The notes under the pieces: generated by a model
Database searches by the model: none
What the model was told of the DNA's origin: nothing
Seen by the model: the letters and a program-made list of their open reading frames with translations, nothing else
Assembly: GCA_003219345.1 (NCBI GenBank)
Contig: QHOP01000091.1
Coordinates: 1 to 37,390 of the forward strand
DNA from: Verrucomicrobiota bacterium
Lineage (GTDB): Bacteria > Verrucomicrobiota > Verrucomicrobiia > Limisphaerales > AV2
Length of the DNA: 37,390 bases
Direction: 5' to 3'
Made by a program: the position numbers and the translations under genes
In this document: positions 1 through 37,390 of the stretch, in pieces
How the letters are laid out: every line of letters starts with the position of its first letter
Position numbering within the stretch: the stretch's first letter is position 1

Positions 1-28
1 CCGAAATTTTTCTGGCGCCACAGCATGG

Positions 29-820
29 TCACTTCTCAAGAATATCCTTGCTCCAATTGCAAATGATTTTGACCTTTTTCCCCTCCACGTACTCCGCCCA
101 GAGATCGAAAGTGGCAGGGTTGTTGGTCGCGTGCGGAGAGGCTACATACCGCACGGGATTGATTCGCTTGACGTTGAGATCGGTGGAATTGAAAGGCGGC
201 GGAAGAAGCGGGATATTCAGCGGCCAATCCACCGGCACCGCCAGAACTTCAACGTCAACCGGTGACGTGAGGATCGACTTGTGCTGATCGGATCTCAAGC
301 TGATGAACGGCTTGATCTCCTTTGGATTGGCGCCCGCGTTCACAAAACCGTCCGCGTTAAAGAGGCTGCTGACCATAGTGGCGCCAATCCATTGTTGACG
401 ATTGGGTGAACGGAACCTGTTGCCCTTGTCATCCACAATGACTCCGGTCAGTTCGTAGTAAAGCGAGTTGGTGACTGGATTGACAACGAGCGGGTCTTTG
501 CTCACCACATTGTCAGGCGGATACTGATTGAACTGAGCGTGGTACGCATCAATGGCCGTGGCGATACGTTCCAATTCGACCCGAATGCGGCTCTCCCTCA
601 TTTTGCGCGCCGAATAGGCCGTCAGGCCGACCACCAAACCCGCCAACAAAGCAATGATGCCGATCACCACCAGCAGCTCGATCAGCGTGAAGCCGGAGCG
701 ACGAGCATCCGAAACCGAAGGATGGGTCGCGGATCGCCCCTCCCGTCTTCCGGGCCGATTGCTCAAGCTGGTTCGCGCGCTGTTCATTATGATTCGAGGC
801 TGTTCCAATTCACCTTTCAC
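29..820 (-). CDS. Prepilin-type N-terminal cleavage/methylation domain protein (T2SS/T4P pseudopilin-like)
   Basis: 263-aa ORF. The motif [23 protein letters not shown] is a class III signal peptide (G|FTLIE followed by a hydrophobic helix). The true start is uncertain (alternative Met at 787). The annotated start overlaps the end of the BrnA-like ORF. Confidence 0.75.
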   Translation of the reverse strand: MKGELEQPRIIMNSARTSLSNRPGRREGRSATHPSVSDARRSGFTLIELLVVIGIIALLAGLVVGLTAYSARKMRESRIRVELERIATAIDAYHAQFNQYPPDNVVSKDPLVVNPVTNSLYYELTGVIVDDKGNRFRSPNRQQWIGATMVSSLFNADGFVNAGANPKEIKPFISLRSDQHKSILTSPVDVEVLAVPVDWPLNIPLLPPPFNSTDLNVKRINPVRYVASPHATNNPATFDLWAEYVEGKKVKIICNWSKDILEK

Positions 821-1085
821 GCAATTCCTGTTCCATTCTTTCGCTCAGCCACTGTTTAATCATGCTTTGGTAGTTCAGAAAACGCGACCGCGCCAGACGC
901 TTGATCCGCGCCAGCATCCGCGGGTCGATTCGCAAGGTGATCGTCACCGATTCCGCCGATTCCGCCGAGGTCGCGAGCGAGGATTCCATCAACCGCAGGT
1001 CCGGACGGTTTTCTGCCCAAAACGCCGCTTCGGCCTCGTCGCGATCGAAAAGCGGAACTTCTTCCCAGTTCGTGATGGCATGCAT
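810..1085 (-). CDS. brnA: BrnA-family (CopG/RHH-like) type II antitoxin
   Basis: 91 aa. The N-terminal segment EAEAAFWAENRPD and the C-terminal ITLRIDPRMLARIKRLARSRFLNYQSMIKQWLSERM match the BrnA pattern (islRl..l..lk..A...g.pYQtlik.wL). It lies downstream of a BrnT-like ORF on the same strand. Confidence 0.65.
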   Translation of the reverse strand: MHAITNWEEVPLFDRDEAEAAFWAENRPDLRLMESSLATSAESAESVTITLRIDPRMLARIKRLARSRFLNYQSMIKQWLSERMEQELRER

Positions 1086-1198
1086 GTTCGGTTATGGCTT
1101 TGCGATCCCTGACGGTTCTTCGTCCTGCCCGGATGCGTTGCGAGCCTTTCCTTCAAAGTCGGCGGTTGTGTCTTTTGATAGCCAATTTCGTGCCTGCT

Positions 1199-1486
1199 CT
1201 AACCCGCCAGCGTTTGATTCAGTTTCCGTTGATAGAAGAACTGTTCTTCCGGGTCAAACGGCCTGGCATAAATAACCCGAACCTGCTTCCCATTCGTCCG
1301 ATACACGCTAAACACCCCGGTCCCCGCCGCGGTCCGACCCAGGTTAAAAAAGCGCGCCTGGACGGAAAAGCGGGACGAGTCCGGTAACAGTTTGACCGCG
1401 AAAGGGTCTTCAAACGACTCTTCAACATCCCGTGGCGTCAAAGAACTGTCCCATTCAAAGGGCGTATTGTTCCAATCAAACTCCAT
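1199..1486 (-). CDS. brnT: BrnT-family (DUF497) toxin-like protein
   Basis: 95 aa. It has FEWD near the N-terminus and VRVIYARPFDPEEQFFY near the C-terminus (compare iRiISAR.At..Er..Y of BrnT). It sits immediately upstream of the BrnA-like ORF. Confidence 0.6.
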   Translation of the reverse strand: MEFDWNNTPFEWDSSLTPRDVEESFEDPFAVKLLPDSSRFSVQARFFNLGRTAAGTGVFSVYRTNGKQVRVIYARPFDPEEQFFYQRKLNQTLAG

Positions 1487-1580
1487 TGTATGGCTAATTG
1501 TAAATCAAACGCCCATGCAATGTAATGACAATGTAATTACAACAGGCGTTCCTGATTGTCAACCGAATATTAATGCCCAA

Positions 1581-1616
1581 TAAAACAAAATGGCCACCGC
1601 AACAGGCCGGTGGCCA
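1581..1616 (-). terminator. Rho-independent terminator downstream of the pilus/secretion operon
   Basis: On the minus strand, a 9-bp perfect stem TGGCCACCG / CGGTGGCCA (1591-1599 and 1608-1616) with an 8-nt loop is followed by TTTTGTTTTATT (A-run 1582-1590 on plus). It lies 24 nt after the PilC/GspF stop. Confidence 0.8.
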
Positions 1617-1639
1617 CTTCGCAAACTGCCAAAGACCGA

Positions 1640-2959
1640 TTATTCCTCGCCTTTCTTGCCGGCGGAAGAAGGATCACCGAGTTGGTCAATGAGACTGATC
1701 AAGGGCAGGAACAAGGCAATCACGATGCTGCCGACGACGACGGCCAGGAACACAATCATAATTGGCTCCAGGAGCGAGGTCATCGCTGAAACTGCGTTGT
1801 CCACTTCGTCATCATAATTGTCGGCGATTTTCATCAACATTTCGGGCAGCGCGCCGGTCTGTTCGCCCACGTCCACCATGCTGACGACCATGGGTGGGAA
1901 GACATTCGAGGCTTCCAGCGGGGCAGTGATCGTTTCGCCCTCTTTTACACTTTCGTGGACTGCTGACACGGCTTCCCCGACAACGACGTTGCCGGAGGTC
2001 TCCTTAACGATCGTCAGGGCTTGTAGAATCGGCACACCGCTGCTGACCAGCGTGCCGAGTGTTCGGGTAAAGCGGGAGATGGCGACCTTGCTGACCACCG
2101 GCCCCAGGATCGGGAAATTCAGCTTTAGCCGATCAAACAAACGCCGGCCAAATCTCGTTCGCGTGAACAACTTCAAAACAATGAAGAAAGAAACGATTGA
2201 GATCAACGCGACCACGAAATGTCCGGCAATGGCGCGACTGACGCTCAAAACGAAGTCCGTGAAAGCCGGCAGGCTCTGGCCTTCGAGCATGTCTTTGAAA
2301 ACCAGCTCGAACTTTGGAATAACGAAGACCATGAGGATGGTCAGGATTGTCACGGCCACGAACATCACGGCGCAGGGATAAAACATGGCTGCTTTAACTT
2401 TGCCGCGAATCTTTTGGGCCTTCTCCATGAATTCTGCCAGACGATTCAAAACCACCTCCAGCACGCCGCCCAGTTCGCCGGCTTTGACCATGTTCACATA
2501 GAGCCGATTGAACACTTTCGGGTGCTGCGCCAGGCCCTCGGAGAAGGTGCTGCCGCCTTCGATTGCCAATGAAAGATCACCGATAATTCTTTTGAGGTTG
2601 GGGTTCCTTTCCTGCCGTTCCAGCACCCGCAGTCCGCGCAACAGGGGCAAACCGGCGTCCACCAGCGTCGCCAACTGCCGGGTAAACGTCGTCAACACCT
2701 TTGGTTTAACCTTTCCGCCAAGGCCGGGGATCCTGATATTGATATTGAACCCGCCCCTTTTTTTCCCTTTCGCGTCAGCCCCCGCGCCTTTGACCTTCTT
2801 GTCGGGCTTTGCTTTGGATTTATCCGCTTCGATTACCTTCGTGGGGAAGTAGCCCATTTCTTTGAGCCGGCTGATCGCTTCGTTTTGGTTCGCCACCTCC
2901 AGAGTGCCTTTGGTCTCCTTGCCCCGCGAATCCATGGCAACGTAGTTGAATTTTGGCAT
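1640..2959 (-). CDS. Type II secretion system F / type IV pilus platform protein (GspF/PilC family)
   Basis: 439 aa. It shows the typical duplicated T2SSF architecture with three TM segments and family-like motifs (FTRQLATLVDAGLPLLRGL, FSRFTRTLGTLVSSGVPILQAL, MVDVGEQTGALPEML). It sits at the operon end next to secretion ATPases. Confidence 0.9.
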   Translation of the reverse strand: MPKFNYVAMDSRGKETKGTLEVANQNEAISRLKEMGYFPTKVIEADKSKAKPDKKVKGAGADAKGKKRGGFNINIRIPGLGGKVKPKVLTTFTRQLATLVDAGLPLLRGLRVLERQERNPNLKRIIGDLSLAIEGGSTFSEGLAQHPKVFNRLYVNMVKAGELGGVLEVVLNRLAEFMEKAQKIRGKVKAAMFYPCAVMFVAVTILTILMVFVIPKFELVFKDMLEGQSLPAFTDFVLSVSRAIAGHFVVALISIVSFFIVLKLFTRTRFGRRLFDRLKLNFPILGPVVSKVAISRFTRTLGTLVSSGVPILQALTIVKETSGNVVVGEAVSAVHESVKEGETITAPLEASNVFPPMVVSMVDVGEQTGALPEMLMKIADNYDDEVDNAVSAMTSLLEPIMIVFLAVVVGSIVIALFLPLISLIDQLGDPSSAGKKGEE

Positions 2960-2973
2960 AACTGATCTTTGGG

Positions 2974-4575
2974 TTACGTGTATTTCAGCACTTCTTCAAT
3001 TGTGGTATCGCCGTCAAAGATACCTCGCATACCATCTTCCCGCAACGTGACCATTCCCAGTTCCACGGCCTTTTGCCGGATGACGACAGTCGGCGCGCGC
3101 TCGTTGATCAAAGCGCGAATCGGTTCACTGATGACGAGCAACTCAAAAATGCCTTTGCGTCCCCTGTAGCCGGTGTCGTTGCAATTCGCGCAGCCGCGTC
3201 CGTAGTAAAAAACCTTGTCGCCGATGTCGTGCGGCGAAAGGTTGAGCAGCGACAACTGATTTTCCGTCGGCTCGAAAGGCGTCCGGCACTTCTTGCAGAT
3301 GGTGCGCACCAGCCGTTGGGCCAGCACCGACAGCAGCGTGGACGAAATCAGAAACGGCTCGACGCCCATGTCAATGAGGCGCGTGACGGCACCCGGCGCA
3401 TCGTTCGTGTGCAGCGTGCTGAGCACAAGGTGGCCCGTGAGCGACGCCTGGATGGCAATTTGCGAAGTCTCCAGGTCACGGATTTCTCCCAGCATGATGA
3501 CGTCCGGATCCTGACGCAAAAACGCACGCAGCGCCCGCGGGAAGGTCATGCCCACGGGCTCGTTCACCGGCACCTGCATAATTCCGTCGATGTCGTACTC
3601 GACCGGGTCTTCGACCGTGAGCAGCTTCGAATCAATCGTGTTGATTCGCCGGAGACAGGAATAAAGCGTCGTGGTTTTGCCGCAGCCGGTCGGCCCGGTG
3701 TTGATGAAGATTCCGTTGGGTTGCTGAATCGTTTGGACCGTGTGATCGTAAATAAATTTTGGGAAACCGAGCGATTCCAACTCCATGTTCACCGCTGACC
3801 GGTCGAGCACGCGAAGCACCACCGATTCGCCAAACTGAGTGGGCAGAGTCGATACACGGAGGTCGATCTGTCTCCCTCCCAGCGTGAGGCCGATGCGTCC
3901 GTCCTGCGGCAACCGCCGTTCGGCAATATCCAGGTTGGCCATGACCTTGATGCGCGAAGTGACGGGCAAGGCCAGATGCTTGGGCGGCGGCGTCATTTCA
4001 TACAAAGCGCCGTCCACGCGATAGCGGATTTTGAATTCGTCCTCGAACGGCTCAAAGTGAATGTCGCTCGCGCGGTCCTCCTTGGCGATTTCCGCGTCGG
4101 CACCCAATTGCTTGAGGATGTCACTGACGCTTTCGCTTTCTTCCCCGTAAAACTTGCTTACGGCCTTTTCAATCTGCGCAGGATCAGCCACCACCACCTG
4201 AACCTCCTTGCTGGTCAAATAATTCAACTCGTCAATGACCGCCGGATCGAGCGGGTCAGCCATAGCGATTCGCACGCTGGAACCATACACCGCCACCGGA
4301 AGGCACTGGTGCATGCGCGCGGCTGAGGCCGGCACGGTCTGCAAAACCTCCGGCGCCAATTCCAGATTGTGCAGTTCGACCACTTCCGTCCCCAGGTGAT
4401 CGGCCATGATCTGAAGAATCGTTTCCAGGTCCAGCAGTCCGAAATCCTGCAAGGTTTGGATCACCGGCTTGCCACTGCGGGTGTGCTCCTGCGCCACTTC
4501 TTCCAATTGCAGGTCGTCAACCAGCCCGCGCTCCTGAATGAGTGCCAGTAACGGAATTGAGGAAATGTCCGACAT
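2974..4575 (-). CDS. GspE/PilB-family secretion/pilus assembly ATPase (copy 2, shorter)
   Basis: 533 aa. It has an N-terminal T2SSE_N-like domain, a Walker A variant [11 protein letters not shown], Asp/His boxes ([29 protein letters not shown]) and a tetracysteine motif CKKC...[12 protein letters not shown]. Confidence 0.9.
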
Positions 4576-4582
4576 AGGAGGA

Positions 4583-5698
4583 CTAGGATTGATCGCTTGG
4601 CTTGCCTCCCCCCGGTCCCGCTTGGCTTTGTTGAATTTCCTGCAACTTCGCCAGAATGGTTGACGGGTCCTGCGCTTTCGTGATCACTTCTTCCTGTGAA
4701 ATCATCCCCTGCTGATATTTGTCGATCAGGAAACTGTCGAGGGTCACCATGCCGTACTTGGCGCCGGTCTGGATGTCCGAGTTGATGCGGAATGTTTTGT
4801 TGTCGCGAATCAGGGCCGCAATGGAGGGCGTGTTGATCATGATTTCAAATATCGCGGTACGTCCCGGTTTGTCACAGCGTGGAAGCAATAATTGGGAAAC
4901 CACAGCCTGCAACACCGTGGAAAGCTGAATGCGAATCTGCTCCTGCTGGTTCACCGGAAACGCGTTCACAATACGGTCAATGGTCTTGGCGGCGCCGGTC
5001 GTGTGCAGCGTGCCGAACACCAGGTGGCCCGTTTCCGCCGCGGTGATCGCCGCGTCGATCGTTTCCAGGTCGCGCATTTCACCCACCAGAACGACGTCCG
5101 GGTCCTGGCGCAGCGCGCGGCGCAAGGCCTCCGCAAAGTTCGGCACGTCCACATTGATCTCCCGCTGCGTCACGATCGACTTCTTGTGTTTGTGATAGTA
5201 TTCGATTGGGTCCTCGATGGTGATGATATGAGCGTCGTCACGCTCCTCATTGATGATATTGATCATCGAAGCCAGCGAGGTTGTTTTCCCCGAACCAGTC
5301 GGGCCGGTCACCAGAACCAGACCGCGCGGCTTGTAAAGGAGTTCGCGGACGGACGGAGGAATGCCGATTTGTTCAAGCGTCAGGAGTTTACTGGGAATCT
5401 GGCGGGCCACGACGCCGAACTGGCCCTTTTCCTTGAAGACGCTGACACGGAAGCGGGCCAATTCGCCGAAGGCGAAACCAAAGTCCGCGCCGCCGCGCTC
5501 CCGCACCTGTTGAATGTGGTCTTCCGAGGTGATGCTCCGCATCAACTCTTCGGTGTCCTCCTGCTTGAGCGGCGGTCCTTCCACTTTATGCAACACGCCG
5601 TGAAGCCGGATCACCGGCGGGACCCCGACACGCAAATGCAGGTCGGAGGAGCCTTCAGCGACAACCAACTGCAACAAATCCGACATTGAATAGGACAT
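4583..5698 (-). CDS. pilT: PilT-family twitching-motility/retraction ATPase
   Basis: 371 aa. Motifs are [17 protein letters not shown], Walker [41 protein letters not shown] and [18 protein letters not shown]. It lacks the N-terminal extension and zinc finger of the PilB type. Confidence 0.9.
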
Positions 5699-5793
5699 AA
5701 TTCAGCGGCAACACGCGGGAGTTCTTTGCCCTGAGCGAACCCGGAGCGTCGAGTGTTTCATCATCTTATTTTGACAACAGAAGCAAAGTTTTG

Positions 5794-7551
5794 TCATTCC
5801 AGATCGCCCAGCGTGGCGCGGATGACTTCTTCCGGGGAAGTCAACCCTGCCAGGACTTTTCTGGCACCGTCCTCGCGCAGCGTGCGCATACCCATCTCGC
5901 GCGCGCGAGAACGCAACTCAGAGGAAGGTACTTTATCGTAGATGAACTTGCGGATCTCGTCATCCACCACGAAGACCTCAAAAATTCCAAAGCGGCCACG
6001 GTAACCCGTCTTGTTGCATTCGTTGCAGCCTTTGCCCTTCATGAACGTGGCGTTGGCTGCGTTGTTCGGATTGATGTTCAAGGTGCGCAGTTCCGCGTCG
6101 GTCGGCACATAAGGAGCACCACACCGGCGGCAAACCCGGCGGACAAGCCGCTGCGCCATCAGCGCGCGGGCGGACGAAGCCACCAGGAACGGTTTCACGC
6201 CGATGTCAATGAGCCGGGTCACTGCGCTCGGCGCGTCGTTCGTGTGCAAGGTGGAGAAAACCAGGTGACCCGTCAGGGAGGCGTTGATGGCGATAGTCGC
6301 CGTTTCCAAATCACGAATTTCACCCAACATGATCACGTTGGGCGCCTGGCGCAGCATCGAACGCAACGCCGCGGAGAAAGTCAATCCGACGGCTTCGTTG
6401 ACCTGCACCTGGTTGATGCCTGAAAGCTGATATTCCACCGGGTCTTCCACCGTGATGATCTTGCGGTCAGGACGGTTGATATAATTCAGCACGGCGTAAA
6501 GTGTCGTAGTCTTGCCCGAGCCGGTCGGCCCCGTCACCAGCAGGATGCCGTCCGGCAACCCGATCAATTTTTCGAACGTCTGCTGATCGTCGGTGAAGAA
6601 ACCGAGCTCGGCCAACCCAAGCTTGAGGCCTTCCTTGTCCAAAATACGCATGACGATGCTCTCGCCGTGATTGGTCGGAATACACGACACGCGCAAGTCA
6701 ATCGTCTTGCCGCCTACCGCCGTCTGAATCCGGCCGTCCTGCGGGACACGCCGTTCCGCAATCGACATGTTCGACATAATTTTCAATCGGCTGAGAATCG
6801 CCGCCTGCAGCCGCTTGGGAGGCGCTTTCATCTCGTGCAGCATCCCGTCAATGCGGTAGCGCAGTCGAAACTTCTTCGCCAATGGTTCGAGGTGAATGTC
6901 CGACGAGCGGGCTTTAAAGGCGTCCACAATGATGGTGTTGACCAGCTTGATGATGGGCGCGTCGGCATCAACGACCGACCCGTCATCCGCCGCCGAGACT
7001 TCGGCCAGGGTTGAAATCTGGATCTCGCCCTCGGTGATGTCCTGAATCATCTTGTCCACCGAGTTCTCCTGCGCACCGCCGTAATATCTGCCCAGGGCCT
7101 CTTCGATGTCGTCCGGGCTCGCCACGCGCGGCTCGACTTCCATATTCAGCAAGTGCCGGAGGCTGTCGAGGGTGTCGAGATCAGAAGGATCGCTTAGCGC
7201 CACAGTCACCGTGTCGTCGTGGCGATAAAGCGGAACGACACTGTATTTCTTGGCGATGTGGCGCGGAACGGCAGAAATGACATCGTCGGCAAGACGCATT
7301 TCCCCGAGGTTTACGAATTCGACGCCAAACTGAGCCGCTTTGGCCTGGGCGACCTGGGATGGCGTGAGGAGCTTTTTGGCAACCAAAGTGTCCACCACTC
7401 CTTCGCCGGTCGAATCGGCTTCCTGACGGACGGGCCCCAACTGTTCCTCAGTCACCAGCCCCATGTCCATCAGCGTATCTATCAGATAATCGTCTCTAGT
7501 GGCCACAATTTGTCGTTCCCATTCGGGAATCGTCGTTTTGGAATTTGGCAA
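5794..7551 (-). CDS. GspE/PilB-family secretion/pilus assembly ATPase (copy 1, full length)
   Basis: 585 aa. It has an N-terminal T2SSE_N domain, then APIIKLVNTIIVDA, Walker [41 protein letters not shown] and CRRC...CNECNKTGYRGR. Confidence 0.9.
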   Translation of the reverse strand: MPNSKTTIPEWERQIVATRDDYLIDTLMDMGLVTEEQLGPVRQEADSTGEGVVDTLVAKKLLTPSQVAQAKAAQFGVEFVNLGEMRLADDVISAVPRHIAKKYSVVPLYRHDDTVTVALSDPSDLDTLDSLRHLLNMEVEPRVASPDDIEEALGRYYGGAQENSVDKMIQDITEGEIQISTLAEVSAADDGSVVDADAPIIKLVNTIIVDAFKARSSDIHLEPLAKKFRLRYRIDGMLHEMKAPPKRLQAAILSRLKIMSNMSIAERRVPQDGRIQTAVGGKTIDLRVSCIPTNHGESIVMRILDKEGLKLGLAELGFFTDDQQTFEKLIGLPDGILLVTGPTGSGKTTTLYAVLNYINRPDRKIITVEDPVEYQLSGINQVQVNEAVGLTFSAALRSMLRQAPNVIMLGEIRDLETATIAINASLTGHLVFSTLHTNDAPSAVTRLIDIGVKPFLVASSARALMAQRLVRRVCRRCGAPYVPTDAELRTLNINPNNAANATFMKGKGCNECNKTGYRGRFGIFEVFVVDDEIRKFIYDKVPSSELRSRAREMGMRTLREDGARKVLAGLTSPEEVIRATLGDLE

Positions 7552-7893
7552 ATACTATAGCTCACGGTCCTAATGTCAAACGTTCACACAAATCGGTGGT
7601 GGCACAGTTTGCATTTTCAGTGGGGCGAGAGCCGGCTCGTCAGTCGCCTCGCCCCATCAAACTGTACCACTACCCACAAGCTTACAGCAAGAATTTCGCC
7701 TGACATAAAAATTCGTCAACAAAACTGAAAAATCCGGCCGGCGCGGCTGAGCGTCGCGCCAGGGCTTCTGTCAGTTGGACACGCCGAAGCGACAAACCGC
7801 ACGAGCGGTCCGCGGCCGCGACTCTCGGATTCGAAGACTCGTCTTTGATCTCCGATTGAGATACGGTCGTCGGCAGATGCCCTTTGACCGCGA

Positions 7894-8745
7894 ATGAATG
7901 AAAACGCGAGCGGCGGAACTCGCCGCCAAGGCGGCAAAGTGGCCAAGACTCGTTTTGAGCGGGAGTGCCTCAGTGAATACGGCGAAGTGTTCAAGACGGT
8001 TTGTGTGGACGCAGCATATTACAACTTCCCGCGCCGCGATTATCTCCAAGGGCTGGCGGACCAAGTACCGGACGATTTCCGATTCGGCTTCAAGGTGACG
8101 GATGCGCTCACGATCAAAAAATTTCCCAACCTGGACCGCTTCGGTGCCAAGGCGGGCCAACTGAATCAGGATTTTCTGAACGCCGACCTGTTCGCGGCAG
8201 CTTTTCTAAAGCCGTGCGAAGAAATTCGCGAGAAAGTCGGCGTGCTGATGTTTGAGTTCTCCCGCTTCCGGCCCAGCGACTACGAACACGGTCGAGATTT
8301 CGTGAACGATCTCGACGCGTTCCTCGGTAACGTGCCGAAGGGCTGGCCATACGCTATCGAGATGCGCAACCCGCATTGGCTGCACGAGGATTATTTCGGC
8401 TGTCTGGCCCGACATGGTGTCACGCACGTTTTCAACTCGTGGGACGCGATGCCGCCGGTGAGCGAACAGATGGCGCTTGAAGGTAGTCGGACTAATCCGA
8501 GTCTGTGCGCCGCCCGGTTCCTGCTTAAGCCCGGCCGCAAATATGAAGAGGCGCTGAAGACTTTTCAACCTTACGACAAGATCAAAGAACCCAACCCTGA
8601 AGCCCGCGCAGCGGGTGCGGCGCTGGTGAAGGAGGGTGTCGCGGCAGGAGGAAAGCGGAACACTTTCATTTACGTGAACAACCGGCTCGAAGGCAACGCG
8701 CTCGAAACTATCACGGCGATGCTGGAGTCGTCAGGCTCTGGTTAA
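7894..8745 (+). CDS. DUF72 (UPF0759) family protein
   Basis: 283 aa. The DUF72-like pattern is present: FKTVCVDAAYYNFP, FRFGFKV, VLMFEFSRF, YAIEMRNPHW and THVFNSW. Confidence 0.7.
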   Translation: MNENASGGTRRQGGKVAKTRFERECLSEYGEVFKTVCVDAAYYNFPRRDYLQGLADQVPDDFRFGFKVTDALTIKKFPNLDRFGAKAGQLNQDFLNADLFAAAFLKPCEEIREKVGVLMFEFSRFRPSDYEHGRDFVNDLDAFLGNVPKGWPYAIEMRNPHWLHEDYFGCLARHGVTHVFNSWDAMPPVSEQMALEGSRTNPSLCAARFLLKPGRKYEEALKTFQPYDKIKEPNPEARAAGAALVKEGVAAGGKRNTFIYVNNRLEGNALETITAMLESSGSG

Positions 8746-8864
8746 GAGTTGATTCTGAATCTGCGGCATGACCCTGAACGCCTCGGGGCTCCAATTTTTG
8801 GCGGACCTGCCGCTGGGGCGGATGCTCCAAAATCGAGCGAGCGCCGAACCGGGGTGTTGGTGGG

Positions 8865-9653
8865 CTATTGATCGGCCACCGGTATCTTGAAAAAACACTG
8901 CCACTCGCCATAGGCGGAGCCGAGTGACACGCGCTGGCCCGGGAACCATTCCACGTGGCCGTCTTCAAACGTGAAATTGCCGCCCTCGGGCGCTCCTCTG
9001 GCTCCCCGATGCACGGACGTTAAAACCTTTTTGCCCTCGTAATCTGTGGTCCATTTCAGCCGCACATCGTAGATATTGGTCGTCTTCGGGCCAATGGCCT
9101 GAAGGCGGTCGATTAAGATCGGGGCCGAACCATAGGGGCCAGTGAGTTTCTTCCGGAAAAACCACTCCGCCGTCCCCTGGGCGTAGGTTGTGACATCGGG
9201 ATCGCCCGCGCGGCGTCCCGGTAAATAAAAGTAACCCACTAATTGAGCGCCGCTGTCCGACGAAATCATGCCACGTTCGGCAACGCGATGCCATTCATCC
9301 GTTGGACAAAACAGCACATCATTGCGCGCGCGCTCCAGCTTCGCGGTCGTGCGTCGGTTGTGGATGAGATAATTATTCCAAAAATTACTCATGGAGGGCG
9401 TCATCCAACTGAATCCAACCCCGTCGCGGTTGTCAGGGAACGCATTGTCAAAGTCGCCGGCATACATATTGACGGCGAGCCCCCACTGTTTGCCATTGCT
9501 GACGCAAAGGGATTTGTGTGCCTGAGCCTTGGCCTTGGCGAGCGCCGGAAGCAGGAGCGAGGCGAGAATCGCAATGATCGCGATGACGACCAGCAATTCG
9601 ATTAGAGTGAAGCCGTCAGCGGATTTCGGTTCTGTGCGGAAGAGCTTTTTCAT
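8865..9653 (-). CDS. Prepilin-type N-terminal methylation domain protein with C-terminal H-X9-DG-type motif
   Basis: 262 aa. [32 protein letters not shown] is followed by [18 protein letters not shown], and near the C-terminus [13 protein letters not shown]. This is the abundant PVC-group family. Confidence 0.85.
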
Positions 9654-10023
9654 AATGAGAGTTGGTATGTATTTGCTACGTCACGCCCCGCTTCGTCAAT
9701 CCTGAACAACATCCGCTGCCGCCGTACTCGCTGGCCTGAGCACGTGATTATGCCAGCCGCCGACGAGGCCGTAGCGGGGCACTTCGGTCGAATCGGCGGA
9801 GGCCGGACTGGCGGCGACGGGTGGCCGTGGTCTTGACCGGGAGGATTTGCGGCTCGACGCCGGTGCAGTTGCGAAGTAGGTAGGTCTTTATGGTAGGCTG
9901 CTTTCTAGTTTATTGTTCCAGGCAATGACAGCACTCCATCCCCTGTTCCGGAAGTCGCTGTCCGCTGAGAGCAGATACCTTTGCTCGCTTCATCGCCAGC
10001 ATTCCTCTCAGTGACTCACTCCC

Positions 10024-11724
10024 ATGAAACAAGCCTTATTAAACGCTTCGCTCATGGCATCGGCCATTTTTTTGAGCCCTTGGTGTCACAGCGAGCCGAT
10101 GGGTGGCGTTACGCTCACCGTCGTGCGCGATAATACCAATGCCATCGTTTCCTGGCCGTACCCGTCCACCTGGTTCGGGCTCGAATTCTCGACGAACCTG
10201 AGCACGACGAAATGGCGGCCCGCCGCGGAAACTTCGGTTTCCGACAGTGGCCGCTGGGCGATTACGGCACCGGTCAGCCTGCCAAGCCGTTTCTTTCGGT
10301 TGAAGAATCACCTTCAACATTTTGGATTTTGGGCAGGGTCAGTGGCGGCGGGTGGATCCATCATTGAACAGCGCGGCTTTGTCAACTTCACCATGGGCGC
10401 AGGCCCGGGGCCTTCCGCAGACCAGGCCGTGGCCTTGGGAATGAAACTGATGTTTTTTGCTCCGGACTTTACCAATCCCAACATTCAAGACCAGCTCGAC
10501 GCGATCCGACCCTATGCCACCAATATGCTCGCCTTCTTCACCATGGACGAACCCGATTGCGTCGCTGGGGGAAACAACGCGAGGTTAGATCAACTCCTGG
10601 CCTCCATTGAGTCTCAGATCAGCCAATTGAAACTGTCGTTCCCGGACGTTCCAGCGATGATGACCGTTGGTTGCGCCTTTTGGAGCTATAATAACTTCCG
10701 CATTCCCCGCGGTATCGATTTTATCGCGATTGAAAGTTACGGGAGCTCGGGCGATCCCGGCACGACTCGAACCGAATGGATGTCCAAGCTCCGGTTGTTA
10801 AAGTCTTACATGAATAGCTCTCAAAGAATCTTCCTGATGCCGGGCGCCACCGAAGGATATGGGACTGAATCTCAGCTTATCCAAAAAGCAAACGACATTT
10901 ACACTTACGCGCAGACCGATCCCTTGGTCGTCGGCGTGTTCCCCTTTGACTGGTACAGCGACAATTATGATTGTGCGAGTGCAGGCGTATTCTGCGGGAA
11001 CGGGGTTCCGACCACCAATTACTCTATCAAGGTCATCGGCAACCGCAGCGCGCGCGATCTCCCCAACCTGCGCGCGCGCTATACACAGATCGGTCAATCC
11101 ATCATGAACGGCGCTTTCCTGGACGTGGGGGCGGGCGGTCCCTGGATCCAATTCCTGGGCGGTCCCAGCTTGCCCGGGTCGCCTTGGATCTCCTCCCAAA
11201 GCGGAGGAACAGGCGGAACAACGCTCATCGCCGATTTTTTTGACCCGGACCTGGGGGCCACGAACCAGGCGCTGCGAATCAACTCGGGCGCGAACGCGAA
11301 CGAATGGTACGTTGGACCATTGGCCCTGGATGAATTGGCGGTCGGCGCGCGATTTCGCCTCGTCGCCTTCAGCCCCACGGGCAAAGAGAATCTGCTGTGC
11401 TTGACCACCCACTCCACACCTTTGTCTCCGGCGCCCGCCATCACGCTTGTCAATGGCCATTACAAACTCTGGAATTATGTTAATTCGGATACGGGCCTGA
11501 TGGACCTCGGCCCTGCTGTAACCAACGCCTGGCATACGGCCTATCTCTACGCGCGGAATGACGGAAAGGTAAGGTTGTGGTGGGATGGGAATCTGGTTTT
11601 TGACGACTTGGCGCCGCTGGTCAATCCGTTCAATGGATATGTGGAATGGGGAAGCGGCGCGTGGCAGTTCGACGCGATGACCACCGTGGACTTTGATTGG
11701 GTGGCCTATGGCAATAACTTCTGA
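10024..11724 (+). CDS. Secreted multidomain protein of unknown function
   Basis: 566 aa. It has an N-terminal signal peptide (LMASAIFLSPWCHS) and a small beta-sandwich-like segment ending in SRFFRLKN. The central region looks like a hydrolase (FFTMDEPD) and the C-terminal region looks like a jelly-roll fold. No catalytic motif is recognised. Confidence 0.6.
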   Translation: MKQALLNASLMASAIFLSPWCHSEPMGGVTLTVVRDNTNAIVSWPYPSTWFGLEFSTNLSTTKWRPAAETSVSDSGRWAITAPVSLPSRFFRLKNHLQHFGFWAGSVAAGGSIIEQRGFVNFTMGAGPGPSADQAVALGMKLMFFAPDFTNPNIQDQLDAIRPYATNMLAFFTMDEPDCVAGGNNARLDQLLASIESQISQLKLSFPDVPAMMTVGCAFWSYNNFRIPRGIDFIAIESYGSSGDPGTTRTEWMSKLRLLKSYMNSSQRIFLMPGATEGYGTESQLIQKANDIYTYAQTDPLVVGVFPFDWYSDNYDCASAGVFCGNGVPTTNYSIKVIGNRSARDLPNLRARYTQIGQSIMNGAFLDVGAGGPWIQFLGGPSLPGSPWISSQSGGTGGTTLIADFFDPDLGATNQALRINSGANANEWYVGPLALDELAVGARFRLVAFSPTGKENLLCLTTHSTPLSPAPAITLVNGHYKLWNYVNSDTGLMDLGPAVTNAWHTAYLYARNDGKVRLWWDGNLVFDDLAPLVNPFNGYVEWGSGAWQFDAMTTVDFDWVAYGNNF

Positions 11725-11867
11725 CGGCTTGGCGCCACTGGTCAATCACACCCTGGTGACGCTGCAGGATAGAGTGCCGGTCCCCAAAGGTGATCGATTT
11801 GGAATAGCCAAGCCGACCCACTCAGTGCATTGGCGAAGTCGTGGAAAAGCGGAACTCGTTTGAGGGC

Positions 11868-11912
11868 TGGCGCATCCGTCAGGAGTTGAACCTGAAACCT
11901 TCTAATCCGTAG
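11868..11912 (-). other. tRNA 3'-half fragment (anticodon loop to CCA, Arg-ACG-like); not an intact tRNA gene
   Basis: The minus strand reads CTACGGA-TTAGA-AGGTT-TCAGG-TTCAACT-CCTGA-CGGATGC-G-CCA. The parts are an anticodon loop with ACG, the 3' anticodon stem, a 5-nt variable loop, a 5-bp T stem with a canonical TTCAACT loop, the 3' acceptor strand, the discriminator and an encoded CCA. No complementary 5' acceptor (GCATCCG), D arm or 5' anticodon stem lies upstream. Confidence 0.6.
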
Positions 11913-12303
11913 TGGAAAAAAATCCCTCAAAACCCTAAGAAATCGCGAAAAAATGCTTCCAGCAACCGCGAGCAACCTCCAACAACGTGACCAAAACCGT
12001 TACCAATTCCTCACCATTGAAACGCCGAGCTCGGCATTAGTTGGGACTGTTTCTTGGGCAGTCTTGATTTCGGCGTTTTGACTCTAACTTTTATTGTGCA
12101 GTCATACTCCTCGCCGAGGAAATGAGAAATCTAGTCTCGAGAAAAAGGGACGCATCGGAGATGGAAATTCGCTCAAATTTTGCCACGCGTCGCCTGTGCC
12201 TCGCAGCCGTGCTCGTCAAAGACACTTTGCATCTTGCCGCTCTCCCTAGAAGCGATTGTGGTTGCGTTGCGAAGTGAATTTTCCGAGCTTCCTCCCGCGA
12301 AGA

Positions 12304-12750
12304 ATGGCGATTCCGGCACTCAGCGCGGATGGCGTGTTGCCTCAAGGGATACACGATTGCACACTCGAAGAAGCGCAGGCCCGCTTTGGGGTATTTCGAG
12401 GAAGTGATCGTCGCGTGGAGCTGTGGGCGAAGCTCCAAGACTTTCTTCGTGCCGTGCAGAGATGCGGACTCGTACAGGCAGTTCTGTTGAATGGGAGCTT
12501 CGTCACCGCCAAGCCTGACCCCAACGACATTGACTTGATACTGGTTGTTGCGGCCTCGCATGATTTCTCAGCGGATCTGAACCCATCCGAATACGAGGTG
12601 CTGTCGAAACGGCGGGTCTTCCGCAGGTATGGGTTTGATTTGCTGGCTGGCCGCGCCGGCTCCCAAGAGCTTGAACGCTACGTCAGTTTCTTTCAACAAG
12701 TGCGCTTGGAACCTGGCAAGAAAAAGGGCATACTAAGAATGGTTATATGA
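12304..12750 (+). CDS. Minimal nucleotidyltransferase-fold protein (MNT-like)
   Basis: About 148 aa from the Met at 12304 (the ORF is open from 12256). NGSFVTAKPDPNDIDLILVV fits the minimal NTase signature G-S-x(10)-D-x-D. The stop overlaps the next ORF's start (ATGA). Confidence 0.6.
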   Translation: MAIPALSADGVLPQGIHDCTLEEAQARFGVFRGSDRRVELWAKLQDFLRAVQRCGLVQAVLLNGSFVTAKPDPNDIDLILVVAASHDFSADLNPSEYEVLSKRRVFRRYGFDLLAGRAGSQELERYVSFFQQVRLEPGKKKGILRMVI

Positions 12751-12968
12751 TAAACAATGAATCACAGTTAAGGCAGGCCATTGAAGAGATTCAAGGACTA
12801 TGCCGCGCGATTGACGTGTTGCGGGCGGACGTGTTTTCCAAGAATCCGCGTAACTTCGCTATCCTGGCTGAAGGACCACTGGACGAGATTCGGAAGCTCC
12901 AAGCGGATATCGACGATTACGTCAATCGCTTGGAGGGCCTAGAACCCAGCACAGCCGCAGTCTCCTAA
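12747..12968 (+). CDS. Small helical partner protein, translationally coupled to the NTase-fold gene
   Basis: 73 aa and predicted all-helical by composition (QLRQAIEEIQGLCRAIDVLRADV ... LDEIRKLQADIDDYVNRLEG). It shares a 4-nt ATGA overlap with the upstream gene. No HEPN R-x4-6-H motif is present. Confidence 0.5.
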   Translation: MINNESQLRQAIEEIQGLCRAIDVLRADVFSKNPRNFAILAEGPLDEIRKLQADIDDYVNRLEGLEPSTAAVS

Positions 12969-13189
12969 TTAGGCGCCGGATCGTTCACGGTGTAGCGGCG
13001 CAAGCTTTTCCAATGACTCTCATGGAAATACTTGGTTGCTCTTGGACATGGACCAAACAAGAACGGTCGAGTTTTCTTTCGAATTCAGAAGAAACCGCGG
13101 AAACGTTCGATAGACGGAGCGCCCATCACTTGCTGCCAGTAGGGCAGCGACGGGTTGCTTTGACCCACGGCGACTTTGTCAACTCACCG

Positions 13190-13762
13190 TTACTCGTTGA
13201 TACCCCAGCGAGGGATTCCGACAGGACGGTTGAGGATCGCTTGCAGACAAGGCGTGAGCGCTGAGGCTCTCTTGTTTAAGTCCGTGAGCGGTGACGCCGG
13301 TTGCGGCGCGACAAAACCTGAAGCAAAAAACGCAAGCTGGTTTCGAGCTGCCGCCGCTTGAAGGTAAGCGTACGCCATTGAATACGACGGCAGACAACCG
13401 GTCGGACTGCCAATCAAAGCCGCCAGCGCGGCGTCGCGATCGGTTCGGCTGGCCAAAGATTTATCCAACCATGCTTTGACCACTGGAGGGGGCTCGCTTG
13501 CCCACGCCGATGCGACGATGATCAGGTCGGCGACGGCGGCTACTTCGACCGCCTCCCGCGCGAAGCGCTCGTCGGGTAGTTGGTCGAACTGGCACCAACT
13601 GCATTGGATATCGACGGTATGGTTCAGTTTGTCGAGCAGATGCGAACAAAGCTGCTTCGCGTGGTTCAGCGCGGCTGCGCTGTCAAAGGCGACCACGACT
13701 GAAAACGGTTCGGTGGATTGCACAAGCAGTTTCTGCCGAAGGGGAGCGGGAAGGGTATTCAT
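13190..13762 (-). CDS. Hypothetical protein, paralog A of a tandem pair
   Basis: 190 aa. It aligns by eye with the neighbouring ORF: PFSVVVAFD / PYSLVVVFD, DIQCSWCQFDQL / DIECNWWQFDDL, ADLIIVAS / ADMVMIVCA, VKAWLDKSL / IKVWVEMWL, and DAALAALIG / DTALVAMVG. Confidence 0.6.
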   Translation of the reverse strand: MNTLPAPLRQKLLVQSTEPFSVVVAFDSAAALNHAKQLCSHLLDKLNHTVDIQCSWCQFDQLPDERFAREAVEVAAVADLIIVASAWASEPPPVVKAWLDKSLASRTDRDAALAALIGSPTGCLPSYSMAYAYLQAAAARNQLAFFASGFVAPQPASPLTDLNKRASALTPCLQAILNRPVGIPRWGINE

Positions 13763-13837
13763 AGGAATTGCGGTTGGGCGGCTTCAATTGTTTGGCGGCT
13801 CGTTTTGGCTGTCATTTGCTTAGGAGCATACTGGTTT

Positions 13838-14533
13838 TTATTTGGCTATAAGTTGACCCGGACCACGACAGTTGGCTTCCCCATAGTTGGCATAGGCTGA
13901 CTGCTCATGGCGCGGGCGTGTGCCGACCGTTTTCATGTTCACCCTGCCCCGGCGTGGCGATGGCCCGTGGCGAAGAATTTCCTCGATGAGTGGCATCACG
14001 GTTTTCGCATGAGCAACGATGGCTTCAATCGAATCGGTTGGCGTCTCTTTTGCTAACCGGAATAAGGCAGGAAAGAAGTTCATGCCAGTTTCTCGCGCCA
14101 CATGCTCCAGGTAGGAATGCACTGCGGTCGTCGGTCGATTTTGCCTGTTTGCTACTCCAACCATCGCGACCAGCGCGGTGTCTTGTTCGCCCTTTTTCGC
14201 CAGCCACATTTCAACCCAAACCTTGATCGAGGAAGGCAACTCTTCGCTTTTAGCACAGACGATCATTACCATGTCCGCGTGTCCCGCAACTTTAGCGGCT
14301 TCTGCGCCTTGTTTGTTCTGAGTTAGGTCGTCAAATTGCCACCAGTTACATTCGATGTCGAAGTCGTCACCGCCTCGCTTGGCTAGACGAGAGTAAATCT
14401 TGACTAAATGGGAGTAAATTTGGACCGCCTCTTGGCGGGCGACCAAGTCATCAAAAACCACAACCAGGGAATATGGCTTCGCAACATCGGACAGGAGCTT
14501 CAGCTCCGGAGGTTCGAGTGGTAATGCATTCAT
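13838..14533 (-). CDS. Hypothetical protein, paralog B of a tandem pair
   Basis: About 231 aa from the Met at 14533 (MNALPLEPPE), which is preceded by GGAGA. The ORF is open to 14587. Homology to 13190-13762 is as listed for that feature. Confidence 0.6.
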   Translation of the reverse strand: MNALPLEPPELKLLSDVAKPYSLVVVFDDLVARQEAVQIYSHLVKIYSRLAKRGGDDFDIECNWWQFDDLTQNKQGAEAAKVAGHADMVMIVCAKSEELPSSIKVWVEMWLAKKGEQDTALVAMVGVANRQNRPTTAVHSYLEHVARETGMNFFPALFRLAKETPTDSIEAIVAHAKTVMPLIEEILRHGPSPRRGRVNMKTVGTRPRHEQSAYANYGEANCRGPGQLIAK

Positions 14534-14815
14534 AGGTTGTCTCCAAATTAAGCGCCTGAGTCCTTTCCGCTCCACCCCGGTTGGCAAAAATTCACCCTTT
14601 TTTGCCGCCGGTCTGGCCGACGTTAAAAAAGCAGCCCATCACCCTCGCCTTTCACTCGGGGGCACTCGCAATACCGAATTGAGCCCTCCAAACGGATTCT
14701 CCACCTTTTCTTGACACCGGGGGGTCCGGCTTCCAGTGGCCATCCACAATCAAGCAATACTCGTACGTGTCTGGCGCGAGGGTCAGATCCTTCATCCACT
14801 GACCCCGCATTCGCC

Positions 14816-15499
14816 TTAACCCGCCGCTTGACCTTCCACCCAGCGCACGGCGTGGCGGATCAGTTCCGCAGCGGTCTGCAGGTTGAGCTTCTGCTTGATG
14901 TTCAACCGATGGACTTCGACCGTCTTGGCGCTCAGGTGTAGCTGGACGGCGATCTCTTTGGTGCCTTTGCCCTGGCCGATCAGTTGAAACACCTCGAATT
15001 CGCGATCCGTGAGCTTTTCGACCGGCGAACCGCCGGCGTCGCCGCGTCGGCCGGAAAAGATCTCCAGGATTTTCGCCGACATTTTTTCGCTCACATAAAT
15101 CTGGCCGTTCAAGACCTGGCGGATCGCCAGCATCAATTTCTTACCGCCCTCCTGCTTCATGATGTATCCGCGGCCGCCGGCCCGCAGCACGCGCTCGGCG
15201 TAAAGTGATTCGTCGTGCATGGAAATGACGAGCACGGCTAGTCCAGGTAGAAGCGCTTGAACGTCTTTGATGAGTTCCAAACCATTTTTCCCCGGCAACG
15301 TAATGTCGGCGAGAACCAGGTCCGGCTTCAAGGCATTGATTTTTGCAATCGCTTCATTCGCGTTTTCGGCTTCACCGCAGACGGACAAATCCGCTTCGTT
15401 ACCGATGAGTTGCGCCAGCCCTTCACGCATCATCGGATGATCATCCAGGATAAGGATGCGCTTCCTGGCGACCGGTGACGATTTTTTCTTCCCGCTCAT
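14816..15499 (-). CDS. NarL/LuxR-family two-component response regulator
   Basis: About 227 aa from the Met at 15499. The receiver domain reads RILILDDHPMMREGL...DLVLADITLPGKNGLELIK. The C-terminal LuxR HTH reads LTDREFEVFQLIGQGKGTKEIAVQLHLSAKTVEVHRLNIKQKL. The start overlaps the kinase stop (ATGA). The longer 331-aa ORF extension is Arg-rich and runs across the kinase gene. Confidence 0.9.
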   Translation of the reverse strand: MSGKKKSSPVARKRILILDDHPMMREGLAQLIGNEADLSVCGEAENANEAIAKINALKPDLVLADITLPGKNGLELIKDVQALLPGLAVLVISMHDESLYAERVLRAGGRGYIMKQEGGKKLMLAIRQVLNGQIYVSEKMSAKILEIFSGRRGDAGGSPVEKLTDREFEVFQLIGQGKGTKEIAVQLHLSAKTVEVHRLNIKQKLNLQTAAELIRHAVRWVEGQAAG

Positions 15500-16629
15500 A
15501 GATCGCTTTTGAACAGGCAGGCCACGAGCATTCCTCTGCCGTTGGCCCGACGGATTTCGAGCGTGGCCCCAATCATGCCAGCGCGGTATTTCATAATACG
15601 CAATCCCATACCGCTCGTTTGCTCCGGCTTCACCACAAACCCGCGACCATCGTCGATCACAGTAAGGCTTGCTTGATTGCTTTGCGCCGTCAGCCGTACA
15701 GCGATTTGCCGGGCCTTGCCGTGCTTGATGGCGTTGTTGATGGCCTCTTGCGCGATGCGGTAAAGGTGCGTGGCGGATGCATGATCGCGCACCAGCACAG
15801 GCTGGGGACATTCAAAGCCGCAGGCGACGTGAAACAATTTTTCGGTGTTGGACGCCAGCTCCTGCAAGGCCGACATCAGGCCGTTGGATTCGACGTCCAC
15901 GGGCGAAAGTCCGCGCGCCAGCATCCGCGTATCGCCGATGGCGGCGCGCACGCCCTCGGCAATTTTGGCGGCTTGTGCCGCTTCGGCTTTGGATTTTCTG
16001 GAAAGGTTTTGTTCCAACACTTCGCTCATCAACTCGATGCCCGCCAGTTGCTGGCACAAGCCGTCGTGCAAATCCTGGCCGATGCGGCGCTGCTCCAGTT
16101 CGCTGATTTGCAGGACTTCTTTCTCCAACCGCTTACGGTCGCTGATGTCACGCACGAAACCGGTGAACAGCCGTTTGTGCGCCAGCCGCACTTCACTGAC
16201 GGACAAATCCATCGGGAAAACCGTGCCGTCCTTGCGCAGGCCAACCACTTCGCGCCCGATGCCGATGATTCTGGCCCGACCGGTGCGGAGATAATTCGCC
16301 AGGTAACCATCATGCTCGTCGCGATACAGCGTCGGCATGAGTACTTTGACATTTTTGCCAACGACCTCCTGCGCCTCGTATCCGAAAATCTTTTCCGCCG
16401 CCGGGTTGAGCGACTCGATGATGCCGCGCTCGTCGATGGTGATAATTCCTTCGACCGCTGTTTCGAGAATGGCGCGCAGGCGTTCTTCCCTGTCGCGCAA
16501 CGCGGCTTCGGCCAGTTTGCGGCGAACGGTCATCTCATCGCTCGACTGCTGGCCAGCTGAGGGGCCAGGTTCCGCGGCCTTGCGCCGTTCGAGCGACTCG
16601 GCCTTGGCGTGCTTCGCGTGGTCGGTCAT
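15496..16629 (-). CDS. Cytoplasmic PAS-domain sensor histidine kinase (HisKA_3 / HATPase_c)
   Basis: 377 aa. It has a PAS segment (RLRAILETAVEGIITIDERGIIESLNPAAEKIFGY), the H-box QDLHDGLCQQLAGIEL and an ATPase region (EAINNAIKHGKA...DDGRGF...GMGLRIMKYRA). No TM segments are evident. Confidence 0.9.
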   Translation of the reverse strand: MTDHAKHAKAESLERRKAAEPGPSAGQQSSDEMTVRRKLAEAALRDREERLRAILETAVEGIITIDERGIIESLNPAAEKIFGYEAQEVVGKNVKVLMPTLYRDEHDGYLANYLRTGRARIIGIGREVVGLRKDGTVFPMDLSVSEVRLAHKRLFTGFVRDISDRKRLEKEVLQISELEQRRIGQDLHDGLCQQLAGIELMSEVLEQNLSRKSKAEAAQAAKIAEGVRAAIGDTRMLARGLSPVDVESNGLMSALQELASNTEKLFHVACGFECPQPVLVRDHASATHLYRIAQEAINNAIKHGKARQIAVRLTAQSNQASLTVIDDGRGFVVKPEQTSGMGLRIMKYRAGMIGATLEIRRANGRGMLVACLFKSDL

Positions 16630-16761
16630 TGGCCGAATTGTAAATGAGTTTCACGCGCAAAACACGCGAAAATATCTTCATTGGCTGCGTTCGGGAGGGC
16701 GCAGAATAGGAACTTATCGGAGGCGCATCGGCGGCCTCGAAGTGGCGCCGCTTCGGTTGCG

Positions 16762-17646
16762 TTACGCCGCCAGCTTCAATTGTCCGCGAAACTCCGTCGG
16801 CGACTGGCCGAGGATCTTCTTGAAGACGCGATTAAAGTGTGTGAGCGATTGGAACCCCACTTCATAAGCGATTTCGCTGATGCGCAGGTTCGGGTTCAGT
16901 AAAAGGCCTTTGGCTTTTTCGATGCGCACACGCGAAACGTAGTCGGTGAAGTTCACACCGGTTATCTTCTTGAACATCTTGCAGAAGTAAAACGTGCTCG
17001 TATTGACCGCCTTCGCGACCTGGCCGAGCGACAAATCCTCACCCTGGTGTTCACGGATAAATCCCTTTGCCTTCGCGATCACCGGCGGTTCGGCATTTTC
17101 CTGCCGCACAACAATCTGATTGCTCAACATCGAAATATGCTGCGCGAAGATCGCCAGCAACTTCACCATTGCGTCGTGTTCTTGCTTTGATAGCACCCGT
17201 GTATTGAAGAAGGCGGCGCGGAGTTGCGACTCATCTACTTCCACGCCCCATTCACGCGCGAGTTTCAATGTGCGCTGAAATTGCGTTTCGGTGGGTCGCT
17301 TGCGAAAGACCTGGCCAGTTTGCAGATAGCCGATCAGTTTGTCGCCCAGCCGCAGAGGCACGGCAGTGTCGCACAATCCCAACTGGCAGGTGACGGTCTG
17401 CGGTTCGCGAGTGGCAGTCTCGTGGAGTTCTTGTTGGGTTTGCAGGCAGGCGGCGCAGGCACGACTCTTTTGCGCCATAAACGCGCAGAACGGATTTTCC
17501 TTCCGCCGGCCGTGGTGCGGCAACTGCCACGATTCGACGGGCCGCAAGGCGACCGGCAGTCGGGTGGTTTCGCTGAAGGCGCGTTCGTAATCCTGGTAAA
17601 TCTCTGAGTTCGCCAGTGTCTCGGCCAGATTATTTTCGCTGTTCAT
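16762..17646 (-). CDS. AraC-family transcriptional regulator with N-terminal PocR-type sensory domain (copy 1)
   Basis: About 294 aa from the Met at 17646. The Cys-rich PocR-like core is NPFCAFMAQKSRACAACL...TCQLGLCDTAVPLRLGDKLIGYLQTGQV. The C-terminal AraC HTH pair is STFYFCKMFKKITGVNFTDYVSRVRIEKAK...ISEIAYEVGFQSLTHFNRVFKKILGQSPTEFR. Confidence 0.85.
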   Translation of the reverse strand: MNSENNLAETLANSEIYQDYERAFSETTRLPVALRPVESWQLPHHGRRKENPFCAFMAQKSRACAACLQTQQELHETATREPQTVTCQLGLCDTAVPLRLGDKLIGYLQTGQVFRKRPTETQFQRTLKLAREWGVEVDESQLRAAFFNTRVLSKQEHDAMVKLLAIFAQHISMLSNQIVVRQENAEPPVIAKAKGFIREHQGEDLSLGQVAKAVNTSTFYFCKMFKKITGVNFTDYVSRVRIEKAKGLLLNPNLRISEIAYEVGFQSLTHFNRVFKKILGQSPTEFRGQLKLAA

Positions 17647-17822
17647 ATCGATCGCTTTCGTTGTCGTCGCCAAAACCAAATTTGTTCTGGTGAGACCAAT
17701 ATCGGCAAAGCAGCGAAAACTCACAATTGGGGGGCTCCCTGATTGTGCTTGAGGGAAATGAACTAACCTGGCTAAGGAAAATCCTTAGCCGACCGTGCAC
17801 TGGACCCGCGAATGAATACCCA

Positions 17823-18344
17823 TCAGACGCGGCCTTCGGTTCGCAATTCGACCAGATATTTGCGCGCGGATTGCAGCCGCTTGATGACCACTTCGGCCAT
17901 GCGCTTCATCAGTTCATAACCGAGATTGTGGTCTTGCTCGCTATACTCGCGCAGCCAGGTGCCGTAGAAAAAGAGGGCTTTGACTGGCGTTGCCGCGCGC
18001 GCGTCGAAGCGCCAATAATACGGCGGGAACAGCCACGACCAGCCAAGCACGTCACCCGGTCCAATGTTTTGGATGAGCATGTGATCGCGTTCGGGGACTT
18101 CCGCCTCCAGTTCCACACGCCCGCTCCGGATGAGATAAAACCGGTTGGCCGGAGTGCCTTCGCGAAAAATCACTTCGCCTTTCTTGAACTCGGCAAACAT
18201 GGCGCATTCGGTCAGAATTGCCAAATGTTCCGGCGTCATGCCCTGGAGAAACGGATGCTCGGCAACCAATCCTGGCAGTGACGACGCGGTGTTTGTCCCG
18301 GCCTGTTCGACTTCGCGCAACGTCGTATCAGTTGTGGTTTTCAT
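17823..18344 (-). CDS. Stand-alone cyclic-nucleotide-binding (cNMP/Crp-type effector) domain protein
   Basis: 173 aa. It has FKKGEVIFREGTPANRFYLIRSGRVELE and GPGDVLGWSWL. No C-terminal HTH is visible. Confidence 0.8.
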   Translation of the reverse strand: MKTTTDTTLREVEQAGTNTASSLPGLVAEHPFLQGMTPEHLAILTECAMFAEFKKGEVIFREGTPANRFYLIRSGRVELEAEVPERDHMLIQNIGPGDVLGWSWLFPPYYWRFDARAATPVKALFFYGTWLREYSEQDHNLGYELMKRMAEVVIKRLQSARKYLVELRTEGRV

Positions 18345-18757
18345 GTTGCAAAATTATGACACGTCTCGGCTGTCCGCTTCCCGTTATTTGGCAAGAATTC
18401 ACCCTCGGTTGCCGCGCGTTTAACGTGTATCGTTACGCGGCCATCGAACATAGGCTGGCAATTCAGAGGGCGCTGTTTTAGAGTCGTGCGACGATGATTC
18501 CGTTCGCCAAACACGGCAGGCGAGGCACCCGCACTACCTCTTGGGGAAATCAGCGAGCCGCGACTTTGCGGGGGCGGACAGCGCCGTTTCGGCGGGCGCG
18601 GCGGCGAGGACGGCGGGCTTTGTCCATTTCCGCGATCATGCGGGCTTCCAGCAAAGCGCGAGGCGAGGCAAACGCGATGGGGTGCGTGCGTTCGTATTCG
18701 AATATGTCCCGCAGCCATTCCTCATCGGTCAACTTTTTTTGAGCGACTGCTTTCACG

Positions 18758-19387
18758 TTACGGAATTTGCTCTTTCTCCCCCGCTTTGGCAAGACGGCGT
18801 TTCTGCCTGGCGAAGTAACGTTGAGCGATGTCACGCATCATGTCGCGCCGGATGATGAACAAGTCCTTCACTGGGCGCATTTCCAGCACCTTCTCGTAAA
18901 ACCGCGCGGAACTGGCGGTGGCCTCGCCCCAGATCATTTCCATCCCGAGCGCGTCCGCGAGGTCGCTGAGACTGAAGAGAATACCAGCTCCCATGCCTGA
19001 AATGGGCTGGTTCGCGAAGGTCAGGCCGGGGCGAACGGCGAGGAAGTCGAGCACGAGATGGTGTCACCAGGTCCGCCGGCAGTAGGCGAGTGCGAGAAAT
19101 TTGTATCGCTTGGCCCATTCGGCGGACGCGACGAGGAGGAAGGCAATCTCTGCGCGTTTGTTGCGTCGGATCGCGGCGCGCAATTCCCCGAGGCTCGAGG
19201 CCGTCGCGCCCTCGCGTGTGTAGTAGAACCAGCGTTTGGCGGCGAGCGCGGCGAACTCGCCTGCGTCCGTCGCCGGTGTCATCTTCCGCCAAGCCCGCAC
19301 GCGCCGGACTTCCGATTCGGGTGCGAACGTCAATTCGACTGGCCGGAATTCGCCTGCTGCTTCGACGTGGAAGACGATGGGCTTCAT
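18758..19387 (-). pseudogene. GNAT-like acetyltransferase-fold gene interrupted by one in-frame TGA (19064-19066)
   Basis: ORFs 19064-19387 (from MKPIVFHVE) and 18758-19054 are in the same frame and are separated only by TGA-CAC-CAT-CTC. The joined protein reads ...KFLALAYCRRTW*HHLVLDFLAVRPGLTFANQPISGMGAGILFSLSDLADALGMEMIWGEATASSARFYEKV. This fits the beta4 / P-loop-like GxGxG / A..FYek signature of the GNAT fold. Confidence 0.5.
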
Positions 19388-19621
19388 GCTTTCGCGTAAA
19401 GCTTGCTGTAAACGTGAAATAAGTCCAACGCGCCGTAGCTGTGCCCGGCGGCGCTGGCGAGCATGGCGTAGCAGGCTTTGTAAGCATGTCCGCACAACCC
19501 CCGTTCCACTTTTCGCAAAAAATGTTCAACCACTGCCAATAAAGGTTTAGTCCGCTTCAACCGGATTGCCGATGCTTTGCGCGACGGTTGAAACGAAAGA
19601 ACACGCAAAAGAATAGTTGTT

Positions 19622-21172
19622 ATGAACATGTTGAAAAGAACCTCGATACACGCCGGCGTTACGGCCTTGGCCGCCGTGTTGCTCGCATTGTCCGCCAGGC
19701 AGTTGTCCGCCGCGGCAAATCAAGCCGCCGCGCCATCCACCGGCGCGAAGCTTGTTGATCCCGACGTTACCGGCGTCGAGACGGCAGTGCTCACGCAGGC
19801 CCCGAATGTGCCGCCGCCGATCACACGAAAAAAGCCCGCCAAGGTCATCGTGACCGTGGAAGTCAGAGAAGTCACGAAGCGCCTGGCCGATGGAGTCGAG
19901 TATGTGTTCTGGACATTCGGCGGCGATGTGCCGGGCAGCTTCATTCGTGTCCGCGAGGGCGACCAGGTGGAATTTCACTTGAACAATCATCAGAACAACA
20001 AGATGCCGCACAACATCGACCTGCACGCGGTCACGGGACCGGGCGGGGGCGCCGCGTCGTCGTTCACCGCCCCGGGGCATTCCTCGCAATTCTCGTTCAA
20101 GGCGCTCAATCCGGGACTCTACCTTTATCACTGCGCGACCGCTCCGGTGGGAATGCACGTCGGCAACGGCATGTATGGTTTGATTCTCGTCGAGCCGAAA
20201 GAAGGTCTGCCACCGGCGGACCGGGAGTATTACGTGATGCAAGGCGAGTTTTACACCACCGGCAAATACGGCGACGAAGGGTTGCAGGGGTTCGACATGA
20301 ACAAGGCCACCGATGAACGACCGACCTACGTTGTCTTCAACGGCGCGGTCGGCTCGCTCGTCGGCGACAAGGCGCTTACCGCAAAAATCGGAGAGAAAAT
20401 TCGTCTGTTCGTCGGCAATGGCGGACCGAACCTCGCTTGCTCGTTCCACGTCATCGGCGAAATCCTCGACACGGTTTATCCGGAGGCCGGCACGCAGCCG
20501 ACGCACAACGTGCAAACGACCGTTATTCCTCCTGGCGGATCGGCGATTGTGGAATTCAAAGTCGAAGTGCCCGGCACGTACATCCTGGTGGATCACGCGT
20601 TGTTTCGCGCGTTCAACAAGGGCGCGCTAGGCATGTTGAGAGTGGATGGTCCGCAAGACCTGCTCGTTTATTCCGGCAAAGAAGTGGACGCCGTGTATCT
20701 CGGCAAAGCGGCGGAGGCGGGTACCGACGCCGAAAAGAAAGTCACGGCGCTGAAGGCGGAGGTTGCGCAGGAAATCAAGAGCAACCCGAAAATTGCCGGG
20801 CTGACGAAAGAAATCCAGATCGAGAAAGGCAAGGGCGTCTATATGCAAACCTGCTTCGTTTGCCACCAGCCCGAAGGCGAGGGTTTGCCCGGCCAGATTC
20901 CGCCGCTGGCCAAGTCTGACTTCCTCGCCAGTCTTGCCAAGGAAGATTACATCCGCGGGGTCTTGCTGGGGCGTAGTGGCCAAATCGTCGTCAACGGCAA
21001 GAGTTACAATGGCGTCATGACGCCGTTGAACTACCTGACGGATGAACAAATCGCCAGTGTGCTGACCTACGTTCGCAGCAGTTGGGGCAACTCCGGCGAC
21101 GCGGTGACGGTGGCGGAAGTCGGCAAATTGCGCAACGAAGTAGGCTCGCCGCCGCCCAATCCATATGAATAG
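19622..21172 (+). CDS. nirK: Copper-containing nitrite reductase NirK with C-terminal class I cytochrome c domain
   Basis: 516 aa with a signal peptide. The type 2 Cu region is [17 protein letters not shown]. The type 1 Cu ligands lie in [20 protein letters not shown]. The C-terminal heme domain has CFVCHQPEG and a distal Met region (NGVMTP). Confidence 0.92.
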
Positions 21173-22049
21173 ACGCGCAATTAAATCCGAAGCGCCGCGT
21201 GGCCGCCAACTGACTTGGAAAAGGCGAAAAGTGAACACTCGAAGGCGCCTTTCCATCACTGCGCTGCTCCTGCTGGCCGGCGGAGCGCTTCAGGGTTTAG
21301 GGCAAAAGCTGCCCGGTCCCGCGTTGTCGGGCAAACCCCCTGTCGGCATGGCTCTGATTTCCGACGGCGTATATCAACCGTTATTTCGCGCGGAAAACGA
21401 TCCGAAGGAAATTCCGGTCTCAGCGGTTTATCTCGATGTGTATCCGGTCACCAACGGCGACTTCATCGAATTCGTCCGTGCGAACCCGCGTTGGCGTCGC
21501 TCGCAAGTGAAACGAATCTTCGCCGATGAATCGTATCTGAAAAATTGGTCGGACGATCTCGACCTTGGCGCGAACGCCTCCGCAAACGCGCCGGTGACTT
21601 TTGTGTCGTGGTTCGCCGCGAAAGCCTACGCGCAATGGAAAGGTAAACGTTTGCCGACCGTGGCCGAATGGGAATACGCTGCGTCTGCGAGCCCCACGCG
21701 GCCCGACGGCGAGAACGACGGCGAATTCAAACGTCAGGTGCTTGAATGGTACTCCACCCCGGCCTCGGCGCAGCTTGCGCCGGTCGGTTCCAGTCACGCG
21801 AATTTCTGGGGAATTCATGACTTGCACGGATTGGTGTGGGAGTGGGTCGCCGATTTCAACACGGCGATGGTGACCGGCGACGCGCGCGGCGACACCGGGC
21901 TGGAACGCGATTTGTTCTGCGGAAGCGGGTCGCAGGGCGTGAAGGACACAGACAATTTCCCCGCCTTCATGCGCTACGGCTTCCGCAGCAGCCTCAAGGC
22001 CGATTACTGCGTTCACAATCTTGGCTTTCGTTGCGCCGAAGATTTATGA
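21165..22049 (+). CDS. nirV: Formylglycine-generating-enzyme (SUMF1) family protein, NirV-like
   Basis: 294 aa. It shows FGE-sulfatase-type motifs ([71 protein letters not shown]). It lies immediately downstream of nirK, as nirV does in Rhodobacter. The start is uncertain: ATG 21165 (8-nt overlap with nirK) or GTG 21231, which precedes a signal-like segment. Confidence 0.8.
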
Positions 22050-22582
22050 AACTGCGCCTGGCCATGTTCTTCGTCGCGCTGGCAGCCACGGGTCTCGCCG
22101 GCTGTGCGACGCACTTGCCCGGCCACGCGGCCAAAACTTCGTGTTGCGCTAAAGCGGAACCGCCGACGCCGTTCACCGACAAATCGCTCTATCAACTCGA
22201 CTCGCTGTGGACGACCGATGAGAATAGGCAAATCAAATTAAGCGAACTGAGCGGGCGCCCGCAGATCGTCGCAATGTTCTTCGCTAACTGCCAGATCGCC
22301 TGCCCGATCATCGTGAACGATATGAAACGCATTGAAGCCGCGTTACCCGCGGACGTGCGCGCACGAGTCGGCGTCGCTCTCGTCTCCTTCGACGGCAAAC
22401 GCGACACGCCCGCCGCGCTGGCTGATTACCGACACACGCGCCACCTGCCGGCGGAACGCTGGACGCTCCTGCGCGGAAGGCCGGACGACGTGCTGGAATT
22501 GGCGGCGTTGCTTGGCATCAAATACAAAGAGGACGCTCGTGGCCAGTTCGCGCACTCGAACGTCATCACCATCCTGAAATAG
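22046..22582 (+). CDS. SCO1/SenC-family thioredoxin-fold copper chaperone (lipoprotein)
   Basis: About 178 aa from the ATG at 22046, which overlaps the nirV stop (ATGA). The lipobox is LAATGLAGC, the CxxxC copper motif is FFANCQIACP, and a conserved His lies in QFAHSNVITIL. Confidence 0.85.
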   Translation: MKLRLAMFFVALAATGLAGCATHLPGHAAKTSCCAKAEPPTPFTDKSLYQLDSLWTTDENRQIKLSELSGRPQIVAMFFANCQIACPIIVNDMKRIEAALPADVRARVGVALVSFDGKRDTPAALADYRHTRHLPAERWTLLRGRPDDVLELAALLGIKYKEDARGQFAHSNVITILK

Positions 22583-22637
22583 TCATACCGCTGCTGGGCC
22601 AATTCGATCGGTTCGACATGAGCGTGGAACGTCCGCG

Positions 22638-23543
22638 TCAACCCGTCGCCGCTTGTTTGCGAAATTCCCGCGGTGACACTCCGACCAGGTTCTTGAAGAC
22701 AGGGTTGAAATGCGTGAGCGATTGAAAACCCGCTTCAAAGGCGAGTTCGCTGACACGCACGTTGGGGTCGAGCAACGACTTCTTGGCCCGCTCCAAACGC
22801 ACGCGCGAGAGGTATTCGCTGAATTTGATACCGGTCGCCTTCTTGAACAGTTTGCAGAAGTAGAACGTGCTGAGGTTCAGCGCCCGCGCCGTTTGGCCAA
22901 GGGAAAGGTCCGTGGCGCAATTGGCTTCGATGTAAGCCCTGGCACGCGTGATCAGAGGCGGTTCGGTGCTCCGCGCTTGCACGACGGCATGGTTGCTCAC
23001 GATGGCAAGGTGTTTGGCGAAGATGCCCAGGAGCTTCACTGCGGCGGCGTATTGTTTGTCGGTCAACGACGGCGGTTGCGCCGCCCAGCCTTCGTCCTTC
23101 GCACTCGCTCGGGGCACCCCGCGCGACGCGTCCTTTTTTCGTGAAGCCGCTGCCGGAACCTGGTCCCGGACTCGGCCAACCATTTGCAGGATGCCTACCA
23201 GGTGTCGGCCCAGCGCGAGTGGGATGGCCGCGCCGCAGTGACACGGTTCGCCCGCGACAATCGGTCCCCGGATTGGCAAGTGCATCGCGATTCGTTTCTC
23301 CGTGCGCCGGCAGCACACACAGGAGCATTTTTTTCTTCCGGGCAATCTGCAAAGCGGATTGGACTCGCTGGAAGCGCCGCCCGGCAAAGGCCACGAATCC
23401 GTAGGCCGCAGCTTAATCCCCATACCTGTGAGGTCTTTGAAAGCGCGTCTGTAATCGCGGAAGATTTTGGAACCGAGCAGCGCTCCAATCACCGTATTGC
23501 CTATCGACGGCGGGTTGGAAGGTATGGGCGCAACCGTCTTCAC
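22638..23543 (-). CDS. AraC-family transcriptional regulator with PocR-type sensory domain (copy 2)
   Basis: 301 aa and a paralog of 16762-17646. Motifs are NPLCRLPGRKKCSCVCC...PCHCGAAIPLALGRHLVGILQ and the AraC HTH STFYFCKLFKKATGIKFSEYLSRVRLERAK...VSELAFEAGFQSLTHFNPVFKNLVGVSPREFR. It is divergent from the heme-porin operon. Confidence 0.85.
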   Translation of the reverse strand: MKTVAPIPSNPPSIGNTVIGALLGSKIFRDYRRAFKDLTGMGIKLRPTDSWPLPGGASSESNPLCRLPGRKKCSCVCCRRTEKRIAMHLPIRGPIVAGEPCHCGAAIPLALGRHLVGILQMVGRVRDQVPAAASRKKDASRGVPRASAKDEGWAAQPPSLTDKQYAAAVKLLGIFAKHLAIVSNHAVVQARSTEPPLITRARAYIEANCATDLSLGQTARALNLSTFYFCKLFKKATGIKFSEYLSRVRLERAKKSLLDPNVRVSELAFEAGFQSLTHFNPVFKNLVGVSPREFRKQAATG

Positions 23544-23629
23544 GCCGTATATTTGGCATCTTATCGGCCGGCGTGCTCACCATTGGTTGCCAAAAACAAG
23601 CACTGTTAGCAGACGAGAACCGGCTTCAA

Positions 23630-23769
23630 CCATTCGCTGCAATAGGCGATGGCAAAAAAGGGTGAGTTATTGGCAATAGAGGTGGAGCAGTTCCCTGTCA
23701 TTCATGGTATCCAAACAAAATCCTGATGACGTTCCGATGGTCAAAAACTAGCGCGGTCGCGCGAAGTTA
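23630..23769 (+). repeat. Conserved ~140-bp leader/regulatory element, copy 1 (upstream of the heme-porin operon)
   Basis: It is near-identical to 30594-30732 (about 9 differences by eye). The 66-nt perfect core is AGTTATTGGCAATAGAGGTGGAGCAGTTCCCTGTCATTCATGGTATCCAAACAAAATCCTGATGAC. It contains the inverted repeat TATTG-G-CAATA and a 5' hairpin CCATTCGC...GCGATGG. An ATG follows 8 nt downstream. Confidence 0.9.
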
Positions 23770-23889
23770 AAAAGTTATGAAAAGCCATTCGCAACATCGG
23801 ACCTTCTCCCAAGTGTGTTCGTGTTTTGCCGGGCTGGCTTTTCAGGGTTCCCAAGAAAGCAAGCACTCCAACCAACAGAAGGGACAACA

Positions 23890-25188
23890 ATGAAGAACAC
23901 ACCAAGACTCATGCCGCTTGGCCTGGCTGTGATCACAAGCGCCCTGGCGATGGTGCCGATCAACGGCTGGGCCATCGCCAACTGGGCCAGGAAGTACAAC
24001 GTGGATTGCGCCACGTGTCACTCGCCAGCCGTGCCGCGATTGAATGAGTTCGGACACCAGTTCCGCAAAATGGGCTACCGGATGGATACGGAAATCCAGG
24101 CCGGCAAGCCGGAAGCCTACAAGGAAATTGGGAATTTTCTGTCCGTGCGGTTTCGCACCGGCTACGCGGCCGAGCGTTTCAGCGACCTGCAAACGGCCGG
24201 CAGTGGGTTTAACTCGTTCCGCACCCGCAACGGTTTCAGGGCGCCCGATGTCACTGTGTTTTACTCAGGTGCGTTGACGAAGAATCTGTCGCTGTTTACA
24301 GAAATTGAAGTCGCGGACGTCGATGAAACCGAGCTACAGGTGTTCGGCGAGTGGTTTAGTGGCAACCCGGACCATTACTTCACCGCGCGCATTGGACAAA
24401 TGCACACGTTGTCCCGTATTGGCTGGGCGGGGTTTGATCGTCCGACCGGCATAACCACGCCCGATGCGCTTGCTGCGGCAAAGTTGACCACCAGTCCGGT
24501 GTCGTTCAGCGTTGGCGCAGACCAACGAGGTGTGGATTTGGCTTATTCGTTTACGCCGGAGAGCCGCGCGATTGTCGGCGTTTACAATGGCGTGAACCAG
24601 CAGGGGTCAGGAATTGCGGGCAACGGCGCCGGATTTGGCGACAATGACAACGCCAAAGACGTGCTGGTGGCCTTTGAACAGATGTTAGGTGAATCTGGAT
24701 TCACACTGTTCGGATATTACGGAACGTGGGATCAGGCGGCGGGCACGGTAGTGAACGGAGTTCCTTTGCCAGACAACAACAAGTTCACCGAGTTCAACTT
24801 TCTTCGTGCCGGCGCGACTGCCTCCTGGGTGTTTAACCTGTTTGACCCGAAGACGGTCGGCAGTAGTGAATTGCAAGCGGGCTATATGTTCGCCAAAGAC
24901 TTTTACCCCAAGTCCTATCCGGTCGGCCCTACGTTCAACGGCAAAGACCGGAACGGCCAGGCGTTCTGGATCGGAGTCGAGCAACGTCTGCCGCACAGTT
25001 CAGCGGTGTTCTACCGCTACGATCACGTATCGCGAAGCAACGAGGCCAGTGGGGGTGAACGACAGCGTCATGCCCTTGGAGCGGTTTACACGTATGAACA
25101 ATATCTGAGGCTATCTCTGGAGGGATTCTGCTACGACCAGAACTCCGACTCCTTTGGCGGTCTTCTGCAAGCGATGTTCAATTACTAA
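23890..25188 (+). CDS. Outer-membrane beta-barrel protein with N-terminal monoheme CxxCH motif (fused cytochrome-porin, Cyc2-like architecture)
   Basis: About 432 aa from the ATG at 23890. It has a signal peptide (LGLAVITSALAMVPINGWA) and a single heme motif right after it (WARKYNVDCATCHSPAVPRLNEFGHQFRKMGY). The remaining ~380 aa show alternating, Gly/aromatic-rich beta-strand composition and end in an aromatic residue (LLQAMFNY), as OM barrels do. Confidence 0.7.
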   Translation: MKNTPRLMPLGLAVITSALAMVPINGWAIANWARKYNVDCATCHSPAVPRLNEFGHQFRKMGYRMDTEIQAGKPEAYKEIGNFLSVRFRTGYAAERFSDLQTAGSGFNSFRTRNGFRAPDVTVFYSGALTKNLSLFTEIEVADVDETELQVFGEWFSGNPDHYFTARIGQMHTLSRIGWAGFDRPTGITTPDALAAAKLTTSPVSFSVGADQRGVDLAYSFTPESRAIVGVYNGVNQQGSGIAGNGAGFGDNDNAKDVLVAFEQMLGESGFTLFGYYGTWDQAAGTVVNGVPLPDNNKFTEFNFLRAGATASWVFNLFDPKTVGSSELQAGYMFAKDFYPKSYPVGPTFNGKDRNGQAFWIGVEQRLPHSSAVFYRYDHVSRSNEASGGERQRHALGAVYTYEQYLRLSLEGFCYDQNSDSFGGLLQAMFNY

Positions 25189-25203
25189 CAGAAGGGTGGA
25201 TGA

Positions 25204-26331
25204 ATGAAGGCGCACCCCTGTAAAGGACGGGACCTCCTCCTGCGCCGTGCCTTTACAGGGGTGAGGTCTTGGTTGCGAAACGAATTACGAAGGACTCGCG
25301 AATTGAGTCCGACAGCAACCGCATCAACCTTTTGGGCCTCATTAGGAGTTCTGTTTTTTTATTCCACGGGCGTGTTTTCCGCTGTGGCTGAGGATACTGC
25401 ACGGTATCGCTTTGAAGAAGGCGAACCGCTGACGTACAAAACGGAGGTTGGCGTTACCAACGAAAGTCTCGTCGCCACGCGTTTCTATGATCAGTCGGAC
25501 AAGTCCCGCCACAATGAATCACTGGCATTGACCATGAATTACCAACTGATGCCCATCGTGCAGCAGGGAGATGGTCTCTGGAAGATGCGGCTGCTGTTGA
25601 ATCAGGTGGAACAAATTGTCAACCGCGACGGTTATGTCCAGAAGAAGACCCTCGATCGCGCAGCACTTCAAGCGACGAGTTCGAAACCGGGCCTGATACC
25701 TGCCAGAGAAGTCCACGGCCCGGAGGATCTCTTCGACGAACCCCTGCTGGTTTGGATCAAGTCCAATGGCATTCTGCAAAAGTTCGAAGACAGAACCGAA
25801 CTCCAGCAGGTCATACCCGGGATCAACTTGAAAGAATGCATTGAATTGGTGCTGCCGCCGCTGCTGGTTTCAGATTTGCAGGAAGGGACTCAATGGACAC
25901 GAGACGTTCCTGTCGATCTACCGGCGACCCCGATCGAAGGCCATCAACCGGAACCGATGACGCTGAAGCTCGATTATGCTGTTCGAAAGATTGAATCAAT
26001 TGACGGCCGACGTTGCGCCCGGATCGCTTTGAAGGGGCGATTTGTGCGCGATGGTTTGTCGATACCGATTCGACAGGAGGAGATGAAATATTTGATCTGG
26101 ACTACATCTATCACAAGGGTTGCCGATCAGGTGGAAGGGGAGTTTATTTTTGATTTGAGCAAAAGAACTATGCGAACCTCGGAGATAACAAGCGTCTACA
26201 ACTACGCCACCCTGGCGGGCAGAAAGCAGGACAAGTATCGCGGCAGGATTACTTCCGAAAACGAGATTCGAACGCGGCTGGTAAGCAGGCTTGTATCCGA
26301 GCCGATGGCTATTTCTTTCAGCGATGAATGA
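25204..26331 (+). CDS. Hypothetical exported protein, co-oriented directly after the heme-porin
   Basis: 375-aa ORF beginning 16 nt after the porin stop. It has a signal-like hydrophobic segment (FWASLGVLFFYSTGVFSAVA). No motif is recognised and the start is uncertain. Confidence 0.5.
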   Translation: MKAHPCKGRDLLLRRAFTGVRSWLRNELRRTRELSPTATASTFWASLGVLFFYSTGVFSAVAEDTARYRFEEGEPLTYKTEVGVTNESLVATRFYDQSDKSRHNESLALTMNYQLMPIVQQGDGLWKMRLLLNQVEQIVNRDGYVQKKTLDRAALQATSSKPGLIPAREVHGPEDLFDEPLLVWIKSNGILQKFEDRTELQQVIPGINLKECIELVLPPLLVSDLQEGTQWTRDVPVDLPATPIEGHQPEPMTLKLDYAVRKIESIDGRRCARIALKGRFVRDGLSIPIRQEEMKYLIWTTSITRVADQVEGEFIFDLSKRTMRTSEITSVYNYATLAGRKQDKYRGRITSENEIRTRLVSRLVSEPMAISFSDE

Positions 26332-26462
26332 GTTTCACAGAACGCTTTGAACGCGCCTCAAACAGAAGAGAAGACTCTGTGGCTTTGCTCGACCGATCAA
26401 AACGGGTTTTCAAGTCAACATTTTTATGCTCCAAAAAGCTGTAGATCGAGAATAAGCGCGCT

Positions 26463-26789
26463 ATGAAAAAACCAATCCTGCTCGCGGTCGCCGTGTTCAT
26501 CGCCGCCATGACATCGGGCCGCGCGGCCGACGCCAAAGAAAACTGGGAAAAGAACTGTCTAAAATGCCACGGCGCGGACGGCAAGGGCTACACCAAACTG
26601 GGGAAGAAGGCCGGGGTAAAGGACCTTACCGATCCCAAAGTACAGGCCGGCTTCACCGACGAAAAAGCGTTCAAGGCCATCAAGGAAGGCGTCAAAGACG
26701 GCGACAAAGTAAAGATGATGCCAGCGGAAAAGCTAACCGACGACGAGATTAAAGCGCTCGTAGCATTCGTTCGCGGATTGAAGAAGTGA
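26463..26789 (+). CDS. Small soluble class I c-type cytochrome
   Basis: 108 aa. It has a signal peptide (MKKPILLAVAVFIAAMTSGRAADA), the heme motif CLKCHGADGKG and a Met ligand candidate in KVKMMPA. Confidence 0.85.
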   Translation: MKKPILLAVAVFIAAMTSGRAADAKENWEKNCLKCHGADGKGYTKLGKKAGVKDLTDPKVQAGFTDEKAFKAIKEGVKDGDKVKMMPAEKLTDDEIKALVAFVRGLKK

Positions 26790-26924
26790 ATTGACCCAGG
26801 CGGTCCGCTGGCTCGCGGATGGACAACGCATCGCGGATGGGCGGCACAAGGCCGGCGTATCGCAGACGTTCTAGCCCGTTTGATTGAACAGATGAACTGC
26901 TGATTCCTCTCGAGAGCGCGAATA

Positions 26925-27395
26925 ATGCCTGAGAACACATCCAACCAGAAATCTACACGCCGAAGTTTTTTGGACCTTGTCCTGGGCGCGAGCAGCGTGG
27001 CTTGCTTGGGAAGCATTTTGTACCCCGTGATTCGCTACCTCAAACCCCTCCCTCGCGCCGGTGGAGTCGGTCCGACTCGCCTGACACCAGAAGAATTGGC
27101 CAAATTGGAGAAGGAACATTTTGTCATTGTCCCGGTGAGCGGCAAGCGGGTTCTGATACTCCAGAACGCCGCTCAGGAAATCCTGGCTGTTGACGCGAAA
27201 TGCACCCATGAAGGTTGCACCGTCCAGTATTTGCCCGGTGAATCAGTCATCTGGTGTGCCTGTCACAATGCTCGATTTGACTTGGACGGCCGCGTATTGT
27301 CCGGACCACCGCCACGGCCCCTTCCGAAGTACGCCGCGGAGCGTCAGGAAGACGGAGGAATTTTGATTGTCGCGGAGAGGAGGCAGAGTGAGTGA
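26925..27395 (+). CDS. Rieske [2Fe-2S] subunit of a cytochrome bc-type complex
   Basis: 156 aa. It has a Tat-type N-terminus (STRRSFLDLVLGASS) and Rieske boxes CTHEGC and CACHNARF. Confidence 0.9.
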   Translation: MPENTSNQKSTRRSFLDLVLGASSVACLGSILYPVIRYLKPLPRAGGVGPTRLTPEELAKLEKEHFVIVPVSGKRVLILQNAAQEILAVDAKCTHEGCTVQYLPGESVIWCACHNARFDLDGRVLSGPPPRPLPKYAAERQEDGGILIVAERRQSE

Positions 27396-28641
27396 TTCCG
27401 GCCACGGCCAAGGATGGCTGGGCTGGCTTGATCGACGTTACCAAATCACGCCCCTCATCGAATTCCTGCGTCACAAGGAGGTGCCTAAAGGGCCGCACTC
27501 GATGGTTTGGTATTACCTCGGCGGGATGACGATGTTCTTTTTCCTGGTCCAAGTCGTTACCGGAGTGCTCCTCTTGATGTACTACCAACCAGGCGAAGCC
27601 ACAGCCTACGAAAGCATTCGCTACCTGACGACCAAGGTGCCTTTTGGTTGGTTGATGCGTTCGGTCCATTGTTGGAGTGCGCACCTGATGATCATCTCGC
27701 TGGTAACGCACATGTTCAGCACGATGATGCTGAAAGCGTACCGTCCGCCGCGCGAGTTGACGTGGGTCACCGGCTACATCCTGTTTGCCCTTACCCTGGG
27801 CTTTGGCTTTTCCGGGTATCTGCTGCCGTGGAACAAGCTGGCCTTTTTCGCGACTTCGGTCGGGACCGACCTCGTCAAGTCGGTGCCACTGATCGGGAAC
27901 TGGCTGTTGCAAGTATTGCGGGGCGGCCCGGATGTGACCGCCAATACCCTGTATCGCTTCTTCGCGCTTCACGTTGTCATTTTGCCGCTGGCGTTTGTGA
28001 GCCTCATTGGCGTTCATCTCTTGTTTGTTCAACGCCAGGGCATGGCCCCGCCCCTTGGCGCCAAAGTCGCGCCTAGGGGAATGAGGTTTTTCCCCAGCTT
28101 TGCGCTGCGAGATCTGCTCTTGTGGTTGGTTTGCTTCATGGTTTTGTTGGTCTTGGCGGTGTTCGTCCCGTATGGTCCGGGAATCCCGGGTATGGACTGG
28201 GAATTGGGCCAGAAAGCTGACCCGTTGGCGCCGGCGTTTCCCGGTATTAAACCGGAGTGGTATTTCTTGTGGGAGTATCAGTTGCTGAAGGAATTTCCCC
28301 CGCACCTGTTTGGCTTGGAAGGGCCGCAATTGTGTTTGCTGGTCGTAAGTCTTCTCCTGGGCATCTGGGCCATCATTCCGTGGCTGGACCGACAAGCGCA
28401 GCGTGAGCAGCCATCGCCCGGCTTCAGTGACTTCGGCTGGGGCGCAATCCTGTTTCTGACGTTCCTGACGCTGAAGGCTTGGGACATTGGCGCTATGGAG
28501 CCTGCCACTTCCGGGTCTTCATTGAAAGTCATATCCCGAACCTGCGCCTGGTGGACCATTGGTGCCGGCGCGGTGATCATTGGAATTCGTTGGCTGCTCC
28601 AGTCATCGCGGCAGTCCTCGCCGCCGTCGGCATCGCGATGA
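27388..28641 (+). CDS. Cytochrome b (fused b6-like N-terminal part plus subunit-IV-like C-terminal part)
   Basis: About 417 aa from the GTG at 27388, with AGGAGG 4 nt upstream and an 8-nt overlap with the Rieske gene; TTG 27367 is the alternative start. The heme ligand pairs are H-x13-H (HCWSAHLMIISLVTH) and H-x14-H (HVVILPLAFVSLIGVH). The Qo-site motif is KPEWYFLWEY. The YYLGG segment has no Cys that would bind heme ci. Confidence 0.9.
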   Translation: MSDSGHGQGWLGWLDRRYQITPLIEFLRHKEVPKGPHSMVWYYLGGMTMFFFLVQVVTGVLLLMYYQPGEATAYESIRYLTTKVPFGWLMRSVHCWSAHLMIISLVTHMFSTMMLKAYRPPRELTWVTGYILFALTLGFGFSGYLLPWNKLAFFATSVGTDLVKSVPLIGNWLLQVLRGGPDVTANTLYRFFALHVVILPLAFVSLIGVHLLFVQRQGMAPPLGAKVAPRGMRFFPSFALRDLLLWLVCFMVLLVLAVFVPYGPGIPGMDWELGQKADPLAPAFPGIKPEWYFLWEYQLLKEFPPHLFGLEGPQLCLLVVSLLLGIWAIIPWLDRQAQREQPSPGFSDFGWGAILFLTFLTLKAWDIGAMEPATSGSSLKVISRTCAWWTIGAGAVIIGIRWLLQSSRQSSPPSASR

Positions 28642-28687
28642 TTTTTCTTCGGACGGCCGAAAGGAGAGTTAATCCGGGAGGTTCACG

Positions 28688-30232
28688 ATGAGAATCATTT
28701 CGTCTTTCCTATGCCCGGTCCTGTGCGTCTCCCTGGCAGCCGTTGCGGCGGATGAAAAACCGGGCGTCATTCCCGAAAAGCTGGCAGGATTGTTTGCCGC
28801 ACAAGGGAAGGATGGCAAACCGACAATCACTCCGGAACAGCGAACCTACTTTGACGGGTTGAATGATCGCCTCAAAGCTCTCCTCATCAAGACGGTTGAG
28901 GCGGAGGTCATCACTCGCCCCGAGCATTTGGGGACCATCCTGGCGCTGGGCTTGCGTCCGCAAAAGATGGAGATTCTCTTACAAGACAATTGCATCCTGT
29001 GTCACACGGACCCCGAAGTGCAGAAGCCCGAAACGCTTCTTACTCTTTCTCCGGCGCCGGGCAAAACCCCCTCGCATCTGAATCTGCAGGACTTTGTTGA
29101 TGATGTTCATTTTCTCCGCGGCCTGTCCTGTGCCGGTTGCCACGGTGGGGATCCTGGCAGCGACAAGCTCGAACACTCTTTTGTCAAGGAATGGCCAAGC
29201 GCCGGCCGTGACAAGGATCGTGGTTGGATTCTTTCTTTCTGCGCACGCTGCCATTCCGACTCGACGTTCATGAATCGATTCAATCCCGCGTTGCCTACCG
29301 ACCAGTTGGCGAAGTACAAAGACAGCCCGCACGGAAAGTTCCTGCTGGAAGCCCGAGACGCCCGCGCTCCCGATTGCTTGAGTTGTCACGGTGTCCACGG
29401 CATCCGCAGCGCCAAAAACCCGCTCTCGAAGGTTTACCGCAAGCGGGTCCCGGAAACCTGCGGCGCCTGCCACTCAGATGCCAAGCGGATGGCCGGCCTG
29501 ACTCTGTCCGACGGTTCGCCCATGCCCACCAACCAACTCGCGGAATACCGCGCCAGCGTGCACGGTCGCGCGTTGCTGGAGCGCGGCGATCTGGGCGCGC
29601 CGGCGTGCAACAACTGTCACGGCAACCATGCCGCTATGCCGACTGGCCTGTCGAGCGTGAGCCAGAGCTGCAGTCTCTGCCACGCGGGCAACGCCAGCTT
29701 GTTCGATGGCAGCAAACACAAGCAGGCTTTCGAGGAGCACAAATGGCCCCAGTGCGCGAAGTGCCACGGGAACCATGTCATCGCCAAGACGCACGATTCG
29801 ATGTTAGCCGCCGGGCAGGAATCCTTGTGCAACAAATGTCATCAGCAATACGCCAAGGACAATCCCGAGTGCAACGCAACCGCGACTTACTTTTACACCT
29901 CGCTAGCGCAGATGGACCAGGTCTGGAACGAGTTTGGCGTCACCGCTGATCGATTGGCCATGAAAGGCCTGGACGTGGACCCGATCCACGACAAGTTGAA
30001 CGAATTGGCGGACAGCTTGAAACAGGCTCGTTCTCACATTCACTCATTCAGCAAAAACGACTTCCAGCGAGCCGCCGATCCGGGAGAGAAAGCCGTTCTG
30101 GGCATTTCCAGGTTGGTTGAAGAAGCGAAGGCAGAATATCGGTTCCGGCAACTCGGTTTGGTCACGACCATCGCATTGATGGGATTAGTGATGTTGGCTC
30201 TCTATGTTAAGCTTCGCCGTCTCGAACGTTAA
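28688..30232 (+). CDS. Membrane-anchored nine-heme c-type cytochrome (bc-complex-associated)
   Basis: 514 aa with a signal peptide. There are nine CxxCH motifs: CILCH, CAGCH, CARCH, CLSCH, CGACH, CNNCH, CSLCH, CAKCH and CNKCH. A C-terminal TM helix (LGLVTTIALMGLVMLALYV) is present, and GGGAGG precedes the ATG. Confidence 0.9.
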   Translation: MRIISSFLCPVLCVSLAAVAADEKPGVIPEKLAGLFAAQGKDGKPTITPEQRTYFDGLNDRLKALLIKTVEAEVITRPEHLGTILALGLRPQKMEILLQDNCILCHTDPEVQKPETLLTLSPAPGKTPSHLNLQDFVDDVHFLRGLSCAGCHGGDPGSDKLEHSFVKEWPSAGRDKDRGWILSFCARCHSDSTFMNRFNPALPTDQLAKYKDSPHGKFLLEARDARAPDCLSCHGVHGIRSAKNPLSKVYRKRVPETCGACHSDAKRMAGLTLSDGSPMPTNQLAEYRASVHGRALLERGDLGAPACNNCHGNHAAMPTGLSSVSQSCSLCHAGNASLFDGSKHKQAFEEHKWPQCAKCHGNHVIAKTHDSMLAAGQESLCNKCHQQYAKDNPECNATATYFYTSLAQMDQVWNEFGVTADRLAMKGLDVDPIHDKLNELADSLKQARSHIHSFSKNDFQRAADPGEKAVLGISRLVEEAKAEYRFRQLGLVTTIALMGLVMLALYVKLRRLER

Positions 30233-30470
30233 TACGGCCGCGGTGATTAACGATGCGTCCATCGCAACCTCCTCGCCCGTCGGACAGGCCAGTGTGAATG
30301 CCCGCGGAGAAGATTGCGGCCCGCGCGACTACCGTCATGTGTGTGCGGACAGATATTTCTTTCCACACAGAGGCCATTCTTCACCATGGAATTACTGAGC
30401 GGTCCCTCGCATAAACGACACCCAGAGACTGTCGAACCGTTGTTTCCCCCCACCCTGACCCGAAATTGAC

Positions 30471-30525
30471 TCAGTCCCGATCTTGCGCGCTTGCGTGAAT
30501 TGACAAACGCGCAACCTTTTCTTGC
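30471..30525 (+). repeat. Hairpin-containing ~55-bp extragenic repeat, copy A
   Basis: TCAGTCCCGATCTTGCGCGCTTGCGTGAATTGACAAACGCGCAACCTTTTCTTGC is about 85% identical by eye to 34623-34676. Its stem is TTGCGCG/CGCGCAA around GAATTGACAA, and TTTTCTT follows. Confidence 0.75.
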
Positions 30526-30540
30526 CATGTACTGGGGAGT

Positions 30541-30580
30541 CCCTTGGATAAGGCGACAGTCACCGACTCTTATCCAAGGG
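30541..30580. repeat. Perfect 12-bp inverted repeat (stem-loop)
   Basis: CCCTTGGATAAG (30541-30552), a 16-nt loop, then CTTATCCAAGGG (30569-30580). It extends by 4 more base pairs (GGAG/CTCC) after one mismatch. It sits between the two repeat elements of the 505-bp intergenic region. Confidence 0.85.
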
Positions 30581-30593
30581 CCTCCTCAGTAAG

Positions 30594-30732
30594 CCATTCG
30601 CTGCACAGGCGATGGCAACCAACGGTTAGTTATTGGCAATAGAGGTGGAGCAGTTCCCTGTCATTCATGGTATCCAAACAAAATCCTGATGACCTTCCGA
30701 TGGTCAAAGACTAGCGCGGTCACGCGAAGTTA
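30594..30732 (+). repeat. Conserved ~140-bp leader/regulatory element, copy 2 (upstream of the cytochrome c / porin / diheme operon)
   Basis: See copy 1 (23630-23769). It ends 5 nt before the ATG at 30737. Similarity continues through the ATG (ATGAAGTACC versus ATGAAAAGCC). Confidence 0.9.
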
Positions 30733-30736
30733 GCAG

Positions 30737-31114
30737 ATGAAGTACCGACAAATTAAAGCTACTAAAAATATGAACCGACCCAGCTCCTTGAAATCACGTC
30801 TGTGGACCGGCGCCAGCGTCGCGGTGCTTGGAGCGCTCCTTTACGCTCTGTCCAGCGTTTTCGTTCCCGGCGCAGGTGCCAAAGCGGAAAAGAAAACAGA
30901 AAAAAGGGTCGAGAAAAAGCCGGAGAAGAAAAAGCTCAGCGGAGCGGAGCTGTATTCGATGCATTGTAACAGGTGCCACCCCGAACGTTATCCAACGGAG
31001 AGGACCGCGGCGCAATGGAAAACCATCCTGCTCCACATGCGCGTGCGGGCGAACCTTCCTGCCGAACAGTCGCAGATGATCCTCAAATACCTGCAGGACA
31101 ACAGCGGACGATAA
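30737..31114 (+). CDS. Membrane-anchored monoheme c-type cytochrome
   Basis: 125 aa (alternative Met at codon 12). It has an N-terminal TM/signal anchor (LWTGASVAVLGALLYALSSVFV), a Lys/Glu-rich linker (KAEKKTEKRVEKKPEKKK) and a single heme motif CNRCHPERYP followed by WKTILLHMRVRANL. Confidence 0.8.
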   Translation: MKYRQIKATKNMNRPSSLKSRLWTGASVAVLGALLYALSSVFVPGAGAKAEKKTEKRVEKKPEKKKLSGAELYSMHCNRCHPERYPTERTAAQWKTILLHMRVRANLPAEQSQMILKYLQDNSGR

Positions 31115-31150
31115 GCGGCTGAACCCGGATAAAATGGCAAAAACGTTAGC

Positions 31151-32530
31151 ATGAAAACACGTTCCTTCGCGTTGGGATGCGCGTGCATATGCTGTGCGCT
31201 AGTGGTTCCGCTACCGGTCGGGACAGCGGCCGCTATCGACGACCAGCAGTTCAACGAATTGAAAGACCTAGTCACCAAACTAGGCCAGAAAATCGAAACA
31301 CAGGACCAACGGATCGAGCAACTGGAAAAAACACATGCGCAAGATGCGCAGGTCCACGCGCAAGATCAGAAGACTCATGAACAGGACCAGCAGAAAATCC
31401 AGGAACTGCAGCAAAAGCTGGGAGAAACACAACAAGCAGTCTCGAACGTCCAAACGGCGGCGATAGCGGTCCCAGTGGAACCGCTGCCTCGGGTGCCGCT
31501 GGACGAGGCCACCGTCAACCATAACTTCTCCATTCTCGGTGATGCTGAGTTTCAATACGCCAAGACCTCGGGCCAGCATGGGACATTTTTGTTCGCGGAT
31601 TTTGCGCCCATTTTCCTATATCGGGGCGGAGAGAAGGTCCTGTTCGAGGCCGGTTTCGATTTTGGTTTGCAGAATAACGCTCCGAACAGTCCCGGGGCCA
31701 CTACGACCATCAATCTAAGCTTCGCCCAATTGGATTACCTGATGAACGATTATGTGACATTGGTGGCGGGAGACATGGTGCTGCCTCTCGGCACTTATAG
31801 CGAGCGGACCGCGGGCTGGTTGAACAAAATTCCTGATGATCCATTGCCTCGCGACCTGCTGCCAGGTGCGGGCGTGGGGGCGCAGTTACGAGGGGCTGTT
31901 CCGCTGGGCGAGAGCGGAAAGTTAATCAACTATTCCGTGTGGGGTGTGAATGGGGCAAGCTCGGCGGATGGCACCGGCAATGCCGATCAACTGGATTTGG
32001 GTGGGAACGTGGGCCTGCGGTCGGACAATGCGGTGGCCAATTTGCACGGCAAACCGAGCGGCGGCGCGCGCGTGGGGTGGTTTATGCCTTTCAAGCCCCA
32101 CTACGATCTGGAACTGGGCCTTTCGGGTCAATCGGGGGAATGGGATAACGCGGGACAGCATCTGTGGTCCGCGGGCGTGCTGGACGCCAGCCTGCACCTG
32201 GGATCGACCGTTGAGGTCAAGGGCGAATATATCCGCAGTTGCTATGGAAGCGACGATCACGGGAACGTCCGACCCGAGGGATGGTGGTTGCAGGCCAGCT
32301 ATAAGCTCGTTGGATTAAATCTGGATTGGCCGGTTATCAATAACCTGGAACTGGTGAACCGGTATGACAGTATCCACGATGGCCTGGGCACTCGGACCCG
32401 GCGGTATACTCTGGGCTATATCTACTATTTTTCGAATACGCTGCTGTTCGAAGGAGGTTATGAATTTCTCCACAGCAATGATCCAACTCAGAAAGACCAG
32501 TTGATTTTCCAACTTTCCTATGGGTTTTGA
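31151..32530 (+). CDS. Outer-membrane porin with N-terminal coiled coil (phosphate-selective porin O/P-like organisation)
   Basis: 459 aa with a signal peptide. It has a Gln/His-rich heptad coiled coil (LEKTHAQDAQVHAQDQKTHEQDQQKIQELQQKL) followed by a beta-strand-rich region. It ends in the barrel terminal signature LIFQLSYGF. Confidence 0.7.
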   Translation: MKTRSFALGCACICCALVVPLPVGTAAAIDDQQFNELKDLVTKLGQKIETQDQRIEQLEKTHAQDAQVHAQDQKTHEQDQQKIQELQQKLGETQQAVSNVQTAAIAVPVEPLPRVPLDEATVNHNFSILGDAEFQYAKTSGQHGTFLFADFAPIFLYRGGEKVLFEAGFDFGLQNNAPNSPGATTTINLSFAQLDYLMNDYVTLVAGDMVLPLGTYSERTAGWLNKIPDDPLPRDLLPGAGVGAQLRGAVPLGESGKLINYSVWGVNGASSADGTGNADQLDLGGNVGLRSDNAVANLHGKPSGGARVGWFMPFKPHYDLELGLSGQSGEWDNAGQHLWSAGVLDASLHLGSTVEVKGEYIRSCYGSDDHGNVRPEGWWLQASYKLVGLNLDWPVINNLELVNRYDSIHDGLGTRTRRYTLGYIYYFSNTLLFEGGYEFLHSNDPTQKDQLIFQLSYGF

Positions 32531-33389
32531 AGCCTTCATGTTGAAAATCGAACCTGATTATTACCAACATACTATGCCCACATGCATATTCCATAACAGC
32601 AAGCGGTCGCGTTTAATCCGAGCCTGTCTCCTGGCCACGCTCGCGTGCCTATCCAGCACTTGGGCTTTGGCGCAGAGCGCCTCCGCAACGACGGAATCAA
32701 CGAATCAAGCGCCAACTTACCTACGGGACGTATTGCCTATCATCATGGGAAAGTGCTCCAGATGCCATAACGAGCAAGCGCGGTTTGTTTACAATTGGCT
32801 GGATTACCGGACGGCCTATGCAGATCGCTGGGAGATCAGAAGACGGTTGTGGGACAGTTGGAAGGGGACTTATTTCAAGGAATCAATGCCGATCGCGAAT
32901 AGTCCTGAATCATTGGCGATCACCGATGAGGAACGGTTAACGATCCGGAATTGGGTGGCTGCCGGTGCGCTTCGTGGTGTTACTCCGCCGCCAGGCGCGC
33001 CAAAATCCAAAGCTGAGAAAATTGAGCTTGGCAGGCGTCTGTTTACTTCCATCTGCGCAGCTTGTCATCAGCCGACGGGCCAGGGACTCCCGAACGTATT
33101 TCCACCTCTGGCCAGCTCGGATTTTCTAAATGCGGACAAGAACAGAGCGATAAAAATTGTAATCAATGGCCGGCAGGGAGAGCTGATTGTCAATGGAAGA
33201 AAATTCAACAATAGCATGCCTCAGTTTCCACTTAGCGATGACGATATCGCCAACGCCCTGACCTTCGTTTACAACTCATTCGGAAACGCGGGACTTGAGG
33301 TCAAACCGGAAGAAGTCAAATTCCTTCGCACCCAGCCGCCCGATCCAGAAGGACCAAGAGGCATCCCTCAGAAGAGCCCATACGAGTGA
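32520..33389 (+). CDS. Diheme c-type cytochrome (N-terminal PVC-type heme domain plus C-terminal class I domain)
   Basis: 289-aa ORF; the start is uncertain (Mets at 32520, 32538 and 32574, the last preceding a signal peptide LLATLACLSSTWALA). The heme motifs are GKCSRCHNEQ and ICAACHQPTGQGLP. The C-terminal domain is clearly similar to the NirK C-terminal heme domain. Confidence 0.8.
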   Translation: MGFEAFMLKIEPDYYQHTMPTCIFHNSKRSRLIRACLLATLACLSSTWALAQSASATTESTNQAPTYLRDVLPIIMGKCSRCHNEQARFVYNWLDYRTAYADRWEIRRRLWDSWKGTYFKESMPIANSPESLAITDEERLTIRNWVAAGALRGVTPPPGAPKSKAEKIELGRRLFTSICAACHQPTGQGLPNVFPPLASSDFLNADKNRAIKIVINGRQGELIVNGRKFNNSMPQFPLSDDDIANALTFVYNSFGNAGLEVKPEEVKFLRTQPPDPEGPRGIPQKSPYE

Positions 33390-33396
33390 CCGACAG

Positions 33397-33552
33397 ATCG
33401 AAGCGCGGGAGTCCTATAACTTCACCGAGGACGCGCATCCCATCCACATTCGGGCAGACCTATAGCGCGCTGTGGAGGAAGCGGTCGCCGCGAATCCGGA
33501 CTGGTTTCTCATCACCAGTTGGAACGAGCGGCACGAAGGAAGCGAAATCTAA
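33397..33552 (+). pseudogene. Relic of a glycoside-hydrolase-like gene (GH99-like SWNEWHEG...IEP motif) with in-frame stops
   Basis: One frame reads ...ESYNFTEDAHPIHIRADL*RAVEEAVAANPDWFLITSWNERHEGSEI*PSVENG. It has stops at 33463-33465 and 33550-33552, the second exactly where the family motif expects Glu (EIEPS). There is no start codon or N-terminal part. Confidence 0.4.
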
Positions 33553-33711
33553 CCGTCCGTGGAAAACGGGCCCGCGCGCTTTTAAAGACGACCGCCTCGT
33601 TTGCGTCGAAGTTCCGGTCGCTCAATGCAAGAACACCATAGAGAATGCGCTTCAAGCCGGAGGAGGCGTATCTTTGCAGTAAAACAAAACCAATAAAGAG
33701 AAAGGTCCCGT

Positions 33712-33999
33712 ATGCCCCGTTACCTCAGCCTGATTAAGTTCTCCGAACAAGGCGCCAAGAACCTCAAGCAGTCCACCGCCCGCGCCGCGGCTTTCCGCAA
33801 CGCCGCTGAGAAGGCAGGCGTGAAAATCGAAGGCCAGTATTGGACAGTCGGCGCTTACGACGGCGCGCTCATTCTCCGCGCTGACGACGAGCAGAAGGCG
33901 TTGCGTTGTCTAACCGAACTCGCGACGCTCGGCAACGTGCGCACCGAGACCATGCAGGCGTTCATCGACACCGAATTCGGCGCCATCGTCGGCCGGTAG
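33712..33999 (+). CDS. GYD domain-containing protein
   Basis: 95 aa. MPRYLSLIKFSEQGAKNLKQS...YWTVGAYDGALIL...LGNVRTETMQAF matches the GYD-family pattern. Confidence 0.8.
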   Translation: MPRYLSLIKFSEQGAKNLKQSTARAAAFRNAAEKAGVKIEGQYWTVGAYDGALILRADDEQKALRCLTELATLGNVRTETMQAFIDTEFGAIVGR

Positions 34000-34005
34000 A
34001 GCGCA

Positions 34006-34269
34006 CTACGCGCGCACAGGTTCGACCAAAATGGTCTGAGCCAGTTGCGCGCTGATGGCGAGGCGCGCGTTGCAGACCAGACAGATGATGTTGGTCTGGC
34101 TGGTGAGCAGCTTGACGACCTGGTCTTCGCAGAAGCTGATTTCCCGCAGCCGCCGGCTCACCTCGGACGACGCGCACACTTTTTTGATCCGCACCGCCAA
34201 ACCGGCGCGCACGCGGTTCAATGGACAAAGAGCGCACTGGTCGCTCACCTCGCTGTTCTTCATGACCAC
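34006..34269 (-). CDS. FeoA-domain (SH3-like) small protein
   Basis: 87 aa. CPLNRVRAGLAVRIKKVCASSEVSRRLREISFCEDQVVKLLTSQTNIICLVCNARLAISAQLAQTILVEP follows the FeoA pattern (L..l..G....I..i......rrL.elG...g..v.......p.i....g..iai....A..I.V). It directly abuts the upstream gene's stop. Confidence 0.6.
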   Translation of the reverse strand: MVMKNSEVSDQCALCPLNRVRAGLAVRIKKVCASSEVSRRLREISFCEDQVVKLLTSQTNIICLVCNARLAISAQLAQTILVEPVRA

Positions 34270-34569
34270 TTAGTGCGAATGCGCCGGCGTGAGATTCGTG
34301 GCTGTGGCGGTGACGGCGATTGCCGCGGGATTCGCAGGCCTCACAGCATAGCGCTCGGCCAATCCCAGTCGCGCACGTTCCTCTTCGTCGAAGCTGGCGA
34401 CTTCCTTTTGGAGCATGAAAGTCAGGAGGAACAATCCAAAGAAAATGGCGCCGACCGGCATCGCCACTGTCCAACCGACTGGAATTTCGGAGCTGCCAAA
34501 CGTCACCACGCTCCCGACAGCAAATGCGGTCAGAGAAACGGCCAATAACGCTTTCGGTATTCTTGTCAT
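34270..34569 (-). CDS. Small membrane protein (two predicted TM helices)
   Basis: 99 aa. It has the hydrophobic segments ALLAVSLTAFAVGSVVTF and VAMPVGAIFFGLFLLTFML. Its stop is contiguous with the FeoA-like ATG. Confidence 0.55.
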   Translation of the reverse strand: MTRIPKALLAVSLTAFAVGSVVTFGSSEIPVGWTVAMPVGAIFFGLFLLTFMLQKEVASFDEEERARLGLAERYAVRPANPAAIAVTATATNLTPAHSH

Positions 34570-34622
34570 AGTTCAATTCGCTTCAGTTGATGATTCATTC
34601 ATCAACTTGACAAGAAACTGCC

Positions 34623-34676
34623 TCAGTCCCGGTCTGCGCGCTGCGCGTGAATTGGCAAACGCGCAACATTTCTTGC
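34623..34676 (+). repeat. Hairpin-containing ~55-bp extragenic repeat, copy B
   Basis: TCAGTCCCGGTCTGCGCGCTGCGCGTGAATTGGCAAACGCGCAACATTTCTTGC. It has a perfect 7-bp stem TGCGCGT (34642-34648) / ACGCGCA (34659-34665) with a 10-nt loop. It lies between the radical SAM stop and the start of the small membrane protein gene. Confidence 0.75.
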
Positions 34677-34692
34677 GACGACTCCTTCCATG

Positions 34693-35592
34693 TCAAAAAA
34701 CCTCCGCTTTCAATCCGGTGACCTCGCGCACGCATCTGGCGATACGTGACAAAGTTTTGAGAGGCAGATGGCCGCATTCGGAATGCGCCGTGGGCCGCGT
34801 CGCGGAGTAGATTTGCACCAGCGAAATCTGCGCGCCCGCGTCTTTCAGTTCCTTCAACCGTTGCGCGTAGGCTTCGATTTCTTCGGGCGGCGGTTCCTGG
34901 CCGTTGATGCTCGGAAAAAGGCTTTGGATCACAACCGCACGCTTGCGGGCGGTCAACAGAATGTTGGCCAGGATTTTTTCCAGCGACACTTGTGCGCGAT
35001 TGATCTTGTCCATGTATGCCTGTGTGCCGGCGTCAAGTTTCGCCCAGATTTCATCGCGGCTGGTGAAAAATTTCAGGCCATATTGCACGGCAGGCAAATC
35101 AAGCCCGCTGGCGTTCGTGAGGAGCACAATCTTGAAAAACGGAGACTGCCCGCGCGCGCGCACGTGCATCACGGCCTGGACGGCTTCCATGAAATCCGCG
35201 CAAAGCGTTGGCTCGCCGTCGCCGCTGAGCGCAACGTGGCGGAGTTCGAGCAGTTCTCCCGGCGTGTTTCGGTAGCAGGGCCGTTCGCGCAATCCGCCTG
35301 AACGTACGAGCGCGAGTGTGTCGGTCAGTTCCGTCGCCATCACGTCCACATCCAGATGATTTACCGCCGGTGGCAGGCCGCGATTGACCTCGCAGTATGC
35401 GCAGTCGAAGTTGCACCCATTGTCAGGGTTCAGGTTTATGCCCACGGAAAGACCGCGGGCGCGCGGCGAGATGACCACGTAAACAAATTGGTTGTCCAGA
35501 AAGTCGCGCGGGCAACCGAAGGCAGTTTCCGGCACGCAAAGCTTCGCGGACTGCGCGCGCCTGGGTTCGATAATAATTTCGTTTGAAGTCAT
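34693..35592 (-). CDS. Radical SAM protein (function unknown)
   Basis: About 299 aa from the Met at 35592. The CxxxCxxC cluster motif is GCNFDCAYCEV, and a GGE-like SAM motif is LSGDGEPTL. The longer ORF extension (to 35676) overlaps the USP gene. Confidence 0.8.
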   Translation of the reverse strand: MTSNEIIIEPRRAQSAKLCVPETAFGCPRDFLDNQFVYVVISPRARGLSVGINLNPDNGCNFDCAYCEVNRGLPPAVNHLDVDVMATELTDTLALVRSGGLRERPCYRNTPGELLELRHVALSGDGEPTLCADFMEAVQAVMHVRARGQSPFFKIVLLTNASGLDLPAVQYGLKFFTSRDEIWAKLDAGTQAYMDKINRAQVSLEKILANILLTARKRAVVIQSLFPSINGQEPPPEEIEAYAQRLKELKDAGAQISLVQIYSATRPTAHSECGHLPLKTLSRIARCVREVTGLKAEVF

Positions 35593-35624
35593 AGGTAATC
35601 GCTTAACCCGATCTGCGGGCTGCC

Positions 35625-36191
35625 TTAGTTTCCGATAAACTCGTGTTCCTGCTCGCGCACGACGAGTACCGGACATGTTGCGCGGCGGATAACATTTTCA
35701 GCCACGCTCCCCATGAAGACATGTTTCAAGCCCGTGCGACCGTGCGTGGAGATAATGATGAGGTCGCTCTCCAGCTTTTTGGCGCAATCAACGATCTCCA
35801 CTACTTCCTGACCGATCCGGACGAGCGTCTGGGCGACGGCCTGTTGTTGAATTTCTGTCGCCGCGAGCTGACCGAGTTGCTTTTCCGCGCTTTTCCGCAA
35901 ATCGGCTTCGATGAGCGGAAAGTCTATAGCGCCGAACTCCGGGCCGGCAGAGTAGTTGACATGCACGACGTGCAACAGCGTGATTGTTGCGCCGAACTGT
36001 TTGGCGAACGGAACGGCGTATCGCAGCGCCTTTTTCGAGCAGTCCGAAAAGTCAATCGGCACCAGAATGTCTTTCAAGCTAAACGGAGTCGGTTTGTTGT
36101 AGGTGTTCTGGCTGGTGCCAAGGATGGACTCGTCCTTGCGATTCAGCTCGACGATTACCTGGCCGCGTTTAGTTGCAGGTTTGATTTTCAT
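35625..36191 (-). CDS. Universal stress protein (UspA family), copy 1
   Basis: About 188 aa from the Met at 36191. Motifs are ILVPIDFSDCSKKALRYAVPFAKQFGATITLLHVV, IIISTHGRTGLKHVFMGSVAENVIRRATCPVLVV and a C-terminal REQEHEF. The ATG overlaps the upstream USP stop (ATGA). Confidence 0.85.
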   Translation of the reverse strand: MKIKPATKRGQVIVELNRKDESILGTSQNTYNKPTPFSLKDILVPIDFSDCSKKALRYAVPFAKQFGATITLLHVVHVNYSAGPEFGAIDFPLIEADLRKSAEKQLGQLAATEIQQQAVAQTLVRIGQEVVEIVDCAKKLESDLIIISTHGRTGLKHVFMGSVAENVIRRATCPVLVVREQEHEFIGN

Positions 36192-36838
36192 AAGTTCCTT
36201 TTTAGTTGACCGTGGTTGGTTGGACAAACCGCTGTTTCCGTTTTTCCGTTGAATTGTCTTAGGGACCCCGGTGAGTTGAGGGATTGCCCAATGAATTCGG
36301 GTTCGTTCTCCGGCACCATCAAAACCGGGCAAGGCGCGTGGCGGACGACGCGTTCTACCGTGCTGCCCAATGGGGCATGGTCCAGCGCGGTATAGCCGCG
36401 AGTGGCGAGGATGATCAGATCCACCTCGAGTTCTTTCGCGACCTTTGCGATTTCGTCGAATGCGACGCCGCTGCGAACCAATGTATCGCACCGGCATTTC
36501 GAATCGAGCTGCCGCCGTGCGATGGCGTCGAGGTGCGCCTGGCTCCGCTTCAAGAGGAGTGGATCAGGTTCCGTGCGAACAACGGGGCCGTACCCAAAGT
36601 CCGCGGTGTAAGGGACCGACTCGACAACGTGCAACAACACGAGCCGGGCGCCGAATCGCCGAGCGAAAGACTTCGCGTAGCGCAATGCCTTTTGCGATGG
36701 CGCGGAAAAATCAGTTGGCAGAAGGATCTTGTTGATCTTTAGGGCGGGAGGGAGCGCGGCCTTCACAGCACCGCGCCCTAACGCCAAGCGCGTGTGCGTT
36801 CCGGCCCTCGAAGGGTTGCTGTTAATTGTCGCAGTCAT
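36188..36838 (-). CDS. Universal stress protein (UspA family), copy 2
   Basis: About 216 aa from the Met at 36838 (alternative Met at 36883). Motifs are ILLPTDFSAPSQKALRYAKSFARRFGARLVLLHVV and IILATRGYTALDHAPLGSTVERVVRHAPCPVLMV. It has a ~30-aa C-terminal extension beyond the EPEFIG end shared with its paralogs. Confidence 0.8.
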   Translation of the reverse strand: MTATINSNPSRAGTHTRLALGRGAVKAALPPALKINKILLPTDFSAPSQKALRYAKSFARRFGARLVLLHVVESVPYTADFGYGPVVRTEPDPLLLKRSQAHLDAIARRQLDSKCRCDTLVRSGVAFDEIAKVAKELEVDLIILATRGYTALDHAPLGSTVERVVRHAPCPVLMVPENEPEFIGQSLNSPGSLRQFNGKTETAVCPTNHGQLKRNL

Positions 36839-36869
36839 ATTCGCCACCTGACTTGGGAGCGTTTCTGTG

Positions 36870-37379
36870 TCAGACAAATTCATGTTCCTGTTCGCGCACG
36901 ACGAGCACCGGACAGGGCGCATGGCGGACGACGCGTTCGGCTGTGCTGCCCAGCACCGCGTGCTTCAGGCCCGTGTAGCCATGAGTGGAAATAACAATCA
37001 GGTCCACCTTCAACCCGCGCGCTGCGTCGCAGATCTCCTGGAATGGTTTTCCGAACCGAACCAGCGTTTTCTCGATCAGACGCGGTTTGATCGCCTCGCG
37101 TTTGCAAAGCAAATCGAGCTTTGTCCGGAAGACCCTGGCAACCCTGTCGTTCTCCGTGAGCAAAGGAAAATTGGCGAAGTCCGGCGTAGCGATCGGTTCG
37201 ACGACGTGAAGCAAAGTAATTTTCGCGCCAAACTGCTCGGCGAACGGCAGCGCATAACGGAGCGCTTTCCCGGCGGGCTCGGAAAAGTCGATAGGCACAA
37301 GGATGGATTTCAGTTTGAGGCGCGCGGGCGTTCGTTCGCTCAGCGCAGCCGTGCCGACAGTCTTTCGCAACATGCCCAC
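36870..37379 (-). CDS. Universal stress protein (UspA family), copy 3
   Basis: 169 aa. Motifs are ILVPIDFSEPAGKALRYALPFAEQFGAKITLLHVV, IVISTHGYTGLKHAVLGSTAERVVRHAPCPVLVV and REQEHEFV. The start is close to the window edge. Confidence 0.8.
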   Translation of the reverse strand: MGMLRKTVGTAALSERTPARLKLKSILVPIDFSEPAGKALRYALPFAEQFGAKITLLHVVEPIATPDFANFPLLTENDRVARVFRTKLDLLCKREAIKPRLIEKTLVRFGKPFQEICDAARGLKVDLIVISTHGYTGLKHAVLGSTAERVVRHAPCPVLVVREQEHEFV

Positions 37380-37390
37380 ACCGGCTCGGC

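Follow-up and report, generated by a model that had tools for sequence, protein, structure and literature searches.

Organization of the island

Three transcription units sharing an AraC-type operator could form a co-regulated respiratory island in a soil Verrucomicrobium (Limisphaerales-like), a reading that we hold tentatively, with slightly less than even confidence. The three operons look like a path for electrons linking the outside of the cell, the quinone pool and nitrite, with mostly known parts in a new arrangement. They lie in a 37,390-nucleotide stretch of DNA, here termed the window, and all features are on the plus strand unless stated otherwise. Unit 1 comprises a cytochrome c-fused nirK, nirV and sco. 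Unit 2 encodes a Cyc2-like cytochrome-porin, an all-beta partner, a soluble cytochrome c, a Rieske protein, a cytochrome b and a membrane-anchored nine-heme cytochrome. Unit 3 encodes a small monoheme cytochrome, a coiled-coil porin candidate and a diheme cytochrome. The original prediction counted 15 consecutive genes; the redox, heme, copper and porin parts that it listed were all recovered, and the number of intact credible ORFs in 19622–33389 is 13. Its 15 CxxCH motifs across seven proteins were recounted exactly, with nine of the 15 in the 514-residue cytochrome, and the component identities (Pfam, NCBIfam and PDB matches) support a parts list covering the outer membrane, the periplasm and the inner membrane. 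The window has no genes for NO reductase, carbon fixation or terminal oxidases and thus gives no basis for assessing lithotrophy or complete denitrification.

The nirK unit and the regulators

NirK (19622–21172) is a copper nitrite reductase to whose C-terminus a class I cytochrome c domain is fused (CFVCH at residue 411). It scores 354.6 bits against TIGR02376 (cut-off 296.3), carries the Pfam domains Cu-oxidase and Cytochrom_C, and matches its nearest solved structures, 3ZIY/4AX3 and 2ZOO, over the full length with E-values of about 1e-182 to 1e-177. The start of the next gene (21165–22049) overlaps the nirK stop; its product has the FGE-sulfatase/SUMF1 fold (PF03781, 3.9e-36), and we take it to be NirV from known nirK-nirV operons. 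The third gene (22046–22582) encodes a SCO1/SenC copper chaperone (PF02630, 9e-14) whose translation contains a CQIAC motif and an LAGC motif, the latter indicating that the protein is probably a lipoprotein.

An AraC-family regulator (22638–23543, minus strand) is divergent from the Cyc2-like operon. The prediction of a PocR-AraC protein holds here for the AraC part (HTH_18, 3.4e-23), but the PocR-like sensor domain (8.6e-4) reaches only 19.5 bits, under the Pfam cut-off of 23.9. A second PocR-AraC regulator, outside 19622–33389 (16762–17724, minus strand), has strong matches to both PocR (1.5e-24) and HTH_18 (2.5e-24) and is a candidate for the operator-binding protein. The regulator upstream of the Cyc2-like gene in locus L065 is 55% identical to it, and PocR-AraC genes adjoin homologous modules in L065, L080, L081, L088, L089, L090 and L093.

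The Cyc2-like protein and the Rieske/cytochrome b complex

The first barrel (23890–25188) is homologous to, though divergent from, Cyc2, in which iron oxidisers combine cytochrome and porin in one protein; it has a signal peptide, a CATCH motif, a 16-strand barrel and a C-terminal ...FNY. The CxxCH motif is invariant in the 31-member family alignment, whose consensus is AIPAWARKYGVxCxxCHxPAVPRL. The published Cyc2 motif is AxPxFAR[Q/K][T/Y] plus PxL (PMC8406198); in its strict form it is failed by this clade, which has W in place of F, and the window copy additionally has A in place of P. The family profile reaches 3462 clusters, many of which carry the exact Cyc2 motif, and hhalign against a Gallionellaceae protein with the canonical AMPNFARKY gives a full-length match (probability 99.9%, E 3e-32). 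The confident AF2 model (pLDDT 83.4, pTM 0.81) contains 16 strands, and in the PDB its fold is closest to PorB, OprP and Omp32. The earlier suspicion of a Cyc2-type protein is thus borne out by motif alignment, hhalign and predicted fold.

In the Verrucomicrobial clade, the gene for the exported all-beta protein (25204–26331) always accompanies the Cyc2-like gene, which it adjoins in L001, L076, L077 and L078. The protein has only 25 homologues and matched no Pfam or NCBIfam family. The AF2 model (pLDDT 76) shows long antiparallel sheets, and its comparison with PDB folds gave no convincing match; the window copy is missing about 27 residues that are present in relatives. Next follows a soluble monoheme class I cytochrome c of 108 residues (26463–26789; Pfam Cytochrom_C and Cytochrome_CBB3), whose position 3' of the Cyc2-like gene and its partner is conserved in both L001 and L078.

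The Rieske 2Fe-2S subunit (26925–27395; CTHEGC...CACH; PF00355, 1e-12; PetC-type NCBIfam matches) is followed by a full-length cytochrome b (27367–28641) with b6 and subunit IV-like parts (PF00033, 5e-51; PF00032), matching b6 and cytochrome b chains in the PDB. The position of cytochrome c1 is occupied by the gene for the nine-heme c-type cytochrome (28688–30232; 514 residues), which has nine CxxCH motifs, a C-terminal membrane helix and matches to Cytochrome_C7 and Paired_CXXCH_1 in Pfam; a sequence search of the PDB found no relative. Homologues with nine CxxCH motifs come after Rieske and cytochrome b in L003–L005. Downstream, between the nine-heme gene and the second copy of the 140-nt repeat described below, lies an inverted repeat (30530–30591, unstranded) with 23-nt arms, 91% complementary, and a 16-nt loop, possibly an operon-end hairpin.

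The second cytochrome/porin module

Unit 3 is a widespread uncharacterised Verrucomicrobial cassette. Its small exported monoheme cytochrome (cyt125; 30737–31114; 125 residues) contains CNRCH and a Lys/Glu-rich linker, and a gene of this type stands directly 5' of the porin gene in all loci L079–L094. The second protein (31151–32530; 459 residues) combines a coiled coil with an OprO/P-like porin candidate; it has more than 1657 homologues, and H62, D65, H76 and D79 in the coiled coil are invariant. Both barrels had been predicted to be outer-membrane porins; the 16-strand model bears this out for the first, whereas the case for the second is weaker, consisting of a sub-threshold Porin_O_P match over its barrel part, a ...SYGF C-terminus and a weak profile match to the first barrel. 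Among 19 family members, four give Porin_O_P hits and two give Porin_4 hits. The diheme cytochrome (32520–33389) has an N-terminal domain with CSRCH and a C-terminal class I domain that shares about 45% identity with the cytochrome domain of NirK, and the NirK query matches the diheme position across L079–L094. The two porin modules are unrelated in kind, a fused Cyc2-type protein in one and a separate monoheme cytochrome with an OprO/P-like porin in the other.

The shared operator and a putative regulon

A 140-bp element common to both porin modules had been described, and it was confirmed at 140 nt and 93.6% identity (23630–23769 versus 30594–30732). Copy 1 (23630–23775) contains an operator, the promoter region and the 5' UTR, the operator at 23651–23688 being GGCAAAAAAGGGTGA-N6-TGGCAATAGAGGTGGAGC. 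Copy 2 (30594–30738; operator 30614–30651) lies in its original place, upstream of the cyt125 operon. The element had been called a leader, but it is mainly a DNA operator/promoter; a reading as an RNA element was abandoned, given that the Rfam search of the 140-nt repeat returned no match, the fold is unremarkable (z = -0.41) and the operator sites recur elsewhere. Behind copy 1, a putative uORF of 38 codons (23777–23893) starts at the ATG that came with the duplicated cyt125 leader, and its stop codon, TGA, shares bases with the ATG of the Cyc2-like gene (ATGA).

Further operator sites stand 5' of the gene for a 173-residue cNMP-binding-domain protein (site 18376–18413, minus strand; gene 17823–18344, minus strand), an arrangement repeated in L080 and L081, and 5' of the gene for a 231-residue protein (site 14569–14606, minus strand; gene 13838–14533, minus strand). 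Four strong sites are observed versus 0.44 expected. Two operator-like sites score much weaker than these four and yet exceed all 20 shuffles used as background (maximum 16.3): one about 70 nt 5' of nirK (19514–19551; PWM 24.9, with the site left out of the matrix that scored it), and one 5' of the gene for a 99-residue membrane protein (site 34640–34677, minus strand, PWM 20.9; gene 34270–34569, minus strand). A matrix trained on the window alone finds sites at equivalent promoters in L065, L080, L081 and L087, in the last three at the same position as in copy 2. Operator copies before both porin operons, nirK and three other genes suggest one regulon, and the inducing signal would probably be low oxygen and/or nitrogen oxides.

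Gene neighbourhoods in other genomes

In the close Cyc2-like family, 30 of 75 loci have a cytochrome b gene on the same strand no more than 4.5 kb away, in Planctomycetota, Omnitrophota, Nitrospirota and Gemmatimonadota. Among canonical-motif relatives, the same distance and orientation are found at 17 of 62 loci, from Acidobacteriota, Ignavibacteriota, Bacteroidota, Myxococcota and others. Since this adjacency recurs in many phyla, the link between the outer membrane and the quinones is recurrent and not due to chance, and a functional link between outer-membrane cytochrome-porins and the Rieske/cytochrome b complex has independent support from comparative genomics. The order monoheme cytochrome c, Cyc2-like, Rieske, cytochrome b and nine-heme cytochrome is repeated in L003–L005, and in the closest relative, L078, the operon additionally includes genes for a 7-heme cytochrome and a 721-residue OMP-like protein. 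Modules of the unit 3 type, too, are linked to Rieske/cytochrome b operons in other genomes, preceding nirK-less ones in L081, L088, L089 and L091.

Outside this species, nirK lies within about 10 kb of a Cyc2-like gene in only two of the 137 loci surveyed. On the Manganitrophaceae contig L014, nirK, a cytochrome c gene and a Cyc2-like gene adjoin, and in L087 nirK-nirV-sco lies a few kb 5' of unit 3. These two neighbourhoods, together with the adjacency in the window and the operator-like site 5' of nirK, speak for a link between NirK and the island. As a whole, the 14-kb unit is not conserved; relatives hold its modules separately or recombined, and the full island was seen only in the same-species MAG L082. 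Lack of conservation in related genomes had been named beforehand as a refuting result, and it applies to the 14-kb unit but not to the modules. The island is a recent mosaic, in which the Cyc2/bc block looks to have been inserted behind a copied promoter. With leader copies 94% identical and L087 devoid of this block, the adjacency of all three units is not evolutionarily stable.

Proposed electron flow and alternative readings

From these parts we infer a substrate, a direction of flow and physical contacts, with periplasmic c-type cytochromes as the hub. The Cyc2-like protein would swap single electrons with dissolved extracellular species, most likely Fe2+, via the heme inside its barrel, and the soluble cytochrome c and the nine-heme subunit would carry electrons over the periplasm. 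From there, electrons may run downhill to the NirK cytochrome domain (nitrite to NO), or the Rieske/cytochrome b complex may connect them with the quinone pool in either direction, forward if organic substrates supply quinol and in reverse if Fe(II) is the sole donor. By position and context, unit 3 may provide the same cytochrome pool with a second cytochrome/porin link, this one unfused. Fe(II) oxidation coupled to nitrite reduction is plausible here, but Cyc2 homologues are common among organisms without known iron oxidation, which counts against the Fe(II) reading, as does the failure of this clade to match the strict Cyc2 motif. The coupling had been presented as not an established pathway; the concept is already in the literature and hence not new, as Cyc2 feeding denitrification enzymes has been proposed for Gallionellaceae, Zetaproteobacteria and 'Ca. 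Siderophilus'.

Electrons could also move outward, though we consider this unlikely. The complex would then oxidise menaquinol, and the electrons would leave via the nine-heme subunit and cytochrome c. One branch would reach NirK and nitrite; another, by way of the Cyc2-like protein, the second porin module or both, would reach soluble acceptors outside the cell, for example chelated Fe(III), Mn(III) or humic quinones. The island would then serve a heterotroph as an anaerobic respiration kit. The usual direction of Rieske/cytochrome b complexes, from quinol to cytochrome c, agrees with outward transfer, and multiheme subunits replacing c1 suit long-range transfer; the host lineage also appears heterotrophic, judged only by ordinary genes around related loci. 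In addition, the 7-heme cytochrome and the OMP-like protein in the L078 operon form an MtrAB-like pair, and such architecture serves metal reduction and oxidation alike (PMC5566968). Against this direction, all Cyc2 proteins tested so far are Fe(II) oxidases (PMC8406198; PMC13647500), a lone heme inside a narrow porin is thought to be limited to dissolved ions, and the window has no genes for outer-surface multiheme cytochromes. Ordinary nitrite respiration also seems improbable, in which the complex and the small cytochromes would only feed NirK, the OprO/P-like porin would admit anions, nitrite or nitrate for example, and the Cyc2-like protein would be non-respiratory, for instance a channel for redox sensing or detoxification. 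It would follow the textbook route from a bc-type complex through cytochrome c to NirK, and it is consistent with anion-selective Porin_O_P as the only family signal of the second barrel, with the similarity between the diheme C-terminal domain and the NirK cytochrome domain, which suggests a common docking partner, and with L087, where nirK-nirV-sco adjoins unit 3 without any Cyc2. However, it leaves unexplained the joining of Cyc2 to Rieske/cytochrome b at 47 loci, nearly all lacking nirK, in about ten phyla, the invariable pairing of the small cytochrome with the porin gene, and the unit 3-type modules before nirK-less Rieske/cytochrome b operons.

The co-regulated island must also be weighed against a fortuitous assembly, which we regard as highly unlikely, in which recombination placed the Cyc2/bc block between an AraC-controlled promoter and the native cyt125 operon, beside an unrelated nirK operon, and the modules work independently with no joint function. 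The copied leader, which includes the cyt125 start codon now heading the uORF, is in keeping with such an event, as are the restriction of the island to one species, L087, where nirK-nirV-sco is followed by unit 3 and GYD with the block missing, and L076, where the Cyc2-like pair stands alone in an unrelated context. Nevertheless, the inserted block gained the same operator and would hence be co-regulated with unit 3, nirK has a related site, and other genomes bring the modules together in different combinations.

Gene content of the island and its nitrite reductase

The island at 19622–33389 holds 13 credible intact genes, fewer than the 15 of the original prediction, whose count of 15 CxxCH motifs in seven proteins was reproduced exactly by script, with nine motifs in a 514-aa cytochrome that ends in a hydrophobic helix. 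The first unit consists of nirK (19622–21172, +), a gene for an FGE-sulfatase-fold protein in the nirV position (21165–22049, +), and sco (22046–22582, +), coding for an SCO1/SenC copper chaperone, the latter two assigned with Pfam. The divergent regulator (22638–23543, −), announced as PocR-AraC, does belong to the AraC family, and its PocR domain falls under the Pfam cut-off. The second unit comprises a 433-aa CxxCH barrel protein (barrel 1, 23890–25188), a 375-aa exported protein (25204–26331), a 108-aa class I cytochrome c, a Rieske protein, a full-length cytochrome b (these three identified with Pfam/NCBIfam), and the nine-heme cytochrome. The third unit is formed by a 125-aa monoheme cytochrome (cyt125, 30737–31114), a 459-aa coiled-coil protein (barrel 2, 31151–32530), and a diheme cytochrome (32520–33389). 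Searches of Pfam and NCBIfam returned no family for the 433-aa barrel, the 375-aa exported protein, cyt125, or the 459-aa protein. The PVC-type assignment of the genome was right: the porin gene of the third unit is 99% identical to that of the soil MAG Verrucomicrobia bacterium AV4 (QHPA01000159), and its relatives at 80–85% identity are labelled Limisphaerales, Verrucomicrobiia, or Verrucomicrobiota, except one at 83% labelled Candidatus Acidoferrum.

The NirK carries the fused cytochrome c domain that had been expected. It scores 354.6 bits against the TIGR02376 equivalog model (cut-off 296.3), and a Pfam Cytochrom_C domain occupies residues 400–488, placing the enzyme in the cytochrome c-fused class. 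Over its full length it matches the three-domain enzymes of Ralstonia pickettii (RpNiR, 3ZIY/4AX3) and Pseudoalteromonas haloplanktis (2ZOO) with E about 1e-182 and, like both, consists of two cupredoxin domains and a C-terminal cytochrome c. The enzyme is ordinary, without notable difference from these; only its neighbours are unusual. In the Manganitrophaceae contig L014 (139–2822), a NirK gene, a gene for a 124-aa monoheme cytochrome, and a relative of barrel 1 stand in a row. This NirK is 63% identical to that of the window and has no fused cytochrome; the contig is an independent adjacency of nirK and Cyc2 in another phylum.

A divergent member of the Cyc2 superfamily

Cyc2 proteins are recognised by a signal peptide, one CXXCH motif with an upstream AxPxFAR[Q/K][T/Y] signature, a PxL motif four residues after CXXCH, a 16-strand porin, and a length of at least 365 residues (Keffer et al. 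2021; PMC8406198). In barrel 1, 433 residues long, the N-terminal stretch MKNTPRLMPLGLAVITSALAMVPINGWA precedes the conserved block and is judged to be a signal peptide from its alignment with the signal-like N termini of other family members. The following segment reads AIANWARKY-NVD-CATCH-SPAV-PRL, with a single heme motif (CATCH, residue 41) and invariant P50, R51, and L52. None of the 52 close homologues is named. In a 31-sequence alignment, CxxCH is invariant (31/31), the family block is AIPAWARKYGVxCxxCHxPAVPRLNxxGHQFRKxGYR, and the last two residues are NF or NY. The strict upstream signature fails: A-I-A-N-W-A-R-K-Y agrees at five of the seven specified positions (P to A, F to W), and the family consensus AIPAWARKY at six. 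With W for F and A for P, barrel 1 would therefore be discarded by the published regular expression.

AlphaFold2, run with the family alignment, modelled barrel 1 as the outer-membrane barrel that had been proposed, a porin of 16 strands preceded by a short helical N-terminal region (pLDDT 83.4, pTM 0.81). Its best PDB fold matches in Foldseek are the 16-strand porins PorB, OprP, and Omp32; a PDB search by sequence gave nothing useful. An exhaustive profile search with the family reached 3462 cluster representatives at E ≤ 1e-3, and among the best 150 of these the exact P.FAR[QK][TY] motif occurs in 35 and the W variant in 19. Cluster look-up of the distant matches gave 'hypothetical protein' labels only. 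Furthermore, hhalign aligned the family profile at full length (382 columns, probability 99.9%, E 3.3e-32) with a protein from a Gallionellaceae MAG, which starts AMPNFARKYNKSCAMCH and carries AMPNFARKY...CAMCH, so that homology extends to a protein bearing the signature itself. On this sequence and model evidence we class barrel 1 within the Cyc2 superfamily, as a divergent homologue, and, since the strict pattern fails, term it Cyc2-like rather than Cyc2. With the Cyc2 of Acidithiobacillus ferrooxidans, the Cyc2PV-1 of Mariprofundus ferrooxydans, and the Cyt572 of Leptospirillum, it shares the signal peptide, one N-terminal CxxCH, PxL, ARKY, a 16-strand porin, and a length of about 430 aa. 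It differs in the W for F of most family members and the A for P of the window subclade; in Verrucomicrobia the Cyc2-like protein further has a clade-specific all-beta partner. The gene of barrel 1 belongs to one operon with Rieske/cytochrome b, and a role as iron oxidase is predicted for the protein.

The partner is the 375-aa exported protein. It has 25 homologues in total, and its gene directly follows the Cyc2-like gene in loci L001, L076, L077, and L078. Its model (pLDDT 76) is made of long antiparallel sheets, for which the fold search found no convincing relative (TM-scores ≤ 0.36, for lipid-transfer beta sheets and LmcA; 0.15 for porins). Compared with a 94% identical relative and all other homologues, the copy in the window is shorter by a missing stretch of about 27 residues. 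The signal region of the homologues contains an RRFTG twin-arginine-like motif in some and a plain Sec-type signal in others.

Cyc2-like genes in operons with Rieske and cytochrome b

As a single protein, barrel 1 found no relatives in the GTDB genome scan, and the family alignment was needed, which yielded 75 loci in Verrucomicrobiota, Omnitrophota, Planctomycetota, Nitrospirota (including Manganitrophaceae and Nitrospira), and Gemmatimonadota. In 30 of the 75, cytochrome b is encoded on the same strand no more than 4.5 kb away; setting aside contigs too short for a decision gives 30/41, which is an upper bound, since short contigs with a positive result stayed in the count. A second scan, with a 10-sequence alignment of members bearing the canonical motif, added 62 loci from Acidobacteriota, Ignavibacteriota, Bacteroidota, Myxococcota, Eisenbacteria, and others, 17 of which have Rieske and cytochrome b genes nearby on the same strand, downstream in every case except L099. 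The order closest to that of the window is monoheme cytochrome c, Cyc2-like, Rieske, cytochrome b, and nine-heme cytochrome, found in three Omnitrophota/Planctomycetota loci (L003–L005), whose cytochrome b is 49–53% identical to the window protein, the highest value outside Verrucomicrobia; in L004 and L005 a six-heme protein follows the nine-heme one. Gemmatimonadota have Rieske, cytochrome b (with one CxxCH), Cyc2-like, and monoheme cytochrome c, and Nitrospirota have Cyc2-like, none, one, or two monoheme cytochromes c, Rieske, and cytochrome b. The link is thus recurrent across phyla, and the operons in the window and 47 other loci, from about ten phyla, are direct genomic support for a route from Cyc2 through cytochrome c to a bc-type complex. 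In the literature searched, of incomplete coverage, this connection is a model assembled from separate operons (PMC10654088; PMC5566968), the cyc2 and pet genes of Leptospirillum are explicitly unclustered (PMC10654088), and no description of the linkage at operon level was found.

The logic of the window resembles that of the rus and petI operons of A. ferrooxidans (Cyc2, rusticyanin, CycA1, and a reverse bc1), in which outer-membrane Cyc2 passes electrons to periplasmic carriers, a dedicated bc-type complex, and quinone (PMC5566968; PMC10654088). However, cyc2 and pet stand in separate operons in A. ferrooxidans and in one operon in the window, where rusticyanin is absent, a nine-heme cytochrome takes the place of c1, and NirK instead of an aa3 oxidase is the terminal enzyme next door. 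The window set departs from a canonical bc1: Rieske and cytochrome b are present, and the third gene encodes the nine-heme protein without a match to c1. The Rieske/cytochrome b complex is therefore of non-canonical composition. A PDB sequence search with the nine-heme cytochrome gave nothing useful. The R/b-2 and R/b-3 complexes of the anammox planctomycete Kuenenia, in which Rieske and cytochrome b are combined with multiheme and flavoprotein subunits, are a possible parallel. Multiheme cytochromes replace c1 there as well, whereas the window complex is without a flavoprotein and without an HAO-like subunit.

The cytochrome and coiled-coil porin cassette

The 459-aa protein of the third unit has more than 1657 homologues, and in all examined loci (L079–L094) a cyt125 homologue lies immediately upstream of its gene; in the closer relatives the diheme cytochrome comes next. 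Four Verrucomicrobial operons (L081, 882–8340; L088, 9561–17079; L089, 9610–17076; L091, 191–7761) start with the small cytochrome and the coiled-coil porin and continue with genes for a monoheme protein (about 155 aa), a flavo-iron-sulfur protein of the Fer4_20/Pyr_redox_2 kind (640 aa), Rieske, cytochrome b, and a cytochrome with six hemes; in L081, L088, and L089 a PocR-AraC gene stands upstream of the pair. In several genomes, therefore, this module too is repeatedly joined in one operon to a Rieske/cytochrome b complex, here with a flavo-iron-sulfur subunit. The arrangement presumably resembles the anammox Rieske/cytochrome b complexes that have an NAD(P)-linked subunit.

The evidence that the 459-aa protein is a porin is weaker than that for barrel 1. 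It ends in ...SYGF; Porin_O_P matches occur in 4 of 19 family members and Porin_4 matches in 2 of 19, and the barrel parts give sub-threshold Porin_O_P signals (E 0.013 and 0.08). The hhalign comparison of the two barrels returned a weak match confined to the last strands (probability 68.6%, 76 columns), and a PDB sequence search with barrel 2 returned no match. A home-made amphipathic beta-strand score for barrel 2 was discarded, as it did not separate barrel 1 from the soluble all-beta protein. In the coiled coil (residues 62–79 of the product of 31151–32530), H62, D65, H76, and D79 are invariant across 19 homologues, forming His/Asp pairs 14 residues apart, which might bind metal if the coiled coil is a trimeric stalk.

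As in MtrAB, MtoAB, and PioAB, a cytochrome gene adjoins a porin gene in the third unit (PMC5566968). MtrB is a porin with 28 transmembrane strands, and MtrAB-type systems thread a periplasmic decaheme cytochrome through the porin (PMC5566968); in contrast, the third unit has a monoheme protein of about 75 mature residues with one CxxCH and a barrel region of about 350 residues, which follows an N-terminal coiled coil and has only Porin_O_P-like signals. It thus falls outside the MtrAB/PioAB type, and no homology to MtrAB, MtoAB, or PioAB was detected. Neither inspection by eye nor BLAST relates cyt125 to the heme domain of Cyc2, which makes 'split Cyc2' an analogy only. We raise as a speculative and rather unlikely proposal that cyt125 and the coiled-coil porin may be an undescribed, unfused counterpart of Cyc2 and a new class of porin–cytochrome conduit abundant in Verrucomicrobia, which, with the Cyc2–Rieske/cytochrome b operons of about ten phyla, would define a general, unrecognised arrangement of a one-heme outer-membrane gate wired to its own bc-type complex.

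A putative operator common to the modules

The two porin modules share the 140-nt repeat that had been noticed upstream of them (23630–23769 and 30594–30732, 93.6% identity). Its most conserved part is GGCAAAAAAGGGTGA-N6-TGGCAATAGAGGTGGAGC, containing two similar half-sites, GGCAA-N5-GGTGA and, 21 bp downstream, KSCAA-N5-GGTGGA. The degenerate pattern has four sites in the window, with 0.44 expected; these strong sites precede the Cyc2-like and cyt125 operons, the gene of a 173-aa cNMP-binding-domain protein, and the gene of a 231-aa protein. Weaker sites occur about 70 nt upstream of nirK (weight-matrix score 24.9) and before the gene of a 99-aa membrane protein (20.9), both over the shuffle maximum of 16.3. 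A matrix trained on the window sites only, applied to the other genomes, found sites upstream of the cyt125 homologues in L080, L081, and L087, upstream of the cNMP-binding genes in L080 and L081, and upstream of the Cyc2-like gene that stands beside a PocR-AraC gene in L065.

A structured RNA leader or riboswitch had no Rfam match at gathering or at E ≤ 1, and its fold energy is ordinary (z = −0.41); the repeat is therefore read as a DNA operator. The FNR/Dnr-type box TTGAT-N4-ATCAA has one match, inside sco, with 1.2 expected, and was rejected, and a sigma-70 and terminator consensus scan gave no enrichment over shuffles. Paired half-sites about 21 bp apart beside a promoter, with an AraC-family gene close by, have the form of an AraC/XylS-type operator, and both the window and seven related loci have PocR-AraC genes next to the modules. 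Because of this geometry and the constancy of these genes, the repeat points to a putative operator served by an AraC-type activator. The vicinity also encodes a histidine kinase with a PAS domain, a response regulator of the LuxR type, three universal stress proteins, and the cNMP-binding protein, which suggest a low-oxygen or nitrogen-oxide stimulon.

The cNMP-binding-domain protein (17823–18344, −) apparently has no DNA-binding domain, and its gene is preceded by the operator; stand-alone cNMP-binding genes also occur beside the cytochrome/porin cassette in L080 and L081. Two adjacent genes (13190–13762 and 13838–14533, −) encode paralogous proteins without a Pfam family; the second is probably in the same regulon, because a strong operator copy precedes it.

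Proposed electron route and direction

The periplasmic c-type cytochromes would form a hub. Outside the cell, the electron partner of the Cyc2-like protein would be a dissolved species, with Fe2+ as the likeliest. The nine-heme subunit and the cytochrome c would bridge to the Rieske/cytochrome b complex and hence to the quinone pool, and NirK would act as a local electron sink.

Electrons might flow in either direction. They might move inward, with Fe(II) as donor and nitrite as acceptor and with the bc complex running in reverse where required; all Cyc2 proteins tested are Fe(II) oxidases (PMC8406198; PMC13647500), and the nirK–Cyc2 adjacency in the Manganitrophaceae contig agrees with this direction. 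Outward flow from menaquinol would be equally compatible with the enzymology of Rieske/cytochrome b complexes and with a heterotrophic host. For the third unit, a plain branch of nitrite respiration with solute porins is also possible, but it would leave the synteny of the Cyc2-like genes unexplained.

Cyc2-dependent Fe(II) oxidation with reduction of nitrate or nitrite has been proposed for the Gallionellaceae of culture KS/Ferrigenium straubiae, for 'Ca. Siderophilus nitratireducens', and for Zetaproteobacteria with nirK. In those systems, as in the window, one electron chain would unite Cyc2 with periplasmic cytochromes, with a bc complex, and with an enzyme of denitrification; the former are Proteobacteria with dispersed genes, whereas the window belongs to a Verrucomicrobium in which the genes are clustered and share a putative operator. 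Cyc2 itself, bc-type complexes with multiheme subunits, and the feeding of denitrification enzymes by Cyc2 are already known or proposed. To our knowledge, the operon-level union of Cyc2 with Rieske, cytochrome b, and nine-heme cytochrome and its breadth across phyla are new, as are the clade-specific partner, the uncharacterised cytochrome/coiled-coil porin/diheme cassette, and the putative operator that would tie these modules to nirK in a Verrucomicrobium.

Iron oxidation in metagenomes is inferred chiefly from the presence of Cyc2, yet arguments about how its electrons arrive at the inner membrane still draw on dispersed genes, and the enzymatic basis of metal-linked nitrite reduction is disputed. 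The Cyc2–Rieske/cytochrome b operons are compact gene sets fit for joint expression. Since the window nirK has a related operator, this soil Verrucomicrobium becomes a testable candidate for metal-linked nitrite reduction. Two uncharacterised sets are exposed besides: the all-beta partner of the Verrucomicrobial Cyc2-like proteins, and the cassette of cytochrome, coiled-coil porin, and diheme protein, frequent in a phylum that is itself abundant in soil.

Mosaic history and flanking genes

The 14-kb island of the original prediction is a mosaic, and the window order is repeated only in L082, the same-species AV4 contig, and there from cytochrome b onward. L087 contains nirK-nirV-sco, a PAS protein, a radical SAM gene, and then cyt125, porin, diheme, and GYD genes, without the Cyc2/bc block; in L076 the Cyc2-like gene and its partner occur by themselves. 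Among non-identical relatives, the operon nearest to the Cyc2-like one is that of L078 (Cyc2-like protein 82% identical), where the order is Crp, Cyc2-like protein, its partner, cytochrome c, a cytochrome with seven hemes, a 721-aa protein, a further two cytochromes c, Rieske, and cytochrome b. The 7-heme cytochrome and the 721-aa protein, which ends in ...MQYRF (5240–8253), lie between the Cyc2-like genes and Rieske/cytochrome b and form an MtrAB-like porin–cytochrome pair.

The first repeat copy in the window includes the ATG of cyt125, which opens a 38-codon uORF (23777–23893) whose TGA overlaps the ATG of the Cyc2-like gene (ATGA); this uORF possibly serves translational coupling or is a scar of promoter duplication. 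The simplest history is a native AraC gene, promoter, and cyt125–porin–diheme set, with a Cyc2/bc block of about 7 kb inserted behind a copy of the promoter. Between the nine-heme gene and the second repeat copy, an inverted repeat (30530–30591; 23-nt arms, 91% complementary, 16-nt loop) may be the terminus of the Cyc2/bc operon or the boundary of the duplication.

The radical SAM proteins of the window (34693–35676, −) and L087 (8294–9310) are 56% identical and travel with these modules in both genomes. On the right flank, three tandem universal stress protein genes (35625–37379, −) are consistent with a stress- or anoxia-responsive neighbourhood. Type IV pilus/type II secretion genes, encoding one T2SSF protein and three T2SSE ATPases, together with two prepilin-type N-methylation proteins (1640–7551, −; 29–820; 8865–9653), appear unrelated to the island. 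Finally, the stop of a DUF6932 gene overlaps the start of a 73-aa ORF behind it (12256–12968), and the two look like a small two-gene accessory cassette.

Follow-up and report, generated by a model that had tools for sequence, protein, structure and literature searches.

The question raised by this locus is why nearly the same 140 bp of non-coding DNA stand before two different cytochrome operons. In the window, i.e., the whole analysed stretch of 37,390 nucleotides from a Verrucomicrobiota bacterium, copy 1 of the element occupies positions 23630–23769 and copy 2 positions 30594–30732, both on the plus strand. Pairwise alignment, repeat search and self-BLAST agreed on this shared leader, which the original prediction had placed ahead of both porin/cytochrome modules in the same orientation. 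The predicted total of about nine differences around a perfect 66-nt core was borne out as well: the copies differ by 8 mismatches and one gap of 1 nt (93.6% identity over 140 nt, E 2e-54 in self-BLAST), and the longest identical run is exactly 66 nt (23665–23730 in copy 1 and 30628–30693 in copy 2). Outside the element, self-BLAST detected no DNA similarity between the flanks of the two copies, and the 432-aa and 459-aa barrel proteins encoded downstream of them had no detectable homology (BLASTP E 0.19); the neighbouring coding genes are indeed not duplicates of each other. Both copies had further been said to end 5–8 nt before an ATG, with similarity running a few codons into the reading frames. 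This holds for copy 2, which ends 5 nt before ATG 30737, but not for copy 1. ATG 23777, 8 nt 3′ of copy 1, opens merely a 38-codon ORF used by no gene caller. On six independent contigs the first gene was called from ATG 23890, which leaves about 120 nt between the end of copy 1 and its gene. The similarity in the reading frames amounts to ATGAA only. The repeat search also returned a partial third copy that had been overlooked before (38 nt, minus strand, 84% identical to copy 1).

The partial third copy narrows the shared stretch to 38 nt, and two direct repeats 21 bp apart could thereby be resolved. We consider it reasonably probable that the 140-bp repeat is a re-used promoter with a two-part operator of the AraC family, and that it is one of at least five sites of a regulon. 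The element holds two 17-bp direct repeats in a 21-bp register, namely TGGCAA-N5-GGTGAG, then TTAT, then TGGCAATAGAGGTGGAG. The operator reads TGGCAAAAAAGGGTGAG-TTAT-TGGCAATAGAGGTGGAG in copy 1 (23650–23687, plus strand, tandem matrix score of 50 bits) and TGGCAACCAACGGTTAG-TTAT-TGGCAATAGAGGTGGAG in copy 2 (30613–30650, plus strand). In site 3 it reads CGGCAAAAAAGGGTGAA-TTTT-TGCCAACCGGGGTGGAG (14570–14607, minus strand, 41 bits, an inverted-repeat match to copy 1 at 14569–14606), and this site ends 37 nt before ATG 14533 of a gene for a 231-aa product of unknown function. The blocks GGCAA, GGTGA, TG(G/C)CAA, and GGTGGAG are conserved across copies 1 and 2 and site 3. Each half-site is bipartite and consists of box A (GGCA), 6 bp, and box B (GGTGA). 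In the half-site matrix, GCAA is invariant at positions 3–6 and G-(G/T)-T-x-A stands at positions 12–16, with a variable 6-bp spacer between them, and the substitutions among orthologs are located mostly in the box A–box B spacer of the distal repeat.

Only the six half-sites of copies 1 and 2 and site 3, which represent one lineage, served to train the weight matrix, with which the window was then scanned. Over 30 mononucleotide shuffles, single sites scored no higher than 18.5 bits and tandem sites no higher than 11.6 bits; in the window the matrix found three sites outside the training set with 24.6 bits (single), 32.0 bits, and 34.5 bits (tandem), all intergenic and facing a gene. Site 4, CGGCAACCGAGGGTGAA-TTCT-TGCCAAATAACGGGAAG (18377–18414, minus strand, 32.0 bits), ends 33 nt before ATG 18344 of a gene for a cNMP-binding protein, which is followed by the gene for the regulator PocR-AraC #1. 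Site 5, TCGCAAAAAATGTTCAA-CCAC-TGCCAATAAAGGTTTAG (19513–19550, plus strand, 34.5 bits), lies 72 nt 5′ of ATG 19622 of the nirK-cytochrome c gene and has an ortholog in L018. The single inverted half-site, TGGCAACCAATGGTGAG (23576–23592, minus strand, 24.6 bits), lies 33 nt 5′ of the start codon at 23543 of PocR-AraC #2, the gene divergent from copy 1. The 17+4+17 layout is common to all five tandem sites in the window, and the presence of the operator at no fewer than five promoters within 17 kb points to one regulon. The short repeat TATTG-G-CAATA is present as had been described. It is the junction of the two direct repeats rather than an inverted-repeat operator, and sites 3 and 4 keep TTG-N-CAA only. 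Two other classes of regulatory site were considered and rejected. For a sigma-54 promoter, TGGCA is there, yet on sequence inspection the GG-N10-GC spacing is wrong in every copy. For an FNR/CRP-type palindrome, sites 3 and 4 keep no more than TTG-N-CAA, and its spacing does not suit TTGAT-N4-ATCAA.

The motif was also found in other species. L007 and L008, two loci with Cyc2 homologs (82 and 74% identity, respectively), have tandem sites of 18–19 bits with 21-bp spacing, before a radical-SAM gene in L007 and a multihaem gene in L008. By comparing spacings of 20, 21, and 22 bp, the best score in both was obtained at 21 bp. No AraC gene occurs near these two sites in the stretch examined. The PocR-AraC protein alignment led to 524 relatives in GTDB genomes, nearly all of them in Verrucomicrobia, and the best 80 of the 524 loci belong almost entirely to Verrucomicrobia subdivision 3, Pedosphaera or Limisphaerales. 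Tandem sites scoring 14 bits or more are present in 16 of these best 80 loci and in none of their shuffled versions, whose maximum was 11.8 bits. At 28 loci a homolog of the cNMP-binding protein precedes the PocR-AraC regulator, and 170 nt upstream were scanned. Tandem sites of at least 13 bits were present in 7–8 of the 28 loci vs. 0.3% of random windows (binomial p 4e-12), and sites of at least 0 bits in 16 of the 28 vs. 0.9% (binomial p 4e-26). The motif is present in only about half of the cNMP/AraC loci. In L013 and L014, which have PocR-AraC orthologs, the matrix scan detected no strong tandem site, and the matrix scans leave out L024 and L025, two Cyc2-homolog loci with no AraC gene nearby. 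In L084, whose regulator is 66% identical to PocR-AraC #1, the operator GAGCAATAGAAGTGTAG-CGAA-TGCCAATAAACGGAGAG lies 82 nt 5′ of the ortholog of the first gene of module 2 (73% identical), and the leader beyond the operator, including the part of about 50 nt predicted to be transcribed, is not conserved. The operator targets in other species include pyruvate:ferredoxin oxidoreductase (PFOR) and a protein of the ADP-forming acyl-CoA synthetase type. BLASTN of the leader against the Cyc2-like homolog loci L007, L008, and L010 gave no match, and their upstream regions contain no alignable leader. The single Cyc2-like protein, used as a query in GTDB genomes, gave no confirmed relative.

The geometry downstream of the operator was regular. 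Of 11 site sequences read, 10 have a −10-like hexamer 19–27 nt 3′ of the operator, although the matches to the −10 consensus are weak (in TATCCA the final T is missing and the fifth base is C or G). Copies 1 and 2 share the extended form TGgTATCCA, which lies at 23705–23713 in the predicted core promoter of copy 1 (23688–23720, plus strand); in copy 2 the hexamer lies at 30671–30676 (plus strand). The exception is the cytochrome site of L018, a copy-1 ortholog, where TGgTATCGA contains a weak TATCGA with two of six consensus matches. The others are TAATTT at site 3 (20–25 nt after the operator), TGtCATAAT at site 4 and its L018 ortholog (16–24 nt after the operator, with no Shine-Dalgarno sequence), GATGCT at the nirK site 5 and its L018 ortholog, TAAGTA in L007, GAGTAT in L008, TACATT in L084, TTTAGT in L070, and TCTAGT in L080. 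A TTGACA-like −35 element was absent from all sites read, and a consensus sigma-70 scan found nothing in or near the element. The distance from the operator to the start codon is 33–38 nt at site 3 (37 nt), site 4 (33 nt), PocR-AraC #2 (33 nt; its start codon at 23543 is GTG in the window and ATG in L023), and L007 (34 nt), and it also falls in this range in L031, L041, L046, L054, L065, L070, L080, and L105. Such regular spacing is expected of leaderless mRNAs that start about 35 nt after the operator, and several operator targets appear, from this spacing, to be leaderless. Applied to copies 1 and 2, the same rule predicts transcription starts near 23720 and 30683. We infer that the first ~90 nt of the element are untranscribed promoter DNA and that the last ~50 nt are the beginning of a 5′-UTR. 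The common first ~50 nt of the predicted transcript lie at 23721–23769 in copy 1, where they include the hairpin CGCG-gtcg-CGCG, and at 30684–30732 in copy 2 (both plus strand); they are 94% identical between the copies.

Together, the sites would link electron-transfer and nitrite-reductase genes in one regulon. Copy 1 is followed by the gene for the 432-aa protein, which has a single CATCH motif just after the signal peptide and then a body of porin length. No Pfam or NCBIfam model matches this protein; from its layout, it is presumably a Cyc2-like fused cytochrome-porin. The next genes encode a 375-aa unknown protein, a monohaem cytochrome c, a Rieske protein, cytochrome b, and a 514-aa multihaem cytochrome. 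Copy 2 is followed by genes for a 125-aa CNRCH cytochrome, for the 459-aa protein, whose coiled-coil N-terminus precedes a porin-like body, and for a 289-aa cytochrome c. The nirK product is a copper nitrite reductase with a fused cytochrome c (TIGR02376, 354.6 bits vs. a cut-off of 296.3), and the gene is followed by a gene with an FGE-sulfatase domain and a SCO1 gene. The stretch derives from a soil Verrucomicrobium. Proteins identical to those of the window were observed on soil metagenome contigs, and the MAG ‘Verrucomicrobia bacterium AV4’ is a relative with 95% identity. The upstream genes comprise those for two PocR-AraC regulators, the cNMP-binding protein, and a NarL-type response regulator with a PAS kinase. 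PocR-AraC #1 (16762–17724, minus strand), downstream of the cNMP-binding gene, matches Pfam PocR (PF10114) with 87 bits as well as HTH_18. PocR-AraC #2 (22638–23543, minus strand) matches Pfam HTH_18/HTH_AraC and, weakly, PocR. The two are 41% identical overall and visibly more so in the C-terminal HTH region. The original prediction had proposed the PocR-AraC regulator next to copy 1 as the binder, and this proposal gained from the two-box direct-repeat architecture and from the retention of the motif upstream of the PocR-AraC operon in many species. A PocR-AraC protein is, judging from these sequences, the best candidate, and #1, #2 or both could bind. The conservation of the operator before the operon of PocR-AraC #1 itself points to autoregulation, which is probable for this regulator. 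The sensory PocR domain has three invariant cysteines, which together with the list of targets suggest a redox or oxygen signal; that PocR domains respond to such a signal is speculation on our part.

Natural variants of the element were compared among related contigs. In L017 the flanks are 96–97% identical, the 5′ hairpin has given way to a 128-nt insertion that carries a 24-bp inverted repeat of its own, and everything from ...AATGGTGAGTTATTGGCAA onward is intact. In L012, 6 nt of the 3′ hairpin are deleted. L018 and L023 are about 93% identical. They share the divergent AraC gene with the window and keep ~105 nt from the start of the element; the operon that follows is a different one and encodes a 273-aa multihaem cytochrome and a protein of ~720 aa, as in L007 and L013. 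In these two the identity is 95–97% up to ...AAACAAAATC and then 67%. Thus, the natural variants define a constrained part from TGGCAA to about AAACAAAATC, some 70–85 nt. Orthologs of copy 2 are present in L012, L015, L016, and L022. The original prediction had read the similarity of the two copies as selective conservation of non-coding sequence. Orthologous leaders are 92–97% identical and the flanking coding DNA 94–98%, so the leaders are no better conserved than coding DNA and the claim of selective conservation was overstated.

Other explanations must be weighed against a promoter controlled by a PocR-AraC protein. The same operator and promoter could have another binder, e.g., the NarL/LuxR-type response regulator (14816–15811) that is encoded with a PAS histidine kinase directly upstream of site 3. 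The motif would then consist of four phased GGYRA boxes (GGCAA, GGTGA, GGCAA, and GGTGG) about 10.5 bp apart. The position of these two genes, the fact that all four boxes begin with GG and lie one helical turn apart, and the sites in L007 and L008 with no AraC gene in the stretch examined are in favour of this binder. However, at every site box A alternates with box B without exception and the two boxes are unlike each other, which fits one monomer with two different helix-turn-helix motifs. The NarL-type heptamer is TACYYMT, which differs in appearance from the boxes of the element, and many species retain the motif at the PocR-AraC operon itself. We regard a NarL/LuxR-type binder as an unlikely alternative. 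Very unlikely, in our view, is an element that is transcribed as a whole and folds into a ligand-, protein- or sRNA-responsive leader co-controlling both operons, as the riboregulator part of the original prediction had it. The two small hairpins are real. The 5′ hairpin, CCATTCGC-tgcaata-GGCGATGG in copy 1 (23630–23652, plus strand, the last 3 nt overlapping the operator) and at 30594–30615 in copy 2 (plus strand), has the conserved stem described for it, is locally stable (−8.9 kcal/mol, z −2.4), and shows a U-G to C-G change at one stem position in relatives; the 50 transcribed nt are, moreover, nearly identical in both copies. Nevertheless, this hairpin lies upstream of the predicted transcription start, which is ~90 nt into the element, and its replacement in L017 shows that it is dispensable; the 3′ hairpin is lost in L012. 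No Rfam family matched within the window at the gathering score, and at E up to 10 the sole hit was a chance match of 17.5 bits outside the element. Neither 140-nt copy folds better than its dinucleotide shuffles (z +0.23 and −0.61), and the minimum-energy folds of the two differ. RNAalifold on six leaders gave a covariation term of +0.25, all changes being one-sided except at a single pair of the 3′ hairpin, where a double change is kept, although covariation alone has little power at such low sequence variation. L084 keeps nothing beyond the operator. The short ORFs inside the element are not conserved, and leader peptides were rejected: in copy 2, the 25-codon ORF of copy 1 is cut short by a stop at codon 6, and the 15-codon ORF (ATGGTATCC...) is altered by both variable positions, has its ATG changed to GTG in L012, and has another tail in L018. 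The element is most likely not a structured RNA leader, and the data leave room for some function of the ~50 transcribed nt of copies 1 and 2. The shared promoter/operator that had been proposed to co-control both modules was, in contrast to the riboregulator, strengthened by the operator motif and its further sites.

The origin of the repeat allows two more readings. It is extremely unlikely that a small mobile element or REP-type repeat was inserted before both operons. The region draws small hairpin insertions, one at 30540–30590 in the window and the one of 128 nt in L017, and a second intergenic repeat family exists, both of which would suit such a repeat. A dispersed repeat was also the outcome that the original prediction had named as speaking against it, and the scans gave only orthologs or paralogs before cytochrome operons. 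A 47-mer, a 23-mer, and a degenerate 38-mer matched one locus only in 185,579 GTDB species genomes, the copy 2 ortholog in L012, and a 20-mer scan of JGI metagenomes gave nine contigs, seven of which are orthologs of copy 1 or 2. L020 and L021 (98% identical to each other) were rejected as relatives, as they share a chance 20-mer in GC-rich coding DNA. The plasmid collection contained no match to the element, terminal inverted repeats were not found (the ends CCATTCGC... and ...GCGAAGTTA are not complementary), and the flanks of copies 1 and 2 have no common duplicated bases that would indicate a target-site duplication. Every copy lies upstream of a cytochrome operon. Alternatively, the repeat may be a neutral by-product, a tract of duplication or gene conversion that happens to include the operator and has no function beyond the 38 bp; this is quite unlikely, and it largely overlaps the re-used promoter that we prefer, from which it differs for the last 50 nt only. 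The conservation of orthologous leaders at no more than the level of coding DNA agrees with a neutral tract, as does the fall of the transcribed part to 67% in L018 and L023. A further point in its favour comes from the first 91 nt, where the window has 6 differences between its two copies, and L012 (copy 2 position) and L023 (copy 1 position), which represent a second lineage but possibly different genomes, have 1, vs. 5–7 between orthologs. On the other hand, among orthologs the identity is 92–95% in the operator, 94–100% in the core promoter, and 94–98% in coding DNA; while the core promoter stays at this level, the neighbouring intergenic DNA falls to 82% in two of four comparisons (L023 and L012). 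Lineage-specific states are common to both copies, i.e., T vs. C in the hairpin and TATCCA vs. TATCGA, and from these patterns the near-identity of the copies looks like recent copying or gene conversion.

We hypothesize that both operons are activated in the same way. A dimer of a PocR-AraC family activator (#1 or #2, which have similar DNA-binding domains) would occupy both repeats, and its promoter-proximal monomer would abut the −35 position and recruit RNA polymerase, as XylS does at Pm and AraC at araI1–araI2. The core promoter would lack a −35 element and use the −10-like hexamer about 20 nt after the operator, with transcription beginning near 23720 and 30683. The operator alone, without the rest of the element, would serve the 231-aa gene, the operon of the cNMP-binding protein and PocR-AraC #1, and nirK, and a half-site would serve PocR-AraC #2. 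The whole promoter cassette would have been copied or gene-converted between operons (‘promoter reuse’). The repeat, the motif with its statistics and its recurrence across species, and the lack of RNA signals are observed, whereas the identity of the binder, its role as an activator and not a repressor, and the positions of the starts are what we infer here.

The proposed mechanism belongs to a known class, that of activator-dependent promoters of the AraC/XylS type that spread by promoter reuse. In Pm, the promoter-proximal repeat abuts the −35 position, and no consensus −35 is known there. The XylS-binding region of Pm is built of two direct repeats of 15 bp, in each of which box A and box B are 6 bp apart, and the repeats lie 21 bp from start to start (PMC5481539). 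The element resembles this region in having GGCA-N6-GGTGA twice, in direct orientation and in a 21-bp register. It differs in its boxes (TGCA/GGTA in Pm and GGCA/GGTGA here), in its regulators, which are of the PocR type, unlike XylS with its benzoate-binding N-terminus, and in the host phylum and target genes; several targets here are apparently leaderless, and the operator is a predicted one. At araBAD of E. coli, the araI1–araI2 half-sites of AraC are 17-bp direct repeats 4 bp apart, the proximal one overlapping the −35, and a single distant half-site is known as araO2. The 17+4+17 operator corresponds to araI1–araI2, and the lone inverted half-site at 23576–23592 is comparable to araO2. 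However, simple autoregulation is a more economical reading than looping for a lone half-site located at promoter distance from the PocR-AraC #2 start. PocR-AraC #1 resembles Salmonella PocR, the regulator of the pdu and cob operons, in its PocR sensory domain and AraC HTH, but its score against NCBIfam NF047788 (106 bits) is far below the equivalog cut-off of 500, and the targets are cytochromes, porins, and nirK (with PFOR and acyl-CoA synthetase in relatives) instead of propanediol genes. Putative mobile promoters have been defined as upstream regions of non-paralogous genes that share, within a genome, no less than 80% identity across 50 nt or more (Matus-Garcia, Nijveen and van Passel 2012; PMC3575422). 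The two copies, with 93.6% identity over 140 nt on the same contig (L001) and adjacent genes that are not paralogous, belong to this category. That category is purely operational, whereas the copied region here can be dissected into operator, core promoter, and 5′-UTR; moreover, the copy 1 position carries the element before different operons according to lineage and shows signs of concerted evolution.

The specific motif and its regulon appear to be undescribed, as far as can be said without a dedicated literature search on the motif. The operator motif is now concrete and testable, and it predicts which genes are co-expressed. To our knowledge, nothing is known about the regulation of extracellular-electron-transfer and iron-oxidation-type genes and nirK in uncultured soil Verrucomicrobia, and the PocR-AraC proteins provide a candidate regulator for them. 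The locus also offers a clean natural case of an operon wired into a regulon by copying of a whole promoter cassette. A much wider proposal, which we put forward tentatively and consider rather doubtful, is that the PocR-AraC proteins of Pedosphaerales/Limisphaerales are redox-, oxygen- or iron-sensing master regulators that do an FNR-like job on an AraC scaffold, with largely leaderless transcripts. They would control the Cyc2-like protein with the bc-type complex, the second cytochrome/porin module, nirK and, in relatives, PFOR and the ADP-forming acyl-CoA synthetase, and operons would join the regulon by cassette copying. If it is true that the cysteine-rich PocR domain senses redox or oxygen, it would mean a new sensory use of the AraC family.

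The element is followed by a differently organised cytochrome/porin module at each of its two copies. Module 1, downstream of copy 1, opens with a fused single-haem cytochrome-porin, which is Cyc2-like (23890-25188), and module 2, downstream of copy 2, opens with a separate single-haem cytochrome of 125 aa and then a porin-like protein of 459 aa (30737-32530). The gene order of module 2 resembles a split version of the module 1 fusion, although homology between the leading proteins of the two modules was undetectable. There is also an upstream ORF of 38 codons (23777-23893, plus strand) in the interval that separates copy 1 from the Cyc2-like gene; its TGA stop overlaps the ATG of that gene (ATGA). 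This ORF has no Shine-Dalgarno sequence, is absent from the gene-finder calls, and is probably not translated.

The element attracts small hairpin insertions, either beside or within it. At 30540-30590, an insert of about 50 nt forms a perfect 12-bp stem (CCCTTGGATAAG...CTTATCCAAGGG) and is missing from L012 and L016, two of the copy 2 orthologs. In L017, a relative with the copy 1 element, the 5' hairpin of that copy has given way to an insert of 128 nt (about 4335-4463) that carries a perfect inverted repeat of 24 bp. The core showed a single polymorphism in the six same-species contigs: in one population variant (L003, about 1706), a C-to-G change lies directly 3' of the proximal, promoter-side half-site of the operator (GGTGGAGGAG).

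A further family of intergenic repeats is present in two plus-strand copies (30456-30525 and 34608-34676; 84.5% identity across 71 nt), of which the former lies immediately 5' of leader copy 2 and the latter is flanked by a radical-SAM gene and small genes adjoining FeoA. In both, the hairpin TGCGCGT-gaattgRcaa-ACGCGCA precedes a T-rich tract, and their minus strand gives weak half-site-like matches (TGGCAAGAAAAGGTTGC / TCGCAAGAAATGTTGCG; tandem 10-15 bits). The repeat families D1, D4, and D5 (three consecutive paralogous T2SS/type IV pilus ATPase genes) and D2 (a run of universal-stress-protein paralogs), at 2974-7551 and 35625-37379 on the minus strand, are ordinary gene-family repeats with no relation to the 140-bp element.

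Two neighbouring paralogous genes of unknown function (13190-13762 and 13838-14533, minus strand) gave no match in Pfam or NCBIfam; they share the N-terminal motifs ...VVVFD...C.WWQFD.L, and operator site 3 stands 5' of the second. Start codons without a Shine-Dalgarno sequence were found 33-38 nt 3' of the operator at 18344 (the clearest case), 14533, and 23543 (all minus strand), at position 671 of the related locus L007, and in several of the loci L031-L105. Such spacing suggests that leaderless mRNAs are common in the regulon and the lineage.

Three cysteines (C80, C90, and C93, regulator #1 numbering) are invariant in the PocR sensory domains of regulators #1 and #2 and their orthologs (alignment A4) and may coordinate haem, a metal, or an Fe-S cluster. 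An operator also stands 5' of a plus-strand gene set (19622-22582) encoding a NirK copper nitrite reductase, which scores above the equivalog cut-off and has a C-terminal cytochrome c fusion, followed by an FGE-sulfatase-domain (NirV-like) gene and a SCO1/SenC gene. From this operator position, nitrite reduction and the cytochrome/porin modules appear to be under common regulation.

Follow-up and report, generated by a model that had tools for sequence, protein, structure and literature searches.

The gene at positions 23890–25188 of the window (the whole stretch of DNA which we have analysed, 37,390 nt) almost certainly codes for a member of the Cyc2 family. Judged from sequence comparisons, it is a true but divergent homologue of Cyc2 and not a convergent heme-porin: the earlier note on this DNA had left this point undecided, and a variant of the signature around the heme, profile-profile matches and the fold all speak for homology. 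No genetic marker of microbial Fe(II) oxidation is more widely used than Cyc2; the confidence placed in it drops with distance from the three proteins which have been tested. Our gene is found at the head of a string of respiratory genes (Table 1). It is probable that its product transfers electrons across the outer membrane in connection with them, and a Cyc2-family Fe(II) oxidase, wired from the outer membrane to these genes, is the overall explanation which we moderately favour. The type of system is not a new one: MAGs of Verrucomicrobia had already been reported to contain homologues of Cyc2 (PMC6344600).

Table 1 Features of the Cyc2-like gene and of its neighbours in the window
Feature	Position	Strand	Evidence
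Copper nitrite reductase NirK with C-terminal cytochrome c domain	19622..21172	+	NCBIfam TIGR02376, 354.6 bits, above cut-off
PocR-sensor/AraC-type regulator, divergently transcribed	22638..23543	-	Pfam HTH_18, HTH_AraC, PocR
Shine-Dalgarno-like GAAGGGA	23878..23884	+	Sequence reading; 5 nt 5' of ATG 23890
Cyc2-family fused monoheme cytochrome-porin gene (probable)	23890..25188	+	ORF, 58 homologue clusters, Cyc2 homology, 16-strand model
Signal peptide, residues 1–28 (MKNTPRLMPLGLAVITSALAMVPINGWA)	23890..23973	+	Inspection, AF2 helix, homologue alignment
Heme-domain Cyc2 signature, residues 28–51	23971..24042	+	Family alignment against published motif
16-strand beta-barrel porin domain, residues 83–431 (predicted)	24136..25182	+	DSSP on AF2 model, Foldseek
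Conserved loop, strands 5–6, residues 167–188	24388..24453	+	Family alignment
Conserved partner gene, 375 aa, no heme motif, no known family	25204..26331	+	15 nt 3' of porin gene
Periplasmic monoheme class I cytochrome c, 108 aa, candidate shuttle	26463..26789	+	Pfam Cytochrom_C, Cytochrome_CBB3; one CxxCH
Rieske [2Fe-2S] subunit	26925..27395	+	Pfam Rieske E 1e-12; NCBIfam PetC-like
Cytochrome b, fused b6 + subunit IV type	27367..28641	+	Pfam Cytochrome_B E 5e-51, Cytochrom_B_C
Nine-heme c-type cytochrome, C-terminal hydrophobic anchor	28688..30232	+	Nine CxxCH; Pfam Cytochrome_C7, Paired_CXXCH_1

A heme motif fused to a predicted porin

Cyc2 proteins are defined by a signal peptide, one CxxCH, the motif AxPxFAR[Q/K][T/Y] upstream of it, a PxL sequence and a 16-strand porin, in a chain of 365 aa or more; PxL is placed four residues downstream of CxxCH, and the upstream motif varies among Cyc2 clusters (PMC8406198). 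The protein in the window has 432 aa. Within its open reading frame, 23815–25188 on the + strand, the ATG at 23890 is the likely start codon, since M1 is aligned in all 31 homologues and a Shine-Dalgarno-like sequence precedes it; for the same reasons we rejected the GTG at 23815. The N-terminus has, by inspection, a Sec signal peptide with basic residues K2 and R6, a hydrophobic stretch at 9–22 and a cleavage-type motif G-W-A at 26–28. Residues 7–20 are a helix in the AF2 model, and signal peptides are aligned in every one of the 31 homologues.

The sequence has a single CxxCH, close to the N-terminus, C40-A-T-C-H44 (nt 24007–24021), as the earlier note had seen; besides its pair the only cysteine is residue 414. 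The note had placed the motif about 15 residues past the cleavage site. It is near that site, although C40 is the 12th residue of the mature protein when the signal peptide is placed by inspection. C40, C43 and H44 are invariant in 31 aligned homologues, down to 31% identity, so that the motif is not a chance occurrence. After Sec export, heme would be attached at C40 and C43.

The signature around this site reads A-I-A-N-W-A-R-K-Y-NVD-C-A-T-C-H-SPAV-P-R-L, with R34, Y36, C40, C43, H44, P46, P49, R50 and L51 invariant among the 31 homologues. Five of the seven specified positions of the upstream motif are identical in A-I-A-N-W-A-R-K-Y, and the other two are conservative substitutions (P to A and F to W); the family consensus is AIPAWARKY. 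Three residues separate the motif from the first Cys, as in the Cyc2 of Acidithiobacillus and Zetaproteobacteria. Downstream, PxL is found four residues after the His (H44-S-P-A-V-P49-R-L51), a spacing which matches the heme peptide of Cyc2(PV-1) and 20 of 24 Zetaproteobacteria sequences.

The rest of the protein had been described as sequence of the beta-strand type which ends in an aromatic residue, and a barrel prediction had been proposed as a check. The AF2 model calculated on the family alignment (pLDDT 79, pTM 0.79) has 16 long beta-strands in this region. The protein ends in ...QAMFNY, and all 31 aligned homologues also have an aromatic residue in the last position. Signal peptide, single CxxCH and predicted 16-strand porin together bear out the Cyc2-like layout which had been suggested. 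The best Foldseek matches are 16-strand porins, namely PorB, OmpT and Omp32, with OprP (2o4v) in seventh place in the PDB search (E 1e-11 to 1e-9, target-normalised TM 0.54–0.69). OprP/OprO is the template reported for the Cyc2 barrel (PMC8406198), and the model predicts a barrel of this kind after the heme segment. We thus picture a monoheme segment of about 40 residues fused to the porin, presumably in the outer membrane, with the heme in or at the mouth of the barrel.

The trimeric porins OprP/OprO, PorB, Omp32 and OmpT have the barrel fold in common with our protein, but they lack a heme domain and are only 9–14% identical in sequence; no Pfam porin is matched. Assignment to the OprO/OprP phosphate-selective family was rejected: no Pfam family is found at E<=0.01, the heme motif is present and the likeness is at the level of the fold. 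Other systems, MtrAB, MtoAB and PioAB, also combine an outer-membrane barrel with a c-type cytochrome and carry electrons across the outer membrane. They are made of separate proteins, in which a larger porin encloses a deca- or multiheme cytochrome, whereas here we have one polypeptide, one heme and 16 strands. A porin of the MtrB/MtoB/PioB type, heme-free and with more than 20 strands, was discarded on account of the 16 strands, the fused monoheme and the absence of any Pfam or NCBIfam match.

Relationship with known Cyc2 proteins

The family profile matches two validated lineages of Cyc2. In hhalign comparisons it matches the Acidithiobacillus Cyc2 with a probability of 98.1% (E 1e-13, 178 columns) and Cluster 1 Cyc2 of Zetaproteobacteria with 98.5% (E 2.9e-15). 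As a control, these two lineages match each other with 97.9% (E 3.2e-13). The similarity to Cyc2 on which the earlier note had made its reading depend is therefore significant. In hmmsearch six Acidithiobacillus Cyc2 from rus operons score 37–45 bits (E 2e-16 to 3e-14 per comparison, about 4e-7 to 5e-5 when scaled to 1.84 billion proteins), as against about -2 bits for di-heme controls of these loci. The median for 120 Zetaproteobacteria Cyc2 is 42.5 bits; this set comes from a search seeded with the PV-1 peptide, its best match is 53% identical, and Mariprofundus relatives, including strain CP-8, stand in for Cyc2(PV-1). Homology to validated Cyc2 thus has statistical support. The overall identity to these proteins is only 14–16%, and the significant alignment is confined to the N-terminal 110–180 residues approximately. 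Rough values are 15.8% for Cluster 1 Zetaproteobacteria, 14.2% for Acidithiobacillus and 22.9% for a clade of Ignavibacteria and Acidobacteria.

Cyc2(PV-1) of Mariprofundus ferrooxydans, and with it Cluster 1 Cyc2 of Zetaproteobacteria and Gallionellaceae, is the neutrophilic Fe(II) oxidase (PMC8406198). Our protein has in common with Cluster 1 the signal peptide, the single N-terminal CxxCH, a length of about 400–430 aa and the 16-strand barrel. In both, a motif of the type A-x-P-x-aromatic-A-R-[QK]-[TY], with Ala for Pro in our protein, stands three residues ahead of the first Cys. The distance from CxxCH to PxL is exactly four residues, as is apparent when the PV-1 peptide CLSCH-FQTF-PAL-NAFGR is compared with CATCH-SPAV-PRL-NEFGH in the window. 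The differences are an overall identity of about 16%, with only some 110 N-terminal columns which align significantly; Trp, Ala and K-Y in the motif instead of Phe, Pro and Q-T; a GFDRP loop which is absent from Cluster 1; and a C-terminal aromatic residue where Cluster 1 has ...EALL/M. The cyc2 of strain CP-8 is a stand-alone gene, whereas ours is in a cluster with a bc complex.

Acidithiobacillus ferrooxidans and its relatives have the founding Cyc2, coded by the first gene of the rus operon. It is also a fused monoheme-porin, with ALPSFARQTGWSCAACH...PQL and an aromatic residue at the C-terminus, and in both cases the gene heads an electron-transfer operon: cyc2, cyc1, cox and rus in Acidithiobacillus; cyc2-like, cytochrome c and bc complex in the window. 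However the Acidithiobacillus protein is longer (484–531 aa, with a longer barrel), has three residues from His to PxL instead of four, works at acid pH and is about 14% identical to ours; its operon partner is an aa3 oxidase with rusticyanin, not a Rieske/cytochrome b complex.

The nearest outgroup is a Cyc2-type clade from MAGs of Ignavibacteria, Acidobacteria and Bacteroidota (alignment A2), which is homologous over the full length, barrel included (hhalign E 1.5e-69, 373 columns, about 23% identity). It has the canonical MPxFARKY, with Phe in place of our Trp, three residues before PxL, and a loop GYGASDRP as compared with GWAGFDRP here. In the one context examined its gene stands alone.

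That this heme-porin arose by convergence and has no kinship with Cyc2, or that it is an ordinary porin whose CxxCH is fortuitous, is extremely unlikely. Such a reading could appeal to the low overall identity, to the strict expression PxFAR[Q/K][T/Y], which the protein does not match, and to the database searches: Pfam and NCBIfam scans gave no family, and the sequences of the PDB gave nothing meaningful, whether they were searched with the protein or with its family profile. It is contradicted by the invariance of CxxCH and its flanks, by profile matches to two validated lineages which are as strong as the match between these lineages, and by the full-length match to a clade with the canonical motif. 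These profile and profile-profile matches refute convergence unless the alignments are artefactual. An exhaustive profile search gave 3,315 representatives at E<=1e-3; the distant matches listed have about 400 aa with MPxFARKYxxxCxxCH. Ten of the distant ones, when looked up, were only MAG "hypothetical proteins" (Ignavibacteria, Bdellovibrio, Nitrospirae), with no cultured iron oxidiser, and the profile search with outgroup alignment A2 gave unnamed MAG proteins only.

The protein belongs by its sequence to a small subfamily found in MAGs of Verrucomicrobia, Lentisphaerae and Omnitrophica. To our knowledge, these phyla have no cultured iron oxidisers. Trp replaces Phe in the upstream motif of 54 out of 66 members. 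The subfamily is marked by the GFDRP loop, which has the sequence R-I-G-Q-M-H-T-L-S-R-I-G-W-A-G-F-D-R-P-T-G-I: R167, G169, G181, F182, D183, R184 and P185 are invariant, and H172 is present in 28 of 31 sequences. GF[DE]RP is found in only 60 of the 168 full-length matches in the superfamily. M171 and H172 are candidates for distal heme ligands, which might be the role of the loop. The published Cyc2 tree was based on the strict screen PxFAR[Q/K][T/Y] (PMC8406198). With the change from FAR to WAR our protein escapes this screen; so do 62 of the 66 members of the subfamily, and only four pass.

The gene cluster and its recurrence

In this organism, probably a member of the Verrucomicrobiota, the Cyc2-like gene is followed in the same direction by a 375-aa partner, the 108-aa cytochrome c, the Rieske protein, cytochrome b and the nine-heme cytochrome. 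The order from cytochrome c onwards had been correctly given before, but the partner gene between the porin and cytochrome c had been overlooked. The Rieske and cytochrome b assignments are supported by both Pfam and NCBIfam, the count of nine CxxCH was also right, and the nine-heme protein would stand in for cytochrome c1/f. Strand and spacing suggest that the cluster is co-transcribed. Scans for signals were uninformative, with one promoter-like site (4.7 expected) and 19 terminator-like sites (14.4 +/- 4.4 expected). The nirK gene, already noted as a neighbour, is 2.7 kb upstream and its product has one CxxCH, at residue 411; it is context, outside the operon, and a possible electron sink. 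A heme-free porin-like gene at 31151–32530 was considered as an unfused relative of the Cyc2 barrel and rejected, with an hhalign probability of only 48%.

We have compared 10 contexts of Cyc2-like genes, window included. The Rieske/cytochrome b complex adjoins the gene in four of them, among them the most divergent member (29% identity), and a c-type cytochrome is found within two genes in seven. The linkage with Rieske/cytochrome b is absent at two canonical-type cyc2 controls, the Cluster 1 gene of M. ferrinatatus and an outgroup member. One context (L028) has an aa3 cytochrome c oxidase operon about 2.3 kb downstream of the Cyc2-like gene, as in the rus operon of A. ferrooxidans. A PocR/AraC gene is also found beside the Cyc2-like gene in L028.

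The partner gene, of about 370 aa, is conserved next to the Cyc2-like gene in 6/10 contexts. Its orthologues are immediately downstream in L001, L003, L004 and L030 (41–50% identity), and a homologue with 29% identity is immediately upstream in L028. In L001 and L030 this non-heme protein is the only partner. It has no match in Pfam, NCBIfam or the PDB, nor in Pfam and the PDB when six orthologues are included, and its single-sequence model is unusable (pLDDT 34.6). It may have some role in the electron path.

We suggest only tentatively, and with more doubt than confidence, that the subfamily with GFDRP and the Trp motif is a functionally distinct branch of Cyc2 in the Planctomycetes-Verrucomicrobia-Chlamydiae (PVC) group, wired to a Rieske/cytochrome b/multiheme complex and to the non-heme partner, which had gone unrecognised so far. 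If so, a single operon would hold an electron path from the quinone pool to the cell exterior or the reverse, and Verrucomicrobia, Lentisphaerae and Omnitrophica would be unrecognised players in iron or humic redox cycling, for example by nitrite-linked Fe(II) oxidation through the neighbouring NirK. Such a branch would be largely left out of the published phylogeny. The context of the locus (bc-type complex, cytochrome c, partner and nirK) gives a concrete and testable prediction for the connection between the outer-membrane heme and respiration. The locus lends itself well to asking if remote homologues of Cyc2 are iron oxidases, pass electrons to extracellular acceptors or act otherwise.

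Electron flow and possible substrates

We infer the substrate and the direction of electron flow as follows. The protein would carry single electrons across the outer membrane and so link the periplasm with a small, soluble redox species outside the cell. Dissolved Fe(II) would be oxidised at the heme and the electron would go to the periplasmic cytochrome c. From there it could move downhill to a terminal reductase or oxidase, for which the NirK-cytochrome c fusion is a candidate, or uphill, if the Rieske/cytochrome b complex works in reverse and reduces quinone. The chances that Fe(II) is indeed the substrate, with electrons moving inwards, appear evenly balanced. Oxidation of Fe(II) in vitro has been demonstrated for three Cyc2 proteins, each from a different cluster (PMC8406198). 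In Ca. Ferristratum the expression of Cyc2 and narG rose together on addition of Fe(II) (PMC8406198), a parallel to the nirK neighbourhood found here. The authors of the Cyc2 study consider the function of distant homologues uncertain and additional functions possible (PMC8406198). The window has neither carbon-fixation genes nor a terminal oxidase, so that nothing in it points to lithotrophy.

The same genes can be read in the opposite direction: (mena)quinol would be oxidised by the Rieske/cytochrome b/nine-heme complex, and electrons would pass through the 108-aa cytochrome c to the Cyc2-like heme-porin and to a soluble acceptor outside the cell, for example Fe(III) chelates or humic quinones. 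Rieske/cytochrome b complexes normally transfer electrons from quinol to cytochrome c, therefore outward flow is no worse a fit than inward flow. A single string of genes supplies the whole chain which links the quinol pool with the outer membrane, the complex recurs in relatives but not at the two canonical-type controls, and genes of Crp/Fnr type and for universal stress proteins flank several loci. Furthermore, a Cyc2B isoform has been implicated with Cyc1 isoforms in Fe(III) reduction by acidithiobacilli (PMC10715153), and taxa which reduce Fe(III), as well as Verrucomicrobia from a bog with anoxic, humic conditions, possess homologues of Cyc2 (PMC6344600). We still consider an outward conduit rather unlikely: the three proteins studied biochemically were all assayed as Fe(II) oxidases, a single heme with a potential near +200 mV, the value measured for PV-1 (PMC8406198), would reduce most Fe(III) minerals only poorly, and the aa3 oxidase operon in L028 suggests inward flow to O2.

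Oxidation of Fe(II) also has to be weighed against another redox substrate (for example Mn(II), reduced humics, or a species of sulfur or nitrogen), or against a protein which serves mainly as a redox sensor or as a diffusion channel plugged by heme and not as a respiratory enzyme. A role of Cyc2 in Mn(II) oxidation has been suggested for Ca. Manganitrophus, and Nitrospirales which oxidise nitrite and ammonia have homologues (PMC9040806); the additional functions already mentioned would also fit. Among the relatives, the gene in L027 has those for a cytochrome c and for a PQQ beta-propeller protein after it, and the genes of L001 and L030 have the non-heme partner as their sole neighbour. We judge an alternative of this kind improbable: the repeated association with c-type cytochromes and with complexes of the bc type speaks for electron flow in respiration.

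The Cyc2-like gene and its product

The open reading frame spans positions 23,815–25,188. The start codon proposed in the earlier note, ATG 23,890, is likely the right one, because all 31 aligned homologues start at that methionine and a Shine-Dalgarno-like GAAGGGA lies at 23,878–23,884. The product has 432 aa and a typical signal peptide (K2, R6, hydrophobic stretch 9–22, G-W-A at 26–28). Its single CxxCH follows at residues 40–44, as had been noticed by eye; the only further cysteine is residue 414. The protein ends in QAMFNY, and the aromatic last residue that the earlier note had pointed out is found in all 31 homologues. R34, Y36, C40, C43, H44, P46, P49, R50 and L51 are invariant among homologues down to 31% identity. 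A chance CxxCH in a porin is ruled out by the invariant heme motif and its flanks, together with the aromatic terminus throughout.

By its published definition, Cyc2 is a 16-strand porin of at least 365 aa with a signal peptide and one CxxCH, which is preceded by AxPxFAR[Q/K][T/Y], "unique to Cyc2", and followed four residues on by PxL (Keffer et al. 2021, PMC8406198). The heme region of the window protein reads A-I-A-N-W-A-R-K-Y-NVD-CATCH-SPAV-PRL (family consensus AIPAWARKY...CxxCH-xPxx-PRL): it differs from the published signature by two conservative changes, P to A and F to W. The barrel suspected earlier is also predicted. The AlphaFold2 model, obtained with the family alignment, is confident (mean pLDDT 79, pTM 0.79); it has exactly 16 long beta-strands in residues 83–431 and places the heme motif on a short helical N-terminal segment. 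Foldseek against the PDB finds the 16-strand trimeric porins PorB, OmpT and Omp32 (E 1e-11 to 1e-9), with OprP (2o4v) at rank 7; OprO/OprP is the template reported for the Cyc2 barrel (PMC8406198). H172, M171 and M429, conserved in 28, 23 and 28 of the 31 sequences, are candidate distal heme ligands.

Relation to validated Cyc2 proteins

The earlier note could not decide between a true Cyc2 homologue and a convergent heme-porin. The window protein has no sequence match in Pfam, NCBIfam or PDB, and accepted Cyc2 clusters share only about 15–23% pairwise identity (PMC8406198). We used references from two lineages. For Acidithiobacillus, the rusticyanin sequence, confirmed in the PDB, was used to retrieve rus operons; the first gene of each operon retrieved codes for Cyc2 (484–531 aa, one CxxCH, 'ALPSFARQTGWSCAACHTSYPQL'). 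For Zetaproteobacteria, a search seeded with mass-spectrometry peptides (Table S1 of PMC8406198) of Cyc2 from Mariprofundus ferrooxydans PV-1, which is biochemically validated (PMC8406198), gave 145 proteins of this type. Among them are those of the cultured iron oxidisers M. ferrinatatus CP-8, a member of Cluster 1 (Fig. S7 of PMC8406198), M. aestuarium and M. micogutta.

An hmmsearch-type profile built solely from the window family matches Acidithiobacillus Cyc2 with 37–45 bits (E 2e-16 to 3e-14 for each comparison; scaled to 1.84 billion proteins, about 4e-7 to 5e-5) and 120 listed Zetaproteobacteria proteins with a median of 42.5 bits (maximum 55), while two control di-heme proteins of the Acidithiobacillus loci score about -2 bits. 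Profile-profile comparison of the window family gives a probability of 98.1% with Acidithiobacillus Cyc2 (E 1e-13, 178 columns) and 98.5% with Zetaproteobacteria Cyc2 (E 2.9e-15, 110 columns). The two references compared with each other give 97.9% (E 3.2e-13, 124 columns), so the relation to each validated Cyc2 is equally demonstrable. Matches as strong as those between accepted Cyc2 groups exclude convergence, and by its sequence the window protein is almost certainly a true member of the family.

In a word-indexed search the close clusters numbered only 58, every one "hypothetical"; those with a named source belong to Verrucomicrobia (74% identity), Lentisphaerae and Omnitrophica MAGs. In an exhaustive profile search 3,315 representatives reach E≤1e-3, of which 1,022 reach E≤1e-10. 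Among the matches listed, distant representatives have about 400 aa and the canonical MPxFARKYxxxCxxCHxxxP[KR]LN; the carriers looked up are Ignavibacteria, Acidobacteria, Bacteroidota and Nitrospirae MAGs. The outgroup is homologous to the window family over its full length (hhalign E 1.5e-69, 373 columns). Mean identity of the window protein is 48% in its own clade, 23% with the outgroup, 16% with Cluster 1 Zetaproteobacteria and 14% with Acidithiobacillus.

Three marks characterize the subfamily. In 54 of 66 members the signature motif has Trp in place of Phe. A conserved loop, R-x-G-Q-M-H-T-L-x-R-x-G-W-A-G-F-D-R-P-T-G-I, lies between strands 5 and 6; of 168 full-length superfamily matches only 60 have it. 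The spacing from His to PxL is four residues, as in Cluster 1, whereas it is three in Acidithiobacillus Cyc2 and the outgroup. The published tree of 1,593 sequences was based on a strict PxFAR[Q/K][T/Y] screen (PMC8406198); as only 4 of the 66 members pass it, the subfamily is probably under-represented there. The system is of a known kind: the Cyc2 family is large and well described, and Verrucomicrobia MAGs were already noted to carry homologues (PMC6344600). The novelty is modest but concrete: a divergent subfamily of PVC phyla whose WAR variant of the signature evades the strict published filter, with a conserved loop, a conserved but uncharacterised partner gene, and repeated genetic linkage to Rieske/cytochrome b complexes.

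Acidithiobacillus ferruginosus CF3 (NZ_CP130948.1) and A. ferrianus MG (NZ_CP127524.1) carry a rus-type locus, with a rusticyanin gene and cyc2 upstream, on plasmids of 51 and 62 kb; A. ferrianus has a further rusticyanin copy on the chromosome.

Gene cluster and partner gene

The gene order described in the earlier note, in which soluble cytochrome c, Rieske, cytochrome b and nine-heme genes come after the Cyc2-like gene and nirK is nearby, is borne out (see table), and the genes from the Cyc2-like one onwards share one strand; nirK turns out to be a fusion with cytochrome c. As signal scans were uninformative, it is strand and spacing alone which suggest co-transcription.

Features of the window and of loci with homologues (L numbers)
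Feature	Locus	Positions	Strand	Remarks
T2SSF platform protein	window	1640–2959		secretion or pilus cluster, 1640–7551
T2SSE-family ATPases (three)	window	2974–4575, 4583–5698, 5794–7551		same cluster
Prepilin-type N-methylation motif protein	window	8865–9653
PocR-sensor/AraC-type regulator	window	16762–17724		one of two in the window
Crp/Fnr-type (cNMP-binding) and universal stress protein genes	window	17823–18344, 35625–36922		also in L005, L006
nirK with C-terminal cytochrome c domain	window	19622–22582 (region)		CxxCH at residue 411; upstream of Cyc2-like gene
FGE-sulfatase family gene (NirV-like)	window	same region		overlaps nirK by 8 nt
SCO1/SenC copper chaperone-like ORF	window	same region		after FGE-sulfatase gene
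PocR/AraC regulator	window	22638–23543		divergent from Cyc2-like gene
Cyc2-like gene	window	23890–25188	+
Partner gene, 375 aa	window	25204–26331	+	15-nt gap; no known family
Class I cytochrome c, 108 aa	window		+	131 nt beyond partner gene
Rieske protein	window		+	135 nt beyond cytochrome c
Cytochrome b	window		+	overlaps Rieske gene
Cytochrome, nine CxxCH, C-terminal anchor	window		+	46 nt beyond cytochrome b
Antisense ORF, 382 aa	window	27247–28395	-	opposite cytochrome b
Monoheme cytochrome c, 125 aa	window	30737–31114		just downstream of cluster
Heme-free porin-like protein, 459 aa	window	31151–32530		N-terminal coiled coil
Di-heme cytochrome, 289 aa	window	32520–33389		overlaps porin-like gene by 11 nt
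Partner gene	L001	11316–12428
Partner gene	L003	3503–4636
Partner gene	L004	11236–12423
Partner gene	L030	9388–10479
Partner gene	L028	1793–2791
PocR/AraC-type regulator	L028	5327–6283		between Cyc2-like gene and aa3 oxidase operon
Two Rieske/cytochrome b sets	L004	1–9753		flank Cyc2-like gene

We compared ten subfamily contexts (the window, L001, L003–L006 and L027–L030). Four of them (the window, L004, L005 and L029) have a Rieske/cytochrome b complex directly adjoining the Cyc2-like gene; L029 carries the most divergent member (29% identity, 31% in the alignment of close homologues). A c-type cytochrome gene lies at most two genes away in seven. Two genes served as controls, cyc2 of M. ferrinatatus CP-8 (Cluster 1) and one gene of the outgroup; both are solitary, with neither Rieske/cytochrome b nor Pfam-recognisable cytochrome genes adjacent. 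In this small sample the enrichment is no more than suggestive. About 2.3 kb downstream of the Cyc2-like gene in L028 is an operon for an aa3 cytochrome oxidase, which recalls the cyc2-cyc1-cox-rus operon of A. ferrooxidans. The two sets that flank the homologue (P0016) in L004 differ: a cytochrome b-c fusion belongs to one, and in the other cytochrome b is split and accompanied by a multiheme protein of at least 1,144 aa.

The partner gene adjoins the Cyc2-like gene in six of the ten loci. Its orthologues (41–50% identity) are directly downstream in the closest five, window included; a 29%-identical homologue is directly upstream in L028. The product (about 330–395 aa), in which a hydrophobic stretch comes after a long basic N-terminus, has neither a heme motif nor a match in Pfam, NCBIfam or PDB. 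This protein is a possible structural or chaperone partner of the Cyc2 subfamily.

Elsewhere in the window, next to the Cyc2 operon, the nirK, FGE-sulfatase and SCO1/SenC genes make up a compact cluster for nitrite-reductase maturation. The unfused trio at 30737–33389 may represent another cytochrome/porin module, of split type; its porin-like protein has no significant kinship with the Cyc2 barrel (hhalign probability 48%). Several ORFs of 100–380 aa are antisense to or overlap real genes; no family supports them, and they seem to be by-products of base composition rather than genes.

Direction of electron flow

Respiratory electron transfer across the outer membrane is a probable role of the window protein. 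Homology and gene context make it most likely the outer-membrane end of a path in which the 108-aa cytochrome c would connect it with the Rieske/cytochrome b/nine-heme complex of the inner membrane. Function has been established for three Cyc2 members: electrons are exchanged between the single heme in a small porin and dissolved iron entering the pore, whereas multiheme conduits can touch solids (PMC8406198).

Either direction is compatible with the sequence; we give about even chances to inward flow with Fe(II) oxidation. Energy would then be gained by passing electrons to NirK or an oxidase, and reducing power by driving them backwards through the bc complex. This direction is favoured by the tested Cyc2 biochemistry, by the linkage to an aa3 oxidase in L028 and by the precedent of Ca. 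Ferristratum, in which cyc2 and narG expression is induced by Fe(II) (PMC8406198). Outward flow, from quinol through the bc complex and cytochrome c to Cyc2 and then soluble Fe(III) or humics, appears rather unlikely. It has in its favour the normal direction of bc-type complexes and a whole conduit encoded in one cluster, as well as reports of Fe(III) reduction served by Cyc2B/Cyc1 isoforms in acidithiobacilli (PMC10715153) and of Cyc2 homologues both among Fe(III) reducers and among the Verrucomicrobia of a humic, anoxic bog (PMC6344600). Other functions or substrates are improbable; one would be Mn(II), which has been proposed for Cyc2 in Ca. Manganitrophus (PMC9040806).

Follow-up and report, generated by a model that had tools for sequence, protein, structure and literature searches.

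In the Cyc2 pathway, a small OprO/P-like barrel has periplasmic c-type cytochromes downstream of it (PMC8406198). Cyc2 proteins are recognised by a published motif, AXPXFAR[Q/K][T/Y], just before CXXCH, with PXL four residues after (Keffer et al. 2021, PMC8406198), and the lumens of OprP-type porins are narrow and loop-filled, about 3.5 Å (quoted in PMC8406198). Other described systems combine some of the same parts. The Geobacter cluster extHIJKLMNOPQS holds, as one conserved unit, the ~45-kDa porin ExtI, annotated as phosphate-selective, a small adjacent protein, c-type cytochromes, a Rieske protein and cytochrome b, and selenite import has been proposed for ExtI (PMC5877670). OmpM1 serves both as a tether and as a nutrient channel (PMC10628300). 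Clusters of a porin with multiheme cytochromes have been reported in Verrucomicrobia (PMC5615132; 2026 peat preprint).

Here we analyse a trio of genes for a small monoheme cytochrome, a stalked porin and a diheme cytochrome, located in a Verrucomicrobiota contig. The window is the whole 37,390-nt stretch that was analysed, and its relevant features are collected in Table 1. The trio is probably a respiratory module, and full-text literature searches found no description of it.

Table 1. Features of the trio and of the region upstream of it (window positions in nucleotides, except where residues are given).
Feature	Position	Strand	Basis or remark
Leader copy 1	23630..23769	+	5' of module 1
Module 1, Cyc2-family fused monoheme cytochrome-porin (by motif)	23887..25188	+	Cyc2 motif match; one CATCH before the barrel
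Module 1 partner gene, ~375 aa	25204-26331	+	directly after module 1; kept in L086 and L087
Rieske protein	26925-27395	+	upstream of the trio
Cytochrome b	27367-28641	+	upstream of the trio
Membrane-anchored multiheme cytochrome c	28688-30232	+	nine CXXCH; immediately upstream of the trio
Inverted repeat	30530..30591	+	repeat search: 23-nt arms with 91% complementarity, loop of 16 nt; follows the multiheme cytochrome gene and precedes leader copy 2
Leader copy 2	30594..30732	+	~140 nt; 5' of the trio
Small monoheme c-type cytochrome	30737..31114	+	longest ORF 125 aa; CNRCH at 30965-30979
Stalked outer-membrane porin, 459 aa	31151..32530	+	AlphaFold2 model, Foldseek; C-terminus LSYGF
Porin signal peptide	residues ~1-28	+	part of the 459-aa porin
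Porin coiled-coil stalk	residues 31-100, nt 31241-31450	+	AlphaFold2: one long helix
Porin barrel	residues ~127-459, nt 31529-32527	+	AlphaFold2
Diheme c-type cytochrome	32520..33389	+	longest ORF 289 aa; CSRCH 32754-32768, CAACH 33054-33068; signal peptide

The three genes are tightly packed, with gaps of 36 nt between the small cytochrome and the porin and 43 nt between the porin and the diheme cytochrome (start 32574). The same synteny, with the trio after Rieske, cytochrome b and multiheme cytochrome genes, is seen in L006, the 99% twin of the window genome. The inverted repeat may mark where the upstream transcription unit ends; it has no T-run, and terminator prediction gives no terminator there. 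The two leader copies form a direct repeat of 126-140 nt with 94% identity just 5' of each module, as the first-pass annotation had noticed. Leader copy 2 contains the palindrome TGACC-N7-GGTCA (30690-30706) and is most likely a promoter/operator region. An Rfam search with the leader gives no family, and its predicted RNA fold is ordinary (z = -1.05). The leader was found in no genome but that of the window, with two copies, and L006; what its sharing by both modules supports is co-regulation at this locus and not a partnership of wider reach. Beyond that, the earlier suggestion that it makes the modules related alternatives or partners is not supported, and the modules do not occur together in the 80 trio loci (within 8 kb of the trio) and two Cyc2-like loci compared. 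The window also holds, 10 kb upstream of the trio, a gene for NirK with its own cytochrome domain, accompanied by an ORF whose translation reads like a putative SCO1.

The small cytochrome had been described as a 125-aa protein with one CNRCH, a transmembrane anchor and a Lys/Glu linker. The ORF, the motif, the hydrophobic helix and the linker are all there, but the start is probably ATG 30770, where public gene calls place it (114 aa, P0122). The N-terminal hydrophobic helix is followed by the disordered linker and a three-helix heme domain of ~55 aa, which weakly matches the C-terminal heme domain of TorC (1.5e-6) and also SorB and DHC. All 80 homologues share the heme-region sequence LSGAELYSMH-CNRCH-PERY-PTE. 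AXA sites are present in many homologues, and a lipobox-like Cys occurs in at least six; the helix may be an uncleaved anchor or a cleaved signal peptide.

The ORF and the AlphaFold2 model bear out the first-pass description of the porin as a separate gene for a 459-aa coiled-coil barrel protein. The model, of medium confidence (pLDDT 61), has a single long helix and then a barrel of about 16-18 strands. Its best Foldseek matches are OprP (2o4v, 3e-11) and OprO (4rjw, 6e-11), with TM scores of 0.51-0.57, and further matches include general 16-strand trimeric porins and OmpM1 (8bys, 7.5e-9); by analogy, the porin is probably a trimer. The window porin itself has no Pfam match. Porin_O_P (PF07396) is weakly matched by 10 of 42 close homologues (best 2.8e-5), and 4 of 10 distant relatives found with the barrel (31-43% identity) exceed its gathering cut-off of 20.9 bits (P0300 37.6, P0327 27.0, P0361 23.5 and P0378 42.8). 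Fold and profile matches place the porin, as a divergent member, in the OprO/OprP (Porin_O_P) superfamily. Across 81 sequences with overall identity of 55-99%, 95 porin positions are at least 97% conserved, and on this alignment the conservation of the barrel and its loops goes far beyond what is usual for general porins. A crude in/out phase call on the pLDDT 61 model puts 15 acidic residues, 4 basic ones and 1 His among the conserved charges of the lumen phase, and the same crude assignment finds no conserved Arg/Lys ladder among the class-conserved lumen-phase residues. Because the conserved lumen residues are mostly acidic, the modelled channel should favour cations or neutral solutes over phosphate-type anions. 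The stalk helix has a heptad pattern, and 7-residue indels among the homologues preserve its register. Its conservation is limited to the core a/d positions. The core includes polar N/H/D/E layers, of which the His/Asp layers are not universal among homologues. Neither the window porin nor the 42 homologues match an SLH domain, and no peptidoglycan-binding domain is recognisable in them.

The diheme cytochrome had been annotated as starting in an overlap with the porin stop. Its homologues in L006, L008 and L009 are 271-272 aa long and start about 45 nt past the porin stop, so the start is probably ATG 32574 (271 aa), and therefore the 11-nt overlap belongs only to the longest possible ORF. 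Exactly two CXXCH motifs occur in 59 of 60 aligned sequences. The N-terminal heme domain (CSRCH) has no Pfam family above threshold. The C-terminal class-I domain matches the cytochrome domain tethered to the copper nitrite reductase of Ralstonia pickettii (phmmer 5e-30, RpNiR residues 350-460), Thermus c552 (phmmer 3e-13) and Pfam Cytochrom_C (4.4e-10), and by these sequence matches it is clearly a homologue of c552/NirK-tethered cytochrome domains. Domains of this type pass electrons to terminal oxidoreductases.

The genes of the trio are not there by chance, since databases hold at least 1657 homologues of the porin and at least 2223 of the small cytochrome. We compared 80 related loci, all from subdivision-3 Verrucomicrobiota MAGs of soil and peat. 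In every one, the gene just before the porin encodes a small-cytochrome homologue and a second c-type cytochrome is adjacent, which answers the call of the first-pass annotation for co-occurrence in other genomes. That annotation had also allowed for a plain phosphate-porin family member with unconserved neighbours; the neighbours are kept throughout, yet the porin does belong to the O/P superfamily. The second cytochrome is diheme in 59 loci, a ~160-aa monoheme protein in 20 and truncated in 1, and the linkage persists when its gene is convergent (L052, L072) or upstream (L080). Adjacency holds in at least three different arrangements of the genes and amid many flanks that are unrelated, and some MAGs hold two diverged copies of the module (e.g., L007 with L052, and L008 with L076). 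These gene orders support a dedicated, co-inherited module. In 17 of the 20 type-B loci the cluster continues with a GltD-like FAD/FeS protein, followed in 12 by Rieske and cytochrome b; the type-B locus inspected in detail, L070, has a six-CXXCH cytochrome c and a c552-like cytochrome further on. The genes ctaA, ctaB and COX1 continue 9-11 loci, and a fixed slot between ribBA and ribH holds the module in 14. In roughly two loci out of three, a respiratory complex is lacking within 8 kb. The survey of the 80 loci identified no NirK close to the trio; its 64 "NirK" matches largely coincide with the 65 diheme matches and presumably stem from the common cytochrome c domain. Nothing was found of the trio in the metatranscriptomes searched.

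Since module 1 was thought to be a fused version of the same idea, we asked how it relates to the trio. It reads AIANWARKY-NVD-CATCH-SPAV-PRL, the family consensus being AIPAWARKY...PRL, and by this motif it is a Cyc2-family fused cytochrome-porin, just as a fusion of heme and barrel had been proposed for it. In the trio, the heme protein and the barrel come from two ORFs that both have a signal sequence, so the single polypeptide of Cyc2 is found in module 1 and not here. The motif AXPXFAR[Q/K][T/Y] is absent from the small cytochrome in the 80 homologues, which also have no clean PXL. The barrels of the trio and module 1 have no pairwise similarity (BLASTP E 0.19). The profile comparison recommended in the first-pass annotation (hhalign) aligns the porin with the Cyc2-like profile over 77 C-terminal columns only, at 67% probability, which is no specific homology, and the small cytochrome with the Cyc2-like heme region at 14% probability. 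Descent of the trio from a split Cyc2-like fused protein is thus not supported. The barrels of the trio and module 1 are both of the small OprO/P-like porin class with 16 strands, to which Cyc2 is also assigned. None of the 80 loci has a Cyc2-like gene within 8 kb of the trio, and in two Cyc2-like loci elsewhere (L086, L087) the called genes include no porin-sized neighbour or adjacent trio.

Our leading, still tentative, reading is that the trio is a porin-supplied periplasmic electron-transfer module, an operon-like respiratory accessory typical of subdivision-3 Verrucomicrobiota (the Limisphaerales/Pedosphaera group), possibly for Fe2+. On each porin subunit, a coiled-coil stalk of ~10 nm would reach into the periplasm, where a flexible leash would tie the ~55-aa heme domain of the small cytochrome to a membrane anchor or to a lipid. 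The diheme protein would be a soluble periplasmic carrier, with a second domain of the c552/NirK-tethered type. Through the porin, a small, diffusible solute with redox activity would enter the periplasm, and both cytochromes would exchange electrons with this solute, for which Fe2+ is the leading guess. The electrons would go on to membrane complexes that are often encoded nearby, namely Rieske/cytochrome b, an aa3-type oxidase and, in the window, also NirK. We count in favour of the respiratory reading the invariant linkage amid varied flanks, the short gaps, the porin's conservation and acidic lumen, the types of cytochrome, the respiratory neighbours and the second copies of the whole module. 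Published precedents are the Cyc2 pathway (PMC8406198) and the Geobacter ext cluster (PMC5877670). Against it we count the loci, about two thirds, that lack a respiratory complex within 8 kb. Moreover, c-type cytochromes like these are commonplace carriers in respiration that need no porin, and Fe(II) oxidation in the periplasm risks precipitation of Fe(III) at neutral pH.

The genes might instead share a location for housekeeping reasons: the lineage's ordinary carriers between bc-type complexes, oxidases and NirK would lie beside its major general porin or outer-membrane tether, OmpM-like without SLH, held together by ancestry and common high expression and not by a common chemistry. We consider this somewhat unlikely, even though the domains of both cytochromes belong to well-known carrier types (c552/NirK-tethered; a leash like that of cytochrome c_y), the stalk is conserved only at its core a/d positions, and the ribBA-ribH slot suggests old vertical inheritance. 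The architecture of stalk and 16-strand porin also resembles OmpM1 (PMC10628300), but the porin has neither SLH nor another peptidoglycan-binding domain, and its barrel and loops are conserved beyond what general porins usually show. Nor would pure ancestry predict a linkage that outlasts rearrangement and moves to many flanks, and whole-module paralogues within single MAGs likewise speak against it. An oxyanion route is improbable. It would have the porin import nitrite or another oxyanion while the cytochromes feed a periplasmic reductase such as NirK, as membership in the Porin_O_P superfamily, the resemblance of the diheme C-terminal domain to NirK-tethered cytochromes (5e-30), the NirK gene in the window and the selenite precedent of ExtI (PMC5877670) could suggest. 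However, the conserved lumen-phase charges are mostly acidic, with no conserved Arg/Lys ladder; the 80 loci yielded no NirK close to the trio; and the window NirK already has its own cytochrome domain. More improbable still is metal acquisition, with an acidic channel bringing Cu or Fe to the periplasm and the cytochromes reducing the metal for cuproenzymes or heme-copper oxidases. The acidic lumen residues, the ctaA/ctaB/COX1 neighbours and the window's NirK and SCO1-like ORF would fit, but no metallochaperone is consistently linked to the trio, two dedicated cytochromes in 80 of 80 loci seem more than a metal reductase requires, and the His/Asp layers of the stalk core are not universal.

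The trio could also work as Cyc2 does, in two pieces, with the leashed heme domain docking at the periplasmic mouth of the barrel to oxidise entering Fe2+ and the diheme protein carrying the electron off in the manner of Cyc1. The minimal size of the heme domain and a barrel of the same small OprO/P-like class used to model Cyc2 are consistent with this, as is the leader that the module has in common with a real Cyc2 homologue in the window genome. In Acidithiobacillus, the rus operon has the order cyc2-cyc1-cox, which is paralleled by the L013 type of locus, with monoheme, barrel, diheme and then cox genes; petI is the "uphill" operon, paralleled by the type-B order with an NAD(P) flavoprotein and Rieske/cytochrome b. 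Nevertheless, neither part shows specific homology to Cyc2, the Cyc2 motif is absent, the stalk occupies the porin's N-terminus, a 25-45-residue leash whose anchor probably lies in the inner membrane suits a shuttle more than a fixed plug, and lumens of the OprP type, at about 3.5 Å, are narrow and filled by loops (PMC8406198). We therefore hold such docking to be quite unlikely. Slightly less unlikely is a broader version: a minimal two-component outer-membrane redox gate of acid-lined stalked porin and leashed mini-cytochrome, independently evolved as a split functional equivalent of Cyc2, with two operon versions, a "downhill" one (diheme with ctaA/ctaB/COX1, leading to a terminal oxidase) and an "uphill" one (Rieske/cytochrome b with an NAD(P)-type flavoprotein).

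In soils, peat and humic lakes, few bacteria are commoner than subdivision-3 Verrucomicrobia, yet their respiratory biology is almost uncharacterised. The module has thousands of metagenomic homologues and lies, in part of the loci, beside Rieske/cytochrome b complexes and oxidases. If the porin feeds a redox substrate to dedicated periplasmic cytochromes, this would be a new and simple coupling of an outer-membrane channel to an electron-transport chain in diderms, and the genes could serve as further markers of iron or shuttle oxidation, which tools based on Cyc2, Mto and Mtr would probably miss. If there is a redox gate, abundant soil and peat Verrucomicrobia would be unrecognised oxidisers of Fe(II) or humic shuttles. 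If there is only a stalked housekeeping porin with carrier cytochromes, it would be a second, SLH-free case of stalk plus porin outside Terrabacteria.

Among known proteins, OprP and OprO (PF07396), porins specific for phosphate and diphosphate, are the best structural matches of the porin, and its distant relatives pass the Pfam cut-off. The trio porin differs from them in its ~70-residue coiled-coil stalk, in being always flanked by cytochrome genes, and in having 15 acidic to 4 basic lumen-phase charges in place of the arginine ladder and lysine cluster that make such porins specific for phosphate or other anions. It shares with the OmpM/SlpA-type porins of Negativicutes and Deinococcus-Thermus a periplasmic coiled-coil stalk followed by a barrel, but it lacks SLH, belongs to another phylum, has polar layers in the stalk core and is linked to cytochrome genes. 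The small cytochrome is like cytochrome c_y in its flexible linker and class-I heme domain and perhaps in its anchor, whereas the heme domain is much smaller (~55 aa) than in the c_y and c552 types and comes nearest, weakly, to DHC and the TorC C-terminal type. The Geobacter ext cluster is similar in gene content to the type-B operon and the window layout, a likeness drawn from its description and not from the ExtI sequence; unlike the trio, it has multiheme cytochromes (4-12 hemes), one of them a selenoprotein, and a rhodanese-like lipoprotein. In MtrCAB, PioAB/MtoAB, Geobacter Pcc and the Verrucomicrobial clusters of porin and multiheme cytochrome, a porin gene is likewise grouped with c-type cytochrome genes. 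Their Mtr/Pio/Pcc conduits are 20-28-strand barrels threaded by periplasmic cytochromes of 8-10 hemes, while the trio has ~16 strands and 1 + 2 hemes; the heme number and the general-porin fold of ~16-18 strands rule it out as a wire of the Mtr/Pcc type.

The Cyc2 system with Cyc1 is a further close parallel in layout. Both have one heme and a small barrel of ~16 strands from the class modelled on OprO/OprP, both have the gene for a further periplasmic c-type cytochrome adjacent, and in both oxidase or bc-type genes sometimes follow. In the window, a genuine Cyc2 homologue even lies 7 kb upstream of the trio behind the same leader. However, the heme protein and the barrel of the trio are separate, the small cytochrome has its own signal or anchor and a long leash, the porin begins with a coiled-coil stalk where Cyc2 begins with its heme domain, and no specific homology is detected in barrel or heme domain. 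The trio may resemble Cyc2 plus Cyc1 in spirit, a view we hold with some reserve, and would have been built independently from another porin branch and other cytochromes.

The porin of the window and its two cytochromes form a unit that is conserved across genomes. Homologues in the protein collection number at least 1657 for the porin and at least 2223 for the small cytochrome, both lower bounds. Three porin homologues on long contigs lie in three unrelated neighbourhoods, each with a protein of ~120 aa upstream and a cytochrome c of ~265 aa downstream. A scan with one genome per species gave 80 loci with a porin identity of 55–99%, most of them labelled Verrucomicrobiota (Limisphaerales, Pedosphaera, "subdivision 3"), and the window has a 99% twin among them (L006). 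A homologue of the small cytochrome is directly upstream of the porin in all 80. A diheme homologue adjoins the porin in 59 (56 immediately downstream on the same strand, two convergent and one upstream), a monoheme cytochrome of ~160 aa takes its place in 20 (type B), and one locus is truncated within the diheme gene. The proposal of the first-pass annotation that the three genes are one module is therefore borne out by their co-occurrence. The type-B cytochrome was considered as a version of either window cytochrome, and this was rejected on a similarity that is only marginal. The module-bearing contigs labelled Saccharimonadales, Bifidobacteriaceae, Limnocylindrales, Binatia or Candidatus Acidoferrum (L014, L015, L023, L034, L042, L046, L049, L053, L074 and L009) are probably mis-binned or mislabelled MAGs.

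Coordinates of the trio and of other features in the window
Feature	Coordinates	Strand	Remarks
ORF 1, small cytochrome	30737–31114	+, as ORFs 2 and 3	one CNRCH
ORF 2, porin	31151–32530	+, as ORFs 1 and 3	459 aa, C-terminus LSYGF
Porin stalk	31241–31450	+	porin residues 31–100
ORF 3, diheme cytochrome	32520–33389	+, as ORFs 1 and 2	CSRCH and CAACH
Leader copy 1	23630–23769		before module 1
Leader copy 2	30594–30732		before the trio
Inverted repeat	30530–30591		near-perfect, 23-bp arms
Leader box, third occurrence	14569–14606	−	38 nt, 84% identity
ORF downstream of that box	13838–14587
Apparent paralogue of that ORF	13190–13762
Module 1, fused cytochrome–porin	23887–25188
Module 1, partner	25204–26331		~375 aa
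Copper nitrite reductase and the ORFs that follow it	19622–22582		reductase with fused C-terminal cytochrome c domain (TIGR02376, 5e-106)
Regulators near the nitrite reductase	14816–18344		AraC/PocR, Crp-like, PAS-kinase/LuxR
Three tandem ORFs	35625–37379	−	putative universal stress proteins, by reading

Two of the gene starts can be read in more than one way. Public gene calls begin the small cytochrome at ATG 30770, giving 114 aa (P0122). The diheme start had been annotated as overlapping the porin stop; this holds for the longest reading, with an overlap of 11 nt, but not for ATG 32574, which is 43 nt past the stop and gives a normal signal peptide and the 271–272 aa of the closest homologues.

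A direct repeat of 126–140 nt, 94% identical between its copies, lies immediately upstream of the trio and of the fused gene of module 1. The two modules had been described as sharing a leader, and in the window they do; the leader was not found in the other 79 loci, and the idea that it belongs to the module in general was rejected, since it is confined to the window and L006 among the 80. A structured RNA or riboswitch was likewise rejected, with no Rfam match at gathering or permissive thresholds and a fold z-score of −1.05, and neither a sigma-70-like promoter nor a terminator rose above shuffles. The leader includes the palindrome TGACC-N7-GGTCA. A 38-nt box within it, with the pattern GGCAAAAAAGGGTGA.TT.TTG.CAA....GGTGGAGC, recurs upstream of another ORF, itself one of an apparent pair of paralogues, and is a candidate for a shared promoter or operator element. 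The favoured reading of the leader is a lineage-specific promoter/operator region, which would place both modules under common control in the window organism. The inverted repeat is just upstream of leader copy 2, and there is no equivalent before copy 1. The neighbour of leader copy 1 is an AraC/PocR regulator (22638–23543).

The AlphaFold2 model of the porin (mean pLDDT 61) has a signal peptide, a single continuous helix over residues 31–100 and a barrel of ~16–18 strands. Pfam gives no match for the window porin, and PF07396 is touched weakly by 10 of 42 close homologues. In the structure search, the model is nearest to OprP (2o4v, 3e-11) and OprO (4rjw), followed by general trimeric 16-strand porins and OmpM1. 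An exhaustive search with the barrel only returned 710 cluster representatives; in the distant relatives, at 31–43% identity, the barrel likewise starts near residue 90–130, and 4 of the 10 scanned pass the Pfam Porin_O_P cut-off. Given the OprP/OprO-like model and these Porin_O_P matches, the porin belongs to the phosphate-porin superfamily as a divergent branch with a stalk. Its conservation is unusually high: 95 positions are at least 97% identical in 81 sequences, and long inter-strand segments such as LPLGTYSERTAGWLNKIPDDP are among them. When the inward or outward phase of each predicted strand is set by hydrophobicity, the class-conserved inward charges are 15 acidic, 4 basic and 1 His, the opposite of the arginine ladder of OprP. 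Since these charges are mostly acidic, they suggest, by inference only, a channel that prefers cations.

The stalk is conserved at its heptad core positions only, where several layers are polar (H/N at position a, D/E/N at d); the indels that distinguish homologues are of exactly 7 residues and keep the register. The window stalk has H62, H69 and H76 at a and D65, D72 and D79 at d. A metal-binding "wire" was considered, as the a-His/d-Asp pattern looked invariant at ≥64% identity, and was rejected when the invariance did not extend across the 80 loci. Three, two, one and no H..D layers occur in 5, 27, 34 and 14 loci, respectively, with N, Q or E otherwise at those core positions, so the conserved feature is the polar core layers, not a metal site.

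The small cytochrome, modelled by AlphaFold2 from a 40-sequence alignment, consists of a hydrophobic helix (residues 7–29 of the 114-aa form), a disordered Lys/Glu-rich segment (30–57) and a three-helix heme domain. Across the 80 loci, the heme domain is almost invariant, whereas the linker, by eye roughly 25–45 residues long, is variable; at the N-terminus, a long hydrophobic stretch precedes AXA sites or, in six loci or more, a lipobox-like Cys. The protein has a match to the TorC C-terminal heme domain (1.5e-6) and weak ones to SorB and DHC. A structure search gave matches to DHC and OmcF too weak to assign a firm subfamily, and that assignment was dropped. In the diheme cytochrome, the C-terminal domain is clearly homologous to Thermus c552 (3e-13) and to the NirK-tethered cytochrome domain of Ralstonia pickettii (5e-30), while the N-terminal heme domain, though conserved, has no family match above threshold.

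Type-B operons go on with a GltD-like FAD/FeS NAD(P)-type oxidoreductase in 17 of 20 loci and then with Rieske and cytochrome b genes in 12, and an AraC/PocR regulator is upstream in 13. In the type-B locus viewed in detail (L070, 9366–15784), the Rieske and cytochrome b genes are succeeded by those for a cytochrome c with six CXXCH motifs and a c552-like cytochrome. Together with the GltD-like oxidoreductase, these form a subunit set in Verrucomicrobia that is reminiscent of complexes proposed for anammox bacteria, in which Rieske/cytochrome b is combined with NAD(P) oxidoreductase subunits. The genes ctaA, ctaB and COX1 are found within 5 kb after the trio in 9–11 loci, and the trio of the window and of L006 comes directly after genes for Rieske, cytochrome b and a nine-CXXCH cytochrome. 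The flanks of the remaining loci are unrelated. Thus, the module is repeatedly, though not always, placed beside respiratory complexes. In 14 loci, with diheme and monoheme versions both represented, it occupies a slot flanked by two riboflavin genes, ribBA and ribH, and ctaA, ctaB and COX1 often come next (examples of this slot are L013, L016, L038, L039, L047, L068, L070 and L073). Elsewhere in the window, the copper nitrite reductase is followed by an FGE-sulfatase/EgtB-like protein and a putative SCO1/SenC-like ORF; the set of regulators near it recurs in locus L051 directly upstream of the trio. The three tandem ORFs of putative stress proteins have nearly identical C-termini (...PCPVLVVREQEHEF).

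The module-1 protein reads AIANWARKY-NVD-CATCH-SPAV-PRL, with the family consensus AIPAWARKY...CxxCH....PRL. The defining motif of Cyc2 is AXPXFAR[Q/K][T/Y] ahead of CXXCH, with PXL four residues behind (PMC8406198). By its sequence, the module-1 protein fits this published iron-oxidase motif, and the annotation of heme and barrel in one polypeptide stands. Its partner has no Pfam match and is conserved beside the Cyc2-like genes of two other genomes (L086 and L087); the L087 pair has genes for a small cytochrome c, a c7-like multiheme protein and a 4Fe-4S protein next downstream. The further idea, that the trio is a split version of the fused module, fails as regards descent. The two barrels compare at a BLASTP E of 0.19, profile–profile alignment of the trio porin with Cyc2-like proteins covers only the last 77 columns at a probability of 67%, and the heme domains align at 14%. 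The Cyc2 motif is absent from the small cytochrome in all 80 loci, and none has a Cyc2-like gene within 8 kb of the trio. Descent from Cyc2 by gene fission is rejected by these pairwise and profile comparisons and by the missing motif; a docked "split Cyc2" trio is possible but unsupported. Unfused Cyc2 was not mentioned in the literature searched, Cyc2 papers included.

What we have, then, is a conserved three-gene unit with a stalked barrel of the OprO/P superfamily, frequent respiratory neighbours and two c-type cytochromes of class I: a leashed one and a soluble one that has a donor-type domain. The number of hemes and the size of the barrel rule out a heme wire across the membrane. We infer instead that the porin would admit a small redox-active solute, which the cytochromes would link to membrane complexes. 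The best single guess for this solute would be Fe2+, in view of an acidic lumen, of habitats in peat and soil and of a parallel with Acidithiobacillus, where the rus operon is cyc2-cyc1-cox and the petI operon comprises a c4 cytochrome, a dehydrogenase and bc1. The main rival reading is plain co-location: a stalked housekeeping porin that resembles OmpM but lacks SLH would sit beside carrier cytochromes of the ordinary kind. That the three products work together is best supported by a linkage that survives rearrangement and relocation. The only metatranscriptomes from a study that includes the sequence gave no matching contigs.

A full-text literature search found no description of a trio of monoheme cytochrome, diheme cytochrome and porin. 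Porin–multiheme clusters in Verrucomicrobia are already published (He 2017, PMC5615132; a 2026 peat preprint), and identity of the trio with these was rejected, as they have larger barrels and multiheme cytochromes. The nearest described layout is the Geobacter ext cluster (PMC5877670), where ExtI, a porin with a phosphate-selective annotation, is grouped with a small protein, cytochromes, cytochrome b and a Rieske protein. We rate the clustering of a porin with cytochromes as known and the mono/diheme trio form as new, its function being putative.
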